Positions 1 to 64,000 of a stretch of DNA of 64,000 nucleotides are shown here, piece after piece. The notes beneath the pieces were generated by a model that ran no database searches, was not told the DNA's origin, and saw only the letters and a list, made by a program, of their open reading frames with translations. The stretch is taken from NCBI GenBank assembly GCA_963799675.1, contig CAWCXQ010000003.1, forward strand, positions 12,162-76,161. Direction: 5' to 3'. Made by a program: the position numbers and the translations under genes. The first letter of the stretch is position 1, and the number at the start of each line of letters is the position of its first letter. This DNA is from an uncultured Chloroflexia bacterium (lineage in GTDB: Bacteria; Chloroflexota; Limnocylindria; QHBO01).

Positions 1-276
1 GTCGCCACTTTCCGCGAGCTGGGTCATGCGGCCGACACAGCCGATCTTGTAGAGTTGCGGTTTGTCGGCTGCGCCGCCGTGCGCAACATCGGGCTGGACC
101 ATGCCGATAAGCCGATGTCCGTCACGCAGCGAGTCATCGACCATCGCGAGATAGCGCGGCTCGAATATATTGAGTGGCATCTGCCCGCGCGGCAACAACA
201 GCGCGCCCGGCAAGGGAAAGACCGGGATGACGCCGGGCATTTCGATCGGTCCACGGTATTGGGCGTTCATCGGCAT
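1..276 (-). CDS. Lon N-terminal (LON substrate-binding) domain protein, N-terminal part only; gene runs off the left edge
   Basis: Own reverse translation from the ATG at 276 (alternative 270): MPMNAQYRGPIEMPGVIPVFPLPGALLLPRGQMPLNIFEPRYLAMVDDSLRDGHRLIGMVQP... This carries the IPxFPL...LPLNIFEPRY signature of Lon-N domain proteins. It is absent from the ORF track because there is no stop inside the window. Confidence 0.6.
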   Translation of the reverse strand, partial: MPMNAQYRGPIEMPGVIPVFPLPGALLLPRGQMPLNIFEPRYLAMVDDSLRDGHRLIGMVQPDVAHGGAADKPQLYKIGCVGRMTQLAESGD

Positions 277-319
277 CTTCGCTTCACTCTCACCTCGGTG
301 CCGTTGCCAGGGCGGACCT

Positions 320-1219
320 CTAGGAGAACAAGATCGAGGACAGGCGTTTCCGCCCTTCGATGGTCGCGGGATCGGTGACGCCCCACGCTTCGAAGAATTG
401 CACGAGTTGTTTGCGCGCGCCGTCGTCGTTCCATTTGCGGTCACGCTTGACGATGTCGATCAGGTGATTAACGGCGTCCTCGCGTTTCCCATTGGCGTTG
501 AGCGCCACGGCAAGATCGAAGCGGGCTTGATGATCGAGCGGATTTGCCCTCACTTTTTCTTCGAGCTCCGCCAGCGGACCGATGGACTTGGCTTGCTCGG
601 CGACATCGAGCGCGGCGCGCGCGGCGGCGACCGCTGCTTCGTTGCGTTTGGCTTCGGGCACGAGCGCGAGCGTCTGCTTGGCCTGCTCGAGCGCGCCCGT
701 TTCGACATAGCATCGCGCGAGCCCCGCGAGCGCGTGGACATTGGCGCCGTCTTCGGCGAGCAATTGCGCATAGAGTTCGGCGGCGCCGGTGGCATTGCCT
801 TCCGCCAGCGCCTGATCGGCGGATTTCAGCAAATCTTTTTCTTCCGCGCCGACCGCGCCTTTGGTGATGCGCTCGAGGAACGCCGCGACCTGGCTCTCCG
901 GCAGAGCGCCCATAAAGCCGTCGACCGGCTGACCGTTGGAAAAGGCAATCACCGCGGGGATCGACTGGATGCCCATCTGGCCGGGGATCGCCGGATGTTC
1001 ATCGATATTCATCTTGGCGAGCTTGACCTTGCCCTTTGCGGCCTTCACGGCCTTTTCCAGGACAGGCGTGAGCTGCTTGCAGGGGCCGCACCAGGGCGCC
1101 CAGAAATCCACCAGCACTGGCTGGTGCTTGGATTCCTCGATCACATCTTTCATGAAGCCTTGTGTGGTCGTGTCCTTGACCACATCGGCCGCCGTCATTG
1201 CCCCGCCGTCCTGCAACAT
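320..1219 (-). CDS. thioredoxin-domain protein with TPR-like C-terminal half (YbbN/CnoX-type co-chaperone)
   Basis: Intact 299-aa ORF. The thioredoxin active site is VLVDFWAPWCGPCKQL, followed by a helical TPR-like tail. An alternative start is M8 at 1198. Confidence 0.85.
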   Translation of the reverse strand: MLQDGGAMTAADVVKDTTTQGFMKDVIEESKHQPVLVDFWAPWCGPCKQLTPVLEKAVKAAKGKVKLAKMNIDEHPAIPGQMGIQSIPAVIAFSNGQPVDGFMGALPESQVAAFLERITKGAVGAEEKDLLKSADQALAEGNATGAAELYAQLLAEDGANVHALAGLARCYVETGALEQAKQTLALVPEAKRNEAAVAAARAALDVAEQAKSIGPLAELEEKVRANPLDHQARFDLAVALNANGKREDAVNHLIDIVKRDRKWNDDGARKQLVQFFEAWGVTDPATIEGRKRLSSILFS

Positions 1220-1307
1220 TTTTCGTCGTCCCTCTCCGCCATCAATGGTCCGAAAACCTAGGCTCGGTGCCGGATTAGATGGGTTATCGGGGAAGGTAAC
1301 GCAATCA

Positions 1308-1826
1308 TCAAGGCATGTTCGAGGCGCGGCCCGAAAGGCGTTCGATTCGCGGCATATGGCCGGTGGATTCGAGGAATTTTACCAGATCGTCGCGCTTTAT
1401 CGACGTCGTCATAATGTTCACAAGCGGATGATAATTCAGCGTTTCGTGCTCCATCATGGCGGCATCGAGCACGACGGTTACGCGGCCTTCGGTGTCGTTG
1501 ATAGCGCCGAAAGGGGTCACCGAACCCGGCTCCACACCCAGCACTTCGCGCATCAAATCGGCCGAACCGAACGAAAATCGTCCGGTGGCGCCGAGCCGCC
1601 GGTGCAGGTCTTTCAGGTCGATCTCGGCGTCTTCAAGTGTAACCACCAGATAGATCGCGTATTTCTTGTCGCGCAGAAAAAGATTCTTGGTATGGCCGCC
1701 CGGAATTTGTCCGCGCAGGCTTCGTGACTGCTCGACCGTGAACAATGGTGGGTGTTTGACCGTGGAATACTTGATGCCAAGGGCATCGAGCGCCACGAAT
1801 AGTTGATCGGGGGTTTTTGACATCAC
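1308..1826 (-). CDS. prolyl-tRNA synthetase-associated (YbaK/ProX-type) aminoacyl-tRNA deacylase domain protein
   Basis: Intact 172-aa ORF: MMSKTPDQLFVALDALGIKYSTVKHPPLFTVEQS...GGHTKNLFLRDKK...VTPFG. This is the typical ProX/YbaK fold sequence. Confidence 0.75.
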   Translation of the reverse strand: MMSKTPDQLFVALDALGIKYSTVKHPPLFTVEQSRSLRGQIPGGHTKNLFLRDKKYAIYLVVTLEDAEIDLKDLHRRLGATGRFSFGSADLMREVLGVEPGSVTPFGAINDTEGRVTVVLDAAMMEHETLNYHPLVNIMTTSIKRDDLVKFLESTGHMPRIERLSGRASNMP

Positions 1827-1882
1827 GCAATAATTGAGGCCGGTTGAGTGTTATTATGACGAGCCAATCAAAGAGGTAAAAG

Positions 1883-2149
1883 ATGACACGCATTTTATTG
1901 ATTGCCGGCGCCGCTATCGCCGCCATGACTTTCTATCCCGCGTCGTTTATTGCCGCACAGGCTGCCGAGGCCCCGTGGTGTGCAGTTATTTCCCTGGGAC
2001 CGGGCGTGGTCTACGAAGATTGCCAATACCGCACATTCGAGGCTTGCCGTCCGGTTGTGCTGTCCGGCAATCGCGGGTTTTGCAATCAAAATCCGCGCTA
2101 CGTCGGTCCGGTGGCGACCAAGCGCGCCAAGCGTCGTGTTCACGACTGA
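1883..2149 (+). CDS. small secreted DUF3551-type protein (4 conserved Cys)
   Basis: 88-aa ORF with RBS aagagg upstream and a signal peptide. It carries PWCAV...EDCQYRTFEACRP...GNRGFCNQNP, the Bradyrhizobiaceae DUF3551 pattern. Confidence 0.7.
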   Translation: MTRILLIAGAAIAAMTFYPASFIAAQAAEAPWCAVISLGPGVVYEDCQYRTFEACRPVVLSGNRGFCNQNPRYVGPVATKRAKRRVHD

Positions 2150-2236
2150 CCGTCCGAACGTTTGCATCCCATAGGCTGGATGTTCGCCGTCCCATCAATG
2201 GCTGCAAAGCCAAGAGTACTCCAAAGGAGGCTTAAT

Positions 2237-2482
2237 ATGTTGCGCCTCGTCCTGATGACCTCCGTGCTCGCCGCAATTGCCTGTGCCAACTTAAGTCCAG
2301 CCCATGCGTCCGAAGGGCCGTGGTGCGCGTTGCGCAATTTTGGCAGCGACCTGTCCGAAGACTGCCAGTTCCGCACCTTTGAAGAGTGCCGGGTCACCGT
2401 GGTTGCGGGATTCCGGGGCTTCTGCAATCCAAATCCACGCTGGCCGGCTGCCGTTGAGCCGCGAAAGCAGCGAAAGGGTTAA
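2237..2482 (+). CDS. small secreted DUF3551-type protein, tandem paralog
   Basis: Part of ORF 2162..2482. The ATG at 2237 is preceded by aaaggagg. Translation: MLRLVLMTSVLAAIACANLSPAHASEGPWCAL...EDCQFRTFEECRV...GFRGFCNPNP. Confidence 0.7.
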   Translation: MLRLVLMTSVLAAIACANLSPAHASEGPWCALRNFGSDLSEDCQFRTFEECRVTVVAGFRGFCNPNPRWPAAVEPRKQRKG

Positions 2483-2580
2483 AACCCGGCCGGTCGTCGT
2501 GGTTGCTTTTAGGCCTGCCTTTTGGCTATAGGAACGGCCTTGGCGGCCGATAATGCTTTTCGGCCAAATATCTAACGGAT

Positions 2581-2655
<75 letters not shown>

Positions 2656-2865
2656 ATACTTAACTCACTTCACCCCAGGCCAGACTGAATCGGCTGCGGT
2701 TGATGGCCGCGGATCGTGGCGCATCGTCGTGACGGCCTGGCCAACGCTTGTCGCCTATTGTGTCACTTTGCGCGCGCGAAATGGCGCTTCGAACGTAGAC
2801 TGGAACAAAGATCGTCAACTCAATTGCGCGGCGCCGATCGGACTGGTCTTGCAGGGGGATGCGAC

Positions 2866-3586
2866 ATGGCCGCAACTTTTGAAACCCGCTTCCGAGATTT
2901 TCAGAAGCAATATGGCGACCCGATCCTGACGGCCCTGACAGTCCTTCTGCTGGTGTTGTTGTTTGTCGTCGCGCCGCTTCTGGCAACCGGACATATCGTT
3001 TTTCAAGTTTTCGGATTTTTGTTGGCGCTGGCGATCATCGCCGGCGCCGTCTTTTTGTCGGGAAGCACAGCCGCATTTATCGCGATGTCAGTTGCGTTTG
3101 GCATGAATATAACGGCGGCCCTGCACAGGCTCAGCAGTCCTTCCGCGCTCGATATTCACCTTGTAGCGGGAGCGTGGTTGATCCTGGCGATCACGCTGGG
3201 CTGGGTGGTCGCTCGCCAGGTCTTCGCGGCGGGACGCGTGACGTATCATCGGATTATCGGCGCGATCCTTTTGTATTTTCTGATTTCGCTGATATTCGTC
3301 GCGTTGTTCGCGATCGTCGGTCAGGCTAATCCCGAAGGCGTTTTCCGGCATTGCGATCGACGACAACACGGCGCTCGCCAGCAACCTGATTTATTTCAGC
3401 TTCGTGACGCTGACCTCAACCGGCTACGGCGATGTGGTGCCGGTGCATCCGATCGCACGCAGCCTTTGCAATCTGGAATCCATCATTGGTCAGCTTTATC
3501 CCGCAATTTTGCTCGCGCGGCTGGTCACGCTGGAAATCGGGGATACGAAACCCGAGCGAAAACGAAAACGGGACAAAGCGCGATGA
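2866..3586 (+). pseudogene. two-TM-type potassium channel (ion transport 2 family), reading frame interrupted once
   Basis: The TM-rich N-part starts at MAATFETRF (ORF 2716..3702). The pore part lies in ORF 3404..3586 with selectivity filter TLTSTGYGD. The two frames join (..ANPEG/AFSGIAIDDNTALASNLIYFSFVTLTSTGYGD) only with a 1-nt shift near 3340. Confidence 0.8.
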
Positions 3587-4877
3587 TCGACATGGACCGT
3601 CTGCAAAGATCCTGGCTCATTTTGACGTTTGCCGCGCTGGCCGTGATTGTTCTGGCGGCCGGCGTCTTCATTGTCGAGACAATGCCGCCCGGACCGTCGT
3701 GATGGCAACCGGCGCGGAGGGTGGCGCCAATTACCAAATGGGCCTCCGTTACCGCGATATCCTGGCGCAATCCGGAGTTAGGTTGCGGCTGGTGCCGACA
3801 ACCGGCGGGCTGGAAAATCTGGCGCGGCTGCGAGATCCCAAATCCGGGGTTGGCGTCGGGTTCATTCAGGGCGGCACAACCACCGAAAAGGAGTCGCCGG
3901 ACATCGAGTCGCTCGGCACCATATTTTACGAGCCGCTGTGGTTTTTCTTCCGGGGTGAAGTTGGCGACGATATCCGCGCGCTCCGCGGTCGACGCATGTC
4001 GATCGGCCCGGAAGGGAGCGGGACACGGGCGCTTGCGCTCGAACTCATAAAAAGTTCAAGCTCGATACCGTTATTGGCGAGATATCGGGGTTTACGCCGC
4101 AGGTGGCCGCCGACAAACTGATTGCGGGCGACATCGACGCCGCATTTATCATAACCGCTGGATCCCCGTCGTCCAGCAGCTCATGGATGCCAAAGGCATC
4201 GCGCTCGCAAGCATCCTGCGCGCGGACGCCTACATCGCACATTATCCCTTTCTGAATAAGCTCGTGCTGCCGGCCGGCGTCAGCGATCTCCTGAACAATC
4301 GTCCGCCGGTCGATATCGTGATGCTGGCGCCGAAGGCGAGCCTCGCCGTGCGCGCGGACCTGCATCCGGCCATCCAGCATTTGTTGCTGACGGCCGCCCA
4401 GCAAATCTCATTCGCAGCCCGGGATTTTCCAGAAAGCCGGGCAATTTCCCGCCGCCGAATCGATCGATCTTCCGCTCAGCGATGAAGCCCAGCGTTTCTA
4501 CAAACGAGGACTGCCATTCCTCCAGAAATATCTTCCGTTCTGGATCGCGACCCTGGTCGAGCGAATGCTCGTCGTGCTCCTGCCTTTGGCAGCCGTGCTG
4601 TATCCGATGTTCAGGTTCCTGCCGCAAATTTACGACTGGGCCATGCAGTCAAAAATCAGGCGTCTGTATGATGAGATGCGGGCGATTGAGAGCGAGATGG
4701 AATTGCAGGAGGGAAAATAACGTCGACGCGATCGATGCAAAGCTTGAAGACCTGGGCCAACGCGCCAATCGGCTGTCGCTGCCGACGTCCTACGCAAGCA
4801 TGGTGTATACGCTGCGCAGCCATATCAATCTCGTCCGCGGCCGTCTGGTATCGGGCGTTCAAAAAAGTCCGCGTTGA
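3583..4877 (+). pseudogene. TAXI-family (COG2358-like) solute-binding protein with N- and C-terminal membrane segments, several frameshifts
   Basis: MIDMDRLQRSWLILTFAALAVIVLAAGVFIV (TM), then VMATGAEGGANYQMGLRYRDILAQSGVRLRLVPTTGGLENLARLRD...FIQGG, the TAXI signature. The pieces are spread over ORFs 2716..3702, 3432..4121, 4183..4485 and 4482..4877. The start ATG overlaps the channel stop (ATGA at 3583-3586). Confidence 0.7.
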
Positions 4878-4974
4878 TTGAGCCGTGATATCACGCTGGA
4901 TTCCGGCCGCCTTTTTCAACCATAATATGACGCCGGGGCTCAACGCCTGCGCAAAACAATCGGGGAACGGAAAC

Positions 4975-5957
4975 ATGACCAAGGCGGTGCTCGCTATTCA
5001 CTTGAAACGCGCGGCCTTTGCTTTTGCATTGGCGATGGCTTTCGTAGCACCCCGACCCGCGGCCGCAGAGGATTATCCCGCGCGCACCATCTCGCTGGTC
5101 GTGGCATTTCCCGCCGGCGGCGGTGTCGACACGGTCGGCCGAGTCGTTGCGCAAAAACTCACCGACGCGCTTGGCCAGCAGGTGATCGTCGTCAATCGTC
5201 CCGGCGCCGGTTCGGTCATCGGCACACGTGACGTCGCCAGAGCGCAGCCCGACGGCTACACGCTGCTTCTGCTGGTCACCGGTGCCGGCCTTCCGGAAGA
5301 ACCCGGTTACGATATGGGCAAGGATTTCGCACCGATCGGCCTGATTGCTTCGGTTCCGATCGTCATCATGTCCAATCCGTCGGTGCCGGCGAAATCACTC
5401 GCCGAAGTGATCGCGCTCGCCAAGAAGGATGGCGACAAAGTCACCGTCGGAACGCCACCGGCGCCGACACTGAATTATTTTGGCGCCGAACAATTCAAGG
5501 CGATGACCGGCACCAAGATTACGATCGTCACCTATAAGGGGACGGGACCGCTCACCAACGATCTCGTCGGTGGTCATGTGATGATCGCGTTCAACACGCT
5601 CCCGCCGGCAATCGGCAATATCCAGGCCGGTACGCTGCGTGCCATTGCCGTCGGCTCACCGGGGCGTATGGCCGCGATCCCCAATGTCCCGACCATCGCC
5701 GAAGCCGGACTGCCGGGCCTCGAGATCGTGCAGTATTACGGCCTCGTCGCACCCGCCGGCACGTCGCAGCCGATCATCGACCGGCTGAACAAGGAGCTGC
5801 GCAAGATCGTGAGTTCGGACGACATGAAAAAGCGCCTGCTCGATGCCGGCGGCGATCCACTGCCAGCACGCCCGCCGAATACGCGCAGAACATCCAGCGC
5901 GAAGAAGGCAAGTGGCAGGCGGTCATCAAGAAGCTCGGGCTGGTGATCAAGAACTGA
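4975..5957 (+). pseudogene. Bug-family tripartite tricarboxylate transporter substrate-binding protein (TctC-like), one frameshift near the 3' end
   Basis: ORF 4885..5946 from MTKAVLAIHL, with a signal peptide, then EDYPARTISLVVAFPAGGGVDTVGR...GYTLLL. The last ~30 aa (..AEYAQNIQREEGKWQAVIKKLGLVIKN-stop at 5957) are recovered after a shift near 5865. Confidence 0.85.
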
Positions 5958-5974
5958 GATAAATCCCGGACACC

Positions 5975-7690
5975 TCAATATCCGGCCGCCAAAGAGCCGC
6001 GCGTCCGTCTGTCGGCGGCACCGACCAGTCCGTCCGGCGTTATTTCAATGGAATTGGCAGACGAGAAAGATTGGAGTCGGCAAAAGTTTGTGGCCGCGCG
6101 CCGTCAACGCGTCGAGCACCTCCGGCGCAAAACCCGGCTCAACATACACTTCTTCCGGTTGCCATTGCTGGTGCAGGCGAGGCGCGCTCACCGCTTCGCC
6201 GATCGGCATATGAAAGTCGATCACATTCACAATGACCTGAAGCACGGTGCTGATAATCCGGCTGCCGCCCGGCGAGCCGGTGATCAGGAATGGCTTGCCG
6301 TCTTTCAGCACAATGGTCGGGGTCATCGACGACAACGGCCGCTTGCCCGGACCCGGCAAATTGGCCGTGTAGCCGATGAGGCCGTACGCATTCGCGGTGC
6401 CGGGCTTGGCGGTGAAATCGTCGAGCTCGTTGTTGAGCAGGACGCCGGTGCCGTCCGCGACAAGGCCGAGACCATAGCGAGAAATTCAGCGTGTAGGTGT
6501 TCGACACGGCATTGCCGTCGCGGTCGATCACCGAAAAATGCGTCGTGTTGCGGCCTTCAAAATCGTCAGGCTTGCCGGGACGAATGTCGGCTGATGGCGT
6601 TGCGCGCTCGCCAATTTCCGAGCGCAAGGAGGCGGCGTAGGCCTTCGATAGCAGGCCGGCAACCGGCATTTTCACGGCGTCAGGGTCGCCCATGAAGGCC
6701 GCACGATCGGCATAAGCGCGCTTCATCGCTTCGATCATGTCATGCAAGGACTGCTCGCGGCTGAGTTTGGCGAGGTCGTATCCTTCGAGGATATTGAGCA
6801 TCTCGATCAGATGCACGCCGCCCGATGAGGGTGGTGGCACGGAGATCACGTCATAGCCGCGATAGCGGCCGCGCACGACCGCGCGTTCGACCGGACGATA
6901 GTTTGCCAGATCGTCTTTGGTGACGATGCCTCCGGCCTTGGTGACGGCGGTGGCAATCTGGTCGGCAGTGCGGCCTTGGTAAAATGCGCGCGGGCCGTCC
7001 TTCGCAATGGCTCGTAAGGTGTCGGCGAGGTCAAACTGGAGCAGCCTCTCACCTTCGCCATAAGGCCGGTCGCCATTGAAGAAAATCGACTTCGTCGCCG
7101 GCCAGCGCGCAAGGCGCTCGCGCGCGAGCGGCAGCAAGTCGGCGGTGTCGTCTTCAACCTGGAATCCGTTCTGCGCGAGATAGATTGCCGGCGCAATCAG
7201 GTCGGCGAGCGTGAATTTTCCCGAGCCGTATTTTTCGTGCGCCATCGCAAGACCGGCGACGGTGCCGGGGATGCCGACCGAGAGCGCGCTGTCGCGCGAC
7301 TTTGCCGGATCCGGCATTTCCCTGCGCGTCGAGAAACATCGTGCTGCTCGCTGCCGCCGGCGCAGTCTCGCGGTAGTCGATTGCGATATCGCGATTGTCC
7401 TTGGCGAGGTGAATCACCATGAAGCCGCCGCCGCCGATATTGCCGGCGCGCGGATAGGTTACCGCGAGCGCGAAGCCCGTCGCGACGGCGGCATCAACCG
7501 CGTTGCCGCCACGATCGAGAATTCCGGTTCCGATGCGGGCAGCGCGTTGTTCCTGAGCCGTCACCACGCCGCTATGCGCGCGGACCGTCTGCGCCGGTGC
7601 AATTGCCGGCGCGCGCGACAGTGGCGCAACTTGCGCGGTGGCGAGCGTGGTGAAGGCGAGGGCAACGATAGCGAGAAAGAATTCGACCAT
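5975..7690 (-). pseudogene. ggt: gamma-glutamyltransferase, three frameshifts
   Basis: Pieces lie in three minus frames. The first is MVEFFLAIVALAF...YPRAGNIGGGGFMVIH. The second is GIPGTVAGLAMAHEKYG...TTHFSVIDRDGNAVSNTYTLN. The third is PGKRPLSSMTPTIVLKDGKPFLITGSPGG. Own translation of the tail gives SANSIEITPDGLVGAADRRTRGSLAAGY-stop at 5975. The shifts are near 6055, 6478 and 7310. Confidence 0.9.
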
Positions 7691-7699
7691 GAACTTTAT

Positions 7700-7790
7700 T
7701 CCGCTCGTCCCCGCGAAAGCAGGGACCCAGTTGCGCCCGGCATAATTGTATAGCTGGATTCCCGCTTTCGCGGGAATGAGCGGCCCAAAG
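7700..7790. repeat. REP/MITE-like intergenic element with two GC-rich hairpins
   Basis: The hairpins are GTCCCCGC-GAAA-GCAGGGAC (7707-7726) and ATTCCCGC-TTTC-GCGGGAAT (7758-7777). Spurious ORFs across it translate as PAKAGIQ / IPAFAGMS / FPRKRESS. These peptides are typical of a dispersed alphaproteobacterial repeat. Confidence 0.6.
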
Positions 7791-7811
7791 GCATGCGGCG
7801 CAAAAGGACCG

Positions 7812-8579
7812 TTACCGCGACTGGCCGTGATAGACCATGTTCGGCCGCATGTCGGTCGCCGACGCCACGCGGTTCGACATGTTGAAGAAGCCCGCAACGG
7901 CCGAAATGTCCCAAATGTCGCGATCGGTGAAGCCAACACGCCGCAGGCGCTCACGGTCGCCTTCTTCAACGCTCCAGGGTGATGCCGTCAGCTTGACCGC
8001 AAAATCCAGCATGGCGCGCTGGCGCTTGTTCAGCCGCGCAACGCGATAGTTCATCACGAGGTGCTCGCCGAGCAGCGGATTGCCGGAATATTGCCGGACT
8101 GCCGCACCATGCGCGGTGAGGCAATAGTAGCAGCGGTTCTGCGACGACACGGCCACCGCGATCATTTCGCGCTCGAGCTTGGAAAGACCAGAGTCGCCAA
8201 GCATCAAGTCATTGTACATGGCGACGAATGTTTCGAGCTTCGCCATGTCGAAGGCATAGGCGGCGAGCACGTTCGGCACGAAGCCGAGCCGGTCCTGGCA
8301 TTTCCGGAAATAGGCCGCCATCGCCGGCGACAATTTCACAGGTTCCAGATTGAGCCCGATCACCGGCACATCGTCGGCCGCCGCCGGCGCCGGCTTGAGC
8401 GGGATCGGCTTTGCGCCGGGCTTGTTGAGCGTCGGTTTGGCCGGGGAGGGTTTGGCCAGCGCTGCTTTCGCGGGCGCTGCTTTGCCGCCTTTGATGGCGT
8501 GCAGCATCGGCTTGTCTTTATTCGGCTTCGCGCTCGCCGCCTTGCCGGCGGTTTTGGCTGATTTATTGGCCTTGGGCAT
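7812..8579 (-). CDS. peroxidase-related AhpD/carboxymuconolactone-decarboxylase-fold protein with Lys/Ala/Pro-rich N-terminal extension
   Basis: ORF 7812..8606. The ATG at 8579 has AAGGGA 7 nt upstream. The C-terminal domain carries the CxxC motif NRCYYCLTAHG. The first ~80 aa are KAP-rich (KSAKTAGKAASAKPNKDK...AAPAKAALAKPSPAKPTLNKPGAKPIPLKPAP). Confidence 0.75.
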   Translation of the reverse strand: MPKANKSAKTAGKAASAKPNKDKPMLHAIKGGKAAPAKAALAKPSPAKPTLNKPGAKPIPLKPAPAAADDVPVIGLNLEPVKLSPAMAAYFRKCQDRLGFVPNVLAAYAFDMAKLETFVAMYNDLMLGDSGLSKLEREMIAVAVSSQNRCYYCLTAHGAAVRQYSGNPLLGEHLVMNYRVARLNKRQRAMLDFAVKLTASPWSVEEGDRERLRRVGFTDRDIWDISAVAGFFNMSNRVASATDMRPNMVYHGQSR

Positions 8580-8859
8580 TTCCCCGTCCCTTAATTCACT
8601 GCTCACCCTGGGCCAGAGTACAATGTTATGCGTCGTCGCGATACGAGCCGCCGGCCGCTCTTTCGCCTTTCATATCAGACAGTTAATGGGCCTAATTGAG
8701 CCGTCTGACGCGCGGATTGTCACCACTGCGTCACCAAATGGTGTGTTGCTCTCGACGCACCTGCGCAGAACGTGAAAACTCCGCATTCGCCTCGACCGAT
8801 TCTCTCTCGCGCATGATCCCGAAATGTGACGAACGGTTTTCGGACGAGGTGCTGCGCCA

Positions 8860-11800
8860 ATGCTAAGCGCACGAGGTTCCATGCCCGTTGAGCTTCCCGC
8901 CAATGAGGAAGACCGCGCCGCTCGCGCCTTGATCGAGCAGGCCGGGAAAGCGCTGAGCCGACGCCGGCCGGAAATTTCCGCAAGCTTTGTCGCGCAACTC
9001 TATGGCCGCTCGGTTCCCGAGGATCTGGTGCGATACGGCGCCGACGATCTCGCGGCGCTGGCCGAGCATGCATATGAATTCACGGCAACGCGGGAACCGG
9101 GCACGTCAAAGGTTCGTTGCGAAACCGTGCCGCTCACAGCGTCCGGCGAGCGCAAGTCGGTCTCGCTGATCGAAATCGTCAACGACGACATGCCGTTCCT
9201 GGTTGATTCCGTGATGGGGGAAATTGCGGATCGTCGTCTCGACGTCCGTCTGGTTGCGCATCCGATTTTCAGCGTGCGTCGCGACGGCAACAAGCTGACG
9301 GCACTCGATGCCCCCGAGGCTGGAGGGAAGCGCGAGAGTTTGATCAGTATTCATCTCGCGCCGATCGCCGACGCTGCGGTGCGCGAAGAACTCGTGCGCG
9401 CGTTGGAAGTCGTTCTCGGCGAGGTGCGGCTGGCGGTGCAGGACTGGCGTGCCATGCGCGACCGCGTCGGCGGCATCGTGACCGAACTGAAGACCAATCC
9501 GCCGCCGTTGCCTGTTGACGAAATTGCCGAGGCGATCCAGTTCCTGCAATGGCTGCTGGCCGACAATTTCACGTTCCTCGGGGTGCGCGATTACACCGTC
9601 GACGGACAGGCGCTTGAGCCGGAGTTCGACAGTGCGCTCGGCATCATGCGCTCGCGCGAACTGCGCGTGCTCCGGCGCGGCACGGAGCTTCTCGAGTTTA
9701 CGCCGGAAATCATGGCGTTTCTGAAGGAGCCGCGGCCGCTGATCGTTGCCAAGGCCAATATCCATGCCCGCGTGCACCGGCGCGTCTATCTCGATTACAT
9801 CGGCGTGAAGCGTTTTGATGCGTCGGGCAATCTGGTCGGGGAACACCGCATCATCGGATTGTTCACGTCCACCGCCTATACGCGCACCGCGCACAGCATT
9901 CCGTATTTGCGCCGCAAGATCGCCGCGGTGGAGGAGCGCGCCGGATTCGATCCGAGCACGCATTCCGGCAAGGCGCTGGCCAATGTGCTGGAGCACTATC
10001 CGCGCGACGAGCTGTTTCAGATCGACGAAGACACGCTCTACAACTTCGCGCTCGCGATTCTTCAGCTCGACGAGCGGCCGCGCGTGCGCGTGCTGGCCCG
10101 GCGTGACCGCTTCGATCGCTTCGTGTCGGTTCTGGTGTACGTGCCGCGCGAACGATACGACAGCCACATCCGCGTCAAGATCGGTACATACCTCGCACGA
10201 GCATTCATCGGGCGGGTTTCGGCATTCTACCCGTATTTTCCTGATGAAGGCCCGCTGGTGCGCGTGCACTTCATTATCGGCCGCTCAGGCGGCGCAACGC
10301 CCGCGATCGACCGCAGCGTGCTGGAGAACGAAGTCGAGTCAATCATCCGCACGTGGGGCGACGGATTGAACCAGGCGTTGGCGCTGGCCAACTCACCGGA
10401 CAAGGCGCGCGCGCTCTTCGGCCGTTACCGGGACGCATTCTCCGACGGTTTCCGGGAAGCCTATGCGCCGGCGGTTGCCGCCAGTGACATCCGCGTCATT
10501 GAAGGGCTGTCCGAACAGCGGCCGCTCGGTGTCGACTTTCTTCACCGTCTCGAGGAAGACCAGCGGTCGGCCGGCCTGAAGGTGTGGAGTTTCGCGCGCC
10601 CGTTGCCGCTTTCCGAGCGCGTTCCGGTGCTGGAAAACATGGGTTTCCGCGTGGTGGACGAACGGACCTACCACATCGAGCCGCAGGGCAGCGCCGGCGT
10701 CTGGTTCCACGACATGTTGCTTGAGCGCGCCGATGGCGGCGTGATCGCGCTCGACGAGGGCAAGTCACTGCTGGAAACCGCCTTCCTGATGGTGATGAGG
10801 GGTGCGGCCGAGAACGATGGTTACAATGCACTCACGCTGCAGGGCGACCTCGCCTGGCGGGATGTTGCGCTGATCCGCACGCTATCGCGGTTCTTGCGGC
10901 AGATTCGCGTACCTTTTTCGCAGGATTACATGTGGTCGACGCTGGTCAAGCACGCCGGCATTGCTGCCGATATCGTCGACCTGTTCCACGCCCGCTTCGA
11001 TCCGCGCGCGGATGCCGGCCGGAACGAAAAACAGAGCGCGATCGGCGCGCAGATCGAAGAGAAATTGCAGGCGGTTGAAAGTCTGGACGAGGATCGAATC
11101 CTCCGCCGCTTTATCAACGCTGTTCAGTCTGCGATCCGCACAAATTACTACCAGATCGACAAAGACGGTCAGCCGAAGCCGCTGATCTCGATCAAGTTCG
11201 AAAGCCGCAAGCTCACAGACTTGCCGCTGCCGCGGCCGCTCTATGAAATTTTTGTCTATTCGCCGCGCGTGGAAGGCGTGCATATGCGCTTCGGCAAGGT
11301 CGCGCGCGGCGGCATCCGCTGGTCCGACCGTCCGCAGGATTTCCGCACCGAGATTCTTGGGCTGGTAAAGGCGCAGCAGGTCAAGAACGCAGTGATCGTG
11401 CCGGTCGGCGCCAAAGGCGGCTTTGTGCCGAAGCTGATGCCAAAGGGTGCGACACGCGAAATCGTGCAGGCCGAAGGCATCGCGACCTACAAGCTGTTCA
11501 TCTCGTCGCTGCTCGACATAACCGACAACATAGCTCCGGACGGCGCGATTATTCCGCCCGCCGATGTCGTTCGCCACGAAGGCAACGATCCCTATCTGGT
11601 CGTTGCCGCCGACAAAGGCACCGCAACTTTTTCCGATATCGCCAATTCGATTTCGGTCGAACACGACTACTGGCTTGATGATGCCTTCGCATCGGGCGGA
11701 TCGGCCGGCTACGACCACAAAGCGATGGGCATCACCGCGCGCGGCGCGTGGGAATCCGTCAAACGTCATTTCCGCGAGATGGACGTCAATATCGGCACGA

Positions 11801-13690
11801 CGCCGTTCAACGTGGTTGGCGTCGGCGACATGTCGGGCGACGTTTTCGGCAACGGGATGTTGCGCGAGGATACGATCCGGCTGCTGGCCGCGTTCGACCA
11901 TCGCGATATTTTTATCGACCCGGATCCCGATCCGAAAGCGAGCTTTGCCGAGCGCAAGCGCATGTTCGCGCTGCCGCGATCGAGCTGGCAGGACTATGAC
12001 AAAGGACTGATTTCCAAAGGCGGCGGCGTCTACCCGCGCGCGTCAAAGGAAATCCGGTTGAGCGCCGAAGCGCGCAAGCTGTTCGGCGTCGCGGAGGCCG
12101 TGACGCCACAGGAGTTGATGAAGGCCATCCTGAAGGCAAAAGTCGACCTTTTGTTCTTCGGCGGCATCGGAACCTACATTCGCGCGTCGAATGAAGGCGA
12201 TGAGGCGGCAGGCGACCGTGCCAATGATTCAATTCGCATCACCGGCGCAGATCTCAATTGCAAGGTGATCGGCGAGGGCGCCAATCTCGGCATGACCCAG
12301 CGTGGGCGCATCGAGGCGGCCCAGCACGGCATCCGGCTCAACACCGATGCCATCGACAATTCCGCCGGCGTCAATACCTCCGACGTCGAGGTCAACATCA
12401 AGATCGCGCTCAGCGGGCCCGTGCGCTCGGGCGCGCTGGCAGTCGATGCGCGCAATGTGTTCCTCGCGGAAATGACCGATGAAGTCGCGCGGCTGGTTTT
12501 GCGCAACAATTATCAGCAGACGCTGGCGCTCTCGATGGCGCAGCGCCGCGGCCTCGAAGATCTCGGCTTTCAGCAGAGACTGATGCAGACACTTGAAGTG
12601 CGTGGGGAGCTTGATCGCGGCGTGGAGTTTTTGCCGGACGAGATGGCGATTGCCGAGCGGCGCAAGCGCAATGCCGGCCTGACGCGGCCCGAGCTTGCGG
12701 TGTTGCTCGCTTATGCCAAGCTCTCGCTCTACAACGAATTGCTCGACAGCAAGATGCCCGACGATCCCTACCTCGGCCGCGAACTGGGTCGTTATTTTCC
12801 CAAGGAAATGTCGGAGCGTTACGCCGATGCGCTGCATACCCACCGGCTGCGGCGCGAGATCATTGCGACCCAGCTGACGAATTCGATGATCAACCGCGGC
12901 GGCGCCACGTTGATTGTCCGCATTGCGGACCAGACCGGGGCCGCGCCGCCGTGCGATCGCGGCCGCCTTTGCGGCGGTTCGCAACAGCTATGATCTCATT
13001 GGCCTCAATGGCGAAATCGACGCGCTCGACAACAAAATCGCCGGCAAGGTGCAGCTCGATCTTTACACCGCGGTGCAGGACCTGCTGCTCGACCGGCTGG
13101 TCTGGTTCCTGCGCAATGTGGACCTGACCCAGGGTCTCGAGAAGATTATCGGCCATTACCGCGAGGGAATTACGCAGGTCACGGCAGCGCTCGATGGCGC
13201 GCTTTCGAAGTCCGCCGCTGCTGCCCGTGAAACGCGGGGCGGCGAGCTCGCCAAGGCGGGCGTTCCCGAAGCGCTCGCGCGTCAAATGGCGAGCCTGCCG
13301 GTGTTGAAGGCCGCGCCTGACATCGTTCTGGTGGCGGATCGTGCCGGCAAGCCCGTCAATGAGGTGACCGCGACCTATTTCGCAACCGAAGCCTTCTTCC
13401 AGCTGGACCAGGTTGCCAGCGCGGTGCCGACTATCGTGGTGTCGGATTATTTCGACCGGCTGGCACTCGATCGCGCCCTCGACTCCATCGGCGATGCCGA
13501 GCGGCGGCTGACGGCAGCCATGGTCGGAAACGGCCACGCGGGGGCGGGCGCGGTGGAAGAATGGGTTCGCCCAAGACAGGCCGAGGTCGAGCGGATCCGC
13601 TCGGCGATCCACCAGATTGCCGGGTCGGGGCTTACGCTGTCGAAGCTGTCGGTTGCGGCGAGCCTGCTGGGCGATCTGGCAAGGCAGTAG
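8860..13690 (+). pseudogene. large NAD-specific glutamate dehydrogenase (~1610 aa), one frameshift
   Basis: The 1377-aa ORF 8860..12993 continues in ORF 12914..13690 after a shift near 12950. The size and the core GGIRWSDRPQDFRTEILGLVKAQQVKNAVIVPVGAKGGF fit the GdhZ/GdhB-type large GDH family. Confidence 0.9.
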
Positions 13691-13698
13691 TTCGCCCG

Positions 13699-15292
13699 CT
13701 AGTGCCTGAAATGGCGCGTGCCGGTGAACACCATCGCAATATTGTGCTGGTCGGCCGCCTCGATCACTTTCGCATCATTCACCGAACCGCCGGGCTGAAT
13801 CACCGCGGTTGCGCCGGCCTCGATCGCGACCAATAGACCGTCGGGGAACGGGAAGAATGCATCGGACGCCACCACCGAGCCTTTGGTGAGCGGTGCCGGA
13901 AGCTTTGCTTCCTTCGCTGCATCTTCCGCCTTGCGTGCGGCAATGCGCGCTGCATCAATGCGGCTCATCTGTCCTGCGCCGATGCCGACGGTCGCGCGGT
14001 CCTTGGCATAGACGATGGTGTTCGACTTTACGTGCTTGGCGACGCGGAAAGCGAACCGCAAATCAGCGAGCTCGGCTTCGCTCGGCGCGCGTTTCGTGAC
14101 GGTCTTGAGCTGCATGTCGTCCACAACGGCATTGTCGCGCGACTGCACCAGCAGCCCGCCGGCGACGGATTTTACGGTGAGACCCATGGCGCGCGGATCG
14201 GGCAGCCCTCCGGTGATGAGGAGCCGCAGATTCTTCTTCGCGGCCACGATCTTGACGGCTTCATCGGTTGCTTCCGGCGCGATGATCACCTCGGTAAAAA
14301 TCTCGGTGATCGCCCTCGCCGCTTCCGCGTCGAGTTTTTGATTGAGCGCCACGATGCCGCCGAAGGCCGACGTTGAATTGCAGGCTAGCGCCTTGCGATA
14401 GGCATCGACAAGATTTGCGCCTTCGGCCACGCCGCAAGGATTGGCGTGTTTCACGATCACGCAAGCGGCCGTGCGCTTGGGGTCGAATTCGGCGACGCAC
14501 TCGTATGCGGCGTCGGTGTCATTGATGTTGTTGTAGGACAGCTCCTTGCCCTGCAACTGGCGCGCCGATGCAACGCCAAAGCGTTCACCCGGCGCCCGAT
14601 AGAAAGCGGCGCGTCTGGTGCGGGTTCTCGCCATAGCGCAAAGGCTGGATCAATCTGCCGCCGAAGGCGCGATAATCCGGGGCTTCATCGTGCAATGTCC
14701 CGGCAAACCAGTTCGATATGGCCGCGTCGTAGGCGGCGGTGCGCGCATAGGCTTTGGCTGCAAGCCGCTTTCGCAGCTCAAGTGACACCATGCCTTTGTG
14801 CCGCGCCATTTCGTCGAGCACTTTTTCGTAGTCGGTGGGTTCGACCACCACGGTCACGTCGCCGTGGTTTTTGGCAGCGGCGCGAATTATCGCCGGGCCG
14901 CCGATATCGATGTTCTCGACGCAATCGTCGAACGCGGCGCCTTTCGCAACGGTCGCCTCGAACGGATAAAGATTTACCACCAGCAAATCGATCGGCTTGA
15001 TGTGGTGCTGCTCCATCGCGGCGGCGTGCTCTCTGTTGCCGCGGATTGCCAGCAGACCGCCATGCACCTTCGGGTGCAGCGTCTTGACCCTGCCGTCCAT
15101 CATTTCGGGAAAGCCGGTAAGCTGCGAGACGTCAATCACGTCGAGCCCGGCATCGTTCAGGGTCTTGGCCGTCCCGCCGGTCGACACGAGCTCGACGCCG
15201 TAGCCGGCAAGTTGTTTTGCGAAATCGATCAGCCCGGCCTTGTCGGATACCGACAGCAAGGCCCGGGTGATGCGGCGCGGATGGCTGCTCAT
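13699..15292 (-). pseudogene. purH: bifunctional AICAR transformylase / IMP cyclohydrolase, one frameshift
   Basis: ORF 14585..15292 ([21 protein letters not shown]..., MGS-like domain) joins ORF 13699..14634 (..GGIVALN...ends TGTRHFRH). The shift is near 14610, in YGENPHQ/AAFYR. Confidence 0.9.
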
Positions 15293-15373
15293 GATGCACG
15301 AGCTAGCATATCAAGCGGGCCAAAGTGTATTCGCGAATGCGGCTCCCGAGCGGGGCATCCACAAGCATCGATC

Positions 15374-17134
15374 CTAAAGCGGTAATTCCGGCTCATAGGC
15401 CCGGTCGGGACGCGCGCCGGGCGTCGCGGGCGGTGTGTGACGGAAGCTCCAGCGCACCGCAGGCTGGCTGGCCACGTGGCCATAGATCACGATCTGCACC
15501 GTCCGGCGTGGACCGTCGGTCCCCGCAAGATACACGCTTTCCTCGATCTGAACGGCATCGGCCAAGGTTGCAAAGGTCCACAGCTCGCGGTCGCTGAGCA
15601 GCAGGATCACGCCGCGTCCATCGGCCAGCCGGCTTGCCTTGATCGCGGGGTGCAAGTGAAACCGGATGGCGTATTCGTCCCCGGCACGCTCGGACAATGT
15701 GTTGCCGGCCGCCGCCGTGAAGCTGTCTTCGCCATCGAGCGTGCGGCCGTCGGCACTGAGCCGGATCGCCCGGGTATGAATGACGCCGCAATCACCGGCG
15801 TAGCCGTCATGCGAGGCGCGCAACATCACGCCGCCCGCCGGTGTTTCGCGTTCGATCGGCACATGGCGCGGCCCGGCGATGATGGGCATGCCGCCCAGCA
15901 GCCGCCGTGCCGCGTTCGATTCCAGAAAGCGGCAGGACGACCTCTCGTTAAGGGTCACAGTCGAATGTGCAGGCGTCGCCCGCGCCACCTGCCGCCAGTT
16001 TTCCTTGTTCACCGCCGGCAATCCGCAATTGATGACGAGCCGGTGGAGTTTCCATGACAGCTCGAACGACAGGCAGCCGGCATGCGCTTCCTGGCTCAGG
16101 ACCACGGGCGGCGGCCGGCCGGTATCCATCACTAGTGCGGTCTGGCCGGCATCGATGCGCTGGTAGCCGGAATGCGGCGCGTTCGATACCGGCGTGCCAC
16201 GCGCATCATCATAGGCGAGCACGGTGGCCAGCAGGTCGACCGGCGTCGGGCCCATGCCGTTGAATTGCGCGAAATTTCCGTCGCCGTGCCGGAAAAACCG
16301 CAACATCGGCATGATGCGGTCAATGGCATTGTTGAGTGCCTGCGGCGGTTGCAACTGCCGCGCGGAGAACAACTGGCGCAACGGCAGCAGGTCGGCCAGC
16401 AATTCAATCAGCGCGCCAGGATTGCGGCTGACATGCCCACCGTCGGGCAAAATCTGTTTACGCAGTTCTTCGATCAGGCGGCGCACGCTCGTGCGAAGAT
16501 GGCCGGACTGACCCTGCATGCAAAGCGTCGCATAGGTGAGCGCGATCACCGCTTGCAGCCGCGGCAGACCATCGCGTGATTCATTCAGGCTCCGGCGCAG
16601 ATAGCGCACTTGCCGCGACAGGCTGCGGATGAAGCGGCGATAAAACCGCGCGTCGGCGTCCTGCAGGACGAACGGCGCCTGGCTGAGCCAGCAGATGATC
16701 CGCCGCGAGAGAATATCGGGACGCCAGCCGGTTTGGTGCCAGCCGCCCTGCATATTGATCCAGTCGTCGATCAACGAGCGGGCATTGGCACGCGTGATCG
16801 CGGAATCGGCGGCGCGCAGGTGGCGCAGCCAGACGAAGCCAAGCAACGTCACGGCCCACTCTTCGGATGGCGGAGTCATTTCGAAGGGCGACCGGCGGTC
16901 GCAGATCACGACTTTGCCGGCGAAAGCAAAGCGTCCGGCATAGATTTCGCTGGCGCGCGTGGCGTCCGCGGTGCGCAAGTCCTGCGGTGCGATGACCAGA
17001 CGGTCGGTCTTGGTCGCGCCGAATTGCCAGCGCAGCAGCGGATGCACCTTGAGACGGCCAAGGAGGCTACGTAATGCGCGGCGCCCGATGAGCACGGAGA
17101 GCCTGGCTCGCTCCGCGACCGAAACCCGCATCAT
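15374..17134 (-). CDS. heparinase II/III-like family protein
   Basis: The intact ORF 15374..17221 is 615 aa long. The likely start is MMRVSVAERARL at 17134, because rsmB ends at 17235. The call rests on recollection of heparinase II/III-like proteins found between purH and rsmB in Rhizobiales. No catalytic motif was verified. Confidence 0.55.
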   Translation of the reverse strand: MMRVSVAERARLSVLIGRRALRSLLGRLKVHPLLRWQFGATKTDRLVIAPQDLRTADATRASEIYAGRFAFAGKVVICDRRSPFEMTPPSEEWAVTLLGFVWLRHLRAADSAITRANARSLIDDWINMQGGWHQTGWRPDILSRRIICWLSQAPFVLQDADARFYRRFIRSLSRQVRYLRRSLNESRDGLPRLQAVIALTYATLCMQGQSGHLRTSVRRLIEELRKQILPDGGHVSRNPGALIELLADLLPLRQLFSARQLQPPQALNNAIDRIMPMLRFFRHGDGNFAQFNGMGPTPVDLLATVLAYDDARGTPVSNAPHSGYQRIDAGQTALVMDTGRPPPVVLSQEAHAGCLSFELSWKLHRLVINCGLPAVNKENWRQVARATPAHSTVTLNERSSCRFLESNAARRLLGGMPIIAGPRHVPIERETPAGGVMLRASHDGYAGDCGVIHTRAIRLSADGRTLDGEDSFTAAAGNTLSERAGDEYAIRFHLHPAIKASRLADGRGVILLLSDRELWTFATLADAVQIEESVYLAGTDGPRRTVQIVIYGHVASQPAVRWSFRHTPPATPGARPDRAYEPELPL

Positions 17135-17234
17135 CAAATCGCTCGTCCCCTGTCGCGCGTCCCCATCCATACGCGCTGGCCACACGATAGCGAAGGGTCG
17201 GGGAAGCGGCCAATATGCCAATCCTGACCGTGGA

Positions 17235-18573
17235 TTAGGCCATTTTTCGGGTCAGCCGGGCCGCATAAAAGCCATCCAGGCCGCCCCAGCGCGCGATCCG
17301 AATCAGGAAGATGAAACGGCAATGTCCGCAGGTCGCCGTCCGCGGTCACGAATTCGGAGTGACCAAACACATCCTGCGGCGAAATCGGGTTGCGTTCGAC
17401 GCGCGGGTCGCGGGCCAGCAAGGCCGCGATCTGGTCTTCGCCCTCTTCGGGCTCGAGTGAGCAGACGCAATAGATGCATGTGGCCCCCGGCTTGAGCAAA
17501 TCGATCGTCCGATCGAGGAGCCGCTGCTGCATTGACGTGAGCACGGGAATGTCGGCTTCGTTCTTGAGCCAGGGAATGTCCGGGTGGCGGCGGATCGTGC
17601 CAGTGGAGGAGCACGGTGCATCGAGCAGCACCGCATCGAACGGTCCTGCCTGCCATTCCATGGCGTCGGCGGCGACGGTCTCGACTTCGAGGGCAAGCCG
17701 CGCAAGATTCTCGCGCAGACGGTTGAGGCGCGCGGGCGACCGGTCGACGGCGGTCACGCGGGCGCCGGCGTGTGCAAGCTGTGCCGTTTTGCCGCCGGGT
17801 GCCGCGCACAAGTCGGCAATCGCCTTGCCCCGCACATCGCCCAACAATCGCGCCGGCAAAGCCGCGGCGGCGTCCTGCACCCACCAGGCGCCCTCTGAAA
17901 ATCCCGGCAGCAGCGAAATCGCGCCATGCGCCAATGTGCGCACGGTTCCGGTCGGCAGCACGCGGCCGCGCAGCCGCTCGGCCCAGGACTCGGCATCGCC
18001 TTTTACCGTGAGGTCGAGCGCGGGTTCATGGCCGTTGGCTGCCGCGATCGCACGCGCGGTCTTCGACCCATAGGTCTTGCTCCAGCGCTCGATCAGCCAT
18101 TGCGGCGTGTCGCGCGAGACATCGCCGGCTTGCGCAGCTGAGGCCTGCGTGACGCGGCGCAACACGGCATTGACGAGGCCGGCATAACGTCCGGCACGCC
18201 GGTCGGCTTGCGCCAGCCGCACCGACAGATCGACCGCGGCATGGTCGGGGACTTCAAGCCACAGAATTTGCGCGGCACCCAGCAGCAGGATGGTTTCGGC
18301 ACGCGGCGCATCAGAGGGAAATCCTTTTTCGAGAAATCCGCCGACCATATGACGCAAGGTGCCGAGGCGCCGCAGCACAGTGGCGACCAGCCGGCGCGTC
18401 AGCGCACGGTCGCGGTCAGCCAGCGCGGGAAGGCCGGGATGGGCGTTTTTGCCGGACAGGAGATCGTCGAGCGCAATTCGCCGCCGCAGAACGCCGTCGA
18501 GAATATCGGCGGCGATTCTTCGAGCGGCGAGGCCGGGAACTTCCGGCTGGGGGGAAGTGCGCGGACGCGCCAT
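17235..18573 (-). pseudogene. rsmB: 16S rRNA (cytosine967-C5)-methyltransferase RsmB/Sun family, frameshift near the 3' end
   Basis: ORF 17134..18591 carries SAM-MTase motifs DLCAAPGGKTAQL and LLDAPCSSTGTIRRHPD. The native-looking tail WGGLDGFYAARLTRKMA-stop (17235) appears only after a shift near 17290. The start is taken at MARPRTS (18573). Confidence 0.85.
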
Positions 18574-18734
18574 ACCCGGATAGTTGCCCATAAATTGTGT
18601 CCAGGTCGCGAAGTTCAGGAAAAAACTTCAGCAGCACACAGCTTTAGCTGGACCGGATCACAGCGCTGATTGCGGCGCTCAACAGTGCAACGAAAGATTG
18701 TACAGGCAGGAAATGCGATATGGCGCGTGCGCGA

Positions 18735-19251
18735 CTACTGCTCGACGACGACCGGCGTGCCGATGCTGACCAGGCGATAGAGTTCACGGATATCGCTGTT
18801 GTACATGCGGATGCAGCCATGGGAGACGAAACCGCCGATGGAAGACGGCCGGTTGGTCCCGTGGATGGCATATTCGCCGCCGCGCAATGTCAGCGCGGCA
18901 TCGCCCATCGGGTTGTTGGCGGCACCGCCGGGAATCACCTCGGGCAAATTCGGGTTTTCACGGCGAATCATGTCGGGTGGCGACCAGGCCGGGCGTACGA
19001 ATTTGCCTTCGACGCGCGCGCTGCCGGTCCAACGTCATGCCGGCGCGGCCGACGCCGACCGGAAAACGCAATGCGCGGTCGCCATCGATGACAAAATACA
19101 GCCGGCGTTCGCTGGTCTTCACAACAATCGTGCCGGGCGCGAAACCGGAAAAAGCGACGACATTGCGTGTGGCGGCGCGCGCGCCATGCGGCCAGGCAAT
19201 GGCCGCCGCAATGATCATAAAGAGCGCGGTACGCCGCAGCAGCGGATTCAT
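18735..19251 (-). pseudogene. L,D-transpeptidase (YkuD domain), one extra base
   Basis: The signal peptide is MNPLLRRTALFMIIAAAIAWPHGARA. The YkuD catalytic region is HGTNRPSSIGGFVSHGCIRM. The two ORFs (18958..19560 and 18735..18971) join as ..RAGMTWTGSARVEGKFVRPAWSPPPDMIRREN.. if one base near 19031 is removed. Confidence 0.85.
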
Positions 19252-19330
19252 GATGTCTGGCCCCGAGGCGATAAGTCGCCGCAATATTAAGGCGCTGCGG
19301 GGCAGGTGCGGGCGAAAGCTCGAAACAGCG

Positions 19331-19363
19331 TAAATTAAGAATAAGAGGCCGCTTGCCGGCCTC
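19331..19363 (-). terminator. rho-independent terminator downstream of acs
   Basis: The hairpin is GAGGCCG-ctugc-CGGCCTC (19345-19363). On the minus strand it is followed by TTATTCTTAATTT. Confidence 0.55.
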
Positions 19364-19384
19364 CAATTCGAAACGCCAGGAAGC

Positions 19385-21346
<1,962 letters not shown>

Positions 21347-21477
21347 TGGCTTCCTCCCGTCCCCGCTTGACCCCGCGGGTGACTTCATTTGCCGGTCATT
21401 ATGCGACGGCGCTTTGATTTGCGACAAGGCGGACGCCCTGCCACTTTGGTCGCGGATTTGGCCGGTTTTGCCGGCAG

Positions 21478-21909
21478 TTAGGCGCCAAACCAGCCCAGGA
21501 TCGCGCCGATAATGACCAGCACGCCGAGCCAATGGCCGGCGTCGATTGCGGTCAGCGTGAGCTTGCGGAACGTGTAGGCGTTATTGACCGCAACCGTGGT
21601 CAGCACGAAGCCGAGCCAGCACATGAAGCCGGAAAATATGCCGGCGATGATCGTGTAGATGCCGACGTGGAACATGATGCCGGAGAGCGCCGCCGCCATC
21701 ACGATTTCGGCGATAAAGGACAGCACGAAAGGCGTGACTTTGACTGCGGTGGACTTGCCGGCGTTTTCCGCCTTGCACTGCTCGATGGTCTTGCCCTGCG
21801 CCGCCATCCACTTCGGCCCGAGCATGCCGTAATAAACCGCGCCGAAAAACCAGGCCGCGATCGCGGAGAGGATGATCGGCAGGGCGTGCAAATTTTGTAG
21901 TTGTGCCAT
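21478..21909 (-). CDS. DUF1761-family membrane protein
   Basis: 143 aa from [39 protein letters not shown]. It has four hydrophobic segments. Confidence 0.6.
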
Positions 21910-21929
21910 GTGCGCTACTCCAATCGGCC

Positions 21930-22347
21930 TTACAGGCCACCCATCTTGCAAACGGTCTTCCATTCGTCGGCGGTCACCGGCTGCACCGACAGCCGCGTGT
22001 TGTTGATCAACACCATTGCCTTCAGCTTCGGCTCGGTCTTGATCGCATCGATCGATACCGGCTTCGGCATCGGCTCAAGCGCTTTGACATCGACAACGAC
22101 CCATGGCTCGCCGGCCTTGGCGGTCGGATCCGGATGCGCCTCGCGGATGATCTCGATGATGCCGACGATGTCCTTGCCAATATTGGAATGATAGAAGAAG
22201 GCGCGATCGCCTTTCTTCATCTTCATCAGGTTCAGCTTGGCCTGGTGATTGCGCACGCCCGACCAGGCCTCGCCCTTGGCTGCCCTTCGCGACCTGCTGA
22301 TCCCACGACCAGCTGCCGGGCTCGGATTTCATCAGCCAATACGCCAT
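21930..22347 (-). pseudogene. EVE (PUA-like) domain protein, one frameshift
   Basis: MAYWLMKSEPGSWSWDQQVAKG (ORF 22075..22347) joins ..RNHQAKLNLMKMKKGDRAFFYHSNIGKDIVGIIEI... (ORF 21930..22256). The shift is near 22275. Confidence 0.8.
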
Positions 22348-22370
22348 CGTTTACTCCAACCTTTCTGCTT

Positions 22371-22458
22371 GTCATCACCGGGCTTGTCCCGGTGATCTCG
22401 CTTAGGCGGGCACCGTGCTTCCCTAAGCGGGATGGCCGGGACAAGCCGGCCATGACAG
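22371..22458. repeat. MITE-like element with ~20-bp imperfect terminal inverted repeats
   Basis: The left end is gtcatcaccgggcttgtcccgg. The reverse complement of the right end is gtcatggccggcttgtcccgg. Internal hairpins are at 22374-22396, 22400-22428 and 22432-22453. The spurious translation VITGLVPVISL is typical of a dispersed alphaproteobacterial repeat. Confidence 0.6.
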
Positions 22459-22464
22459 ATAGAG

Positions 22465-23451
22465 CTACGCCTCCGATTTCAGCGGGCGGGTGAGCAGCGA
22501 TTCGATCGCTGCATCGACGCTCATTTTTCCCGACAGCATCGCCGCGACGGCGCTCGAAATCGGCATCTCGACATTCTTGGCGCGCGCCATCTCGAGCAGC
22601 ACCGGCGCCGTAAAGATGCCTTCCGCCAGTTTGCCATGCGCGGCGGTGTCCGGTTTCTCGCCTTTGCCTAACGCCACGCCGCACGAGAAGTTGCGCGACT
22701 GCGGCGTCGAACACGTCAGGATGAGATCGCCGAGGCCCGACAGTCCCATCATGGTTTCCGTTTTGGCGCCGCAGGCTTTGCCGAACCGCACCAGCTCGGC
22801 AAAGCCGCGCGTGGTCAGGGCCGCCGATGCGCTGGCGCCGAGCCCTCGACCAGTGACGATACCGGCCGCGATCGCGAGCACATTCTTGATCGCGCCGCCG
22901 ATTTCAACGCCGCGCACATCATTCGAATGATAGGGGCGGAACGTACCGGCATTGAGAGCGTGCGCCAGATCCGCCGCGGTCGTCGCATCGGTTGCCGCGA
23001 TGGTGACGGCGGTCGGCAGTCCGCGCGCCACATCGGCGGCGAAGCTCGGTCCCGATAAAATCGCCGGCACGGCCTTGGGCGCGCACTCGGCGATAATCTC
23101 CGTCATGAACTTGTGGGTGCCGTGTTCGATGCCCTTGGCGCAGGCAATCAACGGTGTGCGTGCGGCGATGGCCGGAGCCAGCAATTTTGCGACCGAACGC
23201 ACGGCTTGCGCCGGCACGACAAGAAGAATGGCTTCGCTCGCTGCCGCCTCGGCAATATCGCGCGTCACGCTGATGGCATTGTCGAGCCGCACGCCCGGCA
23301 GAAATTTGCTTTCGCGTTTTTGTTCGAGATTGGCGGCGTTGCCCGGCTCGTGTTCCCACAGCGTGACCTGGCGCCCGGCGCGCGCGCAGGTCAGCGCCAG
23401 GGCTGTTCCCCAGGCGCCGCCGCCAAGCACCGCGATCCGTTGGATTGTCAT
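22465..23451 (-). CDS. gpsA: NAD(P)H-dependent glycerol-3-phosphate dehydrogenase
   Basis: Intact, 328 aa from [19 protein letters not shown] (GxGxxG). Confidence 0.9.
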
Positions 23452-23473
23452 GTCCCCTGATCCGCTACCCGGC

Positions 23474-24547
23474 TTACTTATACGCCGCCGTCCGCCGCCG
23501 CGCGCCCTCGGCGGCGGCAATTTCATCGAGCGGCCAGCGTGCGCGTGGTGCCACATCGAGCGGGTCCGTGAGACCCAGGACAAGCCGCTCGCAGCCGGCC
23601 CATGCGATCATGGCGCCATTGTCGGTGCACAATTCAAGCGGCGGCGCGATCAGCGTGGTGCCGACCTCGAAGGCAAGGCGATTGAGCACCTTGCGGATGG
23701 CCTGGTTGGCAGCCACGCCACCGGCGGCGACGAGTGCGCTCGGGGCGCCAAAACGCGCGCGGAATATTGTCAGGCCGGCGCGCAAACGATCGAACACGAC
23801 ATCGACAATGGCCTGCTGGAAGCCGGCACACAGATCGGCAACATCCTGGTCGCTGAGCGGCGCGATCTTTTCCGCTTCCAGGCGCAGCGCGGTCTTGAGG
23901 CCGGATAGCGAAAAATCAGCCTCCTTGCGGCCATGCATCGGCCGCGGCAACGCGAAGCGCGCGGGATCACCGCGCATGGCTTCCTTTTCTACTTGCGGTC
24001 CGCCTGGATAACCGAGGCCGAGCAACTTGGCGGTCTTGTCGAAGGCTTCGCCGATCGCGTCATCTTGCGTGGTGCCGAGACGCACATAATCTCCGACGCC
24101 GCGCACCGCCAGAATCTGGGTGTGACCGCCCGACGCGAGAAACAGACAGTAAGGGAACGGCACGTTGTCGGTCAGCCGCGCGGTCAACGCATGTGCCTCA
24201 AGATGATTGACCGCGATCAACGGCTTCTTCCGCACGAGCGCAATCGCCTTGGCGGTGGTCAGTCCGACAATGACGCCGCCGATCAGTCCGGGGCCGGCCG
24301 CCGCGGCGACTCCGTCGATTGACTCGAAGTCGCAGCCGGCCTGCGTCATGGCATTGGCGATGACGAAATCGAGCGCTTCCACGTGCGCGCGCGCGGCGAT
24401 TTCCGGCACGACACCGCCAAAGGCAGCGTGCTCGCTCACCTGCGACAGAACGACATCGGACAGAATTTTGCCTCGGCCATCCTCGAAACGTTCGACCAAT
24501 GCCGCCGCGGTCTCATCGCAGGTCGTCTCGATGCCGAGGACGATCAT
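23474..24547 (-). CDS. tsaD: tRNA N6-adenosine threonylcarbamoyltransferase
   Basis: Intact 357-aa ORF: [19 protein letters not shown]...VNHLEAHAL...GGVAAN. Confidence 0.9.
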
Positions 24548-24676
24548 GGTTCCTCATTTGCCCTTTATGACTTTGTGCCCCGCCGGGCGAGGTGACGGCG
24601 GCCCAAATAATAGCTAGTCCTGACCAAAGAGCATCCCGGGGCCTACCCCCGGTTCCGCCTAGCATCGTGAGGTCAT

Positions 24677-25603
24677 ATGGCGCAATCCACAGCCTCCTTG
24701 CGCATCGGCACGCGCGGAAGCCCGCTTGCGCTTGTGCAGGCGAGGACCGTGCGGGCGCGGTTGGCGGCGGCCGCAGGGGTGGAAGAAGACACGATCGAAC
24801 TCGTCGTCATCCGCACCACCGGCGACATCATCCAGGACCGGACGCTGGCGGAGGAGGGGGGCAAAGGCCTTTTCACCAAGGAGATTGAAGAGGCCTTGCT
24901 CCAGCAGCGTATCGATCTCGCCGTGCATTCCGCAAAAGACATGCCGACCATCCTGCCCGAGGGTTTGCTGCTGGCCGCGTGCCTTGAACGCGAAGATCCG
25001 CGCGATGTCTTCATCAGCCGCAAGGCGCGCACCCTTGTTGAGCTCCCGCGTGGTGCGAGCCTCGGGACCACATCGCCGCGCCGGCAGGCGATCGCCAAGC
25101 GCATGCGGCCTGACCTGAATATCGTGCCGTTGCGCGGCAACGTCGAGACGCGGCTGCGCAAGCTCGACAACGGAGACGTCGATGCCACGTTGCTGGCGCT
25201 CGCGGGGCTCAAACGCCTCGGTCTGGTTGAGCACGCCACCGACATCATGAGCGCGGAAAAATTTTTGCCGGCGGCCGCGCAAGGCGCCATCGGCATCGAG
25301 GTGCGCGCCGGCGACAAGCGCATGCGCGATATTCTTGCGCGCATCGATCACGCTGACACCTCGACGGCCGTTGCCTGCGAGCGCGCCTTTCTTGCGGCGC
25401 TTGATGGTTCGTGCAAGACGCCGATCGCTGGCCACGCCACGATCTCCGGCGACGCCGTGCAGTTTCGTGGATTGATCGCGCGGCCGGATGGTGCCGCCGC
25501 GCATGACATCAGCGGAACCGGCCATCGCAAGGATGCGGCGACGATCGGCAATGATGCCGGACGTGAGCTCAAGCATCGTGCCGGCCCCGGCTTCTTCGAC
25601 TAG
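24677..25603 (+). CDS. hemC: hydroxymethylbilane synthase (porphobilinogen deaminase)
   Basis: Intact 308-aa ORF: LRIGTRGSPLALVQA...RGNVETRL...LDGSCKTPIA. Confidence 0.9.
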   Translation: MAQSTASLRIGTRGSPLALVQARTVRARLAAAAGVEEDTIELVVIRTTGDIIQDRTLAEEGGKGLFTKEIEEALLQQRIDLAVHSAKDMPTILPEGLLLAACLEREDPRDVFISRKARTLVELPRGASLGTTSPRRQAIAKRMRPDLNIVPLRGNVETRLRKLDNGDVDATLLALAGLKRLGLVEHATDIMSAEKFLPAAAQGAIGIEVRAGDKRMRDILARIDHADTSTAVACERAFLAALDGSCKTPIAGHATISGDAVQFRGLIARPDGAAAHDISGTGHRKDAATIGNDAGRELKHRAGPGFFD

Positions 25604-25615
25604 ACGGAAACGGCC

Positions 25616-26378
25616 ATGCGCGTCGTCGTCACTCGCCCCGAACCAGATGGCAAGCGCACCGCCGACCGCGTTGCGCGCGCAGGGGCATGAGGTGCTGGTC
25701 GCGCCGCTGATGAAAGTGCAGAGCGTGGCGGCTGACCTGTCGGGACACTGGGGCGCGATCATCATTACCAGCGCGAACGCGCTCAGTGCGATTGCCGACA
25801 ATGCCGCGAAGGCCGCGCTGATCAAGCTGCCGTTGTTTGCGGTCGGTCAACGCAGCGCCGAGGCGGCGCGAGAGGCCGGCTTCAGCCGATGTCGCCGTCG
25901 GCGGGCGGCGACGTGCGCGATCTGGTGCGCACGCTGAGCGCGCAGCGTCCCGATGCCAATGCCCCGCTGCTCTACCTTGCCGGCGAAGATCGCGCGGCCG
26001 ATCTCGTCGGCGAGCTTGTCGGCGCGCGGCATCGCCGCCGAGATGCGCGTCGTCTATCGCGCCGTCACCGCGCCGTTTCCGTCAGCTTTGATCGAAGCGC
26101 TTGAAGGCCGGCGAGGTCGACGCCGTTCTGCATTTTTCCCGGCGCAGCGCCGAGAACTATGTGGCCGGCGCGCAGTCAGGCCGGCATTGCCGGTCCGGCG
26201 CTCGCGGTACGGCATCTTTGCCTGTCGGCACAGGTGGCCGAGCCGCTTGCCGGCGCCGGGTCAGGTAACGATCGCCGCGCGCCCCGACGAGGCCGCGCTG
26301 ATTGCGCTTTTGCAGGCGCCGCCGCTTGATAATTGGCGCGCCCGCGCCATTTGCGTTATTTCCTGCTTGCGGGGTTGA
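25616..26378 (+). pseudogene. hemD: uroporphyrinogen-III synthase, at least four frameshifts
   Basis: MRVVVTRPEPDGKRTA.., then ALRAQGHEVLVAPLMKVQSV...IIITSANAL, SAGGDVRDLVRTL...PLLYLAGEDRA, and ARGIAAEMRVVYRAVTAP. These pieces are scattered over ORFs 25488..25937, 25889..26104 and 25953..26378. The 3' end is approximate. Confidence 0.7.
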
Positions 26379-26401
26379 GCCGATTCGCCAAGGAAAAGTA
26401 C

Positions 26402-27624
26402 ATGGCCGATAAGCGCACACCACCGGATCCTGCCGAAGGTGCTCGCCGCCGCAAGCGCCCGGCGCCGACTATCGACCTCGACGGCAACCGAGGTGCCGGA
26501 GGCCACGCCGCTGAACAGCCACAGGCCGCGGCCGAGCCGCCGCGAGCCGCCGGAGCCACTGCGCGCACGATGAGGCCGATGCTGCCCACGATCACGAGCC
26601 GGACGTGCACGACACGGTTCAGCGCGGGCCGCGCCGGCGGCCTGGCAAATTTTCATCGCGGGATTTGCGCGGCGCCGCCATCGATGACGGCTGCGCTGCT
26701 CGGCCTTCGGTTTGCCGGGCTGGTGCCGTCGCGCGACGCCGGCTCGGCGCCGGCGCGATCCGGCATCGGTCGCCGCGCTCAACCAGCGCCTGGCAAGATC
26801 GAAGTCGTCGATCGCAAAGCTTCCCGCCAGCGATCAGGGCACGTCGGAACGGCTGTCGGCCGCCGACAACGCGCTCAAGTCGCTCGGCATCGCGCTCACC
26901 GCGATCAACAAGCGCAGCGACGAGGTCGCCGCCAATGCGGCCGAGGCGCGCGCACGCGCGGACGCATCGGAAAAGGCGCTGACCGAATTGCGCAACAGCG
27001 TGCAGGATCTCAGCAAGAATCCTCGGCCGGCCTGTCGCCCGCCGATGTCGAAGCGTGCAAAAACGCCTCGCCATCGCTTGAGCAAGTCGTGCAAAAACGC
27101 GCCGACCGACCGCGGCGCGGGCTTGCGCTGAGCGCCGCAGCGTTGCGCGACGCGGTCGTGCGCGGCGCGCCGTTCAGCGCTGAACTCGGCGAAGTGAAGA
27201 TCGCTGGGCGCCGGCGACAAGGCGCTGGCGCCGCTGGTGCCGTTTGCCGCGACCGGCGTGCCGCAAGCGCGGCGCTGGCGCACGAACTGCGCGCGTTGAT
27301 GCCGGCGCTGCTGAAAGCGGCGGGCGCGCAGGCGCCGGCCGGCGGTTTCCTCGATCGGCTGCAGGCCAATGCCGGCAAGCTGGTGCGTGTCCGGCCGGTC
27401 GATGCGCCGGCCGGCGACGATGCCGCGGCCGTGCTGGCGCGGCTCGAAGTCGAGACGGCGCACGCCGATATCGACGGCGCTCTTGCCGATCTCGAGCGTG
27501 CTCGATGCCCGCCGTGCGCGCGCCGGCGCAAGCCTGGATCGCCAAGGCGCAGTCGCGGCAGGCCGCGCTTGCCGCCGCGCGCCAACTCGCCGCCGACACG
27601 GCGCGCGCGCTCGGCAAGCGATGA
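26402..27624 (+). pseudogene. mitofilin-domain (alphaproteobacterial Mic60-like, COG4223) membrane protein, several frameshifts
   Basis: MADKRTPPDPAEG.., with a coiled-coil middle (..ERLSAADNALKSLGIALTAINKRSDEVAANAAEARARADASEKALTELRNSVQDLSKN). The C-terminal piece is LALSAAALRDAVVRGAPFSAELGEVK...GGFLDRLQANAGKLVRVRPVD...APAQAWIAKAQSRQAALAAARQLAADTARALGKR-stop. Its position between hemD and hemY matches the known alphaproteobacterial synteny. Confidence 0.6.
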
Positions 27625-27631
27625 GGCCGGG

Positions 27632-29215
27632 ATGATCCGGGTCGTCCTGTTTCTGGTTTCGGTCGCGCTCATCGCCGTCGGCTTTGCCTGGGTCGCCGAC
27701 CGGCCGGGCGAGGTCGCCATCACCTGGATGGGCTACCGCGATCGAAACCTCGGTGATGGTGGCGGCGCTTCGCCGTCGTCGCGCTGGTGATTGCGTGCAT
27801 GCTGCGTCGTGGTCGCTGCTGCGCGCGATCTTGCGCTCGCCCGAGCAGGTGTCGCTGTTCTTTCGCCACCGCCGCGCCATCAAAGGCTATCTCGCCATCA
27901 GCCGCGGCCTGATCGCGATCGGCGCCGGCGATCTGCGCGCTGGCGCGCAAATCTGCCGACGAAGCGGCGCGGCTGTCGCCGGGCGATCCGCTGGCGCTGC
28001 TGCTGACGGCGCAATCGGCGCAGATGGCCGGCGACCGTGCCGCCGCCGAGCGCGCCTTCCGCGAGATGACCGCGCGCGACGATACCAAGCTGCTCGGGCT
28101 GCGCGGGCTCTATATCGAGGCGCAGCGGCGCAACGACGCCGACTGCCGCGCGGCTGGCGGCCGAGGAAGCGGCGAAGACGCGCCCGGCGCTGGCCTGGGC
28201 CGGGCAGGCCGTGCTCGATTACCGCTGCGCGGCGGCCGACTGGTCCGGCGCGCTCGAGGCGCTCGAGCCATGAAAGCGGCGCTCGACGAAAGCCGACTAC
28301 CGGCGCAAGCGCGCGGTGCTGCTGACGGCGCGCGCGCAGGCGCTCGAGGACATCGACCGCGATACCGCGCGCGCGCTGGTGCTCGAAGCGGTCAAGCTCG
28401 CGCCCGATCTGGTGCCGGCGGCGGCGCTTGGCCGGACGGCGGCTTGCGGAAGCGGGCGAGCCGCGCAAGGCGCGAAAAATCCTGGAAGCGGCCTGGGCGA
28501 TCAATCCGCATCCCGACATCGCCGAGGCTTATGCCAATCTGCGATTCGGCGATTCCGCGCGCGAGCGGCTGGCGCGCATGCAGAAGCTCGCCGAGAAGGT
28601 GCCGGGCCAACTCGAGGGCGCGCTGGCGGTGGCGCGTGCCGCGCTCGATGCGCGCGAATTTGCCGCCGCGCGCGCCGCGCTTGCGCCCTATCTCTCGGCG
28701 CCGACGCGCCGCGTCGCCACGCTTGATGGCGGAGATCGAGGAGGCCGAGCACGGCGATGAAGGCCGCGTGCGCGAATGGATGGCGCGCGCCATGCGCGCG
28801 TCCGGCGATCCGGTGTGGACGGCGGATGGCGTGGTGTCGGAGCACTGGCTGCCGGTGTCGCCGAACGGCCGGCTCGACGGCTTTCAGTGGAAAGTGCCGC
28901 TGGCCGAGATCGGCGTGAGCCGGCCGGTGATCGAGGCCGCGCCGCCCGCCGTCGGAACCGGCCGCATTGCCTGGTGCCGGAAGCGAAGCCTGAGCCGCCG
29001 GTCGAATGCCGTCGCGCCAGGCCGCAAAACCCGGCCGACGCCGGGCGCATCAAAGGCGTCGGCGCAAGGCGCGGCCGGTCGAGCCGGTGATCCCGCTGGT
29101 GCATGCGCCGGACGATCCGGGGCCGGATCCGGGCCTGGACCGCGATCCGGTGCCGGAGACCTCGACGCCGCCGGCGGGCGATGCCTGGCAGCGCTTGCGG
29201 CAGTTGTTCCGTTAA
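27632..29215 (+). pseudogene. hemY: HemY-like heme-biosynthesis-associated TPR membrane protein (COG3898), many frameshifts
   Basis: The HemY_N-type start is MIRVVLFLVSVALIAVGFAWVADRPGEVAITWMGYR / IETSVMVAAL. TPR-like pieces are spread over ORFs 27684..28325, 28024..29313, 28316..28726 and 28428..28760. The tail PLVHAPDDPGPDP...DAWQRLRQLFR-stop ends at 29215. Confidence 0.7.
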
Positions 29216-29292
29216 GCAGCGGGCAAGACCGGCGAAGGCGCGTATTGCTTGCCAATCGTGGCGCTGCGCCGATATCTGTGGCGCGTCCTTCA

Positions 29293-29367
29293 GCCGGCGT
29301 AGCTCAGCGGTAGAGCATCCGCTTCGTAAGCGGGTGGTCGGGGGTTCAAATCCCTCCGCCGGCACCA
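29293..29367 (+). tRNA. tRNA-Thr (anticodon CGT)
   Basis: Hand-folded. The acceptor is GCCGGCG/CGCCGGC, the D-arm is GCTCAGCGGTAGAGC, the anticodon loop is TTCGTAA, and the T-loop is GGTTCAAATCC. The 3' CCA is encoded. Confidence 0.9.
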
Positions 29368-29582
29368 ACCTTCCAAGAATCGCGATTTCATGCGGTCTGC
29401 CGCCACGGCGACCTGTGTTTGCCAATTCATTGAAATAATGGAGTTATTTATGTACCGTGCCGACAGGTTGGCGGGCCGGCGGCGGCTAAGCGAGCCAATG
29501 TTATTCCTGTCATTTTCCCCCGTTCATAGGGTAGTAAGATAATTCCAACCGGATCAGTCACTTCGTTCTGTAGAGTAGCCCT

Positions 29583-30342
29583 ATGGCCAGACCTGCTGTC
29601 ATTCTCGTCGGCGCGGACAAGGGTGGCGTCGGCAAAACCACCGTCGCCCGTACCTTGATCGATTATTTTGGCGCGCATCAGACGCCGACCCGCGCCTTCG
29701 ATACCGAAGTCGCCGCGCGGCACGCTCAAGCGGTTTCATCCCGAGCTGACCGAGGTGGTCGACGTCACCTCGGTCTCCGATCAGATGAAGATCTTCGACA
29801 CGCTGGGCAGCGCCGATGCCAAGGTGACGGTGATCGACGTGCGCGCCGGTCTGTTGTCGTCGACCTTGCAGGCGCTCAGCGAAATCGGTTTTCTGGAATC
29901 GGCCAAGAAGGGCCAGATCACCTTCGCGGTGTTTCATATTCTCGGCCCGTCGATCGCCTCGCTCGAGGAGATCGCCGAGACCGCCCGCACCGTCGGCGAT
30001 GCCAACTATTTCCTGGTCAAGAACTTCATCAACAACACGACGTTCTTCGAATGGGATCCGGCCACCTACAATTCGTATTTCAAGAAGATCAAGGGCGCCG
30101 AGGAAATCACCATCCCGAAGCTCAACGAAATGGCCTACGAGCAGGTGGAAGTCGCCAGCGTTCCTTTCGTGTCGTTTGTCGGCAACAAGGGCGCCAAGGG
30201 CGAAGCGGCCAACTATTCGTTCGTTCTGCGCGGTTATGTCCGGCACTGGCTTGGCAATGTCTGGGGTGAGTTTGATCGCGTGAAGCTGGTCGACCTGGTT
30301 TCGCCGAAGATGGAAAGCAACGTCCGTCAGGTCGCTGGCTAA
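29583..30342 (+). pseudogene. ParA/MinD-like P-loop ATPase, one frameshift
   Basis: MARPAVILVGADKGGVGKTTVARTLIDYF (deviant Walker A KGGxGKT) in ORF 29583..30269 continues in ORF 29668..30342 (..VTVIDVRAGLL.., Walker B-like). The shift is near 29705. Confidence 0.7.
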
Positions 30343-30393
30343 CACTCGCATCACCAGTCGCGCCGGTTGAGCGGCGCGGCGTCCGGTCAGGTG

Positions 30394-30902
30394 ATGTCAT
30401 TCCGCAACTCCATCACCATTGTCGCATCGCCGCGTCCGCGCGTCGGCAAAACGTTGCTGGCGCGGCTGCTCACTGATTTTCATCCGCAGGAAGGCCGACG
30501 GTCGCGGCGTTCGATCTCAATTCCGGCGAGCAGACGCTGGCGCAATTTCTGCCCGAGCGACGTCGTCGCGGCGAACATTCGCGACATCAATGGACAGATG
30601 GCGTTGTTCGACAGGCTGGTTGCCGACGACGATGCCACCAAGGTCATCGATCTCGGCCACGAATCGTTTGAAGTCGTTTTTCGCGGTCGCGCACCAAATC
30701 GGCTTTGTCGAGGAAGCGCGGCGACGCGTCGATTGCCGTTGCGATTCTGTTCATCGTGACGCCCGACCAGACTTCGGTCGAGGCCTATCGCAACCTGCGC
30801 GCCCGCTTTGCGCAGGCAACGCTGGCGCCAGTGCACAATGAAATGCTGGGGCCGGCGCAGCATCGCGACAAATACATGCTCGCGGCAGCGGCGCAGCCGT
30901 GA
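30394..30902 (+). pseudogene. second ParA-like protein with degenerate Walker A, several frameshifts; may extend to 31131
   Basis: MSFRNSITIVASPRPRVGKTLLARLLTDF.., ..NGQMALFDRLVADDDATKVIDLGHESF.., and ..AILFIVTPDQTSVEAYRNLRARF.. are spread over ORFs 30367..30759, 30419..30841 and 30705..30902. The coding-looking ORF 30808..31131 (..YIDKPPFSFANSNMGNADGIPLDSHIELQRWLRRIYLEFRELDLRIL..) could be its C-terminus or a separate gene. Confidence 0.5.
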
Positions 30903-31265
30903 TGGTGCAATTTACCGGTGCTGGCGCCCGGGCTTGCGCAGGTATATCGACAAGCCGCCATTCTCATTCGCAAATTCGAATATGGGGAACGCAGACGGTA
31001 TTCCGCTCGATAGCCATATCGAATTGCAACGCTGGCTGCGGCGAATTTATCTGGAGTTCCGGGAACTCGATTTGCGCATATTGCTGGCCGATCTGCAGTC
31101 TTCGATCCGCATTCAGTCGCAATCGACATAAATTTGCGGTGTTTTCCCGCAACTGCGAAGAAGCTGCCGGAACTATCTTTTCCTAAAATTAGGGAACGGA
31201 CGCCGGTTTGATGCGTTGCTCCGCCGAGAATCCCGCGCAAGTCGCGGCAACGTAGGAGGCGCGCT

Positions 31266-31415
31266 ATGTGGATTACGTTGTTTTCCGTCGTCATCGGCAT
31301 CGCCCTCGGCCTGGCCATGGGCGCGATCGTCATGGAATCCGACGAGAAGGCACCGCGCCAATACGGGCGCCGTTCGGCGCGGGTTTCCGGGTCGTGCGTA
31401 ATTCGTAGTATTTGA
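31266..31415 (+). CDS. small (49 aa) single-TM membrane protein
   Basis: Not in the ORF track (<60 aa). GGAGG lies 8 nt upstream of the ATG. Translation: MWITLFSVVIGIALGLAMGAIVMESDEKAPRQYGRRSARVSGSCVIRSI. A strong terminator follows directly. Confidence 0.45.
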   Translation: MWITLFSVVIGIALGLAMGAIVMESDEKAPRQYGRRSARVSGSCVIRSI

Positions 31416-31434
31416 TGTCCGTCGCGTGTGAGAT

Positions 31435-31466
31435 GGGCGGCCTCCGGGCCGCCCATTTATTTGTTG
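31435..31466 (+). terminator. rho-independent terminator
   Basis: The stem is a perfect 8 bp, GGGCGGCC-TCCG-GGCCGCCC, followed by ATTTATTTGTTG. Confidence 0.65.
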
Positions 31467-31511
31467 TGAATGGCCGCGCGTCATTGCGGAACTCTGCGCT
31501 AGTCTGCCGGA

Positions 31512-32775
31512 ATGCCGGCGCCCCTGCTGCTGTCGAGGCGATTCGCGCCGCTGTTCTGGTGCCAGTTTTTCGCGGCATTCAACGACAATTTCCTCAAGAC
31601 CGCGCTGGTCTTTGTCATTCTGTTCCACTCCGCCGCGCGCGACGCCGAAGCCCTGATTACCTTGCAAGCGCGGTGTTCATCGCGCCCTATTTCTTTTTGT
31701 CTGCGCTCGGCGGCGAAATCGCCGACCGCTACGACAAGGCGCGTGTCGCGCAATGGTTGAAATTCGTCGAGATCTTCGTCGCGGCGCTCGCGGTCGTGGG
31801 GCTACGCGCGGCTCGTCACTCGCGATGCTGTTTGTCGCGTTGTTCGGCTTTGGCGTCCTTGCGGCGTTGTTCGGGCCGATCAAATACGGCATCCTGCCGG
31901 ATCATCTCAGACGCGAAGACTGCCCGCCGGCAATGCGCTGGTGGAAGGCGCGACCTTCGTCGCCATCTTGCTCGGAACGATCGTCGGCGGACTGGCCGCG
32001 CGCGGCGAGGGAGCGCGCCGCAACGTTTGCCGCGCTGGTCATGGGTTTCGCGCTCGCCTGCTGGATCGCGGCACTTTTGATTCCGCCGACCGGCGAGGGC
32101 GCGCCGCATCTCAGGATCGCCAACAACATCGCCGCTTCGACCGTGGAGATGTTGCGCTACCTGCGCGCGGATGCGCGGCTGTGGTGGGGCGCGATGGTGA
32201 CAAGCTGGTTCTGGCTCGTCGGCATCGTCGTGCTGTCGTTGCTGCCGCCGCTGATCAAGACGCAATCGGCGGCAATGAGGATACCGTCACCGTCTATCTC
32301 GCGGTCTTCTCGGTCGCCGTCGGCGTCGGCTCTGGCCTTGCGGCGGTCATCGCGCGCGGCCGCATCGTTCTCAAGACGACGCTGACGGGCGCAGTCCTGC
32401 TCGGCGCTTTCGCGCTCGATCTCGGTGTTGCGACGTATGCGTGCGCCGCCACAACATCGCCGGCCCGGCCAGTCGTGTCTGTCATCGGCTCTTGGCCTGC
32501 GCGCAGCCATCGATCTCTGCGGCCTCGCGATCGCCGGCGGGCTGTTCATCGTGCCGGCCTTTGCCGCGGTGCAGGCCTGGAGCGACGCCGGTCATCGCGC
32601 GCGCACGATCGCCGCGGTCAATGTGCTCAACGCGGCATTCATGACCGGCGCCACCATCGCCGTGGCGATCATGCAGAAATTCGGCGTGACGGTGCCCGCG
32701 CTGTTTGCGCTGATCGGCGTCGCCACGCTCGGTGTGGCGCTTCGCGATCTGGCGGACGATGCCGAAGGCACGCGT
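31512..32775 (+). pseudogene. MFS transporter (LplT/lysophospholipid-transporter-like), several frameshifts; 3' end uncertain
   Basis: MPAPLLLSRRFAPLFWCQFFAAFNDNFLKTALVFVILF.., ..FIAPYFFLSALGGEIADRYDKARV.., ..FGPIKYGILPDHL.., and ..GAMVTSWFWLVGIVVLSLLPPLIK.. are spread over ORFs 31512.., 31412.., 31753.., 31941.. and 32425... Confidence 0.7.
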
Positions 32776-34133
32776 AGCTCGTCATCTTCTTCCGCATCTT
32801 CAAGACGCGGTCGACCATTTCGCCGGCGACGCCGAGATAGTTGGCCGGGTCGACCAGCTTTTCCAGTTTCTTGCGGTCGGCGTGCTTGCTGATTTCCTTG
32901 TCCTCGGCGAGCAGATCGATCAGCGGCCGCCCGGTTTTCACGCACCTCGCGGCAGATGTCGTAGACGAGGTCGTGCGCCTTGTTGCGGCCGAGCTCGGCA
33001 CCGAGCCCCATCATCACCGCTTCGGACATGATCAGCCCCTTGGTGATGTCGAGATTCTCGCGCATCTTCTTCTCGTTCACCTGCAAGCCTTCGACCAGGA
33101 AGCGCGTCTGCGCCAGCGCGCCGGCCGACAGCATGAAAATTTCCGGCAGCGCGATCCATTCGATTTCCCACGGGCCGGTGGCGCGCTCGTGGTCCTCGAT
33201 CTGCGCTTCCAGCAGCGCGGCGACGAGCTGGCGCACCATCGCCGTCTGCGCGGTGATGTACACCGACGAAATCGGATTGCGCTTCTGCGGCATGGTCGAC
33301 GAGGAGCCGCGGCCCGCATGGAACGGCTCGTAGACTTCCTCGACTTCGGTCTGCATCAGCAGTTTCACGTCGAAGGCGATCTTGCCGCAGCTTCCGGTGA
33401 CAAGCCCGAGGAAGCAGCCGGCCTCGGCGATGCAATCGCGCACCGTGTGCCAGGAAATTGCCGGCTGGCCGAGCTTGAGTTCCTTCACCAGTTCTTCCTG
33501 GACTTTCAGCCCGTCCTTGCCGAGCGACGACAGGGTGCCGGCGGCGCCGCCAAATTCGCCCACCAGCACGCGCGGCTTGAGTTCCTTCAGGCGCTGCTTG
33601 TGGCGCTCAAAGGCCGCCAGCATGGTCGCCATCTTGTAGCCGAAGGTGATCGGCACGGCCTGCTGGAGGTTACTGCGGCCGGCCATCGGCGTGTCGCGGT
33701 ATTTTTTCGCGAGCGCGGCGAGCGCGTCCGAAATTGCGTCGATCTCTTTCTCGACGATGTCAAGCGCCTCGCGGATCTGCATCACCGTTGCGGTGTCGGT
33801 GATGTCCTGGGTGGTGGCGCCCCAATGCGACCATTCGCCGAGCCCGTCCTTGCACAACTTCACAAGCTGCTGGACGACAGGCAGCACCGGATAGCCGATC
33901 CGCTCGGTGGCTTCCTTGAGTTTCGCCATGTCGATTTTGTCGGCCGAACAATGGCGGACGATTTCGGCAGCGGCATCCTTCGGAATAATGCCGAGCTTGG
34001 CCTGCGCGCGCGCGAGCGCGGCCTCGAAATCGAGATATTTCTGCACGCGGTTCTCGTCCGAGAACACATCCCGCATTGCCGGCGTGGTGAAAATGTCGCG
34101 GAACACCGCGGAATCGAGGATCGTTGAGGGCAT
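32669..34133 (-). pseudogene. class-II fumarase/aspartase-superfamily lyase (adenylosuccinate lyase / 3-carboxymuconate cycloisomerase-like), frameshift near the 3' end
   Basis: ORF 32592..34133 carries the family signature GSSSTMPQKRNP. The native-looking tail (..KTGRPLIDLLAEDKEISKHADRKKLEKLVDPANYLGVAGEMVDRVLKMRKK..) is in ORF 32669..33001. The shift is near 32950, and the true stop is not resolved. Confidence 0.8.
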
Positions 34134-34271
34134 CCGGTCTCTCCTGTCGCGCGCACGTTAGCGTTTCTCGCGCGCCGATCAACTGCGCGGCAAACGGTCG
34201 GCGGTTGCTGTCAGGACGCCGTTTCAGTCCCAAATGGCGGCCGACTCAAGTTGCCTAGGAGGAGGCCCGCC

Positions 34272-34725
34272 ATGACCGTCATGACCAAGCCGCAGCAAAG
34301 TTTCCGGCTCGAGCCGGTGCACCCGAAGCCGGAGGAGGCGCACACCATGCCCTATGCCCCGGCCGTGCATATCGTCGGGGCCTGCGATCTGATGTTCCTG
34401 TCGGGCGCGACGCCATCGCCGCTCTACCACAAGCATCCGCATGTCGATGCCGAGCACGTGCATCCGCATTCGATCGAGGAGCAGACCGATCGCGCCATGG
34501 TGGCGATCAAGTCGATCCTCGATCATGCCGGCGCGAGCTGGCGCGACGTCGTGAAGGTGACGAAATATCTCACCGACTTCCGCGAAGCCGACGCCATGCA
34601 CAAGACCATGCAAATATTTCGGCGACTGGCGGCCGGCAGCACGACGGTGTGCATCAATCGCTGTCGTCGCCGGCGCGCGCATCGAGCTCGACATGATCGT
34701 CGCGCTGCCGAAGAAGGCGACGTGA
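34272..34725 (+). pseudogene. RidA/YjgF-family protein, frameshifted
   Basis: GGAGGAGG lies upstream of the ATG at 34272. The sequence reads ..APAVHIVGACDLMFLSGATP...EEQTDRAMVAIKSILDHAGASWRDVVKVTKYL. The tail YFGDWRPA / STTVCINR / GARIELDMIVALPKKAT-stop needs shifts between 34615 and 34670. Confidence 0.75.
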
Positions 34726-35900
34726 CGCTTCCCCCACATCTCGCGCGCATTGTCGAAGCCGAATATCCGCGTTTCTCGGACGCGGAGATGGCGCGCCGCC
34801 GCGCGGCCATTGAAGCGCTGCTGGCCGAAGCCGACTGTGACCATCTGGTGTTCTGCGGCGCCAATCGCTTCGGTTCGTCCGTGCAATGGCTCACGCAATG
34901 GCCGGTGACCGCCGAGGCGGTCGGCGTGCTTACGCCCGGCGAGCGCGACGCACTGTTCGTGCAATACGTCAATCACGCGCCGCAGGCGCGAATTCTCGCC
35001 GACAAGGCAGAAGTGGCCTGGGGCGGCAAGTCATCGATTGCGGCGGCGATCGAGGTGCTGGCGAAACGCGGCGCGCGCGAAAACCGCGTCGGCGACGCTC
35101 GGACCGCTCACGCGCCGATCAACACGCGGCGCTTTCGGCGAAGTTCGGCAAGCTCAAAAGCCTCAACCGCGACTATGTCCGCTTGCGGCAGGTGAAATCG
35201 GCCGAGGAGCTCGATTGGCTGCGCATCGGCGCGCATTTCAGCGATCTCGGCATGGCGGCGCTGCGCGATGGGGTCGAAGCCGGGCCTGAACGAGCGCGAA
35301 CTCGGCGATGTGGTCGAGCGCGCTTACGTCGCGCAGGGCGCAATCAACGTCATTCATTATATCGGCGTCACGTCGATGAGCGCGCCCGATCTCGGCGTGC
35401 CGCGCCAGTTTCCGCGCATGCGGCGAGTGCAGGCAGGCGATGCGGTGGTGGCGGAGATCACCGCGGCGTTCTGGGATCATCCGGGGCAGGTGCTGCGCAG
35501 TTTCGCGCTGGGCGAGCCGAGCAAGCTCTATCGCGATCTGCATGCGGCGGCCGACGCGGCCTTCGATGCGATTGCGTCGGTGCTCAAGGCCGGCGCGACG
35601 CCGGCGCAGGTGATCGAGGCGTCAGGCGTGATCGAAGAGGCCGGCTTCACGATCATCGACGATCTCCTGCACGGCTACGGCGGGGGCTATCTGCCGCCGA
35701 TTCTCGGCTGCAAGAGCCGCCCGGCGGGCCCGGTCCCACACGAGCCGTTCCGCGCCGGGCAGACCGTCGTGGTCCAGCCCAATGTGGTGACGCGCGACGG
35801 CAAGGCCGGCGTGCAGACCGGCGAAATGGTGTTGATCACTGCGACCGGCGTAGAACGTTTCACACGTTCCGCGAGGGTTTGCACTCTGCCGTCACCCTGA
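34722..35900 (+). pseudogene. M24-family metallopeptidase (creatinase / Xaa-Pro dipeptidase-like), several frameshifts
   Basis: The GTG start overlaps the RidA stop (GTGA). The pieces read ..PRFSDAEMARRRAAIEALLAEADCDHLVF.., ..LRQVKSAEELDWLRIGAHFSDLGMAALRDGVEAG.., and ..ELGDVVERAYVAQGAINVIHYIG...GDAVVAEI...DDLLHGYGGGY...VVVQPNV.., in ORFs 34251.., 34886.. and 35268..35900. Confidence 0.75.
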
Positions 35901-35960
35901 GGTGCGAGCGAAGCAGTCGAAGTGACGTCATCTTCGAGCCTTCGCGCCACCTCATCAGAG

Positions 35961-37029
35961 CTACCTCAGCTGCTCCTCCATCCAGTCCGCGCTCTGCGAG
36001 CGCCAGCGGTAGGCGCGGTTGGTGGCGATGTGATTGCCGTCCTCGATCATCATCAGCTCGACCGGGCCCTTTGCTTCGCGCGCCAGACGCTCGGCGTCCT
36101 TCGCCGGCACGATGCGGTCGAGCCGGCCGTTCACGATGAAAAGCGGGCAGGTGATGTTTTGCGCGACGCCTTCCAGCGACAGCGTCGTCGCGTTCTTGCG
36201 TCGCCTCGTCTTGCGTCTTGCAATGGCTGCGCACGCGGAATGCCTTCGCGCGTCAATTCCGGCAGGTTGTCCCAGTCGGCGCCCCAGTTGAACGGCCCGC
36301 CCAGCGCGATGCAGGCCTTGATGCGCTTGTCGAAGGCGGCGGCGCGCGGCGCGTAATAGCCGCCGAGGCTGACGCCCCACATGCCGATGCGCTTGGCGTC
36401 GAGATCGCGCCGCTTCTCGACGAAATCGATCACGGCCTTCACCGGCACCTCGTAGTCGCCGCGGATGGCGAAAATCGTATTGCGCCTTCGCCCTGGCCGG
36501 GACCTTCGAAGATCAAGCGTCGCGATGCCGCGCGCCAGAAACGGCGCCTCGTAGGCGTCGCCTTCTTCCTTGGTCGAATCGAGGCCGACCGCCATCACGA
36601 CGACCGGCGGCTTTTCGACGCCTGCCGGCTTGCGCAGGATGCCGGCCAGCGTCTTGCCCTGGTAGGGGATCTCGACGCGTTCGCCGGGCGGCCGCAGATA
36701 GGGAAGCGCGCGCCTGCCGGCATTCGATCTCCTTCTTGTGCGCGGCCTTCATCTGCGCCTGGTCGTGCACGAACAGAAACGACGCGAAGTGATAGTAGAC
36801 GCCGGCGCGCTGCAGGCATTCGCCGGCGGTGAGAAATGCGTTTCTCGCGAGCGCCTCGCGGCCGAGCTGCTCGTGATGCGCGGCGCGCGCCGACCAGGCG
36901 CTGCACCACTCGTCGTAGCGACGTGATCGAGCCGGTGACTTCCTCGAAGTCGGTCAGCACCACGCCATTGGCGACGAAGCGCGGGCCCCAATGGGCGATC
37001 GCGGCCTTGAGCCAGGGGTCGGATGACAT
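35961..37029 (-). pseudogene. alpha/beta hydrolase (dienelactone-hydrolase / prolyl-oligopeptidase-like), several frameshifts
   Basis: The start is MSSDPWLKAAIAHWGPRFVANGV. The nucleophile elbow is GMWGVSLGGYYA. The C-terminus is ..CPLFIVNGRLDRIVPAKDAERLAREAKGPVELMMIEDGNH.. The pieces lie in ORFs 36595..37584 (tail), 36513..36770, 36131..36598 and 35961..36380. Confidence 0.75.
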
Positions 37030-37055
37030 GCGAAATTTCCTTGATGCGAGAGAGA

Positions 37056-37892
37056 TCAGTCGGCTCTTTTCGTCGCGGCGATACCAGGGCATGAAGCGCC
37101 GCGTGCCCAGTTCACCAGCAACTCGAAGCCGACGCCGAAGGCGGCCAGCAGCAGCACGCCGACGAAGGCCTCGTTGTGGTGATAGGAGCGCGAATTGTAG
37201 AGGATGTAATAGCCGAGCCCGCCGATCGAGAGGAAGAACTCCGCCACCACCGCGCCGATCAGCGCGCGGCCGGCGGCGAGCCGGAAGCCGGCGAGCAAAT
37301 AGGGCATCGACGCGGGCAGCACGATGTCGATCAGCATGCGCAGGCGGCCGGAGCGGAACGAGCGCGCGACTTCGAGATATTCGCGCGGCACCGAGCGCGC
37401 GCCATCGGCGACGTTGATGATGATGGCGAAGATCGCGGCGAAGATGATGGTGGCGATGCGGGTCGCGCCCGAATAGCCGAACCACAGCGAGAACAGCGGC
37501 AGCACGACGATCATCGGCATGGCGTTGAAGCCGTTGATGTAGTGCGCGGATGCATGCGGTCGACGACGTCGGGCTGCGCCCCATCAGCAGGCCGATGACG
37601 GTGCCGAGCGACGATCGTGATCGCGAGCCCTTCGGCGACGGCGGCGAGCGTGGCGCCGAGCGGCGCTGCAGGAACGCGGGATCGGTGATGCACGCGCGGG
37701 ATCGCCAGCACGCACGGTGCTCGGCTTGGCGACGTAGGCCGGCGCCAGCGCGCGCACCACGAACTTCCCACAGCGAGCAGGATGGCCAGCCCGGTGATCA
37801 AGCCGCGGCAACAAGCGCGCCGCTGCGTCAGGCCGACGCTTGCGGCGTCGGCGCGGCGCGGGATGGCGGCGATGACGGCCGACTTCGATCAT
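37056..37892 (-). pseudogene. ABC transporter permease (NitT/TauT family), frameshifted
   Basis: ORF 37056..37520 carries the EAA-type region ..INVADGARSVPREYLEVARSFRSGRLRMLIDIVLPASMPYLLAGFRLAAGRALIGAVVAEF.. The N-terminal TM pieces are in other frames (37511..37801 and 37584..37892). Confidence 0.8.
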
Positions 37893-38638
37893 CTATTGCC
37901 TCCAGCGCGCGAAATGTTGCTCGATCTTCAGGCCGAGCCGCATCAGGCCGACGCCGATGAGGCCGATGACAAGGATCGAGGCGAACACGCCGCCGGTGTC
38001 GAAGTTCTGCGACGCGCCCATGATCAGCTGGCCGAGGCCGGTCGAGGACAGGAAGAATTCCGCGGCGATCATGCCGACCAGCGCGCGGCCGATCGCCTGG
38101 CGCACGCCGGTCATCATGTAGGGCAGGGTGTAGGGCAGCATCACCTCGCGCCACAGCGCCCATTCGCTCGAGCGAAAGGATTTCGCCACCTCGATCAGCT
38201 CGGGCTTGATGCTGCGCGCGCCTTCCACCGTGTTGTAGAGCACCGGGAACACCGCGAACAGAAACACCACCAGCACCTTGGGCGCAAAGCCGAAGCCCAT
38301 CATCGACAGGATGAACGGGATCAGCGCCACCATCGGCGTGGCATAGAGGATCATGATGTAGGGCTCGATGCCGATGCGCAGCACGCGCACGCGCGCCAGC
38401 AGCAGGCCGAGCGGCGCGCCGACGAGCGAGCGCCAGCACGAAGCCGGTGAGGAACAGCTCGGCCGAATCGAGCAATTGCGCTGAGGAATTCGCCGCGCGA
38501 CGATCAGTTGCCAGAGCCGGACCAGCGTCTCCGAGAACGGCACCATGAAGGCTGCGCTGGTCGATGCGCCCGGCGATCTCCCAGAGCGCAGCCGAGATGC
38601 CGAGCCAGAGCGACGGCGTGAGGCCAGAGCGGTGTCAT
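37893..38638 (-). pseudogene. ABC transporter permease (NitT/TauT family), frameshifted at the 5' part
   Basis: ORF 37893..38546: ..YNTVEGARSIKPELIEVAKSFRSSEWALWREVMLPYTLPYMMTGVRQAIGRALVGMIAAEF.. The putative start MTPLWP at 38638 is in another frame. Confidence 0.8.
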
Positions 38639-38723
38639 CGCCCGCGAACGGCTGATCAGTACGGCGGCACTCGCTAACACGGGATACGCCTCGCTGTCCG
38701 TGGGACCTCGCTGCGGCGTGCGG

Positions 38724-39730
38724 TCACTTCACCATCGCGTTGGCGTCTTTCCAGACGCTGCCGTCGACGAAGTTGTCGTAAGTCACCGGCTCCTTGTCGG
38801 CCTTGATGAGCCGATCTTCTTCATCAGCGCGGCGACCGCCTCGATCTTGTTCCGCGGCATGCCGTCGTCCTTGGCCGCCCAGAAGTCGATGTCGAGAAAC
38901 TCCTTGAGCGCGGCCTTGTTGACCTCTTTGTTGTGGCCGGTGACGGCGGCGGCCTCCGCCACGGCGTCGGCATTCTTCGGGTCCTGCATGAAGCGCGCGG
39001 CCTCGATCATGCCGGCGACCGTGCGCACGATGGCGTCGCGGTTTTTCTCCAGATTGTCCTTGCGCGCGACCAGGATGAGATAGTGGCTGGTCGGATTGGT
39101 GTTCTTCATCGCCAGCAGGATATTGAGCTTCTTGCCCTGGATGCTGGATCTCGGCAAGGTCGTCGAGATGCAGCACGGCATATTGCAGGCGGCCGGCGAG
39201 CAGCGCCGGGCCGGGGCTCGAGCCGAGCGCGACTGCTTGACGTCTTCGATCTTCACGTCCGGGCAGCCGCCGGCGAGCATCGAGCGCAGCGCGACCGAAC
39301 GCGCGCCGTTGATCGAATCGACGCCGACGTCCTGGCCGGCCAGATCCTTGCAGGTCTTGCCCGTCGTCGGTGGTGCCGATCACCCAATCCGGATTGGGCA
39401 TGCCATAGACGGCGACCAGCGGCACGTCGGCATTGGAGACCTGGTTGATGACCGGCGGCGTCGGCGACCACGCCATGTCGACGTCGCCGGCGACCACCGC
39501 GCGCGCCGCGGCGGTGCCGTTGTCGAACGGCTTGATTTCGACGTCGACGCCGTGCTTTTTGAAGAAGCCCTGCTTCTCGGCGACGTAGGCGATCGTGACC
39601 GAAAAGATCGGCGGAATGCCCGGCATTGCCATGACGATTTTCTTGCCTTGCGCCGAGGCCGGTGCGGCGTCGCCAGCAACGTCGCCAGCAGCAGCCCGCC
39701 GGCCGCTGCTGCAATAGTCCTGCGGATCAT
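38724..39730 (-). pseudogene. ABC transporter substrate-binding protein (NMT1/THI5-like, NitT/TauT family), several frameshifts
   Basis: GGAGGA lies upstream of MIRRTIAAAAGGLLLATLLATP (signal). The pieces read ..MAMPGIPPIFSVTIAYVAEKQGFFKKHGVDVEIKPFDNGTAAARAVVAGDVDMAWSPTPPVINQ.. (ORF 38724..39632) and ..NILLAMKNTNPTSHYLILVARKDNLEKNRDAIVRTVAGMIEAARFMQDP.. (ORF 38783..39280). Confidence 0.8.
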
Positions 39731-39771
39731 GGAATCCTCCCTGTAGGCTTCACGATTTTCTTGTTCGGCTT

Positions 39772-40610
39772 TTAGCGTTCGAGATGGAATTCGGCTTCGC
39801 GCGCCTCCCGCATCAGCGTGCCCCAGACGCGCTCGCGCAATTCGGCAAAGCGCGGCTCGCGCAAGCGTCTCGCGCGTGCGCGGCTCCGGCAGGTCGATGG
39901 TGATGGTTTCGTGGATGCTCGACGGCCGGCCCTTGAGCACGATCACGCGATGGCCGAGCAGCACCGCTTCCTCGATCGAGTGCGTGACGAAGACCATGGC
40001 GGTCGGCCGCTGCTCCCAGATGCGCAGCAGTTCGAATTGCAGAATCTCGCGCGTCTGCGCGTCGACCGCCGCGAACGGCTCGTCCATCAGCAGCACGTTC
40101 GGCTCAACCGCCAGCGCGCGCGCAAGGCCGCAGCGCTGCTGCATGCCGCCGGACATCTGATAGGGGAATGCCGTCTCGAAGCCGGTCAAGCCCGACCAGC
40201 TTGATGAACTCCGGCACCTTGCGTTCGATCTCCGCTTTCGATGCGCCGGCCATGCGCAGGCCATAGGCGACGTTCTCGAACACGGTCTTCCACGGGAACA
40301 GGCCGAAGTGCTGGAACACCATGGCGACGCCGGCGATCGGCTCGGTCACGCGCTCGTCGCCGACCCAGATCTCGCCGGCATCGTGCGGCAGCAGGCCGTC
40401 GATGCAGCGCAGCAGCGTGGTCTTGCCGCAGCCGGAAGGCCCGACGATGGCGACGATCTCGCGCTCGCCGACCTCGAAATCGATGTTGCGGAAGACTTCG
40501 AGCGTGCCGTAGTGCTTGCCCAGGCCGTTGACGCGGATGCGTGGCTCGGCGTTTCGCGGCCTGCGAGGCGGGCGCGGATCGCGCGGTGTTGCTGACGTTT
40601 GACTTGTCAC
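39772..40610 (-). pseudogene. ABC transporter ATP-binding protein, one or two frameshifts
   Basis: Walker A is GPSGCGKTT, the signature is MSGGMQQR, and Walker B is LLMDEPF. The pieces are in ORFs 40104..40898 and 39380..40264. The tail ..FAELRERVWGTLMREAREAEFHLER-stop ends at 39772. The GTG start overlaps the upstream stop (GTGA at 40607-40610). Confidence 0.85.
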
Positions 40611-41247
40611 TCGGCGGCCTGTGTTGCGGGTTTGCGGTTGATCTTGGCCCAATAGTCGGCGGCTTGCTTGGAACGCTTGAGCGCGTCCTCGGTCTCGAAG
40701 CCCGGCGCCATCGAGCCGTCGGTGCCGGCGAGAATCTGGTGGTGCTCGATGTTGAGCGTGCGCAGCCAGCGCTGCTGGCCCATCGTGATGGCGACGAAAT
40801 AGCCGATCTCGACCAGCTCGGGCTCGCTGAAGTGCTTGTGCAGCCGCGTCCCACAACTCGTCGGTCGAGCGGCAGATCCCAGGTGATGGCCTCGGCATAG
40901 GCGAGCGCCGCCTTCTGGCGCTCGTCGTAACGCGACGAGGTCTCGAAATTGATCAGGTCGGAATAGTCGTCTTCCTTGAGCCCGGACTTGGCCGCCTTGA
41001 TCGAACGCTGGTTGCCGCAGAATTCGCACAGCACCGAACGCGACACATAGATCCGGCAAAGCTCCTTGATCTTGTGATCGGCGACGCCGTTCTTGAATAC
41101 GTCGCGCCAGGTATTGGCGAACGACCAGAAGGTCGCCGGCACATGGGCGCGAACGGCCTGGCTTTCCGGCCGCGGCGTTCCCTCGCGCGCGCAGCGCTCG
41201 AATTCGGCGAGCATGGCAGGATCTTTGATCGTGCGAAGGATCGACAT
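40607..41247 (-). pseudogene. carboxymuconolactone decarboxylase (AhpD-like) family protein, one frameshift
   Basis: MSILRTIKDPAMLAEFERCAREG...IYVSRSVLCEFCGNQR (CxxC) in ORF 40186..41460 joins ..FSEPELVEIGYFVAITMGQQRWLRTLNI.. in ORF 40607..41389. The shift is near 40860. Confidence 0.75.
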
Positions 41248-41741
41248 AGCTAATGCGAGGTTTCGACATCGGTGTTTCTCCCGGAAGAAAAAGTATCGGC
41301 GCACCGGCTTCGATGCGACCGTGTGGGTCTTGGCGACAGGTGGGCATGTTGCCGCAACACCGCCGCACGGGCAACGCTGGCCGCCGCATTTCGGTAACTC
41401 TGCCTTAGTCTTGACGATCTCCCAACGCGTCGAGGCCGGCGCCCGCACAGTGGGCAACAACCCCGTATTTGCGGCGCCTTTTGCGGTTGCGCGCGCGCAT
41501 TACGCTTAACCGCTGATTACCGGCGCTGACAAGCATTCGCACCAGTATTGTTAATTTCGTGCAAGGTTACTCTAAAGTTTATCGCAGATCGGATACGCGT
41601 CGTAAACGCTACGAATTCATGGGCTCTTCAGCATAGACACAATTGCGACAGTGATTTTAGTAATTCAATACTTCCTCGCCCCTAGTGTTCGTTTGAACAG
41701 ACCGCGGAAGTATTCGGTCGCGTCAAACGGGGCTCATTGTC

Positions 41742-42604
41742 GTGCGTGCCAGTACCATCGTCATGATCGGGTTTGCCGTCGTCTTCGGCTTGCTCGCTGT
41801 GTTCATCGCTCAGGTCTGGCTCAACAACCAGGCGAGCATGCAGGCGAGGAACGCACCGAACAGCCGACGCAGGTGGCGTCGCAGACGGTCGTCGTCGCCA
41901 AGCAGCCGCTGCGCTTCGGCACCGAGCTCAATGCGTCCATGTTGCACGAAGTGCCGTGGCCGTCGACGCGCTGCCGGCGGGCGCCTTCGCAAAAATCAAC
42001 GACGTCATGTCGGGCGGCCGCCGCGTCGTGCTGGCCGCGATTGAAGCCAACGAGCCGGTGCTCGCGCTCAAGATCACCGGCGCCGGTCAGCGCGCGACGC
42101 TGTCCGCGCTCGTCAAGCCGGGCATGAAGGCTGTGACGATCCGCGTCAACGACGTCGAAGGCGTCGGCGGCTTCGTGCTGCCGGGCGATCACGTCGACGT
42201 CGTGCTGACGCGCCAGCTCGAAAAGGGCTCGGCCACAACCGAAGTCGTGCTGCAGAACACGCGCGTGCTCGCGGTCGATCAGATCGCCGATGATCGCGCC
42301 GCCAAGGCGACGGTCGCGAAGTCGGTGACGCTCGAAGTCGACACCGTCGAAGCGCAGAAATTGTGGCTCGCGTCTTCGGTCGGCAGCCTGTCGCTGCTGC
42401 TGCGCAAGGCCGGCGAAACCGCCGAAGACAAAGACGCGCAAGGTCACGCTCAACGATTTGGGGACCAATGAACCGGTCGGCGACAAGGGCGCCACCACGA
42501 CTGTGGTGGTGACGCGCGCGTCGGCCAAGCAGGACTACACCGTGCCGGTCGAGGGACATGATGGGGCCTCGGCGGACACGGAGCGGAGGCGAGCCGCCTG
42601 GTGA
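41742..42604 (+). pseudogene. cpaB: Flp/Tad pilus assembly protein CpaB, frameshifted
   Basis: The GTG start gives MRASTIVMIGFAVVFGLLAVFIAQVWL (TM). The pieces ..VVVAKQPLRFGTELNASMLHEVPWP.. and ..VLAAIEANEPVLALKITGAG...GMKAVTIRVNDVEGVGGFVLPGDHVDVVLT...LQNTRVLAVDQ.. lie in ORFs 41742.., 41651.. and 41773..42471. Confidence 0.85.
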
Positions 42605-42657
42605 CTCCAGGCTTGGGATCATTAAAGGGGTGGGGAGTGTGTCGTGAACAATCAACA

Positions 42658-44216
42658 ATGAAATCGGCGTCGGCTTCCGCTGGCGCGTTGAGGACAGGGC
42701 CACCAAGCGTGGCAATTGGCTGCGCGATCTTGCGATCGCTCTGGTCATCGCCTTGGCTGCATCGATCCTGGGCATGATCGGTGATGCGTATGCGCAGGCG
42801 CCGACGAAGCTGCATCCAGATCAGCGGCAGCAACCGCACGGCCATGGTGACTGGTGCCGATCGGCAAGTCGCAGGACGTGCGCACCGATGCGAGCTTCGT
42901 CGACATCACGGTCGGCGATCCGGAAGTCGCCGACGTCAATCCGCTGACCGACCACACGCTGTCGATCCTCGGCAAGAAGATCGGCACGACGCGCGTGTCG
43001 GTTTACGCCGAAGGCAAGAAGCTGGTCGGCATCTTCGATATCGAGGTGTCTTACGACATCACGCGGCTCAGCAACGAGCTGCAGCGGCGTTTCCCGGGCT
43101 CGCGACATCCAGGCTTCGACGCGTCAACGGCCGCATCATGCTGTCGGGCGAGGTCGCGGATGCTGCCACGCTCGACAAGGCGGTGACCATCGCGCGGCCA
43201 GTTCGGGCCCGAAATCATCAACTCGGTCTCGGTCGATGTCGCCGCAGCAGGTGATGCTGGAAGTGCGCTTCATCGAGATTTCGCGCACGGCCGGCCGCGA
43301 ATTCGGCGTGCAGTGGAACCGGTTCGGCGGCAGCAGCATCGCCAATATCGGTAACCGCGTCGCCGGCGAACAACCTGCCGACTCGACGGCCGAGCCAGCA
43401 ATTCGCCGGCGAAACGGCGGCGGGCGTGCATCTCCGGCGCTTCGCCGTTCGGCTTTCTGGTCGGCCGCATCGTCGGCGAGCGGAGCGACGACCGACGTGA
43501 TGATCAATGCGCTCGAAGCAGAAGGGCATCGCCCGCAGCCTGGCGGAGCCCAACCTGGTTGCGCTGTCGGGCGATACCGCGAGCTTCCTCGCCGGTGGCG
43601 AATATCCGATCCCGGTGTCCGGCGTCGTTCGGCCAGGTGACGGTCGACTACAAGAAATACGGCGTCGGTCTCGCCTTCACGCCGACGGTGCTCGGCCGCG
43701 GCTTGATCAACCTGAAGATCGAGCCGGAAGTGAGCCAGATCGACACCACGCATACGGTCTCGGTCGGCAACGGCGTCTCGGTGCCGGCGCTGATCGTGCG
43801 TCGCGCGTCCACCACGGTCGAGCTGACGCGACGGGCAGAGCTTCGTGATCGGCGGCTTGCTGCAAAACAACAACAAGAACCAGATCGAGCAGCTGCCATG
43901 GCTCGGCAGCGTGCCGGTGCTGGGCGCGTTGTTCTCCAGCAAGTCCTATCAGAAGAACGAGACCGACCTCGCCATCATCGTTACGCCGCGCCTCGTGCGT
44001 CCGGCGCGGCCCGGCGACGTGGTCAAGGCGCCGACCGACGACACCTTGCCGCCGAACGATACCGACTTCTTCCTGCTCGGAAAGATGGAAGTCACGCGGG
44101 AAGAGGCGCGCAAGCTGACGCCCGCTACGGCGCGGGTTGCGGTCGCCGGCGACCGTCCGTTCACCGGGCACATGCTCGACATGCCGAAGGGAGGAATCCA
44201 ATGCGGCAATTCAGTA
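42658..44216 (+). pseudogene. cpaC: Tad pilus secretin CpaC/RcpA, several frameshifts
   Basis: The pieces read ..LPIGKSQDVRTDASFVDITVGDPEVADVNPLTDHTLSILGKKIGTTRVSVY.., VMLEVRFIEISRTAGREFGVQWN, ..SFLAGGEYPIPV.., ..VDYKKYGVGLAFTPTVL.., and ..IGGLLQNNNKNQIEQLPWLGSVPVLGALFSS...ETDLAIIVTPRLV. The start and stop are approximate. Confidence 0.85.
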
Positions 44217-44561
44217 AGGTCATGCGCACTGTCGCGCTTGCCGGCGTTGTTTGCCGTTCTCGGCGGCTGCTCGGAATATCTCGATCGCCGCGACTCCGTC
44301 GCGCTTTCGGGCGGCAATGCGGTTGCGACCAACATCGTGACCCAGACGGTCGATCCTTGGCCGCCCGCGAGCGCCAACCGCAACATCGCGTTCAACGGCC
44401 AGAAGATGGAAACGGCCGTCGAGCGCTATCGCACCAACCGGGTCATTCCGCCGCGCGGAATTGGCACGTCCGGCAGCTACACGGACGGCGGTGGTGGCGG
44501 CCAGAACAGCGCAGGGCCGGTCGGAACCCCTGTAACGGCGCCGGCAGCGGCGGTGAAATAA
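44201..44561 (+). pseudogene. Tad-locus lipoprotein (lipobox LGGC), one frameshift
   Basis: AAGGGAGGA lies upstream of the ATG at 44201. The start MRQFSKVMRTVALA.. is followed after a shift near 44245 by ..LFAVLGGCSEYLDRRDSVALSGGNAVATNIVTQTVDPWPP...AVERYRTNRVIPPRG...-stop at 44561. The family (CpaD-like or DUF3613-like) could not be decided by eye. Confidence 0.55.
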
Positions 44562-44614
44562 ACCTCGGGCAATTGCACCATGCGCATTGGACGGAATTCC
44601 AGCACGAACCGGAC
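44562..44614. other. breakpoint between alphaproteobacterial and Gram-positive-like sequence (chimeric joint)
   Basis: The last alphaproteobacterial stop codon ends at 44561. The first recognisable DnaK residues (VAAKDKATNKEQKVTI) start near 44615. The ~53 nt in between match neither context in any frame that I can recognise. Confidence 0.7.
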
Positions 44615-45086
44615 CCGCGTGGCCGCCAAGGACAAGGCGACCAACAAGGAGCAGAAGGTCACGATCACCGCCTCGTCGATGCTCGCCAAGGAGGATGTGG
44701 ATCAGATGGTCCGCGACGCCGCCGAGCACGCGGAGGAGGACCGAAAGCGGCGTGCCGAGGTCGAGTCCCGAAACGAGGCGGATGCGCTCGTCTTCCAGGC
44801 CGAGCGGCTCCTGAAGGATCTCGACGACAAGATGTCGGACGACGACAAGGCGGATCTCAACTCACGCATGGAGGCGGTCCGCGAGGCTCTCAAGGGGACC
44901 GATGCGGGCGCCATCGACTCCACCAAGCAGCAGCTGGCGGAGGCCCTGCAGCGAGTGGGGACGAAGGCCTACGAGGCGACGCCCGACGGCGGCGACGGCT
45001 CCGCCGGGGGCAATGGCGCCGCTGGCGGTGAGCAGCCCGCCGAGGAGGAAGGCGAGACGATCGAGGGCGAGTACAAGGAGGTCTGA
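44615..45086 (+). pseudogene. dnaK: dnaK, 3'-terminal fragment only (last ~155 codons)
   Basis: ORF 44580..45086: ..VAAKDKATNKEQKVTITASSMLAKEDVDQMVRDAAEHAEEDRKRRAEVESRNEADALVFQAERLLKD...EGEYKEV-stop. This is the Hsp70 lid and C-terminal tail. No ATPase or beta-sandwich domain lies upstream. Confidence 0.85.
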
Positions 45087-45495
45087 TCAGCCCGCCGGCT
45101 GGGGCTGGGTACAGTTCGGGCAGCGGCGAGCCACCAGCGGGATCTCGCTGGCGCACTCGGTGCAGGTCTTGGTGGTCGGCGTCTCCTCGGTCCCGCGCTG
45201 GCGCCGCGCCTCCAGCGCGTTGATCGGCCTCACCACGAAGAAGAAGATCGCCGCGGCGACGAGGATGAAGGCGACCAGGGCGTTGAGGAAGAGGCCGACC
45301 TCGAGGACCGCGCCGCCCGGCGTGGTGATCGCCGAGCTGGCTGAAATCGGGCACGCCGATGAGCCCCAGCAGCGGGGTCAGGATGTTCGCCGTGAACGAG
45401 GTGATGAGCGCACCAAATGCGGCGCCGATGACCACTGCCACGGCCAGGTCGACGACGTTGCCGCGCAGCAAGAACTCGCGAAACTCCTTCAGCAT
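45087..45495 (-). pseudogene. mscL: large-conductance mechanosensitive channel MscL with C-terminal CxxC..CxxC extension, one frameshift
   Basis: [47 protein letters not shown].. is followed after a shift near 45330 by [80 protein letters not shown]-stop (own translation). Confidence 0.85.
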
Positions 45496-45555
45496 CTCCG
45501 CCTCCCGGGGTGTGGCTCAACCCCGCGAGTATAGGTCGGTACACTCACCGGACCG

Positions 45556-46344
45556 ATGCGCCTGGCCACCTGGAACGTCAACTCGCTCAAGGCTCGGCTG
45601 CCCCGCGTCCTGGACTGGCTCGCTTCCGCCCAGCCCGACGTCCTCTGCATGCAGGAGACGAAGCTGACCGATGAGGCCGTGCCGACGCTCGCCTTCCGCG
45701 AGCTCGGCTACGAGGTGATCCACCATGGCCTGGGGCGCTGGAACGGCGTCGCCATCGCATCGAGGATCGGAGCGACCGAGGTCGTGGCCGGGATCGGTCC
45801 TGCGCCGGACGGCTGGACGACGATGGCGGTCGCCTCGTCGCCGCCACCTGCGGCGACGTCCGCGTGGTCAGCATCTACGTCCCCAACGGGCGGGTCGTGG
45901 GCAGCGAGTTCTACGCGGACAAGCTGGCATGGCTCGATCGGCTGGCGGGGTGGGTGGCCGTCGCCGCCGATCTTTCGCAGCCATTCGCGCTGTGCGGCGA
46001 CTTCAACGTCGCCCCCGAAGCCATCGACGTGTGGGACCCCGTCGCGGCGCACGGCGGCACACACGTCTCGGCACCCGAGCGTGAGCGAGTGGCGCTGCTG
46101 CGCGAGCACGGCCTGGTCGACATCGTCCGACAGTTCATCCCGAGGAGGGGTACTTCACGTGGTGGGACTACCGCGCGGGCCACTTTCACAAGAACTTCGG
46201 GATGCGGATCGATCACGTCTACGTCACGCCGCCGCTCGCCGCGCGGGCCGTCGCCGCGGAGCGCGATCGCGACGCGCGCAAGCCGTCCTCGTTCGAGGGG
46301 ATCCCGTCAGACCATGCGCCGCTGGTGGTCGATTTTCGGACTAG
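45556..46344 (+). pseudogene. xthA: exodeoxyribonuclease III, at least two frameshifts
   Basis: The pieces read MRLATWNVNSLKARLPRVLDWLASAQPDVLCMQETK.., ..VSIYVPNGRVVGSEFYADKLAWLDRL...FALCGDFNVAPEAIDVWDP.., and ..MRIDHVYVTPPLA...PSDHAPLVVDF. They lie in ORFs 45556.., 45864.. and 46202... The exact stop is unresolved. Confidence 0.85.
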
Positions 46345-47585
46345 GCGAGGCGGCGCAGCGCAGCGGCGACCTCGCGGCCGACGCGCGTTCGGGGCCAGCT
46401 GACCTGCTCCGCGCCGACGAAGGTCCGATACGCCTCGACCGCATCGCGCAGGGCGGGAATGAACTCCGGGTCCTCCATCGGCGAGAAATGCGGCTCGAAC
46501 CAGACGCCCAGGATCGCCAGCTTCTTCGTCTTTCGGTCGATCCGCGGCTCGATGCGGCCGACGAGCCGCGCGCCGAAGAGGAGCGGAAGGACGTAGTAGC
46601 CCCACTTCCGCCTGGGCTCCGGCACATACACCTCCCACAGGTAGTCGAAGTCCCACAGCGCCCGTAGCAGGCGTCGATCCCAGACCAGCGGGTCGAGCGG
46701 TGCGAGGAAGGTCACCCCCGGCGTGCCGAGCGAGCCGCGGTCCGCGGGTAGCGTCGAGGATCGTCCGCTCGGCCGCAACGATGTAGCGCGGTCCCTTGAG
46801 CGTTTCGACCTCGATCGGCAGCAGCTCGCCCTCCGAAACGAGGCGCTCGGTGCGCCTGACACGCTCAGCCGTGGTGCCGGCGCTGTACATCACCTCGGCC
46901 TGCGTGCCGACCGGCGTGGTCATGCCGGTGGCGCGGAAGCGGCTGAGCAGCGCGCCGCGTCATTCCGTCTTCCTCCGACTCACGGAGCTTCAGCAGCTCG
47001 GCGGGAACCAGCCGCTCCATGAGGTCGTAGTAGCGCCGATTGCCCTCGCGCCGCGAGATGCCGATCCGCCCGCCAACGAACAGGGCCTCCATCACGGCGC
47101 GCGACGCGCGCGGTCGGGGCCCACCACCAGTCGACGGCGTGACCGTGCTCGCTGAAGGCGGCGGTGGAGAGCGGCCCATCGGTCTCGAGACGGCGGAGGA
47201 TCGCCTCGGCCACGTCGGCCTGCTCCTTCAGGATCCCGTTCTGGACCTGCGAGCCCCAGCGCTCCCAGGTGACCCGGTAATGCGGCAGCTCGTGCAGGGG
47301 CACCATGTTCAGGCTCTTGTTGTAGAGCTCGATCAAGCGGCGATCGGGGCCGTACAGCCATTGCTCGCACCACGTGCGCCGATAGCCGGCGATTCGCGCG
47401 TGCAGCACGAGGTCGTGGTTCCTCGCACCGGGAACTTCGAGCGGATCGAACTGCAGGCTGCCCAGCCGTTCGACGACCTCGAGCACCGATTCCGGCGCTG
47501 CCGGCAGCGCGCGTGGCGGCGCGATCAGGTGACGGCGGACGAGGAAGCGGCGAGCATGCTCGGCGGAGATGTGCAGGGGCGGCAT
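46341..47585 (-). pseudogene. winged-helix DNA-binding domain protein (YcaQ/AlkZ-like DNA glycosylase family), several frameshifts
   Basis: The pieces read MPPLHISAEHARRFLVRRHLIAPP...VVERLGSLQFDPLEVPGARNHDLVLHARI.. (ORF 46980..47585) and ..FLAPLDPLVWDRRLLRALWDFDYLWEVYVPEPRRKWGYYVLPLLFGARLVGRIEPRIDRKTKKL.. (ORF 46341..46862). Confidence 0.75.
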
Positions 47586-47613
47586 CGGGCCGGCATCCTA
47601 ACCGAAGCAAATG

Positions 47614-47640
47614 CTGGCACTCTACGGTCGAGAGTGCTAT
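47614..47640. promoter_or_regulatory. CIRCE operator (HrcA binding site) upstream of dnaJ
   Basis: The site is cTgGCACTC-tacggtcga-GAGTGCTAt, against the consensus TTAGCACTC-N9-GAGTGCTAA. It has 3 mismatches and the correct 9-nt spacer, and lies 20 nt upstream of the dnaJ ATG. Confidence 0.75.
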
Positions 47641-47642
47641 TT

Positions 47643-47650
47643 GCTAGAAT
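47643..47650 (+). promoter_or_regulatory. candidate extended -10 element (TGcTAGAAT) for dnaJ
   Basis: TGCTAGAAT ends 9 nt before the ATG at 47660, which would give a leaderless or near-leaderless mRNA. No clear -35 is present, because CIRCE occupies that position. Confidence 0.35.
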
Positions 47651-47659
47651 CCCGCCCCG

Positions 47660-48782
47660 ATGGCCGTGAAGCGTGACTACTACGACGTCCTGGGCGTGCC
47701 GCGCGAGGCGAGCGACGAGCAGATCAAGCGCGCTTTCCGAAAGCTGGCGCAGCAGCACCACCCCGACGTCGACACCAGCGACGGCGCCGACCTGCGCTTC
47801 AAGGAGCTCAACGAGGCGTACCGCGTCCTCTCCGATCGGCAGCGGCGCACGGCCTACGACATGTTCGGCCACGCAGGCGTGGAGGGGCGGAGGCGGGTTC
47901 GAGGGCTTCGGCGGAGGATTCGGGCCGTTTGGCGACATCTTCGACGCCTTCTTCGGCGGCTCGCCAGCGGGGTCGCGCCGCCGGTCCAGAGTGGTGGCGG
48001 GCTCAGACCTTCGCTACAACCTCTCGATCGACTTCGCAGAGGCCGTCTTCGGGGTCACGCGCGAGATCGTCTTCCCGACCCTCGTGCGCTGCCCGGTCTG
48101 CGACGGCGCGGGCGGGGAGCCCGGAACGGAGCCGGAGCGCTGCCCCGAATGCAACGGCAGCGGCGAGCGGCGCCGGGTCGCGCAGACGATCCTCGGTCAG
48201 ATGGTGAACATCGTCGCCTGTCCGCGCTGCAATGGCGAGGGCCAGATCCAATCCGCGCCCTGCCATGAATGCGAGGGCGACGGGAGGATTCGGGAAGAGC
48301 GGCGTCTGCAGGTCAACGTGCCAGCCGGGATCGACGACGGCCAGCGGATCGCAATCGAGGGCCAGGGCGAGGCGGGACCGCGCGGCGGGCCGGCCGGCGA
48401 CCTGTACGTCGTCGTCGGCGTGGGCGAGCATCCCGCGCTCCAGCGCCGCGGTACCGAGCTCTTCCACGAGCTGGCGGTCACCTTCCCGCAGGCCGCGCTG
48501 GGCGCGACTCTGACGGTGCCGACGGTCGAGGGCAGCGAGGAGGTCGAGGTCCGCCCGGGCACCCAGAGCGGAAACGAGATCCGGCTCCGCGGGAAGGGCG
48601 TGCCACGCCTGCGCGGGAGCGGGCGTGGGGACCTGCACGTCATCGTAAACGTGGTGGTGCCTGCGAAGGTCTCCAGGCGCGAGCGCGAGCTCCTCGAGCA
48701 GCTCGGCGAGGTTGCTGCCCCGGCCCAGCTGCCGAAGGGCGGGACTGGCTTCATGGATCGCATCCGCGATCTCTTCTCCTAG
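47660..48782 (+). pseudogene. dnaJ: molecular chaperone DnaJ, one frameshift
   Basis: The J domain [37 protein letters not shown] is in ORF 47660... After a shift near 47883 come the G/F region and four CxxCxGxG motifs ([32 protein letters not shown]) in ORF 47673..48782. Confidence 0.9.
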
Positions 48783-48785
48783 CGC

Positions 48786-49692
48786 GTGCGCTGGCTCGCT
48801 CTCACGGTCGAGGCGGACGTCGAGGCGATCGAGGCGGTCTCCGAGGTCTTCGGCCGGCTGGGCCGAGGGGCTGCGGTGCGGCCCACCCGCCTCCTCCACG
48901 ACGCGAACGACGAGCTCTCCGCACGCGAGGACACGACTGCACCGTACGAGCTGACGGTGCACATTCCCGACGACGACGGAGCCGCCGCGGCAGTCGAGGA
49001 AACGGAACGCGCCCTCTGGCATCTCCAGGCGTTCGGCCTCCGCCCCGTTGGCGGCCTGCAGGTGACCGCGGTGGAGGACTCGGACTGGACCGATGCGTGG
49101 AGGGCCGGCTACAGCCCGCAGCGCATCGGTCGGATCGTCGTCCTTCCTTCCTGGCTGGATGAGCCCGATCCGACCTGGCGAGCTGCTGCTGCGACTGGAT
49201 CCGGGCATGGCATTCGGAACCGGCCTGCACCCGACCACCCGGAGCTGCCTCCGCCTGCTGCAACAGGTGCGGCCGATGCCCCGGTGCTGCTCGACGTCGG
49301 TTCGGGATCCGGGATCCTGTCACTGGCCGGCCTGCTGCTCGGCGCCGAGCGCGCGGTATGCCTCGATACCGATCCCGTGGCCGTCGAAGCGACGCGCTGC
49401 CAATGCCCACGCCAACGGGCTCGGCGACCGCGTCGATGCGCGCGCGGGGAGCCTCCCTGCGCAGGCCACCGAACGCTTTCCGCTGGTCGTGGCCAATCTC
49501 GTGGCGAGCGTCCTCGTCGAGCTGGCGCCCCGCCTCGCCGCGCATGCGGAGAGTGGCGCCACCCTCGTTGCCAGCGGCATCATCGACCATAGGGCCGGCG
49601 AGGTGATCGCCGCATTCGAGCGCGTCGGGCTCCTCGTGCGGGAGCGGATCGACGACGACGAGTGGGTCTCGCTCCGCGCGGAGCGCGCGTGA
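48786..49692 (+). pseudogene. prmA: ribosomal protein L11 methyltransferase, frameshifted
   Basis: The pieces read ..DSDWTDAWRAGYSPQRIGRIVVLPSW.., ..LDPGMAFGTGLHPTTRSCLRLL.., and ..VLLDVGSGSGILSLAG...DTDPVAVEATR.. They are spread over ORFs 48786..49592 and 49093..49692. Confidence 0.8.
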
Positions 49693-50364
49693 ACCGCTTC
49701 TTCGTCGACAGCCTCGCCGCGGACCGGATCCCGCTCCCGGCGGCAGTCGCCCACCAGGTTCGTCGCGTGCTGCGACTGAAGGACGGTGAGCAGGTCGTCC
49801 TGGTGGCCGCCGGCCGCGAGGCGCTCTGCCGCATCGACGGCGACGCCTGCGTGGTCGAGGAGCGACGCCCTTCAGCGGGCGAGGCGCGGCACCGGCTCAC
49901 GGTCTGCCAGGCGCTGCTGAAGGGCGACCATCTGGAGCAGGTGATCCAGCTGGGCACCGAGATCGGCGTCGCGCGCTTTCGGCTCTTTGTCAGCGCCCGG
50001 TGCATCGCCCGCGACCTGGGCGATCATCGGCTCGAGCGCCTGCGCGCGATCGCCCGCGAAGCGGCCGAGCAGTCGGAGCGCGGCATCATTCCGCCGGTCG
50101 ATGCGCCGGTTCCGCTGGCTGACGTGCTCGATCCGGGATCGGTCCTGCTGTACGAGCGGCATGCGGGTCAGCGCCTCTCGGCGATCGAGGCACCCGACCA
50201 GCGTCGTCATCGGTCCGGAGGGCGGCTTCACGCCCGATGAGGTCGCCGCCGCCGAGCGTGCAGGGGCGGTGCTCGCCGGCCTGGGGCCGCGAATCCTCCG
50301 ATCGCGCAGCGTGGCGGCGGCCGTTGCTGCCGTCGTCTTGTCGCGCAGCGGCGACTTCGCCTAG
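49689..50364 (+). pseudogene. rsmE: 16S rRNA (uracil1498-N3)-methyltransferase, one frameshift
   Basis: The GTG start overlaps the prmA stop (GTGA). The sequence VNRFFVDSL...LTVCQALLKGDHLEQVIQLGTEIGV.. is followed after a shift near 50200 by ..VVIGPEGGFTPDEVAAAERAGAVLAGLGPRILRS.. Confidence 0.8.
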
Positions 50365-50373
50365 CCTTGACCG

Positions 50374-50718
50374 ATGAACGCCGAATGCCTCTTCTGCCGG
50401 ATCGCCGCAGGTGAGATTCCGGCCGATGTCGTCCACAGCGACGAGGAGGTGATCGTCTTCCGCGACGTGAACCCGCAGGCACCGACCCACGTGCTGGCCA
50501 TTCCGCGACGCCATGTCGCATCGGCGCACGAGCTGGGGCCTGCAGATGGCGCGCTGCTGGGCGCCCTCTTCGGCGCGTTGCGCGCAACCGCCGATGCCGA
50601 AGGGCTCGGCGACGGCTACCGGATCGTGACCAACGTGGGGCCCGCCGCCGGCCAGAGCGTCGAGCGCCTGCACCTTCACCTGCTGGGCGGACGTCGCCTG
50701 ACCTGGCCGCCCGGATAG
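50374..50718 (+). CDS. histidine triad (HIT) nucleotide-binding protein
   Basis: Intact 114-aa ORF: CLFCRIAAGEIPA...NPQAPTHVLAIPRRH...RLHLHLLGG (HxHxHxx). Confidence 0.85.
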   Translation: MNAECLFCRIAAGEIPADVVHSDEEVIVFRDVNPQAPTHVLAIPRRHVASAHELGPADGALLGALFGALRATADAEGLGDGYRIVTNVGPAAGQSVERLHLHLLGGRRLTWPPG

Positions 50719-50733
50719 CGCTCCCGAACCGGA

Positions 50734-51168
50734 TCAGTCCTCGCCGCGGACCACCCACTCCTCGCGCCAGGCGGGAGCATCGAAGCGCGGTGCCCAGTAC
50801 ACCGTCTCGTGCCTGACGCGTCCGCCGCTGAGCTCCATGAGGTCGACGCACAGGTACGTGACTCCGTCGGGATACGCGACCTCCCACTCGCCGACCCAGA
50901 AATCCCCGTTGCCGGCAATGCGGGCCAGCGTGCCGCTGGGCGTGACCACGAATCGATCCTCGGTTCCGGCGATGCGCGTGATGCGTGATGTGGGGGCGCC
51001 GCCGGGGTAGTTGGAGATGATCTGGCGGTAGGCGTCTTCGTCGACCACCTGCTCCTTCGACTGTGGCCACTCCACCCGCCAGTCAGGGTGCCGCGCGGCC
51101 GCCTGGGCGCTCATGTCGAGCGCCACCGTCGCCTCGACGTAGCGCCGCACCACCTCTTCGTTGGTCAT
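50734..51168 (-). CDS. NTF2-like (SnoaL/ketosteroid-isomerase-like) superfamily protein
   Basis: 144 aa from MTNEEVVRRYVEATVALDMS.. in ORF 50734..51258. The call is by general fold pattern only. Confidence 0.45.
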   Translation of the reverse strand: MTNEEVVRRYVEATVALDMSAQAAARHPDWRVEWPQSKEQVVDEDAYRQIISNYPGGAPTSRITRIAGTEDRFVVTPSGTLARIAGNGDFWVGEWEVAYPDGVTYLCVDLMELSGGRVRHETVYWAPRFDAPAWREEWVVRGED

Positions 51169-51253
51169 CGTCAGCCGATCGCCTCGTTCGGTCCTAATCG
51201 CTGTCGGGATTGTCCCCCCGCTCCGCGGCGCGTCAAGGGCATCTTGGCGCCCG

Positions 51254-51280
51254 TTCAACGTTCTGGCGGCCTGTGGCGTC
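51254..51280 (+). promoter_or_regulatory. candidate ECF-type promoter (TTCAAC-N17-CGTC)
   Basis: AAC and CGTC are separated by 17 nt (ttcAACgttctggcggcctgtggCGTC), and the site ends 8 nt before the sigma-factor ATG. It was recognised by eye only. Confidence 0.3.
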
Positions 51281-51288
51281 GGTACGGT

Positions 51289-51841
51289 ATGACAGTGAGC
51301 CAGATGGCATTCGAGGGCAGCAGCGCGCGGGCGTCCGTCGACTCAGCTGACGTCGACCGCGCCGCGGTGACGGAGCTCGAGGCGGCACGCGGCCGCGAGC
51401 TGCGGGGTTACGCACGGCACCTGGGCTTGACCGAGGACGAGGCGGCGGACGCGGTGCAGGAGGTTCTCCTCCGGCTCTGGGTCACGCTCGACTCGGGCGT
51501 GTCGGTCGTCCAGCCGGAGGCCTGGGCCTTCAAGAGCCTGTATCGGCTCTGCATGGACGCGCACCGATGGCGCCGCCGGGCCCGTGGGCTCACCGACCGG
51601 CTGGGGCTGGGCCTCAGGGTGAGCACCCGGACTGATGCCACCGACCAGATCGCGGTCTGGACCGCGGCCGAGCGGCTGCCGGAGCGCCAGCGGCTCGCGC
51701 TCTATCCTGCGCTACCGCGCCGATCTGCCGTTCGACGAGATCGGCGAGATCCTGGGTGTGGCCGCCGTATCCGCACGCAGCCACGTCAGTCGCGCGCTCG
51801 CGACCCTGCGCGTCGCATTTCACGAGGAGGAAGACCGATGA
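51289..51841 (+). pseudogene. ECF (sigma-70 family) RNA polymerase sigma factor, one frameshift
   Basis: Region 2 is ..DEAADAVQEVLLRLWVTLDS...EAWAFKSLYRLCMDAHR.. in ORF 51088... Region 4 is ..ERQRLALY/LRYRADLPFDEIGEILGVAAVSARSHVSRALATLR.. in ORF 51635..51841. The shift is near 51704. Confidence 0.8.
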
Positions 51842-52610
51842 GCGACAAGCAGATCGAGCGGATCGAGCGCGAGCTCCGCAGCCCTGGGCCGCGCGAGTCC
51901 GCCGAGGGCGGTCGTCAGCTTCCCGGCGACGTTCGCCAGGCGCGGGTCCTCCTCGCGGAGATCGACCGCCGGCGAAATGCCGGGCGGGTGGTCGTGCGCG
52001 CCACGGCCGTTGGGCTGGTCGCCGCGGCAGCGGTCGCAGTTGCGATCGTGATCGGCGCGGTACCGCCACGTGGCATCGAGCCCGGCGCGAGCGCGACGCC
52101 GCAACCGACCGTCGCCACGACGCCCTCCGCCGCTGCGACGCCGGGCGGCAGCCAGGCAGCATCGGTCTGTGATCCCGCCAACCTCCAGGCGGTGGCCGAG
52201 CGCTGGGGCGCGGCGGCGGGGAGTCGGGGACCACGATCCATGTCACCGTGGTGAGCGGGCCGGACTGTGTCCTGCAGGGTCACCCCGGGGCGCGCATTCT
52301 CGCCGGCGACAGCTCGGTGGTGATCACCAGCAGCGATCGCGCGAACCGTGCAACCGGTCAGCCGTGGGCGGACCCCGGCGACCCGCCAATCGCCGTCACC
52401 AAGGGCGGCGCTGGCACAACCGTCAGCGTGGTGTGGAGCAACTGGTGCGCGGCATATCCAGCCGGACCGCAGCTTGATCTGCAGCTCAGGCTGGCAGTGG
52501 ACGGTCCGCAGATGCCGGTCGCGACCGCAGGCGGCGATGCGATCCCGGTCCCACCATGCAATGGCGCCGGCGAGCCGAGCAGCCTCGGCACCAACGCGTT
52601 TGGAAGCTGA
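51838..52610 (+). pseudogene. single-TM anti-sigma-like protein with extracytoplasmic DUF4232-type Cys domain, one frameshift
   Basis: There is an ATGA overlap with the sigma gene, and GGAGGA lies upstream. After MSDKQIERIEREL comes the TM VVVRATAVGLVAAAAVAVAIVIGAV. The extracytoplasmic part reads ..SVCDPANLQAVAERWGAAAGS/TTIHVTVVSGPDCVLQGHPGARIL...VVWSNWC...PPCNG.. Confidence 0.65.
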
Positions 52611-52782
52611 TCCTGCTCTAGGCGGCCCTCGGACGCTGGTTGACGGGGTAGTAGATAGCGCCCGCGAAGTTGCCGCTCAGGATCCTTCAACCGAACGTGC
52701 CTTGCGCCGCCAGCCTCGTACCTGGAGATATTCTCTGGGAGCGACCGAAGGATTCATCGCCCGCCGAGCGACTAACTTGCCG

Positions 52783-53334
52783 ATGACTATCCGAGCAGAT
52801 CTGAGCGGAGAGGCGGACAACCTGAACGCCATCGTGGCGGATCAGGCCGCCTTCCGAGTGTGGTACGAGCTCGCGCTGCCGCGCGTGTATCGATACCTGC
52901 TGGCCCGCTGTGGAGGTGACTCGGATCTCGCGGAGGAGCTGACGCAGCAGACCTTCGTTGAAGCCGTGCGACGACGGGCGAGCTTCGACGGCCGCTCCGA
53001 CGCGGTCACCTGGCTGTGTGGCATCGGCCGCCACAAGCTGATCGACCACTACCGTCGGGCCGGACGAGACAGCCAGCGTCAGCTCCGCATCGTCTCCGAG
53101 TGGTCCGCCGGACAGTCCCAAGCGTGGTCGCAGCACGCGCTGCAGTCCGGCGTGCAGTCGGCGCTGGCCGAGCTTCACGGCGAGCAGCGGATCGTGATGG
53201 TCCTTCGATACCTCGACCAGATGCCGGTCCGCGAGATCGCCACCACCATCGGTCGCTCCGAGAAGGCGACCGAGTCACTCCTCTCTCGAGCACGCGAAGC
53301 CTTCCGTAAGGCATACGGAGCCACTAACTCATGA
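52783..53334 (+). CDS. ECF RNA polymerase sigma factor
   Basis: Intact, 183 aa from MTIRADLSG inside ORF 52348..53334. Region 2 reads ..LAEELTQQTFVEAVRRRASF...TWLCGIGRHKLIDHYR.. Region 4 reads ..EQRIVMVLRYLDQMPVREIATTIGRSEKATESLLSRAREAF.. Confidence 0.85.
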   Translation: MTIRADLSGEADNLNAIVADQAAFRVWYELALPRVYRYLLARCGGDSDLAEELTQQTFVEAVRRRASFDGRSDAVTWLCGIGRHKLIDHYRRAGRDSQRQLRIVSEWSAGQSQAWSQHALQSGVQSALAELHGEQRIVMVLRYLDQMPVREIATTIGRSEKATESLLSRAREAFRKAYGATNS

Positions 53335-54804
53335 ACGACGACGAGCTGACCCGCATCTTCCGCTCGCTCGACGAGCCGGCCGAACCGCGTACGGCCTTCG
53401 CCGATACCCTCTTCGCCGACCTCGAGCGCATGACCTCCCGGGCCGTGGCTCGCCGGCAGTCGGTCGGATGGCTGCTTCTTGCCGCCACCCTGCTGCTCGT
53501 CGCGAGTTTGGGTGCCGCGCTGGCGGTCGGCAGCGGCCTCGTCAAGCTGCCATTCGTCGTGGCAGTCGCCTCTCCGACCCCGCTCGCCAAGCGCCTCGAC
53601 CGTGGAGAGCGTCACCCCCTCCCCCAGCGCGACCGGATCATCCACCCCGACCTCCTGTCAGCCACGCCTGCGCCGACGCCGAGCCCGGTCAGCGTGGCGA
53701 TGTCGAGCAGCGCCACGTTCAGCCTGCTGCCGACGGCTCAGCCCGCTGACTTCGTGTCTCACATCAGCTGCAACGGGTCGATCGGGCCTTCGGATCCCGT
53801 CGCGCTCGTTTACCTGCACGGGACGCCGGGTGTGGCGCTGCGTGACTACGCTGACCCCGGGAGCCCAAGGACTGCATGTACCGTCGGGGACTCCATCGCG
53901 CAGCTCATCGACATCGCGCAGCTGATCGACGCCCGCCACGTGGTGATCCGAGGCAACGGCCCTGTTTTCGCGGTGGTCGACCTTCCCGAGGTGCGGTACC
54001 ACTGGTTTGCGCTGCCACAGGAAGATTGTCCCAAAGGCATTCGCCTTCCCTGCCCAGCTGGCTCCCGCGCGGAGTTCCTCGCCGTCGCCCCGGGCCTCGA
54101 TCAGATCGCTTGGGAGAGCTCGAACACTGTCGGCGCGGAAAGAAAAGTACATCTCACCACGGCCGCTGGAGATCAGGTCGTCGCTGCGCTGCCGTCCATT
54201 ACCGGCGGCCGGTGTGGTGGTCCGGACGACTCCCAGCAAGCGGCGTACACCCATTCCGGGGCTGACCTCTACGTTCTCGATCAGGTGAACCATTCGCAGA
54301 ACGTCCTACTCGTGCTGGAAGGGACGAAACAGGTGCTCTCAATCGCGCCGCCTCCCGGCGCGCCTGGCCGCTGGGCGGCCACCCGGCCATGGCCGTTTGG
54401 TCGCCGGTCTCGGAGACTCTCTTCTACCGCCAGGACAGCGACATCTGGAAGTGGACGCCGGGCTCGGACCCTCAGCGCTATCTCCCCGGCGTTGCTTGGT
54501 TGTACCCGACCATCACCCCGGACGGAGGCCACCTCGCCTACGCGGTGCCGGCTCCCAATAGCGGGCACGACGTCTACCTCGTCGACCTCGCCCACGATGG
54601 GAGCCCTCAACTGATCGGTAAGGCTCGCAACCTGCCGGTCTTCCTGAACTCCAGCCAGCTCTGGTTCAAGTCGGAAGTCCAAAGGGGTGTCTGGGCCAGG
54701 CGGCAAAGCCGCTCGTCTACGACATCAATGACGGTTCCGAATCGCCCAGCATCATCGACTTGGTCCGCAACGTCTGGCCCGCCACCAGTTCGCAGAACTA
54801 CTGA
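53331..54804 (+). pseudogene. single-TM anti-sigma-like protein with TolB/PD40-like beta-propeller C-terminal region, frameshifted
   Basis: There is an ATGA overlap with the sigma gene. After MNDDELTRIFRSLDEP comes the TM VGWLLLAATLLLVASLGAALAV. The C-terminal pieces read ..MAVWSPVSETLFYRQDSDIWKWTPG...ITPDGGHLAYAVPAPNSGHDVYLVDL.. (ORF 54389..). Own translation of the tail gives ..LVYDINDGSESPSIIDLVRNVWPATSSQNY-stop at 54804. Confidence 0.6.
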
Positions 54805-54858
54805 CGTAACGCACGACTGCGGGTCCGCCCCAGCGCAACGGGGGCTCGGCAACGCTCG

Positions 54859-54887
54859 TTGACCCGCCTGGGGGCCGCTGCTAGACT
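54859..54887 (+). promoter_or_regulatory. sigma-70/SigA-type promoter for rpsU (TTGACC-N17-TAGACT)
   Basis: The -35 is TTGACC (54859-54864), the spacer is exactly 17 nt, and the -10 is TAGACT (54882-54887). It lies ~65 nt upstream of the rpsU start. Confidence 0.55.
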
Positions 54888-54953
54888 CCGCGGGCTTGTG
54901 TGCCGGGCGCAGGGTCACGGCACGATGACGAGAGCAGGAAGGAGGCGAGACGT

Positions 54954-55130
54954 TTGGCAGAAGTCCGCGTGGGCGAGAACGAGTCGTTCGAGAGCGCGCT
55001 GCGTCGCTTCAACAAGAAGATTCAGCAGTCCGGCATCCTGGCCGAAGCGCGACGCCGCGAGCACTACGAGAAGCCCAGCGTGAAGCGAAAGCGCAAGGAA
55101 GCCAAGAAGCGCAAGGCTGTCCGCGCGTAG
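54954..55130 (+). CDS. rpsU: 30S ribosomal protein S21 (TTG start)
   Basis: (M)[62 protein letters not shown] lies 9 nt upstream of the TTG at 54954. The longer ORF from 54900 is not S21-like. Confidence 0.9.
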
Positions 55131-55201
55131 GAACGCCAGACGCTCCCTCACAAAAAGGCGGAGACCAGACCAATGCCTTCCGCCCGCATGAATTGCCTGC
55201 C

Positions 55202-55648
55202 ATGAGCCTCCAGCTCCGCATCGAGAATGCGATGCGCGACGCGATGCGCGCCCGTGACGCTCGACGCACCCAGACGCTCCGCATGGCCATGGCAGCCGCG
55301 CAGAACAAGCGGATCGAGCTTCGCCGCGACCTGACCGATGCCGACATGCTCGACGTGCTGGGTCGCCAGATCAAGCAGCGCCGCGAGAGCATCGAGATGT
55401 TCCGAACCGGCGGCCGCGAGGAGAAGGCTGCCGACGAGGAGGCCGAGGCGGCGATCCTCGCGGAGTTCATGCCCGAGCAGCTCTCCGAGGACGAGGTCGA
55501 GACGCTGGTGCGCCGCGCCATCGCCGACTCCGGCGCGAGCAGCCCGGCGGAGATGGGCAAGGTGATGAGCCGCCTCGTTCCCGACACCAAGGGTCGCGTC
55601 GACGGCCGCCTCCTGAGCGAGACGGTGCGCCGTCTCCTGGCGAGCTAG
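55202..55648 (+). CDS. GatB/YqeY domain protein
   Basis: Intact: MSLQLRIENAMRDAMRARDARRTQTLRMAMAAAQNKRIE...GKVMSRLVPDTKGRVDGRLLSETVRRLL. It sits directly after rpsU, as in Bacillus-type gene order. Confidence 0.85.
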   Translation: MSLQLRIENAMRDAMRARDARRTQTLRMAMAAAQNKRIELRRDLTDADMLDVLGRQIKQRRESIEMFRTGGREEKAADEEAEAAILAEFMPEQLSEDEVETLVRRAIADSGASSPAEMGKVMSRLVPDTKGRVDGRLLSETVRRLLAS

Positions 55649-55658
55649 GCGACCGGCA

Positions 55659-57779
55659 ATGTTCATCCCACGCACCCTGGCAGAGACGAGCGCCGGCCCC
55701 GGCCGTGCCGCGCTGGCTCGCGCCGCCCTCGTCGCGCTCCTCCTTGCCGGGGCGCTGTTCGGCATCCTCTCCTTCAGCTTCACCCCCGGCCAGATCAGCC
55801 TCGAGGTCAATGACGTCGCCCGGCAGGAGATCCGCGCCCCCAGCACGGTGACCTTCACCAGCCAGAGCCAGACGGAAGCGGCCCGGAAAGCTGCGGCCGC
55901 CGCCGTCGAGCGGGTCTACCAGCCGATCGGCGATCCGGCCGCCATCCGCATGGAGCAGCTCCGCGCGTTCGATACCGGGGTCGACGAGGTGAGCCGTCTC
56001 CTCGCCAGCCGCGACGCGGGACGTCTCACCCCGGAGAAGCTGACCAGCGATCTCAACGCCGCCCTCCCGGATCGCAGCGACGCGCAGATCACCCTCATTG
56101 CGGCGTTGCCCGCGGCGACGTGGAAGGCACTCACCGCGGAGGCTCGGCGAGTACTCGACTCCGTGCTCGTGGGTGAGATCCGCGAGGAGGAGCGCTCCGA
56201 CGTCCGCGAGCGCGTACGGCAGCTGATCACGACCGATCTTCCGGCCAACCAGCGCGAGCTCGCGGGCGACCTTGCGGCCGCGGGCGTTCGCGAGAACAGC
56301 CAATACAGCCAGACCGCGACCGAGGCCGCCCAGCAGCAGGCGCGCAACGGCGTTGCGCCGGTGGAGGTCACGGTGCTCGAGGGGACCGCCGTCGTGCGGG
56401 AGGGGGATCCGATCACGGTCCAGACCCTGGAGGAGCTCGAGGCCCTCGGCCTGACGCGGCCGCGCGCCAGCTTCGCGCGCACGGCGGGCCTCGCCGTCAT
56501 CTCGGTCATCGCCTCGATCCTGCTGGTCGGCTTCCTGTGGCGCTTCCAGCCCGCGATCTGGTACCGCAACCGGTCGCTGCTCCTGTTCGTCCTCGCCCTG
56601 CTGGTCGGCGCCATCGCCATGCGCGTCGCCGCCGACCGAACGCTGTGGACGTTCGTGGTGCCCACCTCGGCGGCGGTCCTCCTGATCGGCATCCTGCTCG
56701 AGGCGCCGGCGGGAGCTGCCCTGGCGGTCATGCTCGCGATCCTGGCCGGCGTGATGAATGCGGACGGGCTCGAGCCTGCCGTCTTCGTGCTGGCAGGCGG
56801 GGTCGCCTCGCTGCTTGCCGTCGTCCGGGCAGAGCGGCTCAATGCATTCGTGCGGGCGGGAGCACTGCTGGCGCTCACGAACATTGCCGTGGCGGTCGCC
56901 TTCTCGTTGCTTGCCCAGCGCGATGCGGCAGCCATCGCGCAGCTCGCCGGCGCAGCGGTCGTCAATGCCGGACTGGCCGTCTTCCTGGCGGTTGGCTCCT
57001 TCGCCATGCTCGGCCACCTGTTCGGGATCATGACCGTCTTCCAGCTCCTCGAGCTTGCGAACCCGTCGAACCGGCTTCTGCGCCGCCTCCTGCTCGAGAC
57101 GCCGGGGACCTATCACCACAGCGTCATGGTCGGCAATCTCGCCGAGCGCGCGGCCGAGACGATCGGGGCCGATCCGCTCCTGGCACGAGTGGCCGCCTAC
57201 TACCACGACGTCGGCAAGATGAAGAACCCGCTCGCCTTCATCGAGAACCAGGCGGGCAGCCACAACGTCCACGACGACCTCGCCGCCGACACGAGCGCCC
57301 GGATCATCGCGGGCCACATCCGGGACGGGATCGACCTCGCCTACGAGCACGCGCTGCCCGTCCAGATCACCGGCTTCATCCCGCAGCATCACGGCACGAG
57401 CCTGATGAGCTACTTCCACGCCAAGGCGCTGGGCGAGGTGGCCGGCAACCGCGAGCTGATCGATGAGGCCACGTTCCGCTATCCCGGGCCGAAGCCGCAG
57501 AGTCGAGAGGCGGCGATCCTGATGCTCGCCGATGGCGTGGAGGCATCGGTCCGGTCGCTCGACGAGAAGGACGAGCCCTCGATTCGCGAGATGGTCGACC
57601 GCATCGTCGAGGCACGGCTCGAGGACGGCCAGCTCGATGATGCCGAGCTGACGCTGAAGAACATCGCCCAGATCAAGGAAGCGTTCGTCCAGCAGCTGCT
57701 GGGCATGTACCACCAGCGGATCAAGTATCCCGACAACGTGGTGCCGCTCGGAGCGACGCGAACAGGCCTGACGTATTGA
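55659..57779 (+). CDS. pgpH: 7TM-HD (HDIG) membrane phosphohydrolase, PgpH/YqfF family
   Basis: Intact 706-aa ORF with an extracellular N-domain and seven hydrophobic helices (~56470-57050). The HD domain reads HHSVMVGNLAERAAE...AAYYHDVGK...IIAGHIRDG. Confidence 0.85.
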   Translation: MFIPRTLAETSAGPGRAALARAALVALLLAGALFGILSFSFTPGQISLEVNDVARQEIRAPSTVTFTSQSQTEAARKAAAAAVERVYQPIGDPAAIRMEQLRAFDTGVDEVSRLLASRDAGRLTPEKLTSDLNAALPDRSDAQITLIAALPAATWKALTAEARRVLDSVLVGEIREEERSDVRERVRQLITTDLPANQRELAGDLAAAGVRENSQYSQTATEAAQQQARNGVAPVEVTVLEGTAVVREGDPITVQTLEELEALGLTRPRASFARTAGLAVISVIASILLVGFLWRFQPAIWYRNRSLLLFVLALLVGAIAMRVAADRTLWTFVVPTSAAVLLIGILLEAPAGAALAVMLAILAGVMNADGLEPAVFVLAGGVASLLAVVRAERLNAFVRAGALLALTNIAVAVAFSLLAQRDAAAIAQLAGAAVVNAGLAVFLAVGSFAMLGHLFGIMTVFQLLELANPSNRLLRRLLLETPGTYHHSVMVGNLAERAAETIGADPLLARVAAYYHDVGKMKNPLAFIENQAGSHNVHDDLAADTSARIIAGHIRDGIDLAYEHALPVQITGFIPQHHGTSLMSYFHAKALGEVAGNRELIDEATFRYPGPKPQSREAAILMLADGVEASVRSLDEKDEPSIREMVDRIVEARLEDGQLDDAELTLKNIAQIKEAFVQQLLGMYHQRIKYPDNVVPLGATRTGLTY

Positions 57780-57812
57780 GTCGCGCCGCCGGGTCGCCTA
57801 CGATGGCCGGGC

Positions 57813-58397
57813 ATGGGCTGCACGGTCACGATCCACGACCGGCTGGGACACGAGCGGCTTGAGCCGGCGCTCGAGCCACTCTCCATCGGAGACGCCTTCG
57901 AACTGCTCGAATCAGCGGTCGGCGAGACGGCTCGGGTGGTCGGCCTCTCCGGATGCGAGGTCGAGCTGACCCTCTGCGGCGACGCGGAGATGGAGCGCCT
58001 GAACTTCGACCACATGGGCGAGCGCGGCCCGACCGACGTGCTCTCGTTCCCGCTTCACGAATGGTCGGTCGACGGCCTGCACTCCCACCTGTCCGACGAC
58101 GACGGCGTCTCCCCACCGGGACCGATGATGCTCGGTGACCTCGTGATCGATGTCGACCAGGCCGTGCGGCAGGCCGCCGAAGGGGCGCTGAGCCCGCTCG
58201 AGGAGCTGGTCCTGCTCGCGATTCACGGCACGCTGCACCTGCTCGGCCACGACCACGCGGAGCTGGAGGAAGAGGCGGCCATGCGGCACGCGGAGCATTC
58301 GGTGCTCAGCACGCTGCACCGCAAGCACCACGAGATCGACTGGCAGCCCGGCTCTCTCTTCGATCGGGCCGGCCACGCGGTGATGACCGGCAGCTAG
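57813..58397 (+). CDS. ybeY: rRNA maturation RNase YbeY
   Basis: Intact 194-aa ORF with the zinc motif HGTLHLLGHDH and an unusually long C-terminal tail. Confidence 0.85.
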   Translation: MGCTVTIHDRLGHERLEPALEPLSIGDAFELLESAVGETARVVGLSGCEVELTLCGDAEMERLNFDHMGERGPTDVLSFPLHEWSVDGLHSHLSDDDGVSPPGPMMLGDLVIDVDQAVRQAAEGALSPLEELVLLAIHGTLHLLGHDHAELEEEAAMRHAEHSVLSTLHRKHHEIDWQPGSLFDRAGHAVMTGS

Positions 58398-58886
58398 GCA
58401 GCCGCTCCCAGCAGCCGCTCGACGATCACCACGTCCCGCCACTCGCCGTCGAGTCGGGCGTGGCGCCGGTAGACGCCCACCTCGCGGAAGCCGAGGCCGC
58501 GCAGCAGCTCGCGGCTTGCGCGGTTCTCGACGAAGACACGCGAGAGCAGCTTCCAGAGGCCCGCTTCCTCGGCGGACGCCAGCAGCGACCGCATCGCCAG
58601 GCGGCCGGCCCCCCGGCGACGCGCTGCGGGATCGACGTAGACCGCGAACTCGGCAACGCCCGCGTAGCACTCGCGGCCGGGTCGATAGGGGAAGGTGGCG
58701 GCGAAGGCAATGACCCGTTCGCCATCCTCCACGACGATCACCGGATGGCGCTGCGCGCAGCCAGGCGAGGATCTCGTGGTCGGCGCGGGGCCGGGTCTCG
58801 AACGTCGCGCTTCGCTCGCTGATCCCCTGGTTGTAGATCTCGGCGATGGCCGCGGCATCGTCCCGACCGGCCGGGCGCGGCGTCAC
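58394..58886 (-). pseudogene. GNAT-family N-acetyltransferase (phosphinothricin-acetyltransferase-like), one frameshift
   Basis: The GTG start overlaps the DinB stop (GTGA). The sequence VTPRPAGRDDAAAIAEIYNQGISERSATFETRPR..ILAWL is followed after a shift near 58760 by ..HPVIVVEDGERVIAFAATFPYRPGRECYAGVAEFAVYVDPAARRRGAGRLAM.. Confidence 0.75.
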
Positions 58887-59347
58887 TCGGGGATGAGGTG
58901 GGCGATCTGCGCCAGGTGGTTGCCGTCCTCCCCGGCGATGTGCGCAGCCTGCTGCTGCACGGTCATCTGCCCGTCCTCCTCGTGGCGACCGGTGCGCCGC
59001 CATCCGCTGTCATCAAGCGTCTCGAGCGCCGCGAGATGGTCTCCTCGCAGGCGCTCGAATCGGTCGAGCGAGGGTCCCAGCTCGAGCTCGAGATAGCGAT
59101 GCTCCTCGGCCAGCCGGTTCGGATCGTAAGCCGGAAGAAAGGGCTCCTCCTCGGCGAGCATGCGCTGCAGCCTTCCCACGGCGCGCTCCTCGGTGTCGCC
59201 GAGATGGCCAACGACCTCGATGATCGCCCACTCGCCAGCTGCCGGACGGTGGCGAAGGGCTGTCTCGTCGAGGCCGCGGATCAGCTTGCGGAGGATGACC
59301 GGGCCGGCGCGCAGGGTCTTCAGGAGCTCCTGTCGTTCACTCAGCAT
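58883..59347 (-). CDS. DinB/YfiT-like metal-dependent hydrolase superfamily protein
   Basis: Intact 154-aa ORF: ..GEWAIIEVVGHLGDTE...AAHIAGEDGNHLAQIAHL. Confidence 0.7.
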   Translation of the reverse strand: MLSERQELLKTLRAGPVILRKLIRGLDETALRHRPAAGEWAIIEVVGHLGDTEERAVGRLQRMLAEEEPFLPAYDPNRLAEEHRYLELELGPSLDRFERLRGDHLAALETLDDSGWRRTGRHEEDGQMTVQQQAAHIAGEDGNHLAQIAHLIPE

Positions 59348-59423
59348 GCGGTAGCGAGTCGCTGGGTGCCGCGATCCAGGCGACCAGGAGCGCGGCGAAG
59401 ATCAGCATGGCGGCGATGACCAT
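59337..59423 (-). CDS. possible 28-aa hydrophobic peptide between amt and the DinB gene
   Basis: Own translation: MVIAAMLIFAALLVAWIAAPSDSLPHAE-stop. AAGGAGG lies 12 nt upstream, and the ORF overlaps the DinB start by 11 nt. It is too short to assess. Confidence 0.25.
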   Translation of the reverse strand: MVIAAMLIFAALLVAWIAAPSDSLPHAE

Positions 59424-59444
59424 CGGACTGACGAACCTCCTTGG

Positions 59445-60681
59445 CTAGAGCTGGTAGGCAATTTCGCCGTGCTGGGCCATGTCGAGCCCGGCCTCCTCGG
59501 CCGCGCTCGGGACCCGGATCCGCACTGCGGCGTTGACGACGAGCAGGATCAGCGCGGTCGCCCCGGCCGAGTAGACCGCGACGGCAACCACCGCCAGCGC
59601 CTGGACGGCGAGCTGCCCGAGATTCCCGGCGAGCGCTCCATCGTGGCCCGCCGCGTTGACGGCGACCGTGGCGAAGACGCCCGTCGCCAACGCGCCCAAC
59701 GCGCCACCCACGCCGTGGACGGCGAAGACGTCGAGCGCGTCGTCGACGCGGGACCTGATGCGCAGCTGCGCGGCGCCATAGCAGACCACCGCCACGCCGC
59801 CACCGATCAGGATCGCCCGACAGGCGTGACAAAGCCGGCTGCCGGGGTGATCGCCACCAGGCCGGCGACTGCTCCGGCCGCCGCGCCGAGCACGCTCGGC
59901 GGGCCCTTGTGCAGCCAGCGTGACCGTCATCCAGGTGAGCGCGGCCATCGCGGCGGCGGTGTTCGTGGTCACGAAGGCGATGGCCGCAAGCCCGTTCGCG
60001 GCCAGCGCGCTAGCCGGCGTTGAAGCCGAACCAGCCGAACCAGAGCAGCGCCGGCGCCCAGCACGGTCATGGTGGCGTCGTGCGGCTCCATCGGCTCTCG
60101 CCGAAGGCCGATGCGGCGGCCGAGCATGAGCGCGGCGACCAGCGCCGAGATGCCGACTTGATAGTGGACCACCGTGCCGCCGGCGAAGTCGAGCGCGCCG
60201 AGCCCGTAGCAGCCAGCCGTCCGGCGCCCCAGACCCAGTGCGCGATCGGGTCGTAGACCAGCGTCGCCCAGAGCAGGCTGAAGAGCACGAACGCCTTGAA
60301 GCGCTTGCGCTCGGCGAAGGCGCCGGTGATGAGCGCCGGCGTGATGATGGCGAACATCATCTGGAAGGCCATGAACGCGTAGTGCGGGATCGTCGGCGCG
60401 TAGATCGGGCTCGGTGCAGCGGCCGACCCCTTCAGGCCGATCCAGTCGAGGCCGCCGATGATCCCCAGCCCTGTATCAGGGCCGAAGGCCAGGATATAGC
60501 CCCACAGCACCCACTGACGCTGATCAGCGCCAGGATGAAGAAGCTGTGCATGATCGTCGAGAGAACGTTCTTGCGGCGAACCAGGCCGCCGTAGAAGAAG
60601 GCCGAGCCCCGGCGTCATCAGCATCACGAGCGCGGTCGAGACGAGCATCCAGGCGGTATCGCCGGCGTTGATCTCGGGCAT
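59445..60681 (-). pseudogene. amt: ammonium transporter, several frameshifts
   Basis: The pieces read MPEINAGDTAWMLVSTALVMLMTPGL.., ..[53 protein letters not shown].. (ORF 60067..60681), and ..DDALDVFAVHGVGGALGALATGVFA...AEEAGLDMAQHGEIAYQL-stop (ORF 59445..59972). Confidence 0.85.
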
Positions 60682-60773
60682 CGAGTCCCCTCAGCGGCTG
60701 TGTTGTGCGATCAGCCTATGAACCGATACGTCTCGAGTGCGAGGGGGTCGGGTCGTCTGATGCACGCGACTGT

Positions 60774-60790
60774 TTGTGCAGAGTGCACAA
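60774..60790. promoter_or_regulatory. perfect palindrome TTGTGCA-GAG-TGCACAA upstream of amt (candidate operator)
   Basis: Two 7-bp inverted arms with a 3-nt spacer, centred ~100 nt upstream of the amt ATG in a 136-bp intergenic region. Confidence 0.3.
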
Positions 60791-60816
60791 TCGCGCCAGG
60801 TCGGCAACGAAGCCGA

Positions 60817-61506
60817 TCAGTTGTCGGGACCGGGAATCCAGACGACGTAGGTCAGCTCGTGGCCACGGTAGCTTCCGGTGAGCTCCCAGCAGCCGGAGGT
60901 CGGGACCGTCAGTCCGGTCAGCATCGCGGAGCCAATGTCGGAGGCAGCCGCGTTCGTTGCCTCACCGCTCTGGGCTGTTTCGGGCCCATCGAGCCTGCGG
61001 GCACGCACCTGCAGCGCGGGCTGAGGCTCCTCATCGACCTTGTAGGCCGCGCTCCACCAGAAGGACTTGTTCCCGTATCCGCCGCTGGCATCCTGGAGGC
61101 CGCCCCACAGGCCGTTCTCGTGGACCATCGTCCACAGGTCGTCGCTGCCGAACCAGAAGGACCCGGGGCTGCCAGGCGCCGTGGCCGGGAAGCGCGCAGG
61201 AGGGACAAACGCTCGGACCGGGCGCTCGGTGATCGGACAGCTCGCGGGAGGTGTGGCGCCGCCGGATGTAGCGGGAGGTGTCGGGATCGAGACGGCCAAA
61301 GGGGCATGCCTCGGTGTCGCGAGCAGGATGGCCACGACGAGCGCCGTTCCGAGTGGCACCGCGGCGAAGGCCAGCCAGCTCGGGAAGCGTCGCGAAGGCT
61401 CAACGAGGCGGTGCTCGACGTCAGCCGAGGTGAGGACGAACGGCAGCCGCGTCGACTCGCCGCGCATGGCTGCGCTCAGCCGCTCCTCGAAGTCGTCGGG
61501 CATCAT
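60817..61506 (-). CDS. single-TM anti-sigma-like protein with uncharacterised extracytoplasmic domain
   Basis: Intact 229-aa ORF. Its start overlaps the stop of the upstream ECF sigma gene (ATGA). The TM is SWLAFAAVPLGTALVVAILLA. The C-terminal domain matches no motif I recognise. Confidence 0.55.
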   Translation of the reverse strand: MMPDDFEERLSAAMRGESTRLPFVLTSADVEHRLVEPSRRFPSWLAFAAVPLGTALVVAILLATPRHAPLAVSIPTPPATSGGATPPASCPITERPVRAFVPPARFPATAPGSPGSFWFGSDDLWTMVHENGLWGGLQDASGGYGNKSFWWSAAYKVDEEPQPALQVRARRLDGPETAQSGEATNAAASDIGSAMLTGLTVPTSGCWELTGSYRGHELTYVVWIPGPDN

Positions 61507-62045
61507 CGGCCTCCGTCAGCCAGCAGCAGCCGAAGCCGTTCGAGGCCGATGCGGAGCTGCGACTTCACCGTGTTGCGGCTGCGGCCGAGGGCGAGCGCCA
61601 CGTCGTCGACGGTGAGATCGGACATGTAGTGCAGCGCCATCGCCGCGCGCATCTGGGGCGGGAGCTCGGCGAGTGCCTGGAGCAGCGCGACGCGCTCGAT
61701 GGAAGGTGCGGTGTCCCCGACAATGCGGTCGTCGTCCGGAAGCAGCGGGGTTGAGGGAGTGGCTGCTCGCCGGCGCGAGAGGGCGCGTCGAGTGGCGATC
61801 CGCAAGAGCCACGTCCGCAAGGCCGCCGGCTCGCGCAGCGAGTCGGCGCGCCTCCATGCTGTGACCATCGTGTCGACCACCACCTCTTCCGCGTCAGGCT
61901 GGCTGTGCAAGATCAGGTAAGCCACTGCCTGGATCTCTCGACCGAAGGTGGCCAGCAGCTCTTCGAGCGCCCCTGGGCGTCGGGCGCGAAGGTCGGCAGC
62001 GAGCCGATCGTTCAGCCGGTCACCTCGTGGCTTTCCGTCGCTCAT
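61503..62045 (-). CDS. ECF RNA polymerase sigma factor
   Basis: Intact, 180 aa from MSDGKPRGDRLN inside ORF 61503..62240. Region 2 reads ..DAEEVVVDTMVTAWRRADSLREPAALRTWLLRIATRRAL.. Region 4 reads ..MRAAMALHYMSDLTVDDVALALGRSRNTVKSQLRIGLERLR.. Confidence 0.85.
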   Translation of the reverse strand: MSDGKPRGDRLNDRLAADLRARRPGALEELLATFGREIQAVAYLILHSQPDAEEVVVDTMVTAWRRADSLREPAALRTWLLRIATRRALSRRRAATPSTPLLPDDDRIVGDTAPSIERVALLQALAELPPQMRAAMALHYMSDLTVDDVALALGRSRNTVKSQLRIGLERLRLLLADGGR

Positions 62046-62402
62046 ACAAGAGACGCTCAGGAAGGGCGAAAGCGGGTGAGTCGCGTTTGTAGTGGCGAAG
62101 ACGAAGTTGGCAGATTTCACCACCACGAGAGTTACGCGAAGGTCAAGCCTCTGCGCTCGGCGTGCGGCCGGCAGGCCGAGCGTGGGTAACGAGAGAACCT
62201 GCCGATTCGACGCCGCGGAATGGTCTACGTTAGCTACCACTGAAATTTGGCGACGAACGGGCTAAAGACCGCGGATAACGGCGCAGCGCGCTGAAGTCTG
62301 ACGAGACACGCTCCTGCCACGCAGGCGCGAAGGAGCCCCAGACGTCGGCCACCTTTCGGCAGCCGGCGCCCAGGGCGCCGAGTCGATCGAGCGGCGGTCT
62401 GG

Positions 62403-63312
62403 CTAGCGGTTCTCGGGACGATCGAGGAGCTTGAACGTCCCGGCCAGCGACAGGGCGAGGATGATCAGCAGAGCGCCGACGAGGAGCGGAGTCGAGCCGA
62501 ATGGCTCGGCCACCAGCAGGTTCGACATGCTCGTGTCGGGGATCCCCGGGACGCCGGGGCCGCTTGGCGTCGTCGGCGTCGAGCCGGTCGGCGTCACGCT
62601 GACCGGTCCGAGGGGGGTCGCAGTCGTCGTACCGGGAGTGGTACCGGGAACGATCGCGTTGTTGGTCATGCTGGCCGAGCAGATCACCAGGGCTCCGCCA
62701 CCGTTGGCCGAGCCGTTGCACTGGTTGATCCTCACCGCGAGGCCAGACGTCTTCGTGCCGCTGGCGGTGCAGGTCAGCCCAACCAGGGTTCCACCGTTCG
62801 CGGACCCATTGCACTGGGTGATGCTCGCGCCAGTCGTGGTCGCTGGAAAGGGGTCGCAGCCGGTCGTGATCCCGCCGCCCGAGCCGACGCACTGGTTCGT
62901 GGTCGCCGCGGTCGCGGCCGGCCCGGAGCCGACGAAGTTGTTCGTGACGCGGACGCTGCATCGGAGCGTGCCGCCCCCGCCGTTGATCGCGCTGTTGCAT
63001 TGGGTGACCGCGGTGACCGGCGCGGTCAGGATCGAGGTCTTCACCGAGCAGGAGGCCTCGGGATCGCCCGCCGCGCCATGGCACTCGCGGACGGTGACCG
63101 TGGCGGTGCCGCCGACGGCGTTGATGGTGTTGACGACGGTGACCTCGCAGATCAGGCCAAGGCCGCCGGTGTTATCGACGCCGTTGCTGCACGTGGTGGT
63201 CGGCGCAATCACCGTCGCCGCGGACGCCGGCGCGGCAGTGATCAGCGACGCGCGACACGATCAGCGCGAAGGCAAACAGGCCGGAAAGGAGCAGGGTAAA
63301 CGGGCGACGCAT
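62403..63312 (-). pseudogene. secreted Cys-rich repeat protein with Thr/Pro linker and C-terminal membrane anchor, one frameshift in the signal-peptide region
   Basis: ORF 62403..63212, plus own translation upstream giving MRRPFTLLLSGLFAFALIV.. from the ATG at 63312 (shift near 63245). It has six disulfide-loop-like modules with 12 Cys, for example TQCNGSANGGTLVGLTCTAS and NQCNGSANGGGALVICSASMTNN. A TP-rich linker follows, then ..AEPFGSTPLLVGALLIILALSLAGTFKLLDRPENR. Confidence 0.6.
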
Positions 63313-63437
63313 TGCGACACCTGTAAGGGTCGAGCGTCGTTGCCAATGGATTCAGCGGCGGAGCCCGTGCTGGCACTATGCGAGCGCATGCGTCCGAAAA
63401 CAACCCGGACCATCAGCTCGCTCGCTTCGCGTCGGCG

Positions 63438-64000
63438 TCAGCTGGCCACGGCCCGTGACACGCTCAGCTCGGCTGGGAGGACAGGCCGCCCGCCGAGCAT
63501 CCGGTCGGCGATGATGCGTGCGGAGGCCGGCCCAGTGGAGATTCCCCACGGCCCATGGCCTGCGCAGATGAAGAGCCCATCGATCCCTGCCACGGGACCC
63601 ATGAACGGCCGGCCATCGATCGACTGTGGTCGCGCGCAGATCCGCCGCTCGAGGACCTCAGCGGACCGTATCCCCGGAAGGAATGCCCCGGCGCGATCGA
63701 CAAGCAACGCGGCGACGGGCACGGGCTCCGGCTCGGCGGGCAGGAAGGTCGAGCCGAGGCTGCTCACCCCATCGGCGCTGGCGAGGCTGAAGAGCGACGG
63801 TGGCTCACCTTCGGCCGAGGCGGCTGCGCGGGCTGTGGCGGCCGCCGGGCGGTTGACGGCATCGACCTCATCCTCCTCGACGACGTGGCGCGGCGAATCC
63901 GCCAGCCGCAGCTGAAGCGTCACGCCCCAGGTCGGGCGGATCGGCTCCCAGGCGCCGGTCGCGTCGACCAGCTGCGGGCTCCACGGGCCCGCGGCCACGA
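63438..64000 (-). CDS. FAD-dependent oxidoreductase (DAO/glycine-oxidase-like), C-terminal part; gene continues past the right edge
   Basis: ORF 63438..63998: ..RICARPQSIDGRPFMGPVAGIDGLFICAGHGPWGISTGPASARIIADRMLG.., a typical DAO-family C-terminus. The frame stays open to the window end. Confidence 0.6.
   Translation of the reverse strand, partial: VAAGPWSPQLVDATGAWEPIRPTWGVTLQLRLADSPRHVVEEDEVDAVNRPAAATARAAASAEGEPPSLFSLASADGVSSLGSTFLPAEPEPVPVAALLVDRAGAFLPGIRSAEVLERRICARPQSIDGRPFMGPVAGIDGLFICAGHGPWGISTGPASARIIADRMLGGRPVLPAELSVSRAVAS

Follow-up and report, generated by a model that had tools for sequence, protein, structure and literature searches.

The window, the whole 64,000-nucleotide stretch of contig C3 analyzed here, holds genes of two different bacteria. 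Positions 1-44623 belong to a Pseudolabrys-like alphaproteobacterium (Xanthobacteraceae in the record names, and not Bradyrhizobiaceae as the first-pass annotation had supposed) and positions 44624-64000 to Ca. Limnocylindria (Chloroflexota), the taxonomic affinity changing abruptly at a junction (44618..44629) with its breakpoint at 44623/44624. At least one frameshifting indel is present in 36 of the 64 genes (56%), as judged from sister-assembly gene calls and Pfam fragment matches, a recount that bears out the earlier figure of 39 broken genes among 62. For 1-44623, the gene calls of a sister contig (G021:C8; ENA ERZ25039543 contig_31236) were projected onto its pairwise alignment with the window, and indels with a length that is not a multiple of 3 were found in 29 of 40 genes, or 28 of 40 once an error of G021 itself (window ~1503), which accounts for one affected gene, had been removed. 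The reference G021 is itself a metagenome-assembled genome (MAG) broken in the glutamate dehydrogenase gene, hemY and one small gene, and counts against it hold to within ±1 or 2. For 44624-64000, a gene was taken to be broken where successive fragments in different frames match successive parts of one Pfam model; mscL, xthA, an AlkZ-like gene, dnaJ, prmA, rsmE and amt are flagged in this way, a tblastn chain adds the gene at 53328-54670, and the count stands at 8 broken genes out of 24, with 2 uncertain. The longest open frame per gene proved useless for telling intact genes from broken ones, since even wrong frames remain open at 65-70% G+C, and frames deduced from third-position polymorphism alone gave 13 shadow calls, because one antisense frame shares its third positions with the sense frame, and were replaced by the public G021 gene calls.

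The first segment of the alphaproteobacterial part (1..25600) is 98-99% identical to G021:C8, and 9 of its 21 genes are broken. On the plus strand, one frameshifting indel interrupts an Ion_trans_2 gene (2866..3586), five an NMT1_3 gene for a TAXI-type binding protein (3583..4877) and one, close to the 3' end, a tctC-family gene (4885..5957), while ggt on the minus strand (5975..7690) has three. The gene for the large NAD-glutamate dehydrogenase (8881..13690, plus strand) holds a window-private insertion at 12951, the break at 13214 being G021's own error. A single insertion was found in each of four minus-strand genes, namely purH (13699..15292, at 14613), rsmB (17235..18591, at 17296, ~20 codons upstream of the stop), ykuD, which encodes an L,D-transpeptidase (18735..19251, at 19034), and an EVE-domain gene (21930..22347, at 22281). 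The ykuD case had been presented in the first-pass annotation as resolved, with an extra T at ~19031; a window-private 1-bp insertion is indeed present, at 19034, but the extra base is the C or G in GA[CG]TT and not a T, since the relatives also have TT there.

The segment that follows (25601..44200) is ~90% identical to G021 and to every other relative, and hence represents a lineage not sampled elsewhere; all 19 genes between 25.6 and 44.6 kb are broken. Its plus-strand genes begin with hemD (25616..26329, 8 frameshifting indels), a Mitofilin-like gene (26402..27624, 17) and hemY (27632..29215, 17; also split once in G021), followed by three hypothetical genes of 252, 244 and 47 aa in G021 (29583..30342, 30394..31131 and 31266..31408, with 1, 7 and 1, respectively) and an MFS transporter gene (31512..32771, 13). 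An adenylosuccinate-lyase-family gene on the minus strand (32786..34133) has one indel near its 3' end and is otherwise clean at 5% divergence from G021. Then come a ridA-family gene (34272..34724, 5) and a peptidase M24 gene (34788..35900, 6) on the plus strand, and on the minus strand an FrsA-like hydrolase gene (35961..37029, 7), two ABC permease genes (37056..38632, 16 and 5), the genes for an ABC substrate-binding protein (NMT1) and an ATPase (38724..40610, 5 and 6, respectively) and a further hypothetical gene (40607..41214, 201 aa in G021, 2). The plus-strand genes cpaB and cpaC (41763..44217) carry 3 and 16 frameshifting indels, and a small gene of the Tad locus (44201..44561, plus strand, 119 aa in G021) carries one.

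In the Limnocylindria part, mscL (45132..45504, minus strand) occupies two frames, positions 1-55 and 65-118 of the MscL model lying on separate fragments, and xthA (Exo_endo_phos; 45544..46336, plus strand) occupies three, with model positions 1-88, 107-168 and 177-225. The AlkZ-like glycosylase gene (46344..47594, minus strand) is in four fragments with three switches. In dnaJ (47648..48776, plus strand), the J domain and the remainder are in different frames, with one G too many in a run of G at ~47886, and the window's own DnaJ call is a protein of 263 aa without a J domain; the 120 DnaJ relatives among the matches listed all measure 263-397 aa and nearly all have the domain. Also on the plus strand, prmA (48786..49689) shows a deletion at ~49281 and an insertion at ~49398, rsmE (49683..50361) one switch at ~50193, and an unnamed gene that follows an ECF sigma factor gene (53328..54670) one switch at ~54338; amt (59448..60690, minus strand) is spread over three frames, with model positions 47-136, 144-197 and 267-399. 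Some of the Limnocylindria indels sit in short runs of one base. No near-identical independent assembly of this part was found, the best DnaJ relative among the matches listed being 91% identical, and base-exact polarization is therefore confined to the alphaproteobacterial part; nucleotide alignment to the Limnocylindria relatives, at 70-85% identity, placed only a few events.

The genes acs, pgpH and the heparinase-like gene, which had been described as intact, are so, and the damage is clustered, as had also been claimed. Indel density is ~0.9 per kb over 1-25.5 kb and 5-18 per kb over 25.6-44.2 kb, and the Limnocylindria part has ~0.7 frame switches per kb; the further claim, of an equal density in both halves, thus holds only approximately. 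The halves are unrelated, as had been stated, in that they are two organisms on one contig, which is probably a misassembly. Across the genome, frame switches were found in 69 of 220 conserved genes (31%), on 9 contigs, at a rate of 0.48 per kb, the reciprocal control giving 0.055 per kb. The orthologues concerned include LeuRS, TrpRS, DnaK, CarB, FabF and a DnaE-type polymerase, and coding segments have a median length of 468 nt, where a clean relative has 846 nt; rpoB and rpoC, also sought as test genes, were not found in the bin. These rates come from reference-based chains, which replaced a reference-free count of same-strand junctions between codon-usage segments; the latter gave 0.34 per kb in a clean control, because ordinary gene boundaries in operons look like frame switches.

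The spectrum of the indels was resolved in a five-way alignment, spanning 24.5-44.6 kb, of the window with its relatives G021-G024. Private 1-bp indels number 125 in the window (97 insertions and 28 deletions) and 2-6 in each relative. With all lengths counted, 111 insertions and 39 deletions are private to the window, compared with 4-16 of each kind in each relative, and the length of only 5 of these 150 is divisible by 3; in the pairwise alignment, 151 of 196 indels measure 1 bp. The 98-99% identical sister has 3 private indels over 1-23 kb, where the window has 22 (13 1-bp insertions and 9 deletions). Insertions outnumber deletions by ~2.5 to 1 both in the alphaproteobacterial part (111:39) and in Limnocylindria genome-wide (75:31). 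The sequence context of the indels, which the first-pass annotation had proposed to tabulate, lies mostly outside homopolymers and so departs from the classical Nanopore signature: an identical base adjoins 19 of the 97 insertions and 15 of the 28 deletions, leaving ~80% of insertions outside such runs. The allele of an adjacent polymorphic site is repeated by 40 (41%) of the 1-bp insertions, compared with 14% in a control, which suggests, at the level of sequence, a consensus drawn from mixed strains at low depth. Indels are also denser where the sequence has diverged further from the abundant sister strain (Spearman 0.73). The interval 33.0-34.0 kb is free of indels despite 5% divergence, and such near-clean genes within a bad stretch mean that read depth or strain mixture would have to vary locally.

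At the junction, the match to six alphaproteobacterial relatives ends 44 nt inside cpaE; of five Limnocylindria relatives, four begin to match here, at about codon 515 of dnaK. Affinity switches at this one point, and the continuations of both partners are located elsewhere: G021 runs on past it into cpaE-cpaF-tadBC, and contig C9 of the bin, which overlaps C3 at 90.8% identity, supplies the absent 5' part of dnaK. With two organisms joined inside dnaK, the head of the contig looks chimeric, and the join at 44623/44624 is probably a misassembly, by which the first 56.8 kb of C3 (window 1-44623) would have been attached as Pseudolabrys-like DNA. If the 57-kb block were instead truly integrated in the Limnocylindria chromosome by inter-phylum transfer, some of the indels could be real decay of foreign DNA. 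Such a transfer would have cut a host dnaK whose remainder is on another contig; only one junction exists, because the block sits at the contig end; the substitutions of the block are under purifying selection; and indels of the same kind occur in the host's own essential genes. On these grounds, we regard the transfer as extremely improbable.

Real and recent mass pseudogenization (genome decay affecting one organism or both) would be in keeping with indels that exist in the deposited sequence and are clustered, and that could resemble decaying islands. Decay should bring nonsense mutations and relaxed selection and spare essential genes, a pattern that was not found. Mismatches to G021 fall at third codon positions in 71-77% of cases, 66% of the 1,575 differing codons are synonymous (26% expected under random placement), and the three nonsense changes, all doubtful, compare with 21 ± 4 expected; the affected genes thus look functional apart from their indels, with purifying selection and essentially no substitution-made premature stops, even where up to 17 indels fall in one gene of 1.2 kb. 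The indels are moreover private to one assembly, they affect aminoacyl-tRNA synthetase genes, dnaK, carB and fabF elsewhere in the genome, and the insertion bias is identical in two unrelated organisms, all of which makes decay very unlikely. A mixture, with errors making up most of the indels and a minority being real strain-level indels or pseudogenes of the rare Pseudolabrys-like lineage (25.6-44.2 kb), has in its favor that this lineage is unsampled elsewhere, and that the private indels of the four relatives include some real ones, mostly intergenic. However, in each relative the private 1-bp events of the same 20 kb are limited to 1-6 insertions and 0-2 deletions, and therefore no more than a few of the 125 in the window would be real; we consider the mixture unlikely. 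The conserved residues still encoded in the downstream frame after each shift might also be read as a sign that programmed ribosomal frameshifting, transcriptional slippage or unusual decoding restores the proteins. Instead of one conserved slippery site per gene, common to relatives, we found shifts in both directions (+1 and -1), up to 17 of them within a gene, with no shared motif seen at the sites, most insertions outside one-base runs, and all relatives uninterrupted at the same positions, so that recoding has a practically negligible probability.

We conclude that the frameshifts are very likely errors of the deposited consensus and not features of living genomes, as the first-pass annotation had proposed; the privacy of the indels, their length of mostly 1 bp, the purifying selection, the essential single-copy genes hit elsewhere in the genome and the profile common to two organisms all support this reading. 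As consensus errors on a misjoined contig, they are almost certainly a problem of data quality and not biology. The source genome would be a Ca. Limnocylindria bin assembled from a long-read metagenome, in which thin or multi-strain read support may have led the consensus step to add or drop single bases, each error shifting the frame. The cause is probably low or mixed read depth, and a large share of the insertions may have arisen where both alleles of a polymorphic site were written in tandem. The closest relatives are Nanopore MAGs of the Microflora Danica project, built with metaFlye and one round of Medaka (PMC12313526), although their link to the present genome is indirect.

The genome belongs to a GTDB-based collection that keeps one genome per species. 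It contains ~57 kb from another phylum, and a frame is broken roughly once in every 2 kb of conserved coding sequence. Truncation is frequent among its predicted proteins, as with the DnaJ called without a J domain, and the marker-based completeness of 65% is in part an artefact, produced by broken genes, and in part reflects genuine absence, as of rpoB and rpoC. Any report of lost genes, pseudogenes, unusual domain architectures or transfer between phyla that rests on this genome needs to be checked against reads.

Among known systems, the nearest are the residual indel errors of long-read assemblies and MAGs of the Nanopore type, as exposed by the full-length-protein test IDEEL, which is said to have been first described by Watson and Warr in 2019. 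Frameshift errors in Nanopore consensus sequences are documented especially below ~40-fold coverage (PMC9262707), and the present case shares with them 1-base indels that split conserved genes throughout the genome, hit essential genes and leave short gene calls, in a type of damage that worsens at low coverage. In contrast to the homopolymer deletions of the classical signature, insertions prevail here and lie largely outside one-base runs. Consensus errors from collapsed co-occurring strains, or microdiversity, have been discussed for soil MAGs (PMC12313526), and the features shared with these are an indel density that tracks divergence from the sister strain, the tandem both-allele insertions and the diverged overlap of C9 and C3. 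The literature searched yielded no published description of this tandem signature, which was deduced from the relatives. Finally, as in other chimeric contigs of metagenome bins, a fragment of another phylum, here of ~57 kb, lies at the end of a contig and is where indels are densest; what sets the present example apart is that its junction cuts through dnaK, the 5' part of which is preserved on C9.

The window (G000:C3:12162-76161) carries the DNA of two organisms, as indicated by its relationships. Its G+C content climbs rightward, from about 60-65% to about 69%; the genome bin under study (G000; 2.57 Mb in 19 contigs, marker completeness 64.9%) has 69% G+C. The large glutamate dehydrogenase, used as a query, led to metagenome-assembled genomes of Pseudolabrys-like alphaproteobacteria, the best being the 918-kb contig G021:C8 (contig_31236 of MFD05513.bin.1.202, ENA ERZ25039543), with which the head of C3 (C3:1-56784) is collinear. 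The match to all six alphaproteobacterial genomes ends at window 44622-44623, 44 nt into cpaE. From 44624, which lies at about codon 515 of dnaK, the DNA runs collinear with relatives from the bin's own family, and Ca. Limnocylindria is the name borne by the DnaJ relatives of this right part. The remaining 5' part of dnaK lies on contig C9 (G000:C9:1-1714), which shares an ungapped overlap of 90.8% identity with C3:56779-57039 and carries on the synteny of G006, a two-contig relative of the bin. Given the break in affinity at 44623/44624 and the rest of dnaK on C9, the two unrelated genomic halves described in the first-pass annotation are indeed unrelated, but they belong to two organisms and not to one genome, and the junction between the cpaE end and the dnaK start (window 44618-44629, C3:56784/56785) is a probable misassembly.

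Frame changes on the same strand were already numerous in a codon-usage scan of the window. For the alphaproteobacterial part, publicly available gene calls of G021, with their Pfam hits, were projected via pairwise alignment, a gene being counted as broken if it held an indel of a length not a multiple of three; such indels affect 29 of 40 genes, one being an error of G021 itself, which leaves 28 broken in the window (9 of the 21 genes in 1-25.6 kb, and all 19 in 25.6-44.6 kb). In the Limnocylindria part, where events are placed only to within a few bases, 8 of 24 genes are broken and two are uncertain: fragments of mscL, xthA, dnaJ, prmA, rsmE and amt, all earlier read as disrupted, and of an AlkZ-like gene lie in differing frames and match successive stretches of one Pfam model, and tblastn chains added one split gene. 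The intact genes here are the dnaK tail, HIT, SnoaL, two ECF sigma factor genes, the gene adjoining one of them (60820-61506), a cysteine-rich repeat gene (62.4-63.3 kb), rpsU, yqeY, pgpH, ybeY, GNAT, DinB and a partial DAO gene. A 388-aa open frame at 51088-52254 contains Sigma-70 region 2 only, region 4 being absent; an undetected frameshift may have joined an ECF sigma factor gene to the adjoining gene here. Altogether 36 of 64 genes (56%) are broken, per-gene counts being possibly off by one or two owing to G021's own breaks, which is close to the 39 of 62 first reconstructed by hand. The projection also confirmed the disruption of purH, hemD, rsmB, the large glutamate dehydrogenase, ggt, cpaB and cpaC, and acs, pgpH and the heparinase-like gene proved intact as initially read; the supposed five ABC transporter genes are all broken, but comprise four ABC genes and one TAXI-type binding protein.

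In a five-way alignment with the alphaproteobacterial relatives G021-G024 across 24.5-44.6 kb, 111 insertions and 39 deletions are private to the window (private meaning present in one assembly only), 97 and 28 of them, respectively, being 1 bp long; in each relative, private 1-bp events amount to 1-6 insertions and 0-2 deletions. Across 1-23 kb, at 98-99% identity, private indels number 22 in the window vs. 3 in the sister contig. The latter has single-base breaks itself, at window equivalents 1503, 2178 and 13214 and in hemY, leaving the glutamate dehydrogenase tail as a separate 134-aa gene, hemY as 132 + 396 aa and a 172-aa gene cut to 66 aa; at 1503 and 13214 the intact copy is that of the window and the broken one that of G021:C8. 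Mismatches to G021 fall at third codon positions in 71-77% of cases, and 66% of the 1,575 differing codons (among 13,380 comparable) are synonymous, vs. 26% expected with the same base changes placed at random. Stop-creating changes number 3 vs. 21 +/- 4 expected, two lying in a stretch misframed in G021 itself and one adjoining indels. These figures agree with the earlier statement that the broken genes show no decay; the substitutions are real divergence under selection, a history with which the indels are out of keeping.

When proteins from 400 kb of G006 were compared with the bin, frame switches appeared in 69 of the 220 with an orthologue-like match; the switches total 105 over 217 kb and fall on nine contigs, vs. 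14 in 255 kb in the reciprocal control. The broken orthologues include DnaK, TrpRS, FabF, GlgC, transketolase, CarB, LeuRS (three switches) and a DnaE-type polymerase. Net switches in the bin are +1 in 75 cases and -1 in 31, a bias shared with the alphaproteobacterial part, and since the error profile is common to two phyla, it is a property of the assembly. Neither rpoB (TIGR02013) nor rpoC (TIGR02386) was found anywhere in the bin, and its low completeness is therefore partly real absence, beyond broken genes.

The first-pass annotation had proposed tabulating the indels by homopolymer context; across 24.5-44.6 kb most insertions turned out to lie outside runs, with only 19 of the 97 1-bp insertions adjoining an identical base and 75 inserting C or G, a pattern that is not the classical homopolymer problem. 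Short runs do host a few Limnocylindria events. Forty of the 97 (41%) copy the relatives' allele at an adjacent polymorphic site, vs. 14% at control positions; at 26479, for example, the window has CG, G021 has C and the other relatives have G. Such alleles in tandem might serve as a diagnostic mark of a consensus into which strains were collapsed. The density of indels goes with divergence from G021 (Spearman 0.73), and the head is a mosaic in its identity to G021, which is 98-99% as far as 25.5 kb, about 90% at 25.6-44.2 kb (the same distance as G021 from G022) and 98.5-100% in the final 400 bases, with steps at 25500-25700 and 44200-44620. The mosaic reflects either a second assembly join, of two Pseudolabrys-like populations, or real recombination. 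A divergent patch at 2000-5000 (4-7% mismatch to G021), in an otherwise 99% identical segment, spans the Ion_trans_2 and NMT1_3 genes and holds 10 of that segment's indels. An adenylosuccinate-lyase-family gene at 33000-34000 has no indel over 1 kb despite 5% divergence from G021 and lies within the most error-rich stretch, so error density is patchy at the 1-kb scale.

The frameshifts in the window are almost certainly an artefact and not biology, a judgement made from sequence comparison; the original attribution to consensus indel errors is supported by the private indels, the selected substitutions, the genome-wide spread and the profile common to both phyla. Few reads and/or mixed strains may lie behind the consensus, which would sometimes write both alleles of a site in succession. 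The nearest relatives belong to the Microflora Danica Nanopore catalogue, whose assemblies were produced with metaFlye and a single round of Medaka (PMC12313526), and frameshift errors are documented in Nanopore-type data below about 40-fold coverage (PMC9262707). The present case resembles Nanopore consensus errors in its frameshifts, but differs in that these are mostly non-homopolymer insertions.

Follow-up and report, generated by a model that had tools for sequence, protein, structure and literature searches.

Joints at which two unrelated stretches of DNA share a short homology arise in vitro, when a polymerase switches templates or when short overhangs anneal in a repair or amplification step, as well as in vivo, through illegitimate recombination. 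Trigodet et al. (bioRxiv 10.1101/2025.04.22.649783) described contigs that join different phyla in the output of metaFlye, metaMDBG and hifiasm-meta. They note that abrupt shifts in GC content, coverage and gene-level taxonomy give such chimeras away, and report frame-breaking indels without read support alongside them (bioRxiv 10.1101/2025.04.22.649783).

The window, i.e. the whole stretch of DNA that was analysed (64,000 nucleotides), contained a joint of this kind. The deposited 450,738-bp metagenome contig is very probably an inter-phylum chimera, produced by an error-prone, probably long-read, assembly. A chromosome stretch of a soil alphaproteobacterium of the Xanthobacteraceae (Pseudolabrys-like) would have been joined, at positions 44618-44623 of the window, to a chromosome stretch of a soil Chloroflexota bacterium (Ca. 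Limnocylindria), and this joint is most likely an assembly error and not biology. The features concerned are the following.

1..44617, no strand: left segment, Xanthobacteraceae/Pseudolabrys-type chromosome, based on gene order and identity to native contigs
24000..50400 (approximate), no strand: zone rich in frame-breaking indels on both sides of the joint, based on indel counts versus intact relatives and on a GC3-phase hidden Markov model (HMM)
41742..42471, plus strand: cpaB/rcpC (Pfam RcpC, E = 4.9e-31), with frameshifts at ~41861 and ~41965
42640..44216 (approximate, mapped from L003 8464-10017), plus strand: cpaC secretin, split across frames, with ~20 single-base indels
44201..44561, plus strand: Tad-locus lipoprotein, disrupted by a single frameshift at ~44246 (relatives: 119 aa); stop codon TAA at 44559-44561
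44580..44623, plus strand: start of cpaE, consisting of the ATG and the first 13-15 codons (MRIGRNSSTNRTRVA), the rest of the gene being missing
44580..45086, plus strand: fusion ORF of 168 aa (identical to P0001), with the cpaE N-terminus in frame with the DnaK C-terminus
44618..44623, no strand: joint, CGTGGC, common to both lineages; left alignments stop at 44623 and right alignments start at 44618
44618..45086, plus strand: 3' fragment of a Limnocylindria dnaK, encoding the lid and C-terminal tail, ~155 codons plus stop
44618..64000, no strand: right segment, Ca. Limnocylindria (Chloroflexota) chromosome, 19.4 kb in the gene order of native genomes
45087..45495, minus strand: mscL, matching Pfam MscL positions 1-55 of 123 only, with a frameshift at ~45332
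47614..47640, plus strand: CIRCE-like inverted repeat upstream of dnaJ, with three mismatches (one match in the window, 0 in 100 shuffles)
47660..48782, plus strand: dnaJ, its J domain separated from the remainder by a frameshift at ~47890

A first line of evidence comes from the relatives of both flanks, ten of which (six left, four right, all independent) were aligned to the window to set the breakpoint. The alignment of all six left-lineage contigs (L003-L008, from ENA and JGI assemblies) ended at 44623; five of these (L003-L007) continue past the breakpoint for a further 2.4 to ~10 kb, into cpaE, cpaF, tadB and tadC, and L008 reaches its own end inside cpaE. The alignment of a seventh left-lineage contig that was fetched (L002) ended at window position 44613, which is the end of that contig itself. 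Similarly, the alignment of all four right-lineage contigs (L001, L012, L026 and L169) started at 44618, each of them carrying between 139 and more than 2000 nt of upstream dnaK beyond the breakpoint. Native genomes of each lineage run straight through this point, and the joint cuts one gene on each side, namely cpaE after ~15 codons and dnaK, which is entered ~155 codons before its stop. A three-way alignment revealed that the two parent lineages have the hexanucleotide CGTGGC (44618-44623) in common, so that the window reads ...ACCGGACCCG from the left parent, then CGTGGC, and then CGCCAAGGAC... from the right parent. Neither a run of N nor a linker was found at the joint, and the whole window is free of N.

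The original prediction had placed an abrupt joint at 44562-44620, immediately after the lipoprotein stop codon. The joint is indeed real and abrupt, but it lies at the right edge of that interval, and positions 44562-44617 consist of a left-lineage spacer and cpaE codons. The TAA codon of the lipoprotein gene is followed by an 18-nt spacer and by the cpaE ATG at 44580. L005 and L006 have the very same peptide, MRIGRNSSTNRTRVA, at the N-terminus of their 411-aa CpaE; among the left-lineage relatives, in which cpaE codes for 398-411 aa, the 411-aa form starts with MRIGRN(S/P)STNRTRVAVLTADAEF. A complete Tad/Flp locus (cpaB-cpaC-lipoprotein-cpaE-cpaF-tadB-tadC) is not present in the window, as only 13-15 codons of cpaE remain and cpaF is absent; the relatives carry both genes right after the lipoprotein gene, where they had been expected. 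The end of the lipoprotein gene at 44561 and the appearance of the DnaK lid and tail ~55 nt further on were likewise found as predicted, both from the ORFs and from the HSP70 profile (positions 480-598 of 599).

A second line of evidence concerns sequence composition. A likelihood change-point, obtained by training one Markov model on each far end of the window, lies at 44647, within 30 nt of the joint. The GC content amounts to 0.62-0.66 on the left (~0.64) versus 0.69-0.71 on the right (~0.70), GC3 is 0.764 versus 0.874, and the switch in the tetranucleotide profile falls in the 42-46 kb interval, so that all three measures proposed for checking the joint change across it. The by-eye impression that the right side is richer in GAG, CTC and GGG was borne out by codon counts, with 22.7 versus 69.0 GAG, 25.8 versus 46.0 CTC and 9.7 versus 19.2 GGG per 1000 codons on the left and on the right, respectively. 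The composition of the right segment displays no drift towards that of the left side.

Thirdly, the two flanks differ in their best-matching taxa, as had been anticipated, and both could be assigned more narrowly than before. The left flank, taken earlier for a Bradyrhizobiaceae-type chromosome, is of a Xanthobacteraceae, Pseudolabrys-like type, judging from contig matches and from the names of homologues; the homologues of the lipoprotein (90-94% identical) are named Pseudolabrys sp., Xanthobacteraceae bacterium and Rhizobiales bacterium. The left segment has the same gene order as L003-L008, with 86-89% nucleotide identity over 34129-44623. Four contigs from soil metagenomes (L089-L092), compared over 5.4-27.1 kb of the window, were 85-91% identical over 5393-27147 with conservation of gene order, the lowest values being those of L092 (84.9-87.7%). 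Pfam matches on the left comprise a TctC receptor, GGT, the large NAD-GDH, purH, RsmB, gpsA, adenylosuccinate lyase, an acetyl-CoA synthetase-type AMP-binding enzyme, cpaB and cpaC, and an ABC transporter is also among the genes of this side. The latter two Tad genes are intact in relatives (278-279 aa for cpaB and 517 aa for cpaC); in the window, the T2SS-T3SS_pil_N and Secretin domains of cpaC match separate ORF fragments. No left-lineage ORF matches occurred beyond 44640.

The right flank, described earlier as Gram-positive-like and of a Bacillus, Actinobacteria or Chloroflexi type, was narrowed down to the Chloroflexota, class Ca. Limnocylindria, by the pgpH loci and the DnaK matches. The intact 706-aa PgpH was searched against 185,579 species-representative genomes. 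The best 80 loci belong to Ca. Limnocylindria, Limnocylindrales and other Chloroflexota metagenome-assembled genomes, with four exceptions (three labelled Steroidobacteraceae and one Pleomorphomonadaceae) and one locus without a taxon name; among these 80 loci, the best match had 87% amino acid identity and most had 58-68%. The ORFs of the pgpH-bearing native loci match the window from 44574 to 63998 in the same order, which is dnaK'-mscL-xth-alkZ-like-(CIRCE)-dnaJ-prmA-rsmE-ECF modules-pgpH-ybeY-amt-ECF. The right segment is 94.8-99.2% identical at the nucleotide level to free-standing Limnocylindria contigs, the highest value being that of L170 (a Logan contig, run ERR11596054) over 57083-59736, and it reaches the end of the window at 64000, where the gene order is still that of Limnocylindria. 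The CIRCE operator reported for this side was recovered as the repeat at 47614-47640 before dnaJ. The J domain of the latter gene lies in ORF 47660-48268 and its DnaJ_C domain and Zn-finger lie in ORF 47673-48782, the site of the frameshift being backed by 13 loci; mscL is intact in L001 (135 aa). Many of the nearest right-lineage genome bins originate from the Nanopore/Flye Microflora Danica long-read catalogue; a similar origin of the window contig is plausible on this basis, but a guess.

A fourth line of evidence is the density of frame-breaking indels, which was used as a substitute for read depth. Genes that are split across frames or that give only partial domain matches include cpaB, cpaC, the lipoprotein gene, mscL, xth, the alkZ-like gene, dnaJ, prmA, rsmE, amt, GGT, purH and NAD-GDH. 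Indels with a length that is not a multiple of three were counted against intact short-read relatives. For nucleotide counts, only references with at least 85% identity were used, and frame switches at the protein level were taken otherwise; counting with references of 65-75% identity was rejected as too noisy, due to compensating alignment gaps. The counts of frame-breaking indels and the frequencies of same-strand phase switches in the GC3-phase HMM were as follows.

Indels, 5-24 kb (reference L089-L091): ~0.5-1.5 per kb
Indels, 24-27 kb (reference L090, L091): rising
Indels, 34.2-44.6 kb (reference L003): 87 in ~9.5 kb of coding sequence, ~9 per kb
Indels, last 1.55 kb left of the joint (reference L003): 17, mostly insertions, ~11 per kb
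Indels, first 1.55 kb right of the joint (reference L001): 4 (1 insertion and 3 deletions), 2.6 per kb
Indels, 57.1-59.7 kb (reference L170): 2 gaps in 2.65 kb, ~0.75 per kb
Phase switches, intact relatives: 0.26-0.55 per kb
Phase switches, window 0-20 kb: 0.3-0.4 per kb
Phase switches, window 30-44.6 kb: 1.2-1.4 per kb
Phase switches, window 44.6-49.6 kb: 1.6 per kb
Phase switches, window beyond 49.6 kb: 0.2-0.8 per kb

Frameshift sites found with multiple relatives numbered, per 2 kb of the left segment, 0-3 (0-24 kb), 3-4 (24-28 kb) and 3-6 (34-44 kb); on the right, ~12 such sites occurred in 44.6-50.4 kb and ~6 in 50.4-64 kb. Both these protein-level sites and the phase switches are in line with the indel counts. 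Compared with L003, the 91 indels in the genes of the 34.2-44.6 kb region comprised 74 insertions and 17 deletions and were not associated with homopolymers. Substitution divergence from one JGI contig was ~10% in the clean and in the poor parts of the left segment alike, indicating that both parts represent one lineage and differ in indel load only. At the joint, the error rate and the balance between insertions and deletions shift abruptly, from insertion-biased to deletion-biased. This step probably reflects thin read support and a read depth that differs between the two sides, a reading weakened somewhat by the unequal divergence of the references (88% identical on the left and 95% on the right). 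Naming the sequencing platform from the error pattern was attempted as well and dropped, as insertions outside homopolymers did not identify one.

Taken together, an abrupt change in composition and codon usage, a switch in taxonomy and the continuation of both parents through the breakpoint coincide at one point. In addition, the junction is not reproduced elsewhere: the fused ORF was found on one contig, and the junction 26-mer CCGGACCCGCGTGGCCGCCAAGGACA had 0 matches in the 185,579 species-representative genomes and in 241 million JGI metagenome records. Based on its indel load and size, the contig would have been built from error-prone, probably long, reads. Very few of these may have supported the contig around the joint, which would explain an indel density near that of raw reads. 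The zone of poor consensus may thus be the place where low-coverage assembly ends of two populations became connected, whether through a chimeric DNA molecule or read or through an erroneous join of the assembler; a chimeric molecule could have formed in vitro, for instance by annealing at the short shared stretch or by template switching of a polymerase. If the populations on the two sides had been sequenced to unequal depth, the rate and type of errors would be expected to change just where the taxonomy does. An overlap of at least 6 nt occurred in only 0.27% of 400,000 simulated random joins between the left and right lineages. This points to a join directed by the short shared stretch, unlike a blunt ligation or unsplit reads.

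This overlap also bears on the possibility that the two stretches were concatenated end to end after assembly, by scaffolding, bin merging or a file error of the depositor, with no read across the joint. Such a concatenation would explain an abrupt joint with genes cut on both sides, as well as an error density that is high towards the joint on either side, as at low-coverage contig ends. However, plain end-joining does not merge shared ends and would give the 6-nt overlap only by chance (0.27%), and the N run or linker that could mark it is lacking, making this explanation improbable.

Slightly less probable still is a real, very recent inter-phylum transfer of at least 19 kb of Limnocylindria core chromosome into the cpaE gene of a Xanthobacteraceae bacterium. 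Such a transfer would have proceeded, with an equally small probability, by illegitimate recombination at the 6-bp CGTGGC and been caught before compositional drift. Microhomology-mediated illegitimate recombination leaves joints with a short overlap such as this one. An overlap expected by chance in 0.27% of joins therefore speaks for a transfer and is the main reason why a small probability is kept for a real event; it does not separate artefact from biology, since the in vitro and the in vivo routes both yield such joints. Furthermore, related contigs of both lineages occur in one ENA series (ERZ2724-ERZ2725...), which makes their co-occurrence plausible. Against a transfer, the block contains the single-copy housekeeping genes dnaJ, prmA, rsmE, ybeY and pgpH in their native order, it is entered through a truncated dnaK with destruction of cpaE, it has fully kept the composition of the donor (GC3 of 0.87 versus 0.76), and its identity to free-standing contigs of Limnocylindria reaches 99.2%. 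Signs of a mobile element were not encountered either. Neither an integrase nor a transposase or transfer gene was present among the right-segment ORFs scanned with Pfam, a subset of the ORFs, all matches being housekeeping or ECF sigma domains. The tRNA scan found no tRNA gene at the joint, the only ones in the window being located at 2581 and 29293, and a repeat search around the joint found only short flanking repeats at chance level. The lack of any other occurrence of the junction 26-mer in the genome and metagenome collections searched points in the same direction. Finally, one genome with one read depth would not be expected to show the change in consensus error rate and error type seen here.

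As to the chimeric assembly favoured here, its imprint on the gene annotation can be followed in the dnaK fragment. The frame from 44619 reads VAAKDKATNKEQKVTITASS...EGEYKEV-stop, with the stop at 45086, and covers positions 480-598 only of the 599-position Pfam profile. It is 95% identical to P0002, and its close matches are named Ca. Limnocylindria bacterium. The native loci encode a full-length DnaK, with 656-681 codons between stops, of which only the part from residues ~490-504 onward aligns to the window. The N-terminal nucleotide-binding domain and the beta-sandwich substrate-binding domain needed for a functional DnaK are absent, the Tad locus occupying the region upstream of 44618. 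The DnaK piece had been said to have no start context, which proved incorrect, as the cpaE ATG at 44580 is in frame with it and the resulting 168-aa ORF, MRIGRNSSTNRTRVAAKDKATNKEQKVTITASS...EGEYKEV, is called as a gene in the public record. As an in-frame fusion of cpaE and dnaK has a one-in-three chance, its being in frame carries no weight as evidence. This cpaE'-'dnaK ORF is best regarded as an annotation by-product with no biological role. The 490-aa ORF 43559-45031, which spans the joint and had been dismissed as noise, is out of frame for the most part; its first ~290 nt, however, represent the genuine cpaC frame, displaced by frameshifts. Two other readings of the dnaK fragment were considered. 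A natural stand-alone DnaK lid gene was rejected, as the missing part of dnaK lies immediately upstream in relatives. A general in-frame stop in Limnocylindria dnaK, to which the many matches of ~201 aa could have pointed, was rejected as well: L001 has a TAG at a codon where 13 relatives have Ser, and P0002, the other 201-aa match that was looked up, is cut by the end of its contig.

The fusion ORF is 100% identical to the public protein P0001 (168 aa), and NCBI and ENA place this protein, MRIGRNSSTNRTRVAAKDKATNKEQ..., on one contig of 450,738 bp. A contig of this length also carries left-side ORFs of the window, namely RsmB (485 aa), a purH fragment (311 aa), a cpaC/lipoprotein frameshift fusion (238 aa) and NAD-GDH truncated to 1377 aa (1602 aa in relatives), as well as the right-side ORFs PgpH (706 aa) and YbeY (194 aa). 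Since the fused ORF and ORFs from both sides, truncated ones among them, are in the public record, the joint and the frameshifts are present in the deposit. A splice introduced while preparing the 64-kb window and absent from any record, for which the abruptness of the joint and nothing further would speak, is hardly conceivable and was discarded, as public protein records contain the exact junction-spanning 168-aa ORF and, on a contig of the same 450,738 bp, ORFs of both sides, frameshift-truncated ones included. The original prediction of a chimeric contig or an artificial concatenation instead of a horizontally acquired island is strongly, if indirectly, supported for the chimeric contig, in view of the two flanks and of the lack of island signs, and fails for a concatenation made when the window was cut.

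The importance of the joint concerns data quality, not biology. Any genome bin with the 450,738-bp contig would be contaminated, which would affect the taxonomy and completeness figures of the bin, inferences on gene content and claims of horizontal transfer. Protein collections already contain the fused 168-aa 'Hsp70' ORF, along with many products truncated by frameshifts. Methodologically, aligning the relatives of both parents pins the breakpoint to a few bases in a read-free manner, and the local density of frame-breaking indels offers a rough stand-in for read depth. A real joint would represent a striking transfer of core genes between phyla, but the evidence is against this.

Several known systems resemble the present case in part. 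Like truncated or stand-alone Hsp70 lid-domain proteins, the fusion ORF encodes only the helical lid and the acidic tail; unlike these, it is a piece of an ordinary full-length dnaK that obtained its start codon from cpaE, and it is not a member of a gene family. As in a genomic island or integrative element, a block of foreign composition starts abruptly inside a host gene; however, an integrase (among the ORFs scanned), a tRNA target, a direct repeat and accessory cargo are lacking here, and the block consists of another phylum's core chromosome in native order and starts partway through dnaK. MDA typically yields inverted joins inside a single molecule, unlike the present joint, which links two genomes. 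Nevertheless, in vitro chimeras in general (MDA, PCR and repair-step artefacts) have in common with it a short shared stretch exactly at the junction of unrelated templates. The likeness extends further for the long-read assembly chimeras of Trigodet et al. (bioRxiv 10.1101/2025.04.22.649783), which also show one seamless two-phylum breakpoint in a long contig, a shift in GC content and gene-level taxonomy, and reading frames broken by indels nearby. Those chimeras were demonstrated by read clipping and coverage, in place of which a consensus-error measure was used here, and the shared 6 nt at the breakpoint are, as far as described there, particular to the present case. The present contig fits their description on every feature tested.

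Single-base indels were dense in window positions 24000-50400, where many genes were broken, and were scattered elsewhere in the window too. On the left side, which is of Xanthobacteraceae type, insertions predominated and lay outside homopolymers. The genes affected, among others, were the following:

Genes broken by indels: cpaB, cpaC, mscL, xth, dnaJ, prmA, amt, GGT, purH, and NAD-GDH

Indel-truncated products were found in public protein collections, as is the case for an NAD-GDH of 1377 aa, compared with 1602 aa in relatives. Within the left segment, a local GC peak (0.69-0.73) occurred at 25000-29000, of which the tetranucleotide profile remained left-like despite the high GC, and many gaps were present at 26-27 kb in the alignments to relatives. 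The same segment contained an intergenic palindromic element of about 90 nt (22370-22459) that matched, in both orientations, an element located elsewhere in left-lineage relatives (positions 80-172 of the relative contig L003). It may represent a dispersed REP-like repeat of this Xanthobacteraceae lineage.

In the right, Limnocylindria segment, an inverted repeat was retrieved upstream of dnaJ:

47614-47640: CIRCE-like inverted repeat, CTGGCACTC-N9-GAGTGCTAT, 20 nt upstream of dnaJ

This repeat differed from the consensus by three mismatches, and no such repeat was expected by chance. When the segment was compared with the native Limnocylindria locus L012, two stretches (50714-54859 and 59341-63520) showed no match at the nucleotide level. 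The first, which contains ECF sigma modules together with an ORF of 427 aa without a Pfam hit, was without a match in loci L017 and L026 as well; the second was partly matched in both, over amt (approximately 59.3-60.8 kb). These stretches look like variable insertions in an otherwise conserved gene order.

The dnaK gene of the close right-lineage relative L001 (ENA ERZ27257236 k141_1285013) was called as two pieces because of an in-frame TAG (positions 321-323), at a site occupied by a serine codon (TCG or AGC) in 13 other Limnocylindria loci. Either a nonsense polymorphism or an error in the assembly could account for this TAG. Another right-lineage contig, L169 from JGI, breaks at most 12 nt from this site. 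Lastly, four Limnocylindria-type pgpH loci (L023, L068, L069, and L087) occurred in publicly deposited bins that carry the label Steroidobacteraceae or Pleomorphomonadaceae, which suggests that other deposits hold mis-binned or chimeric contigs too.
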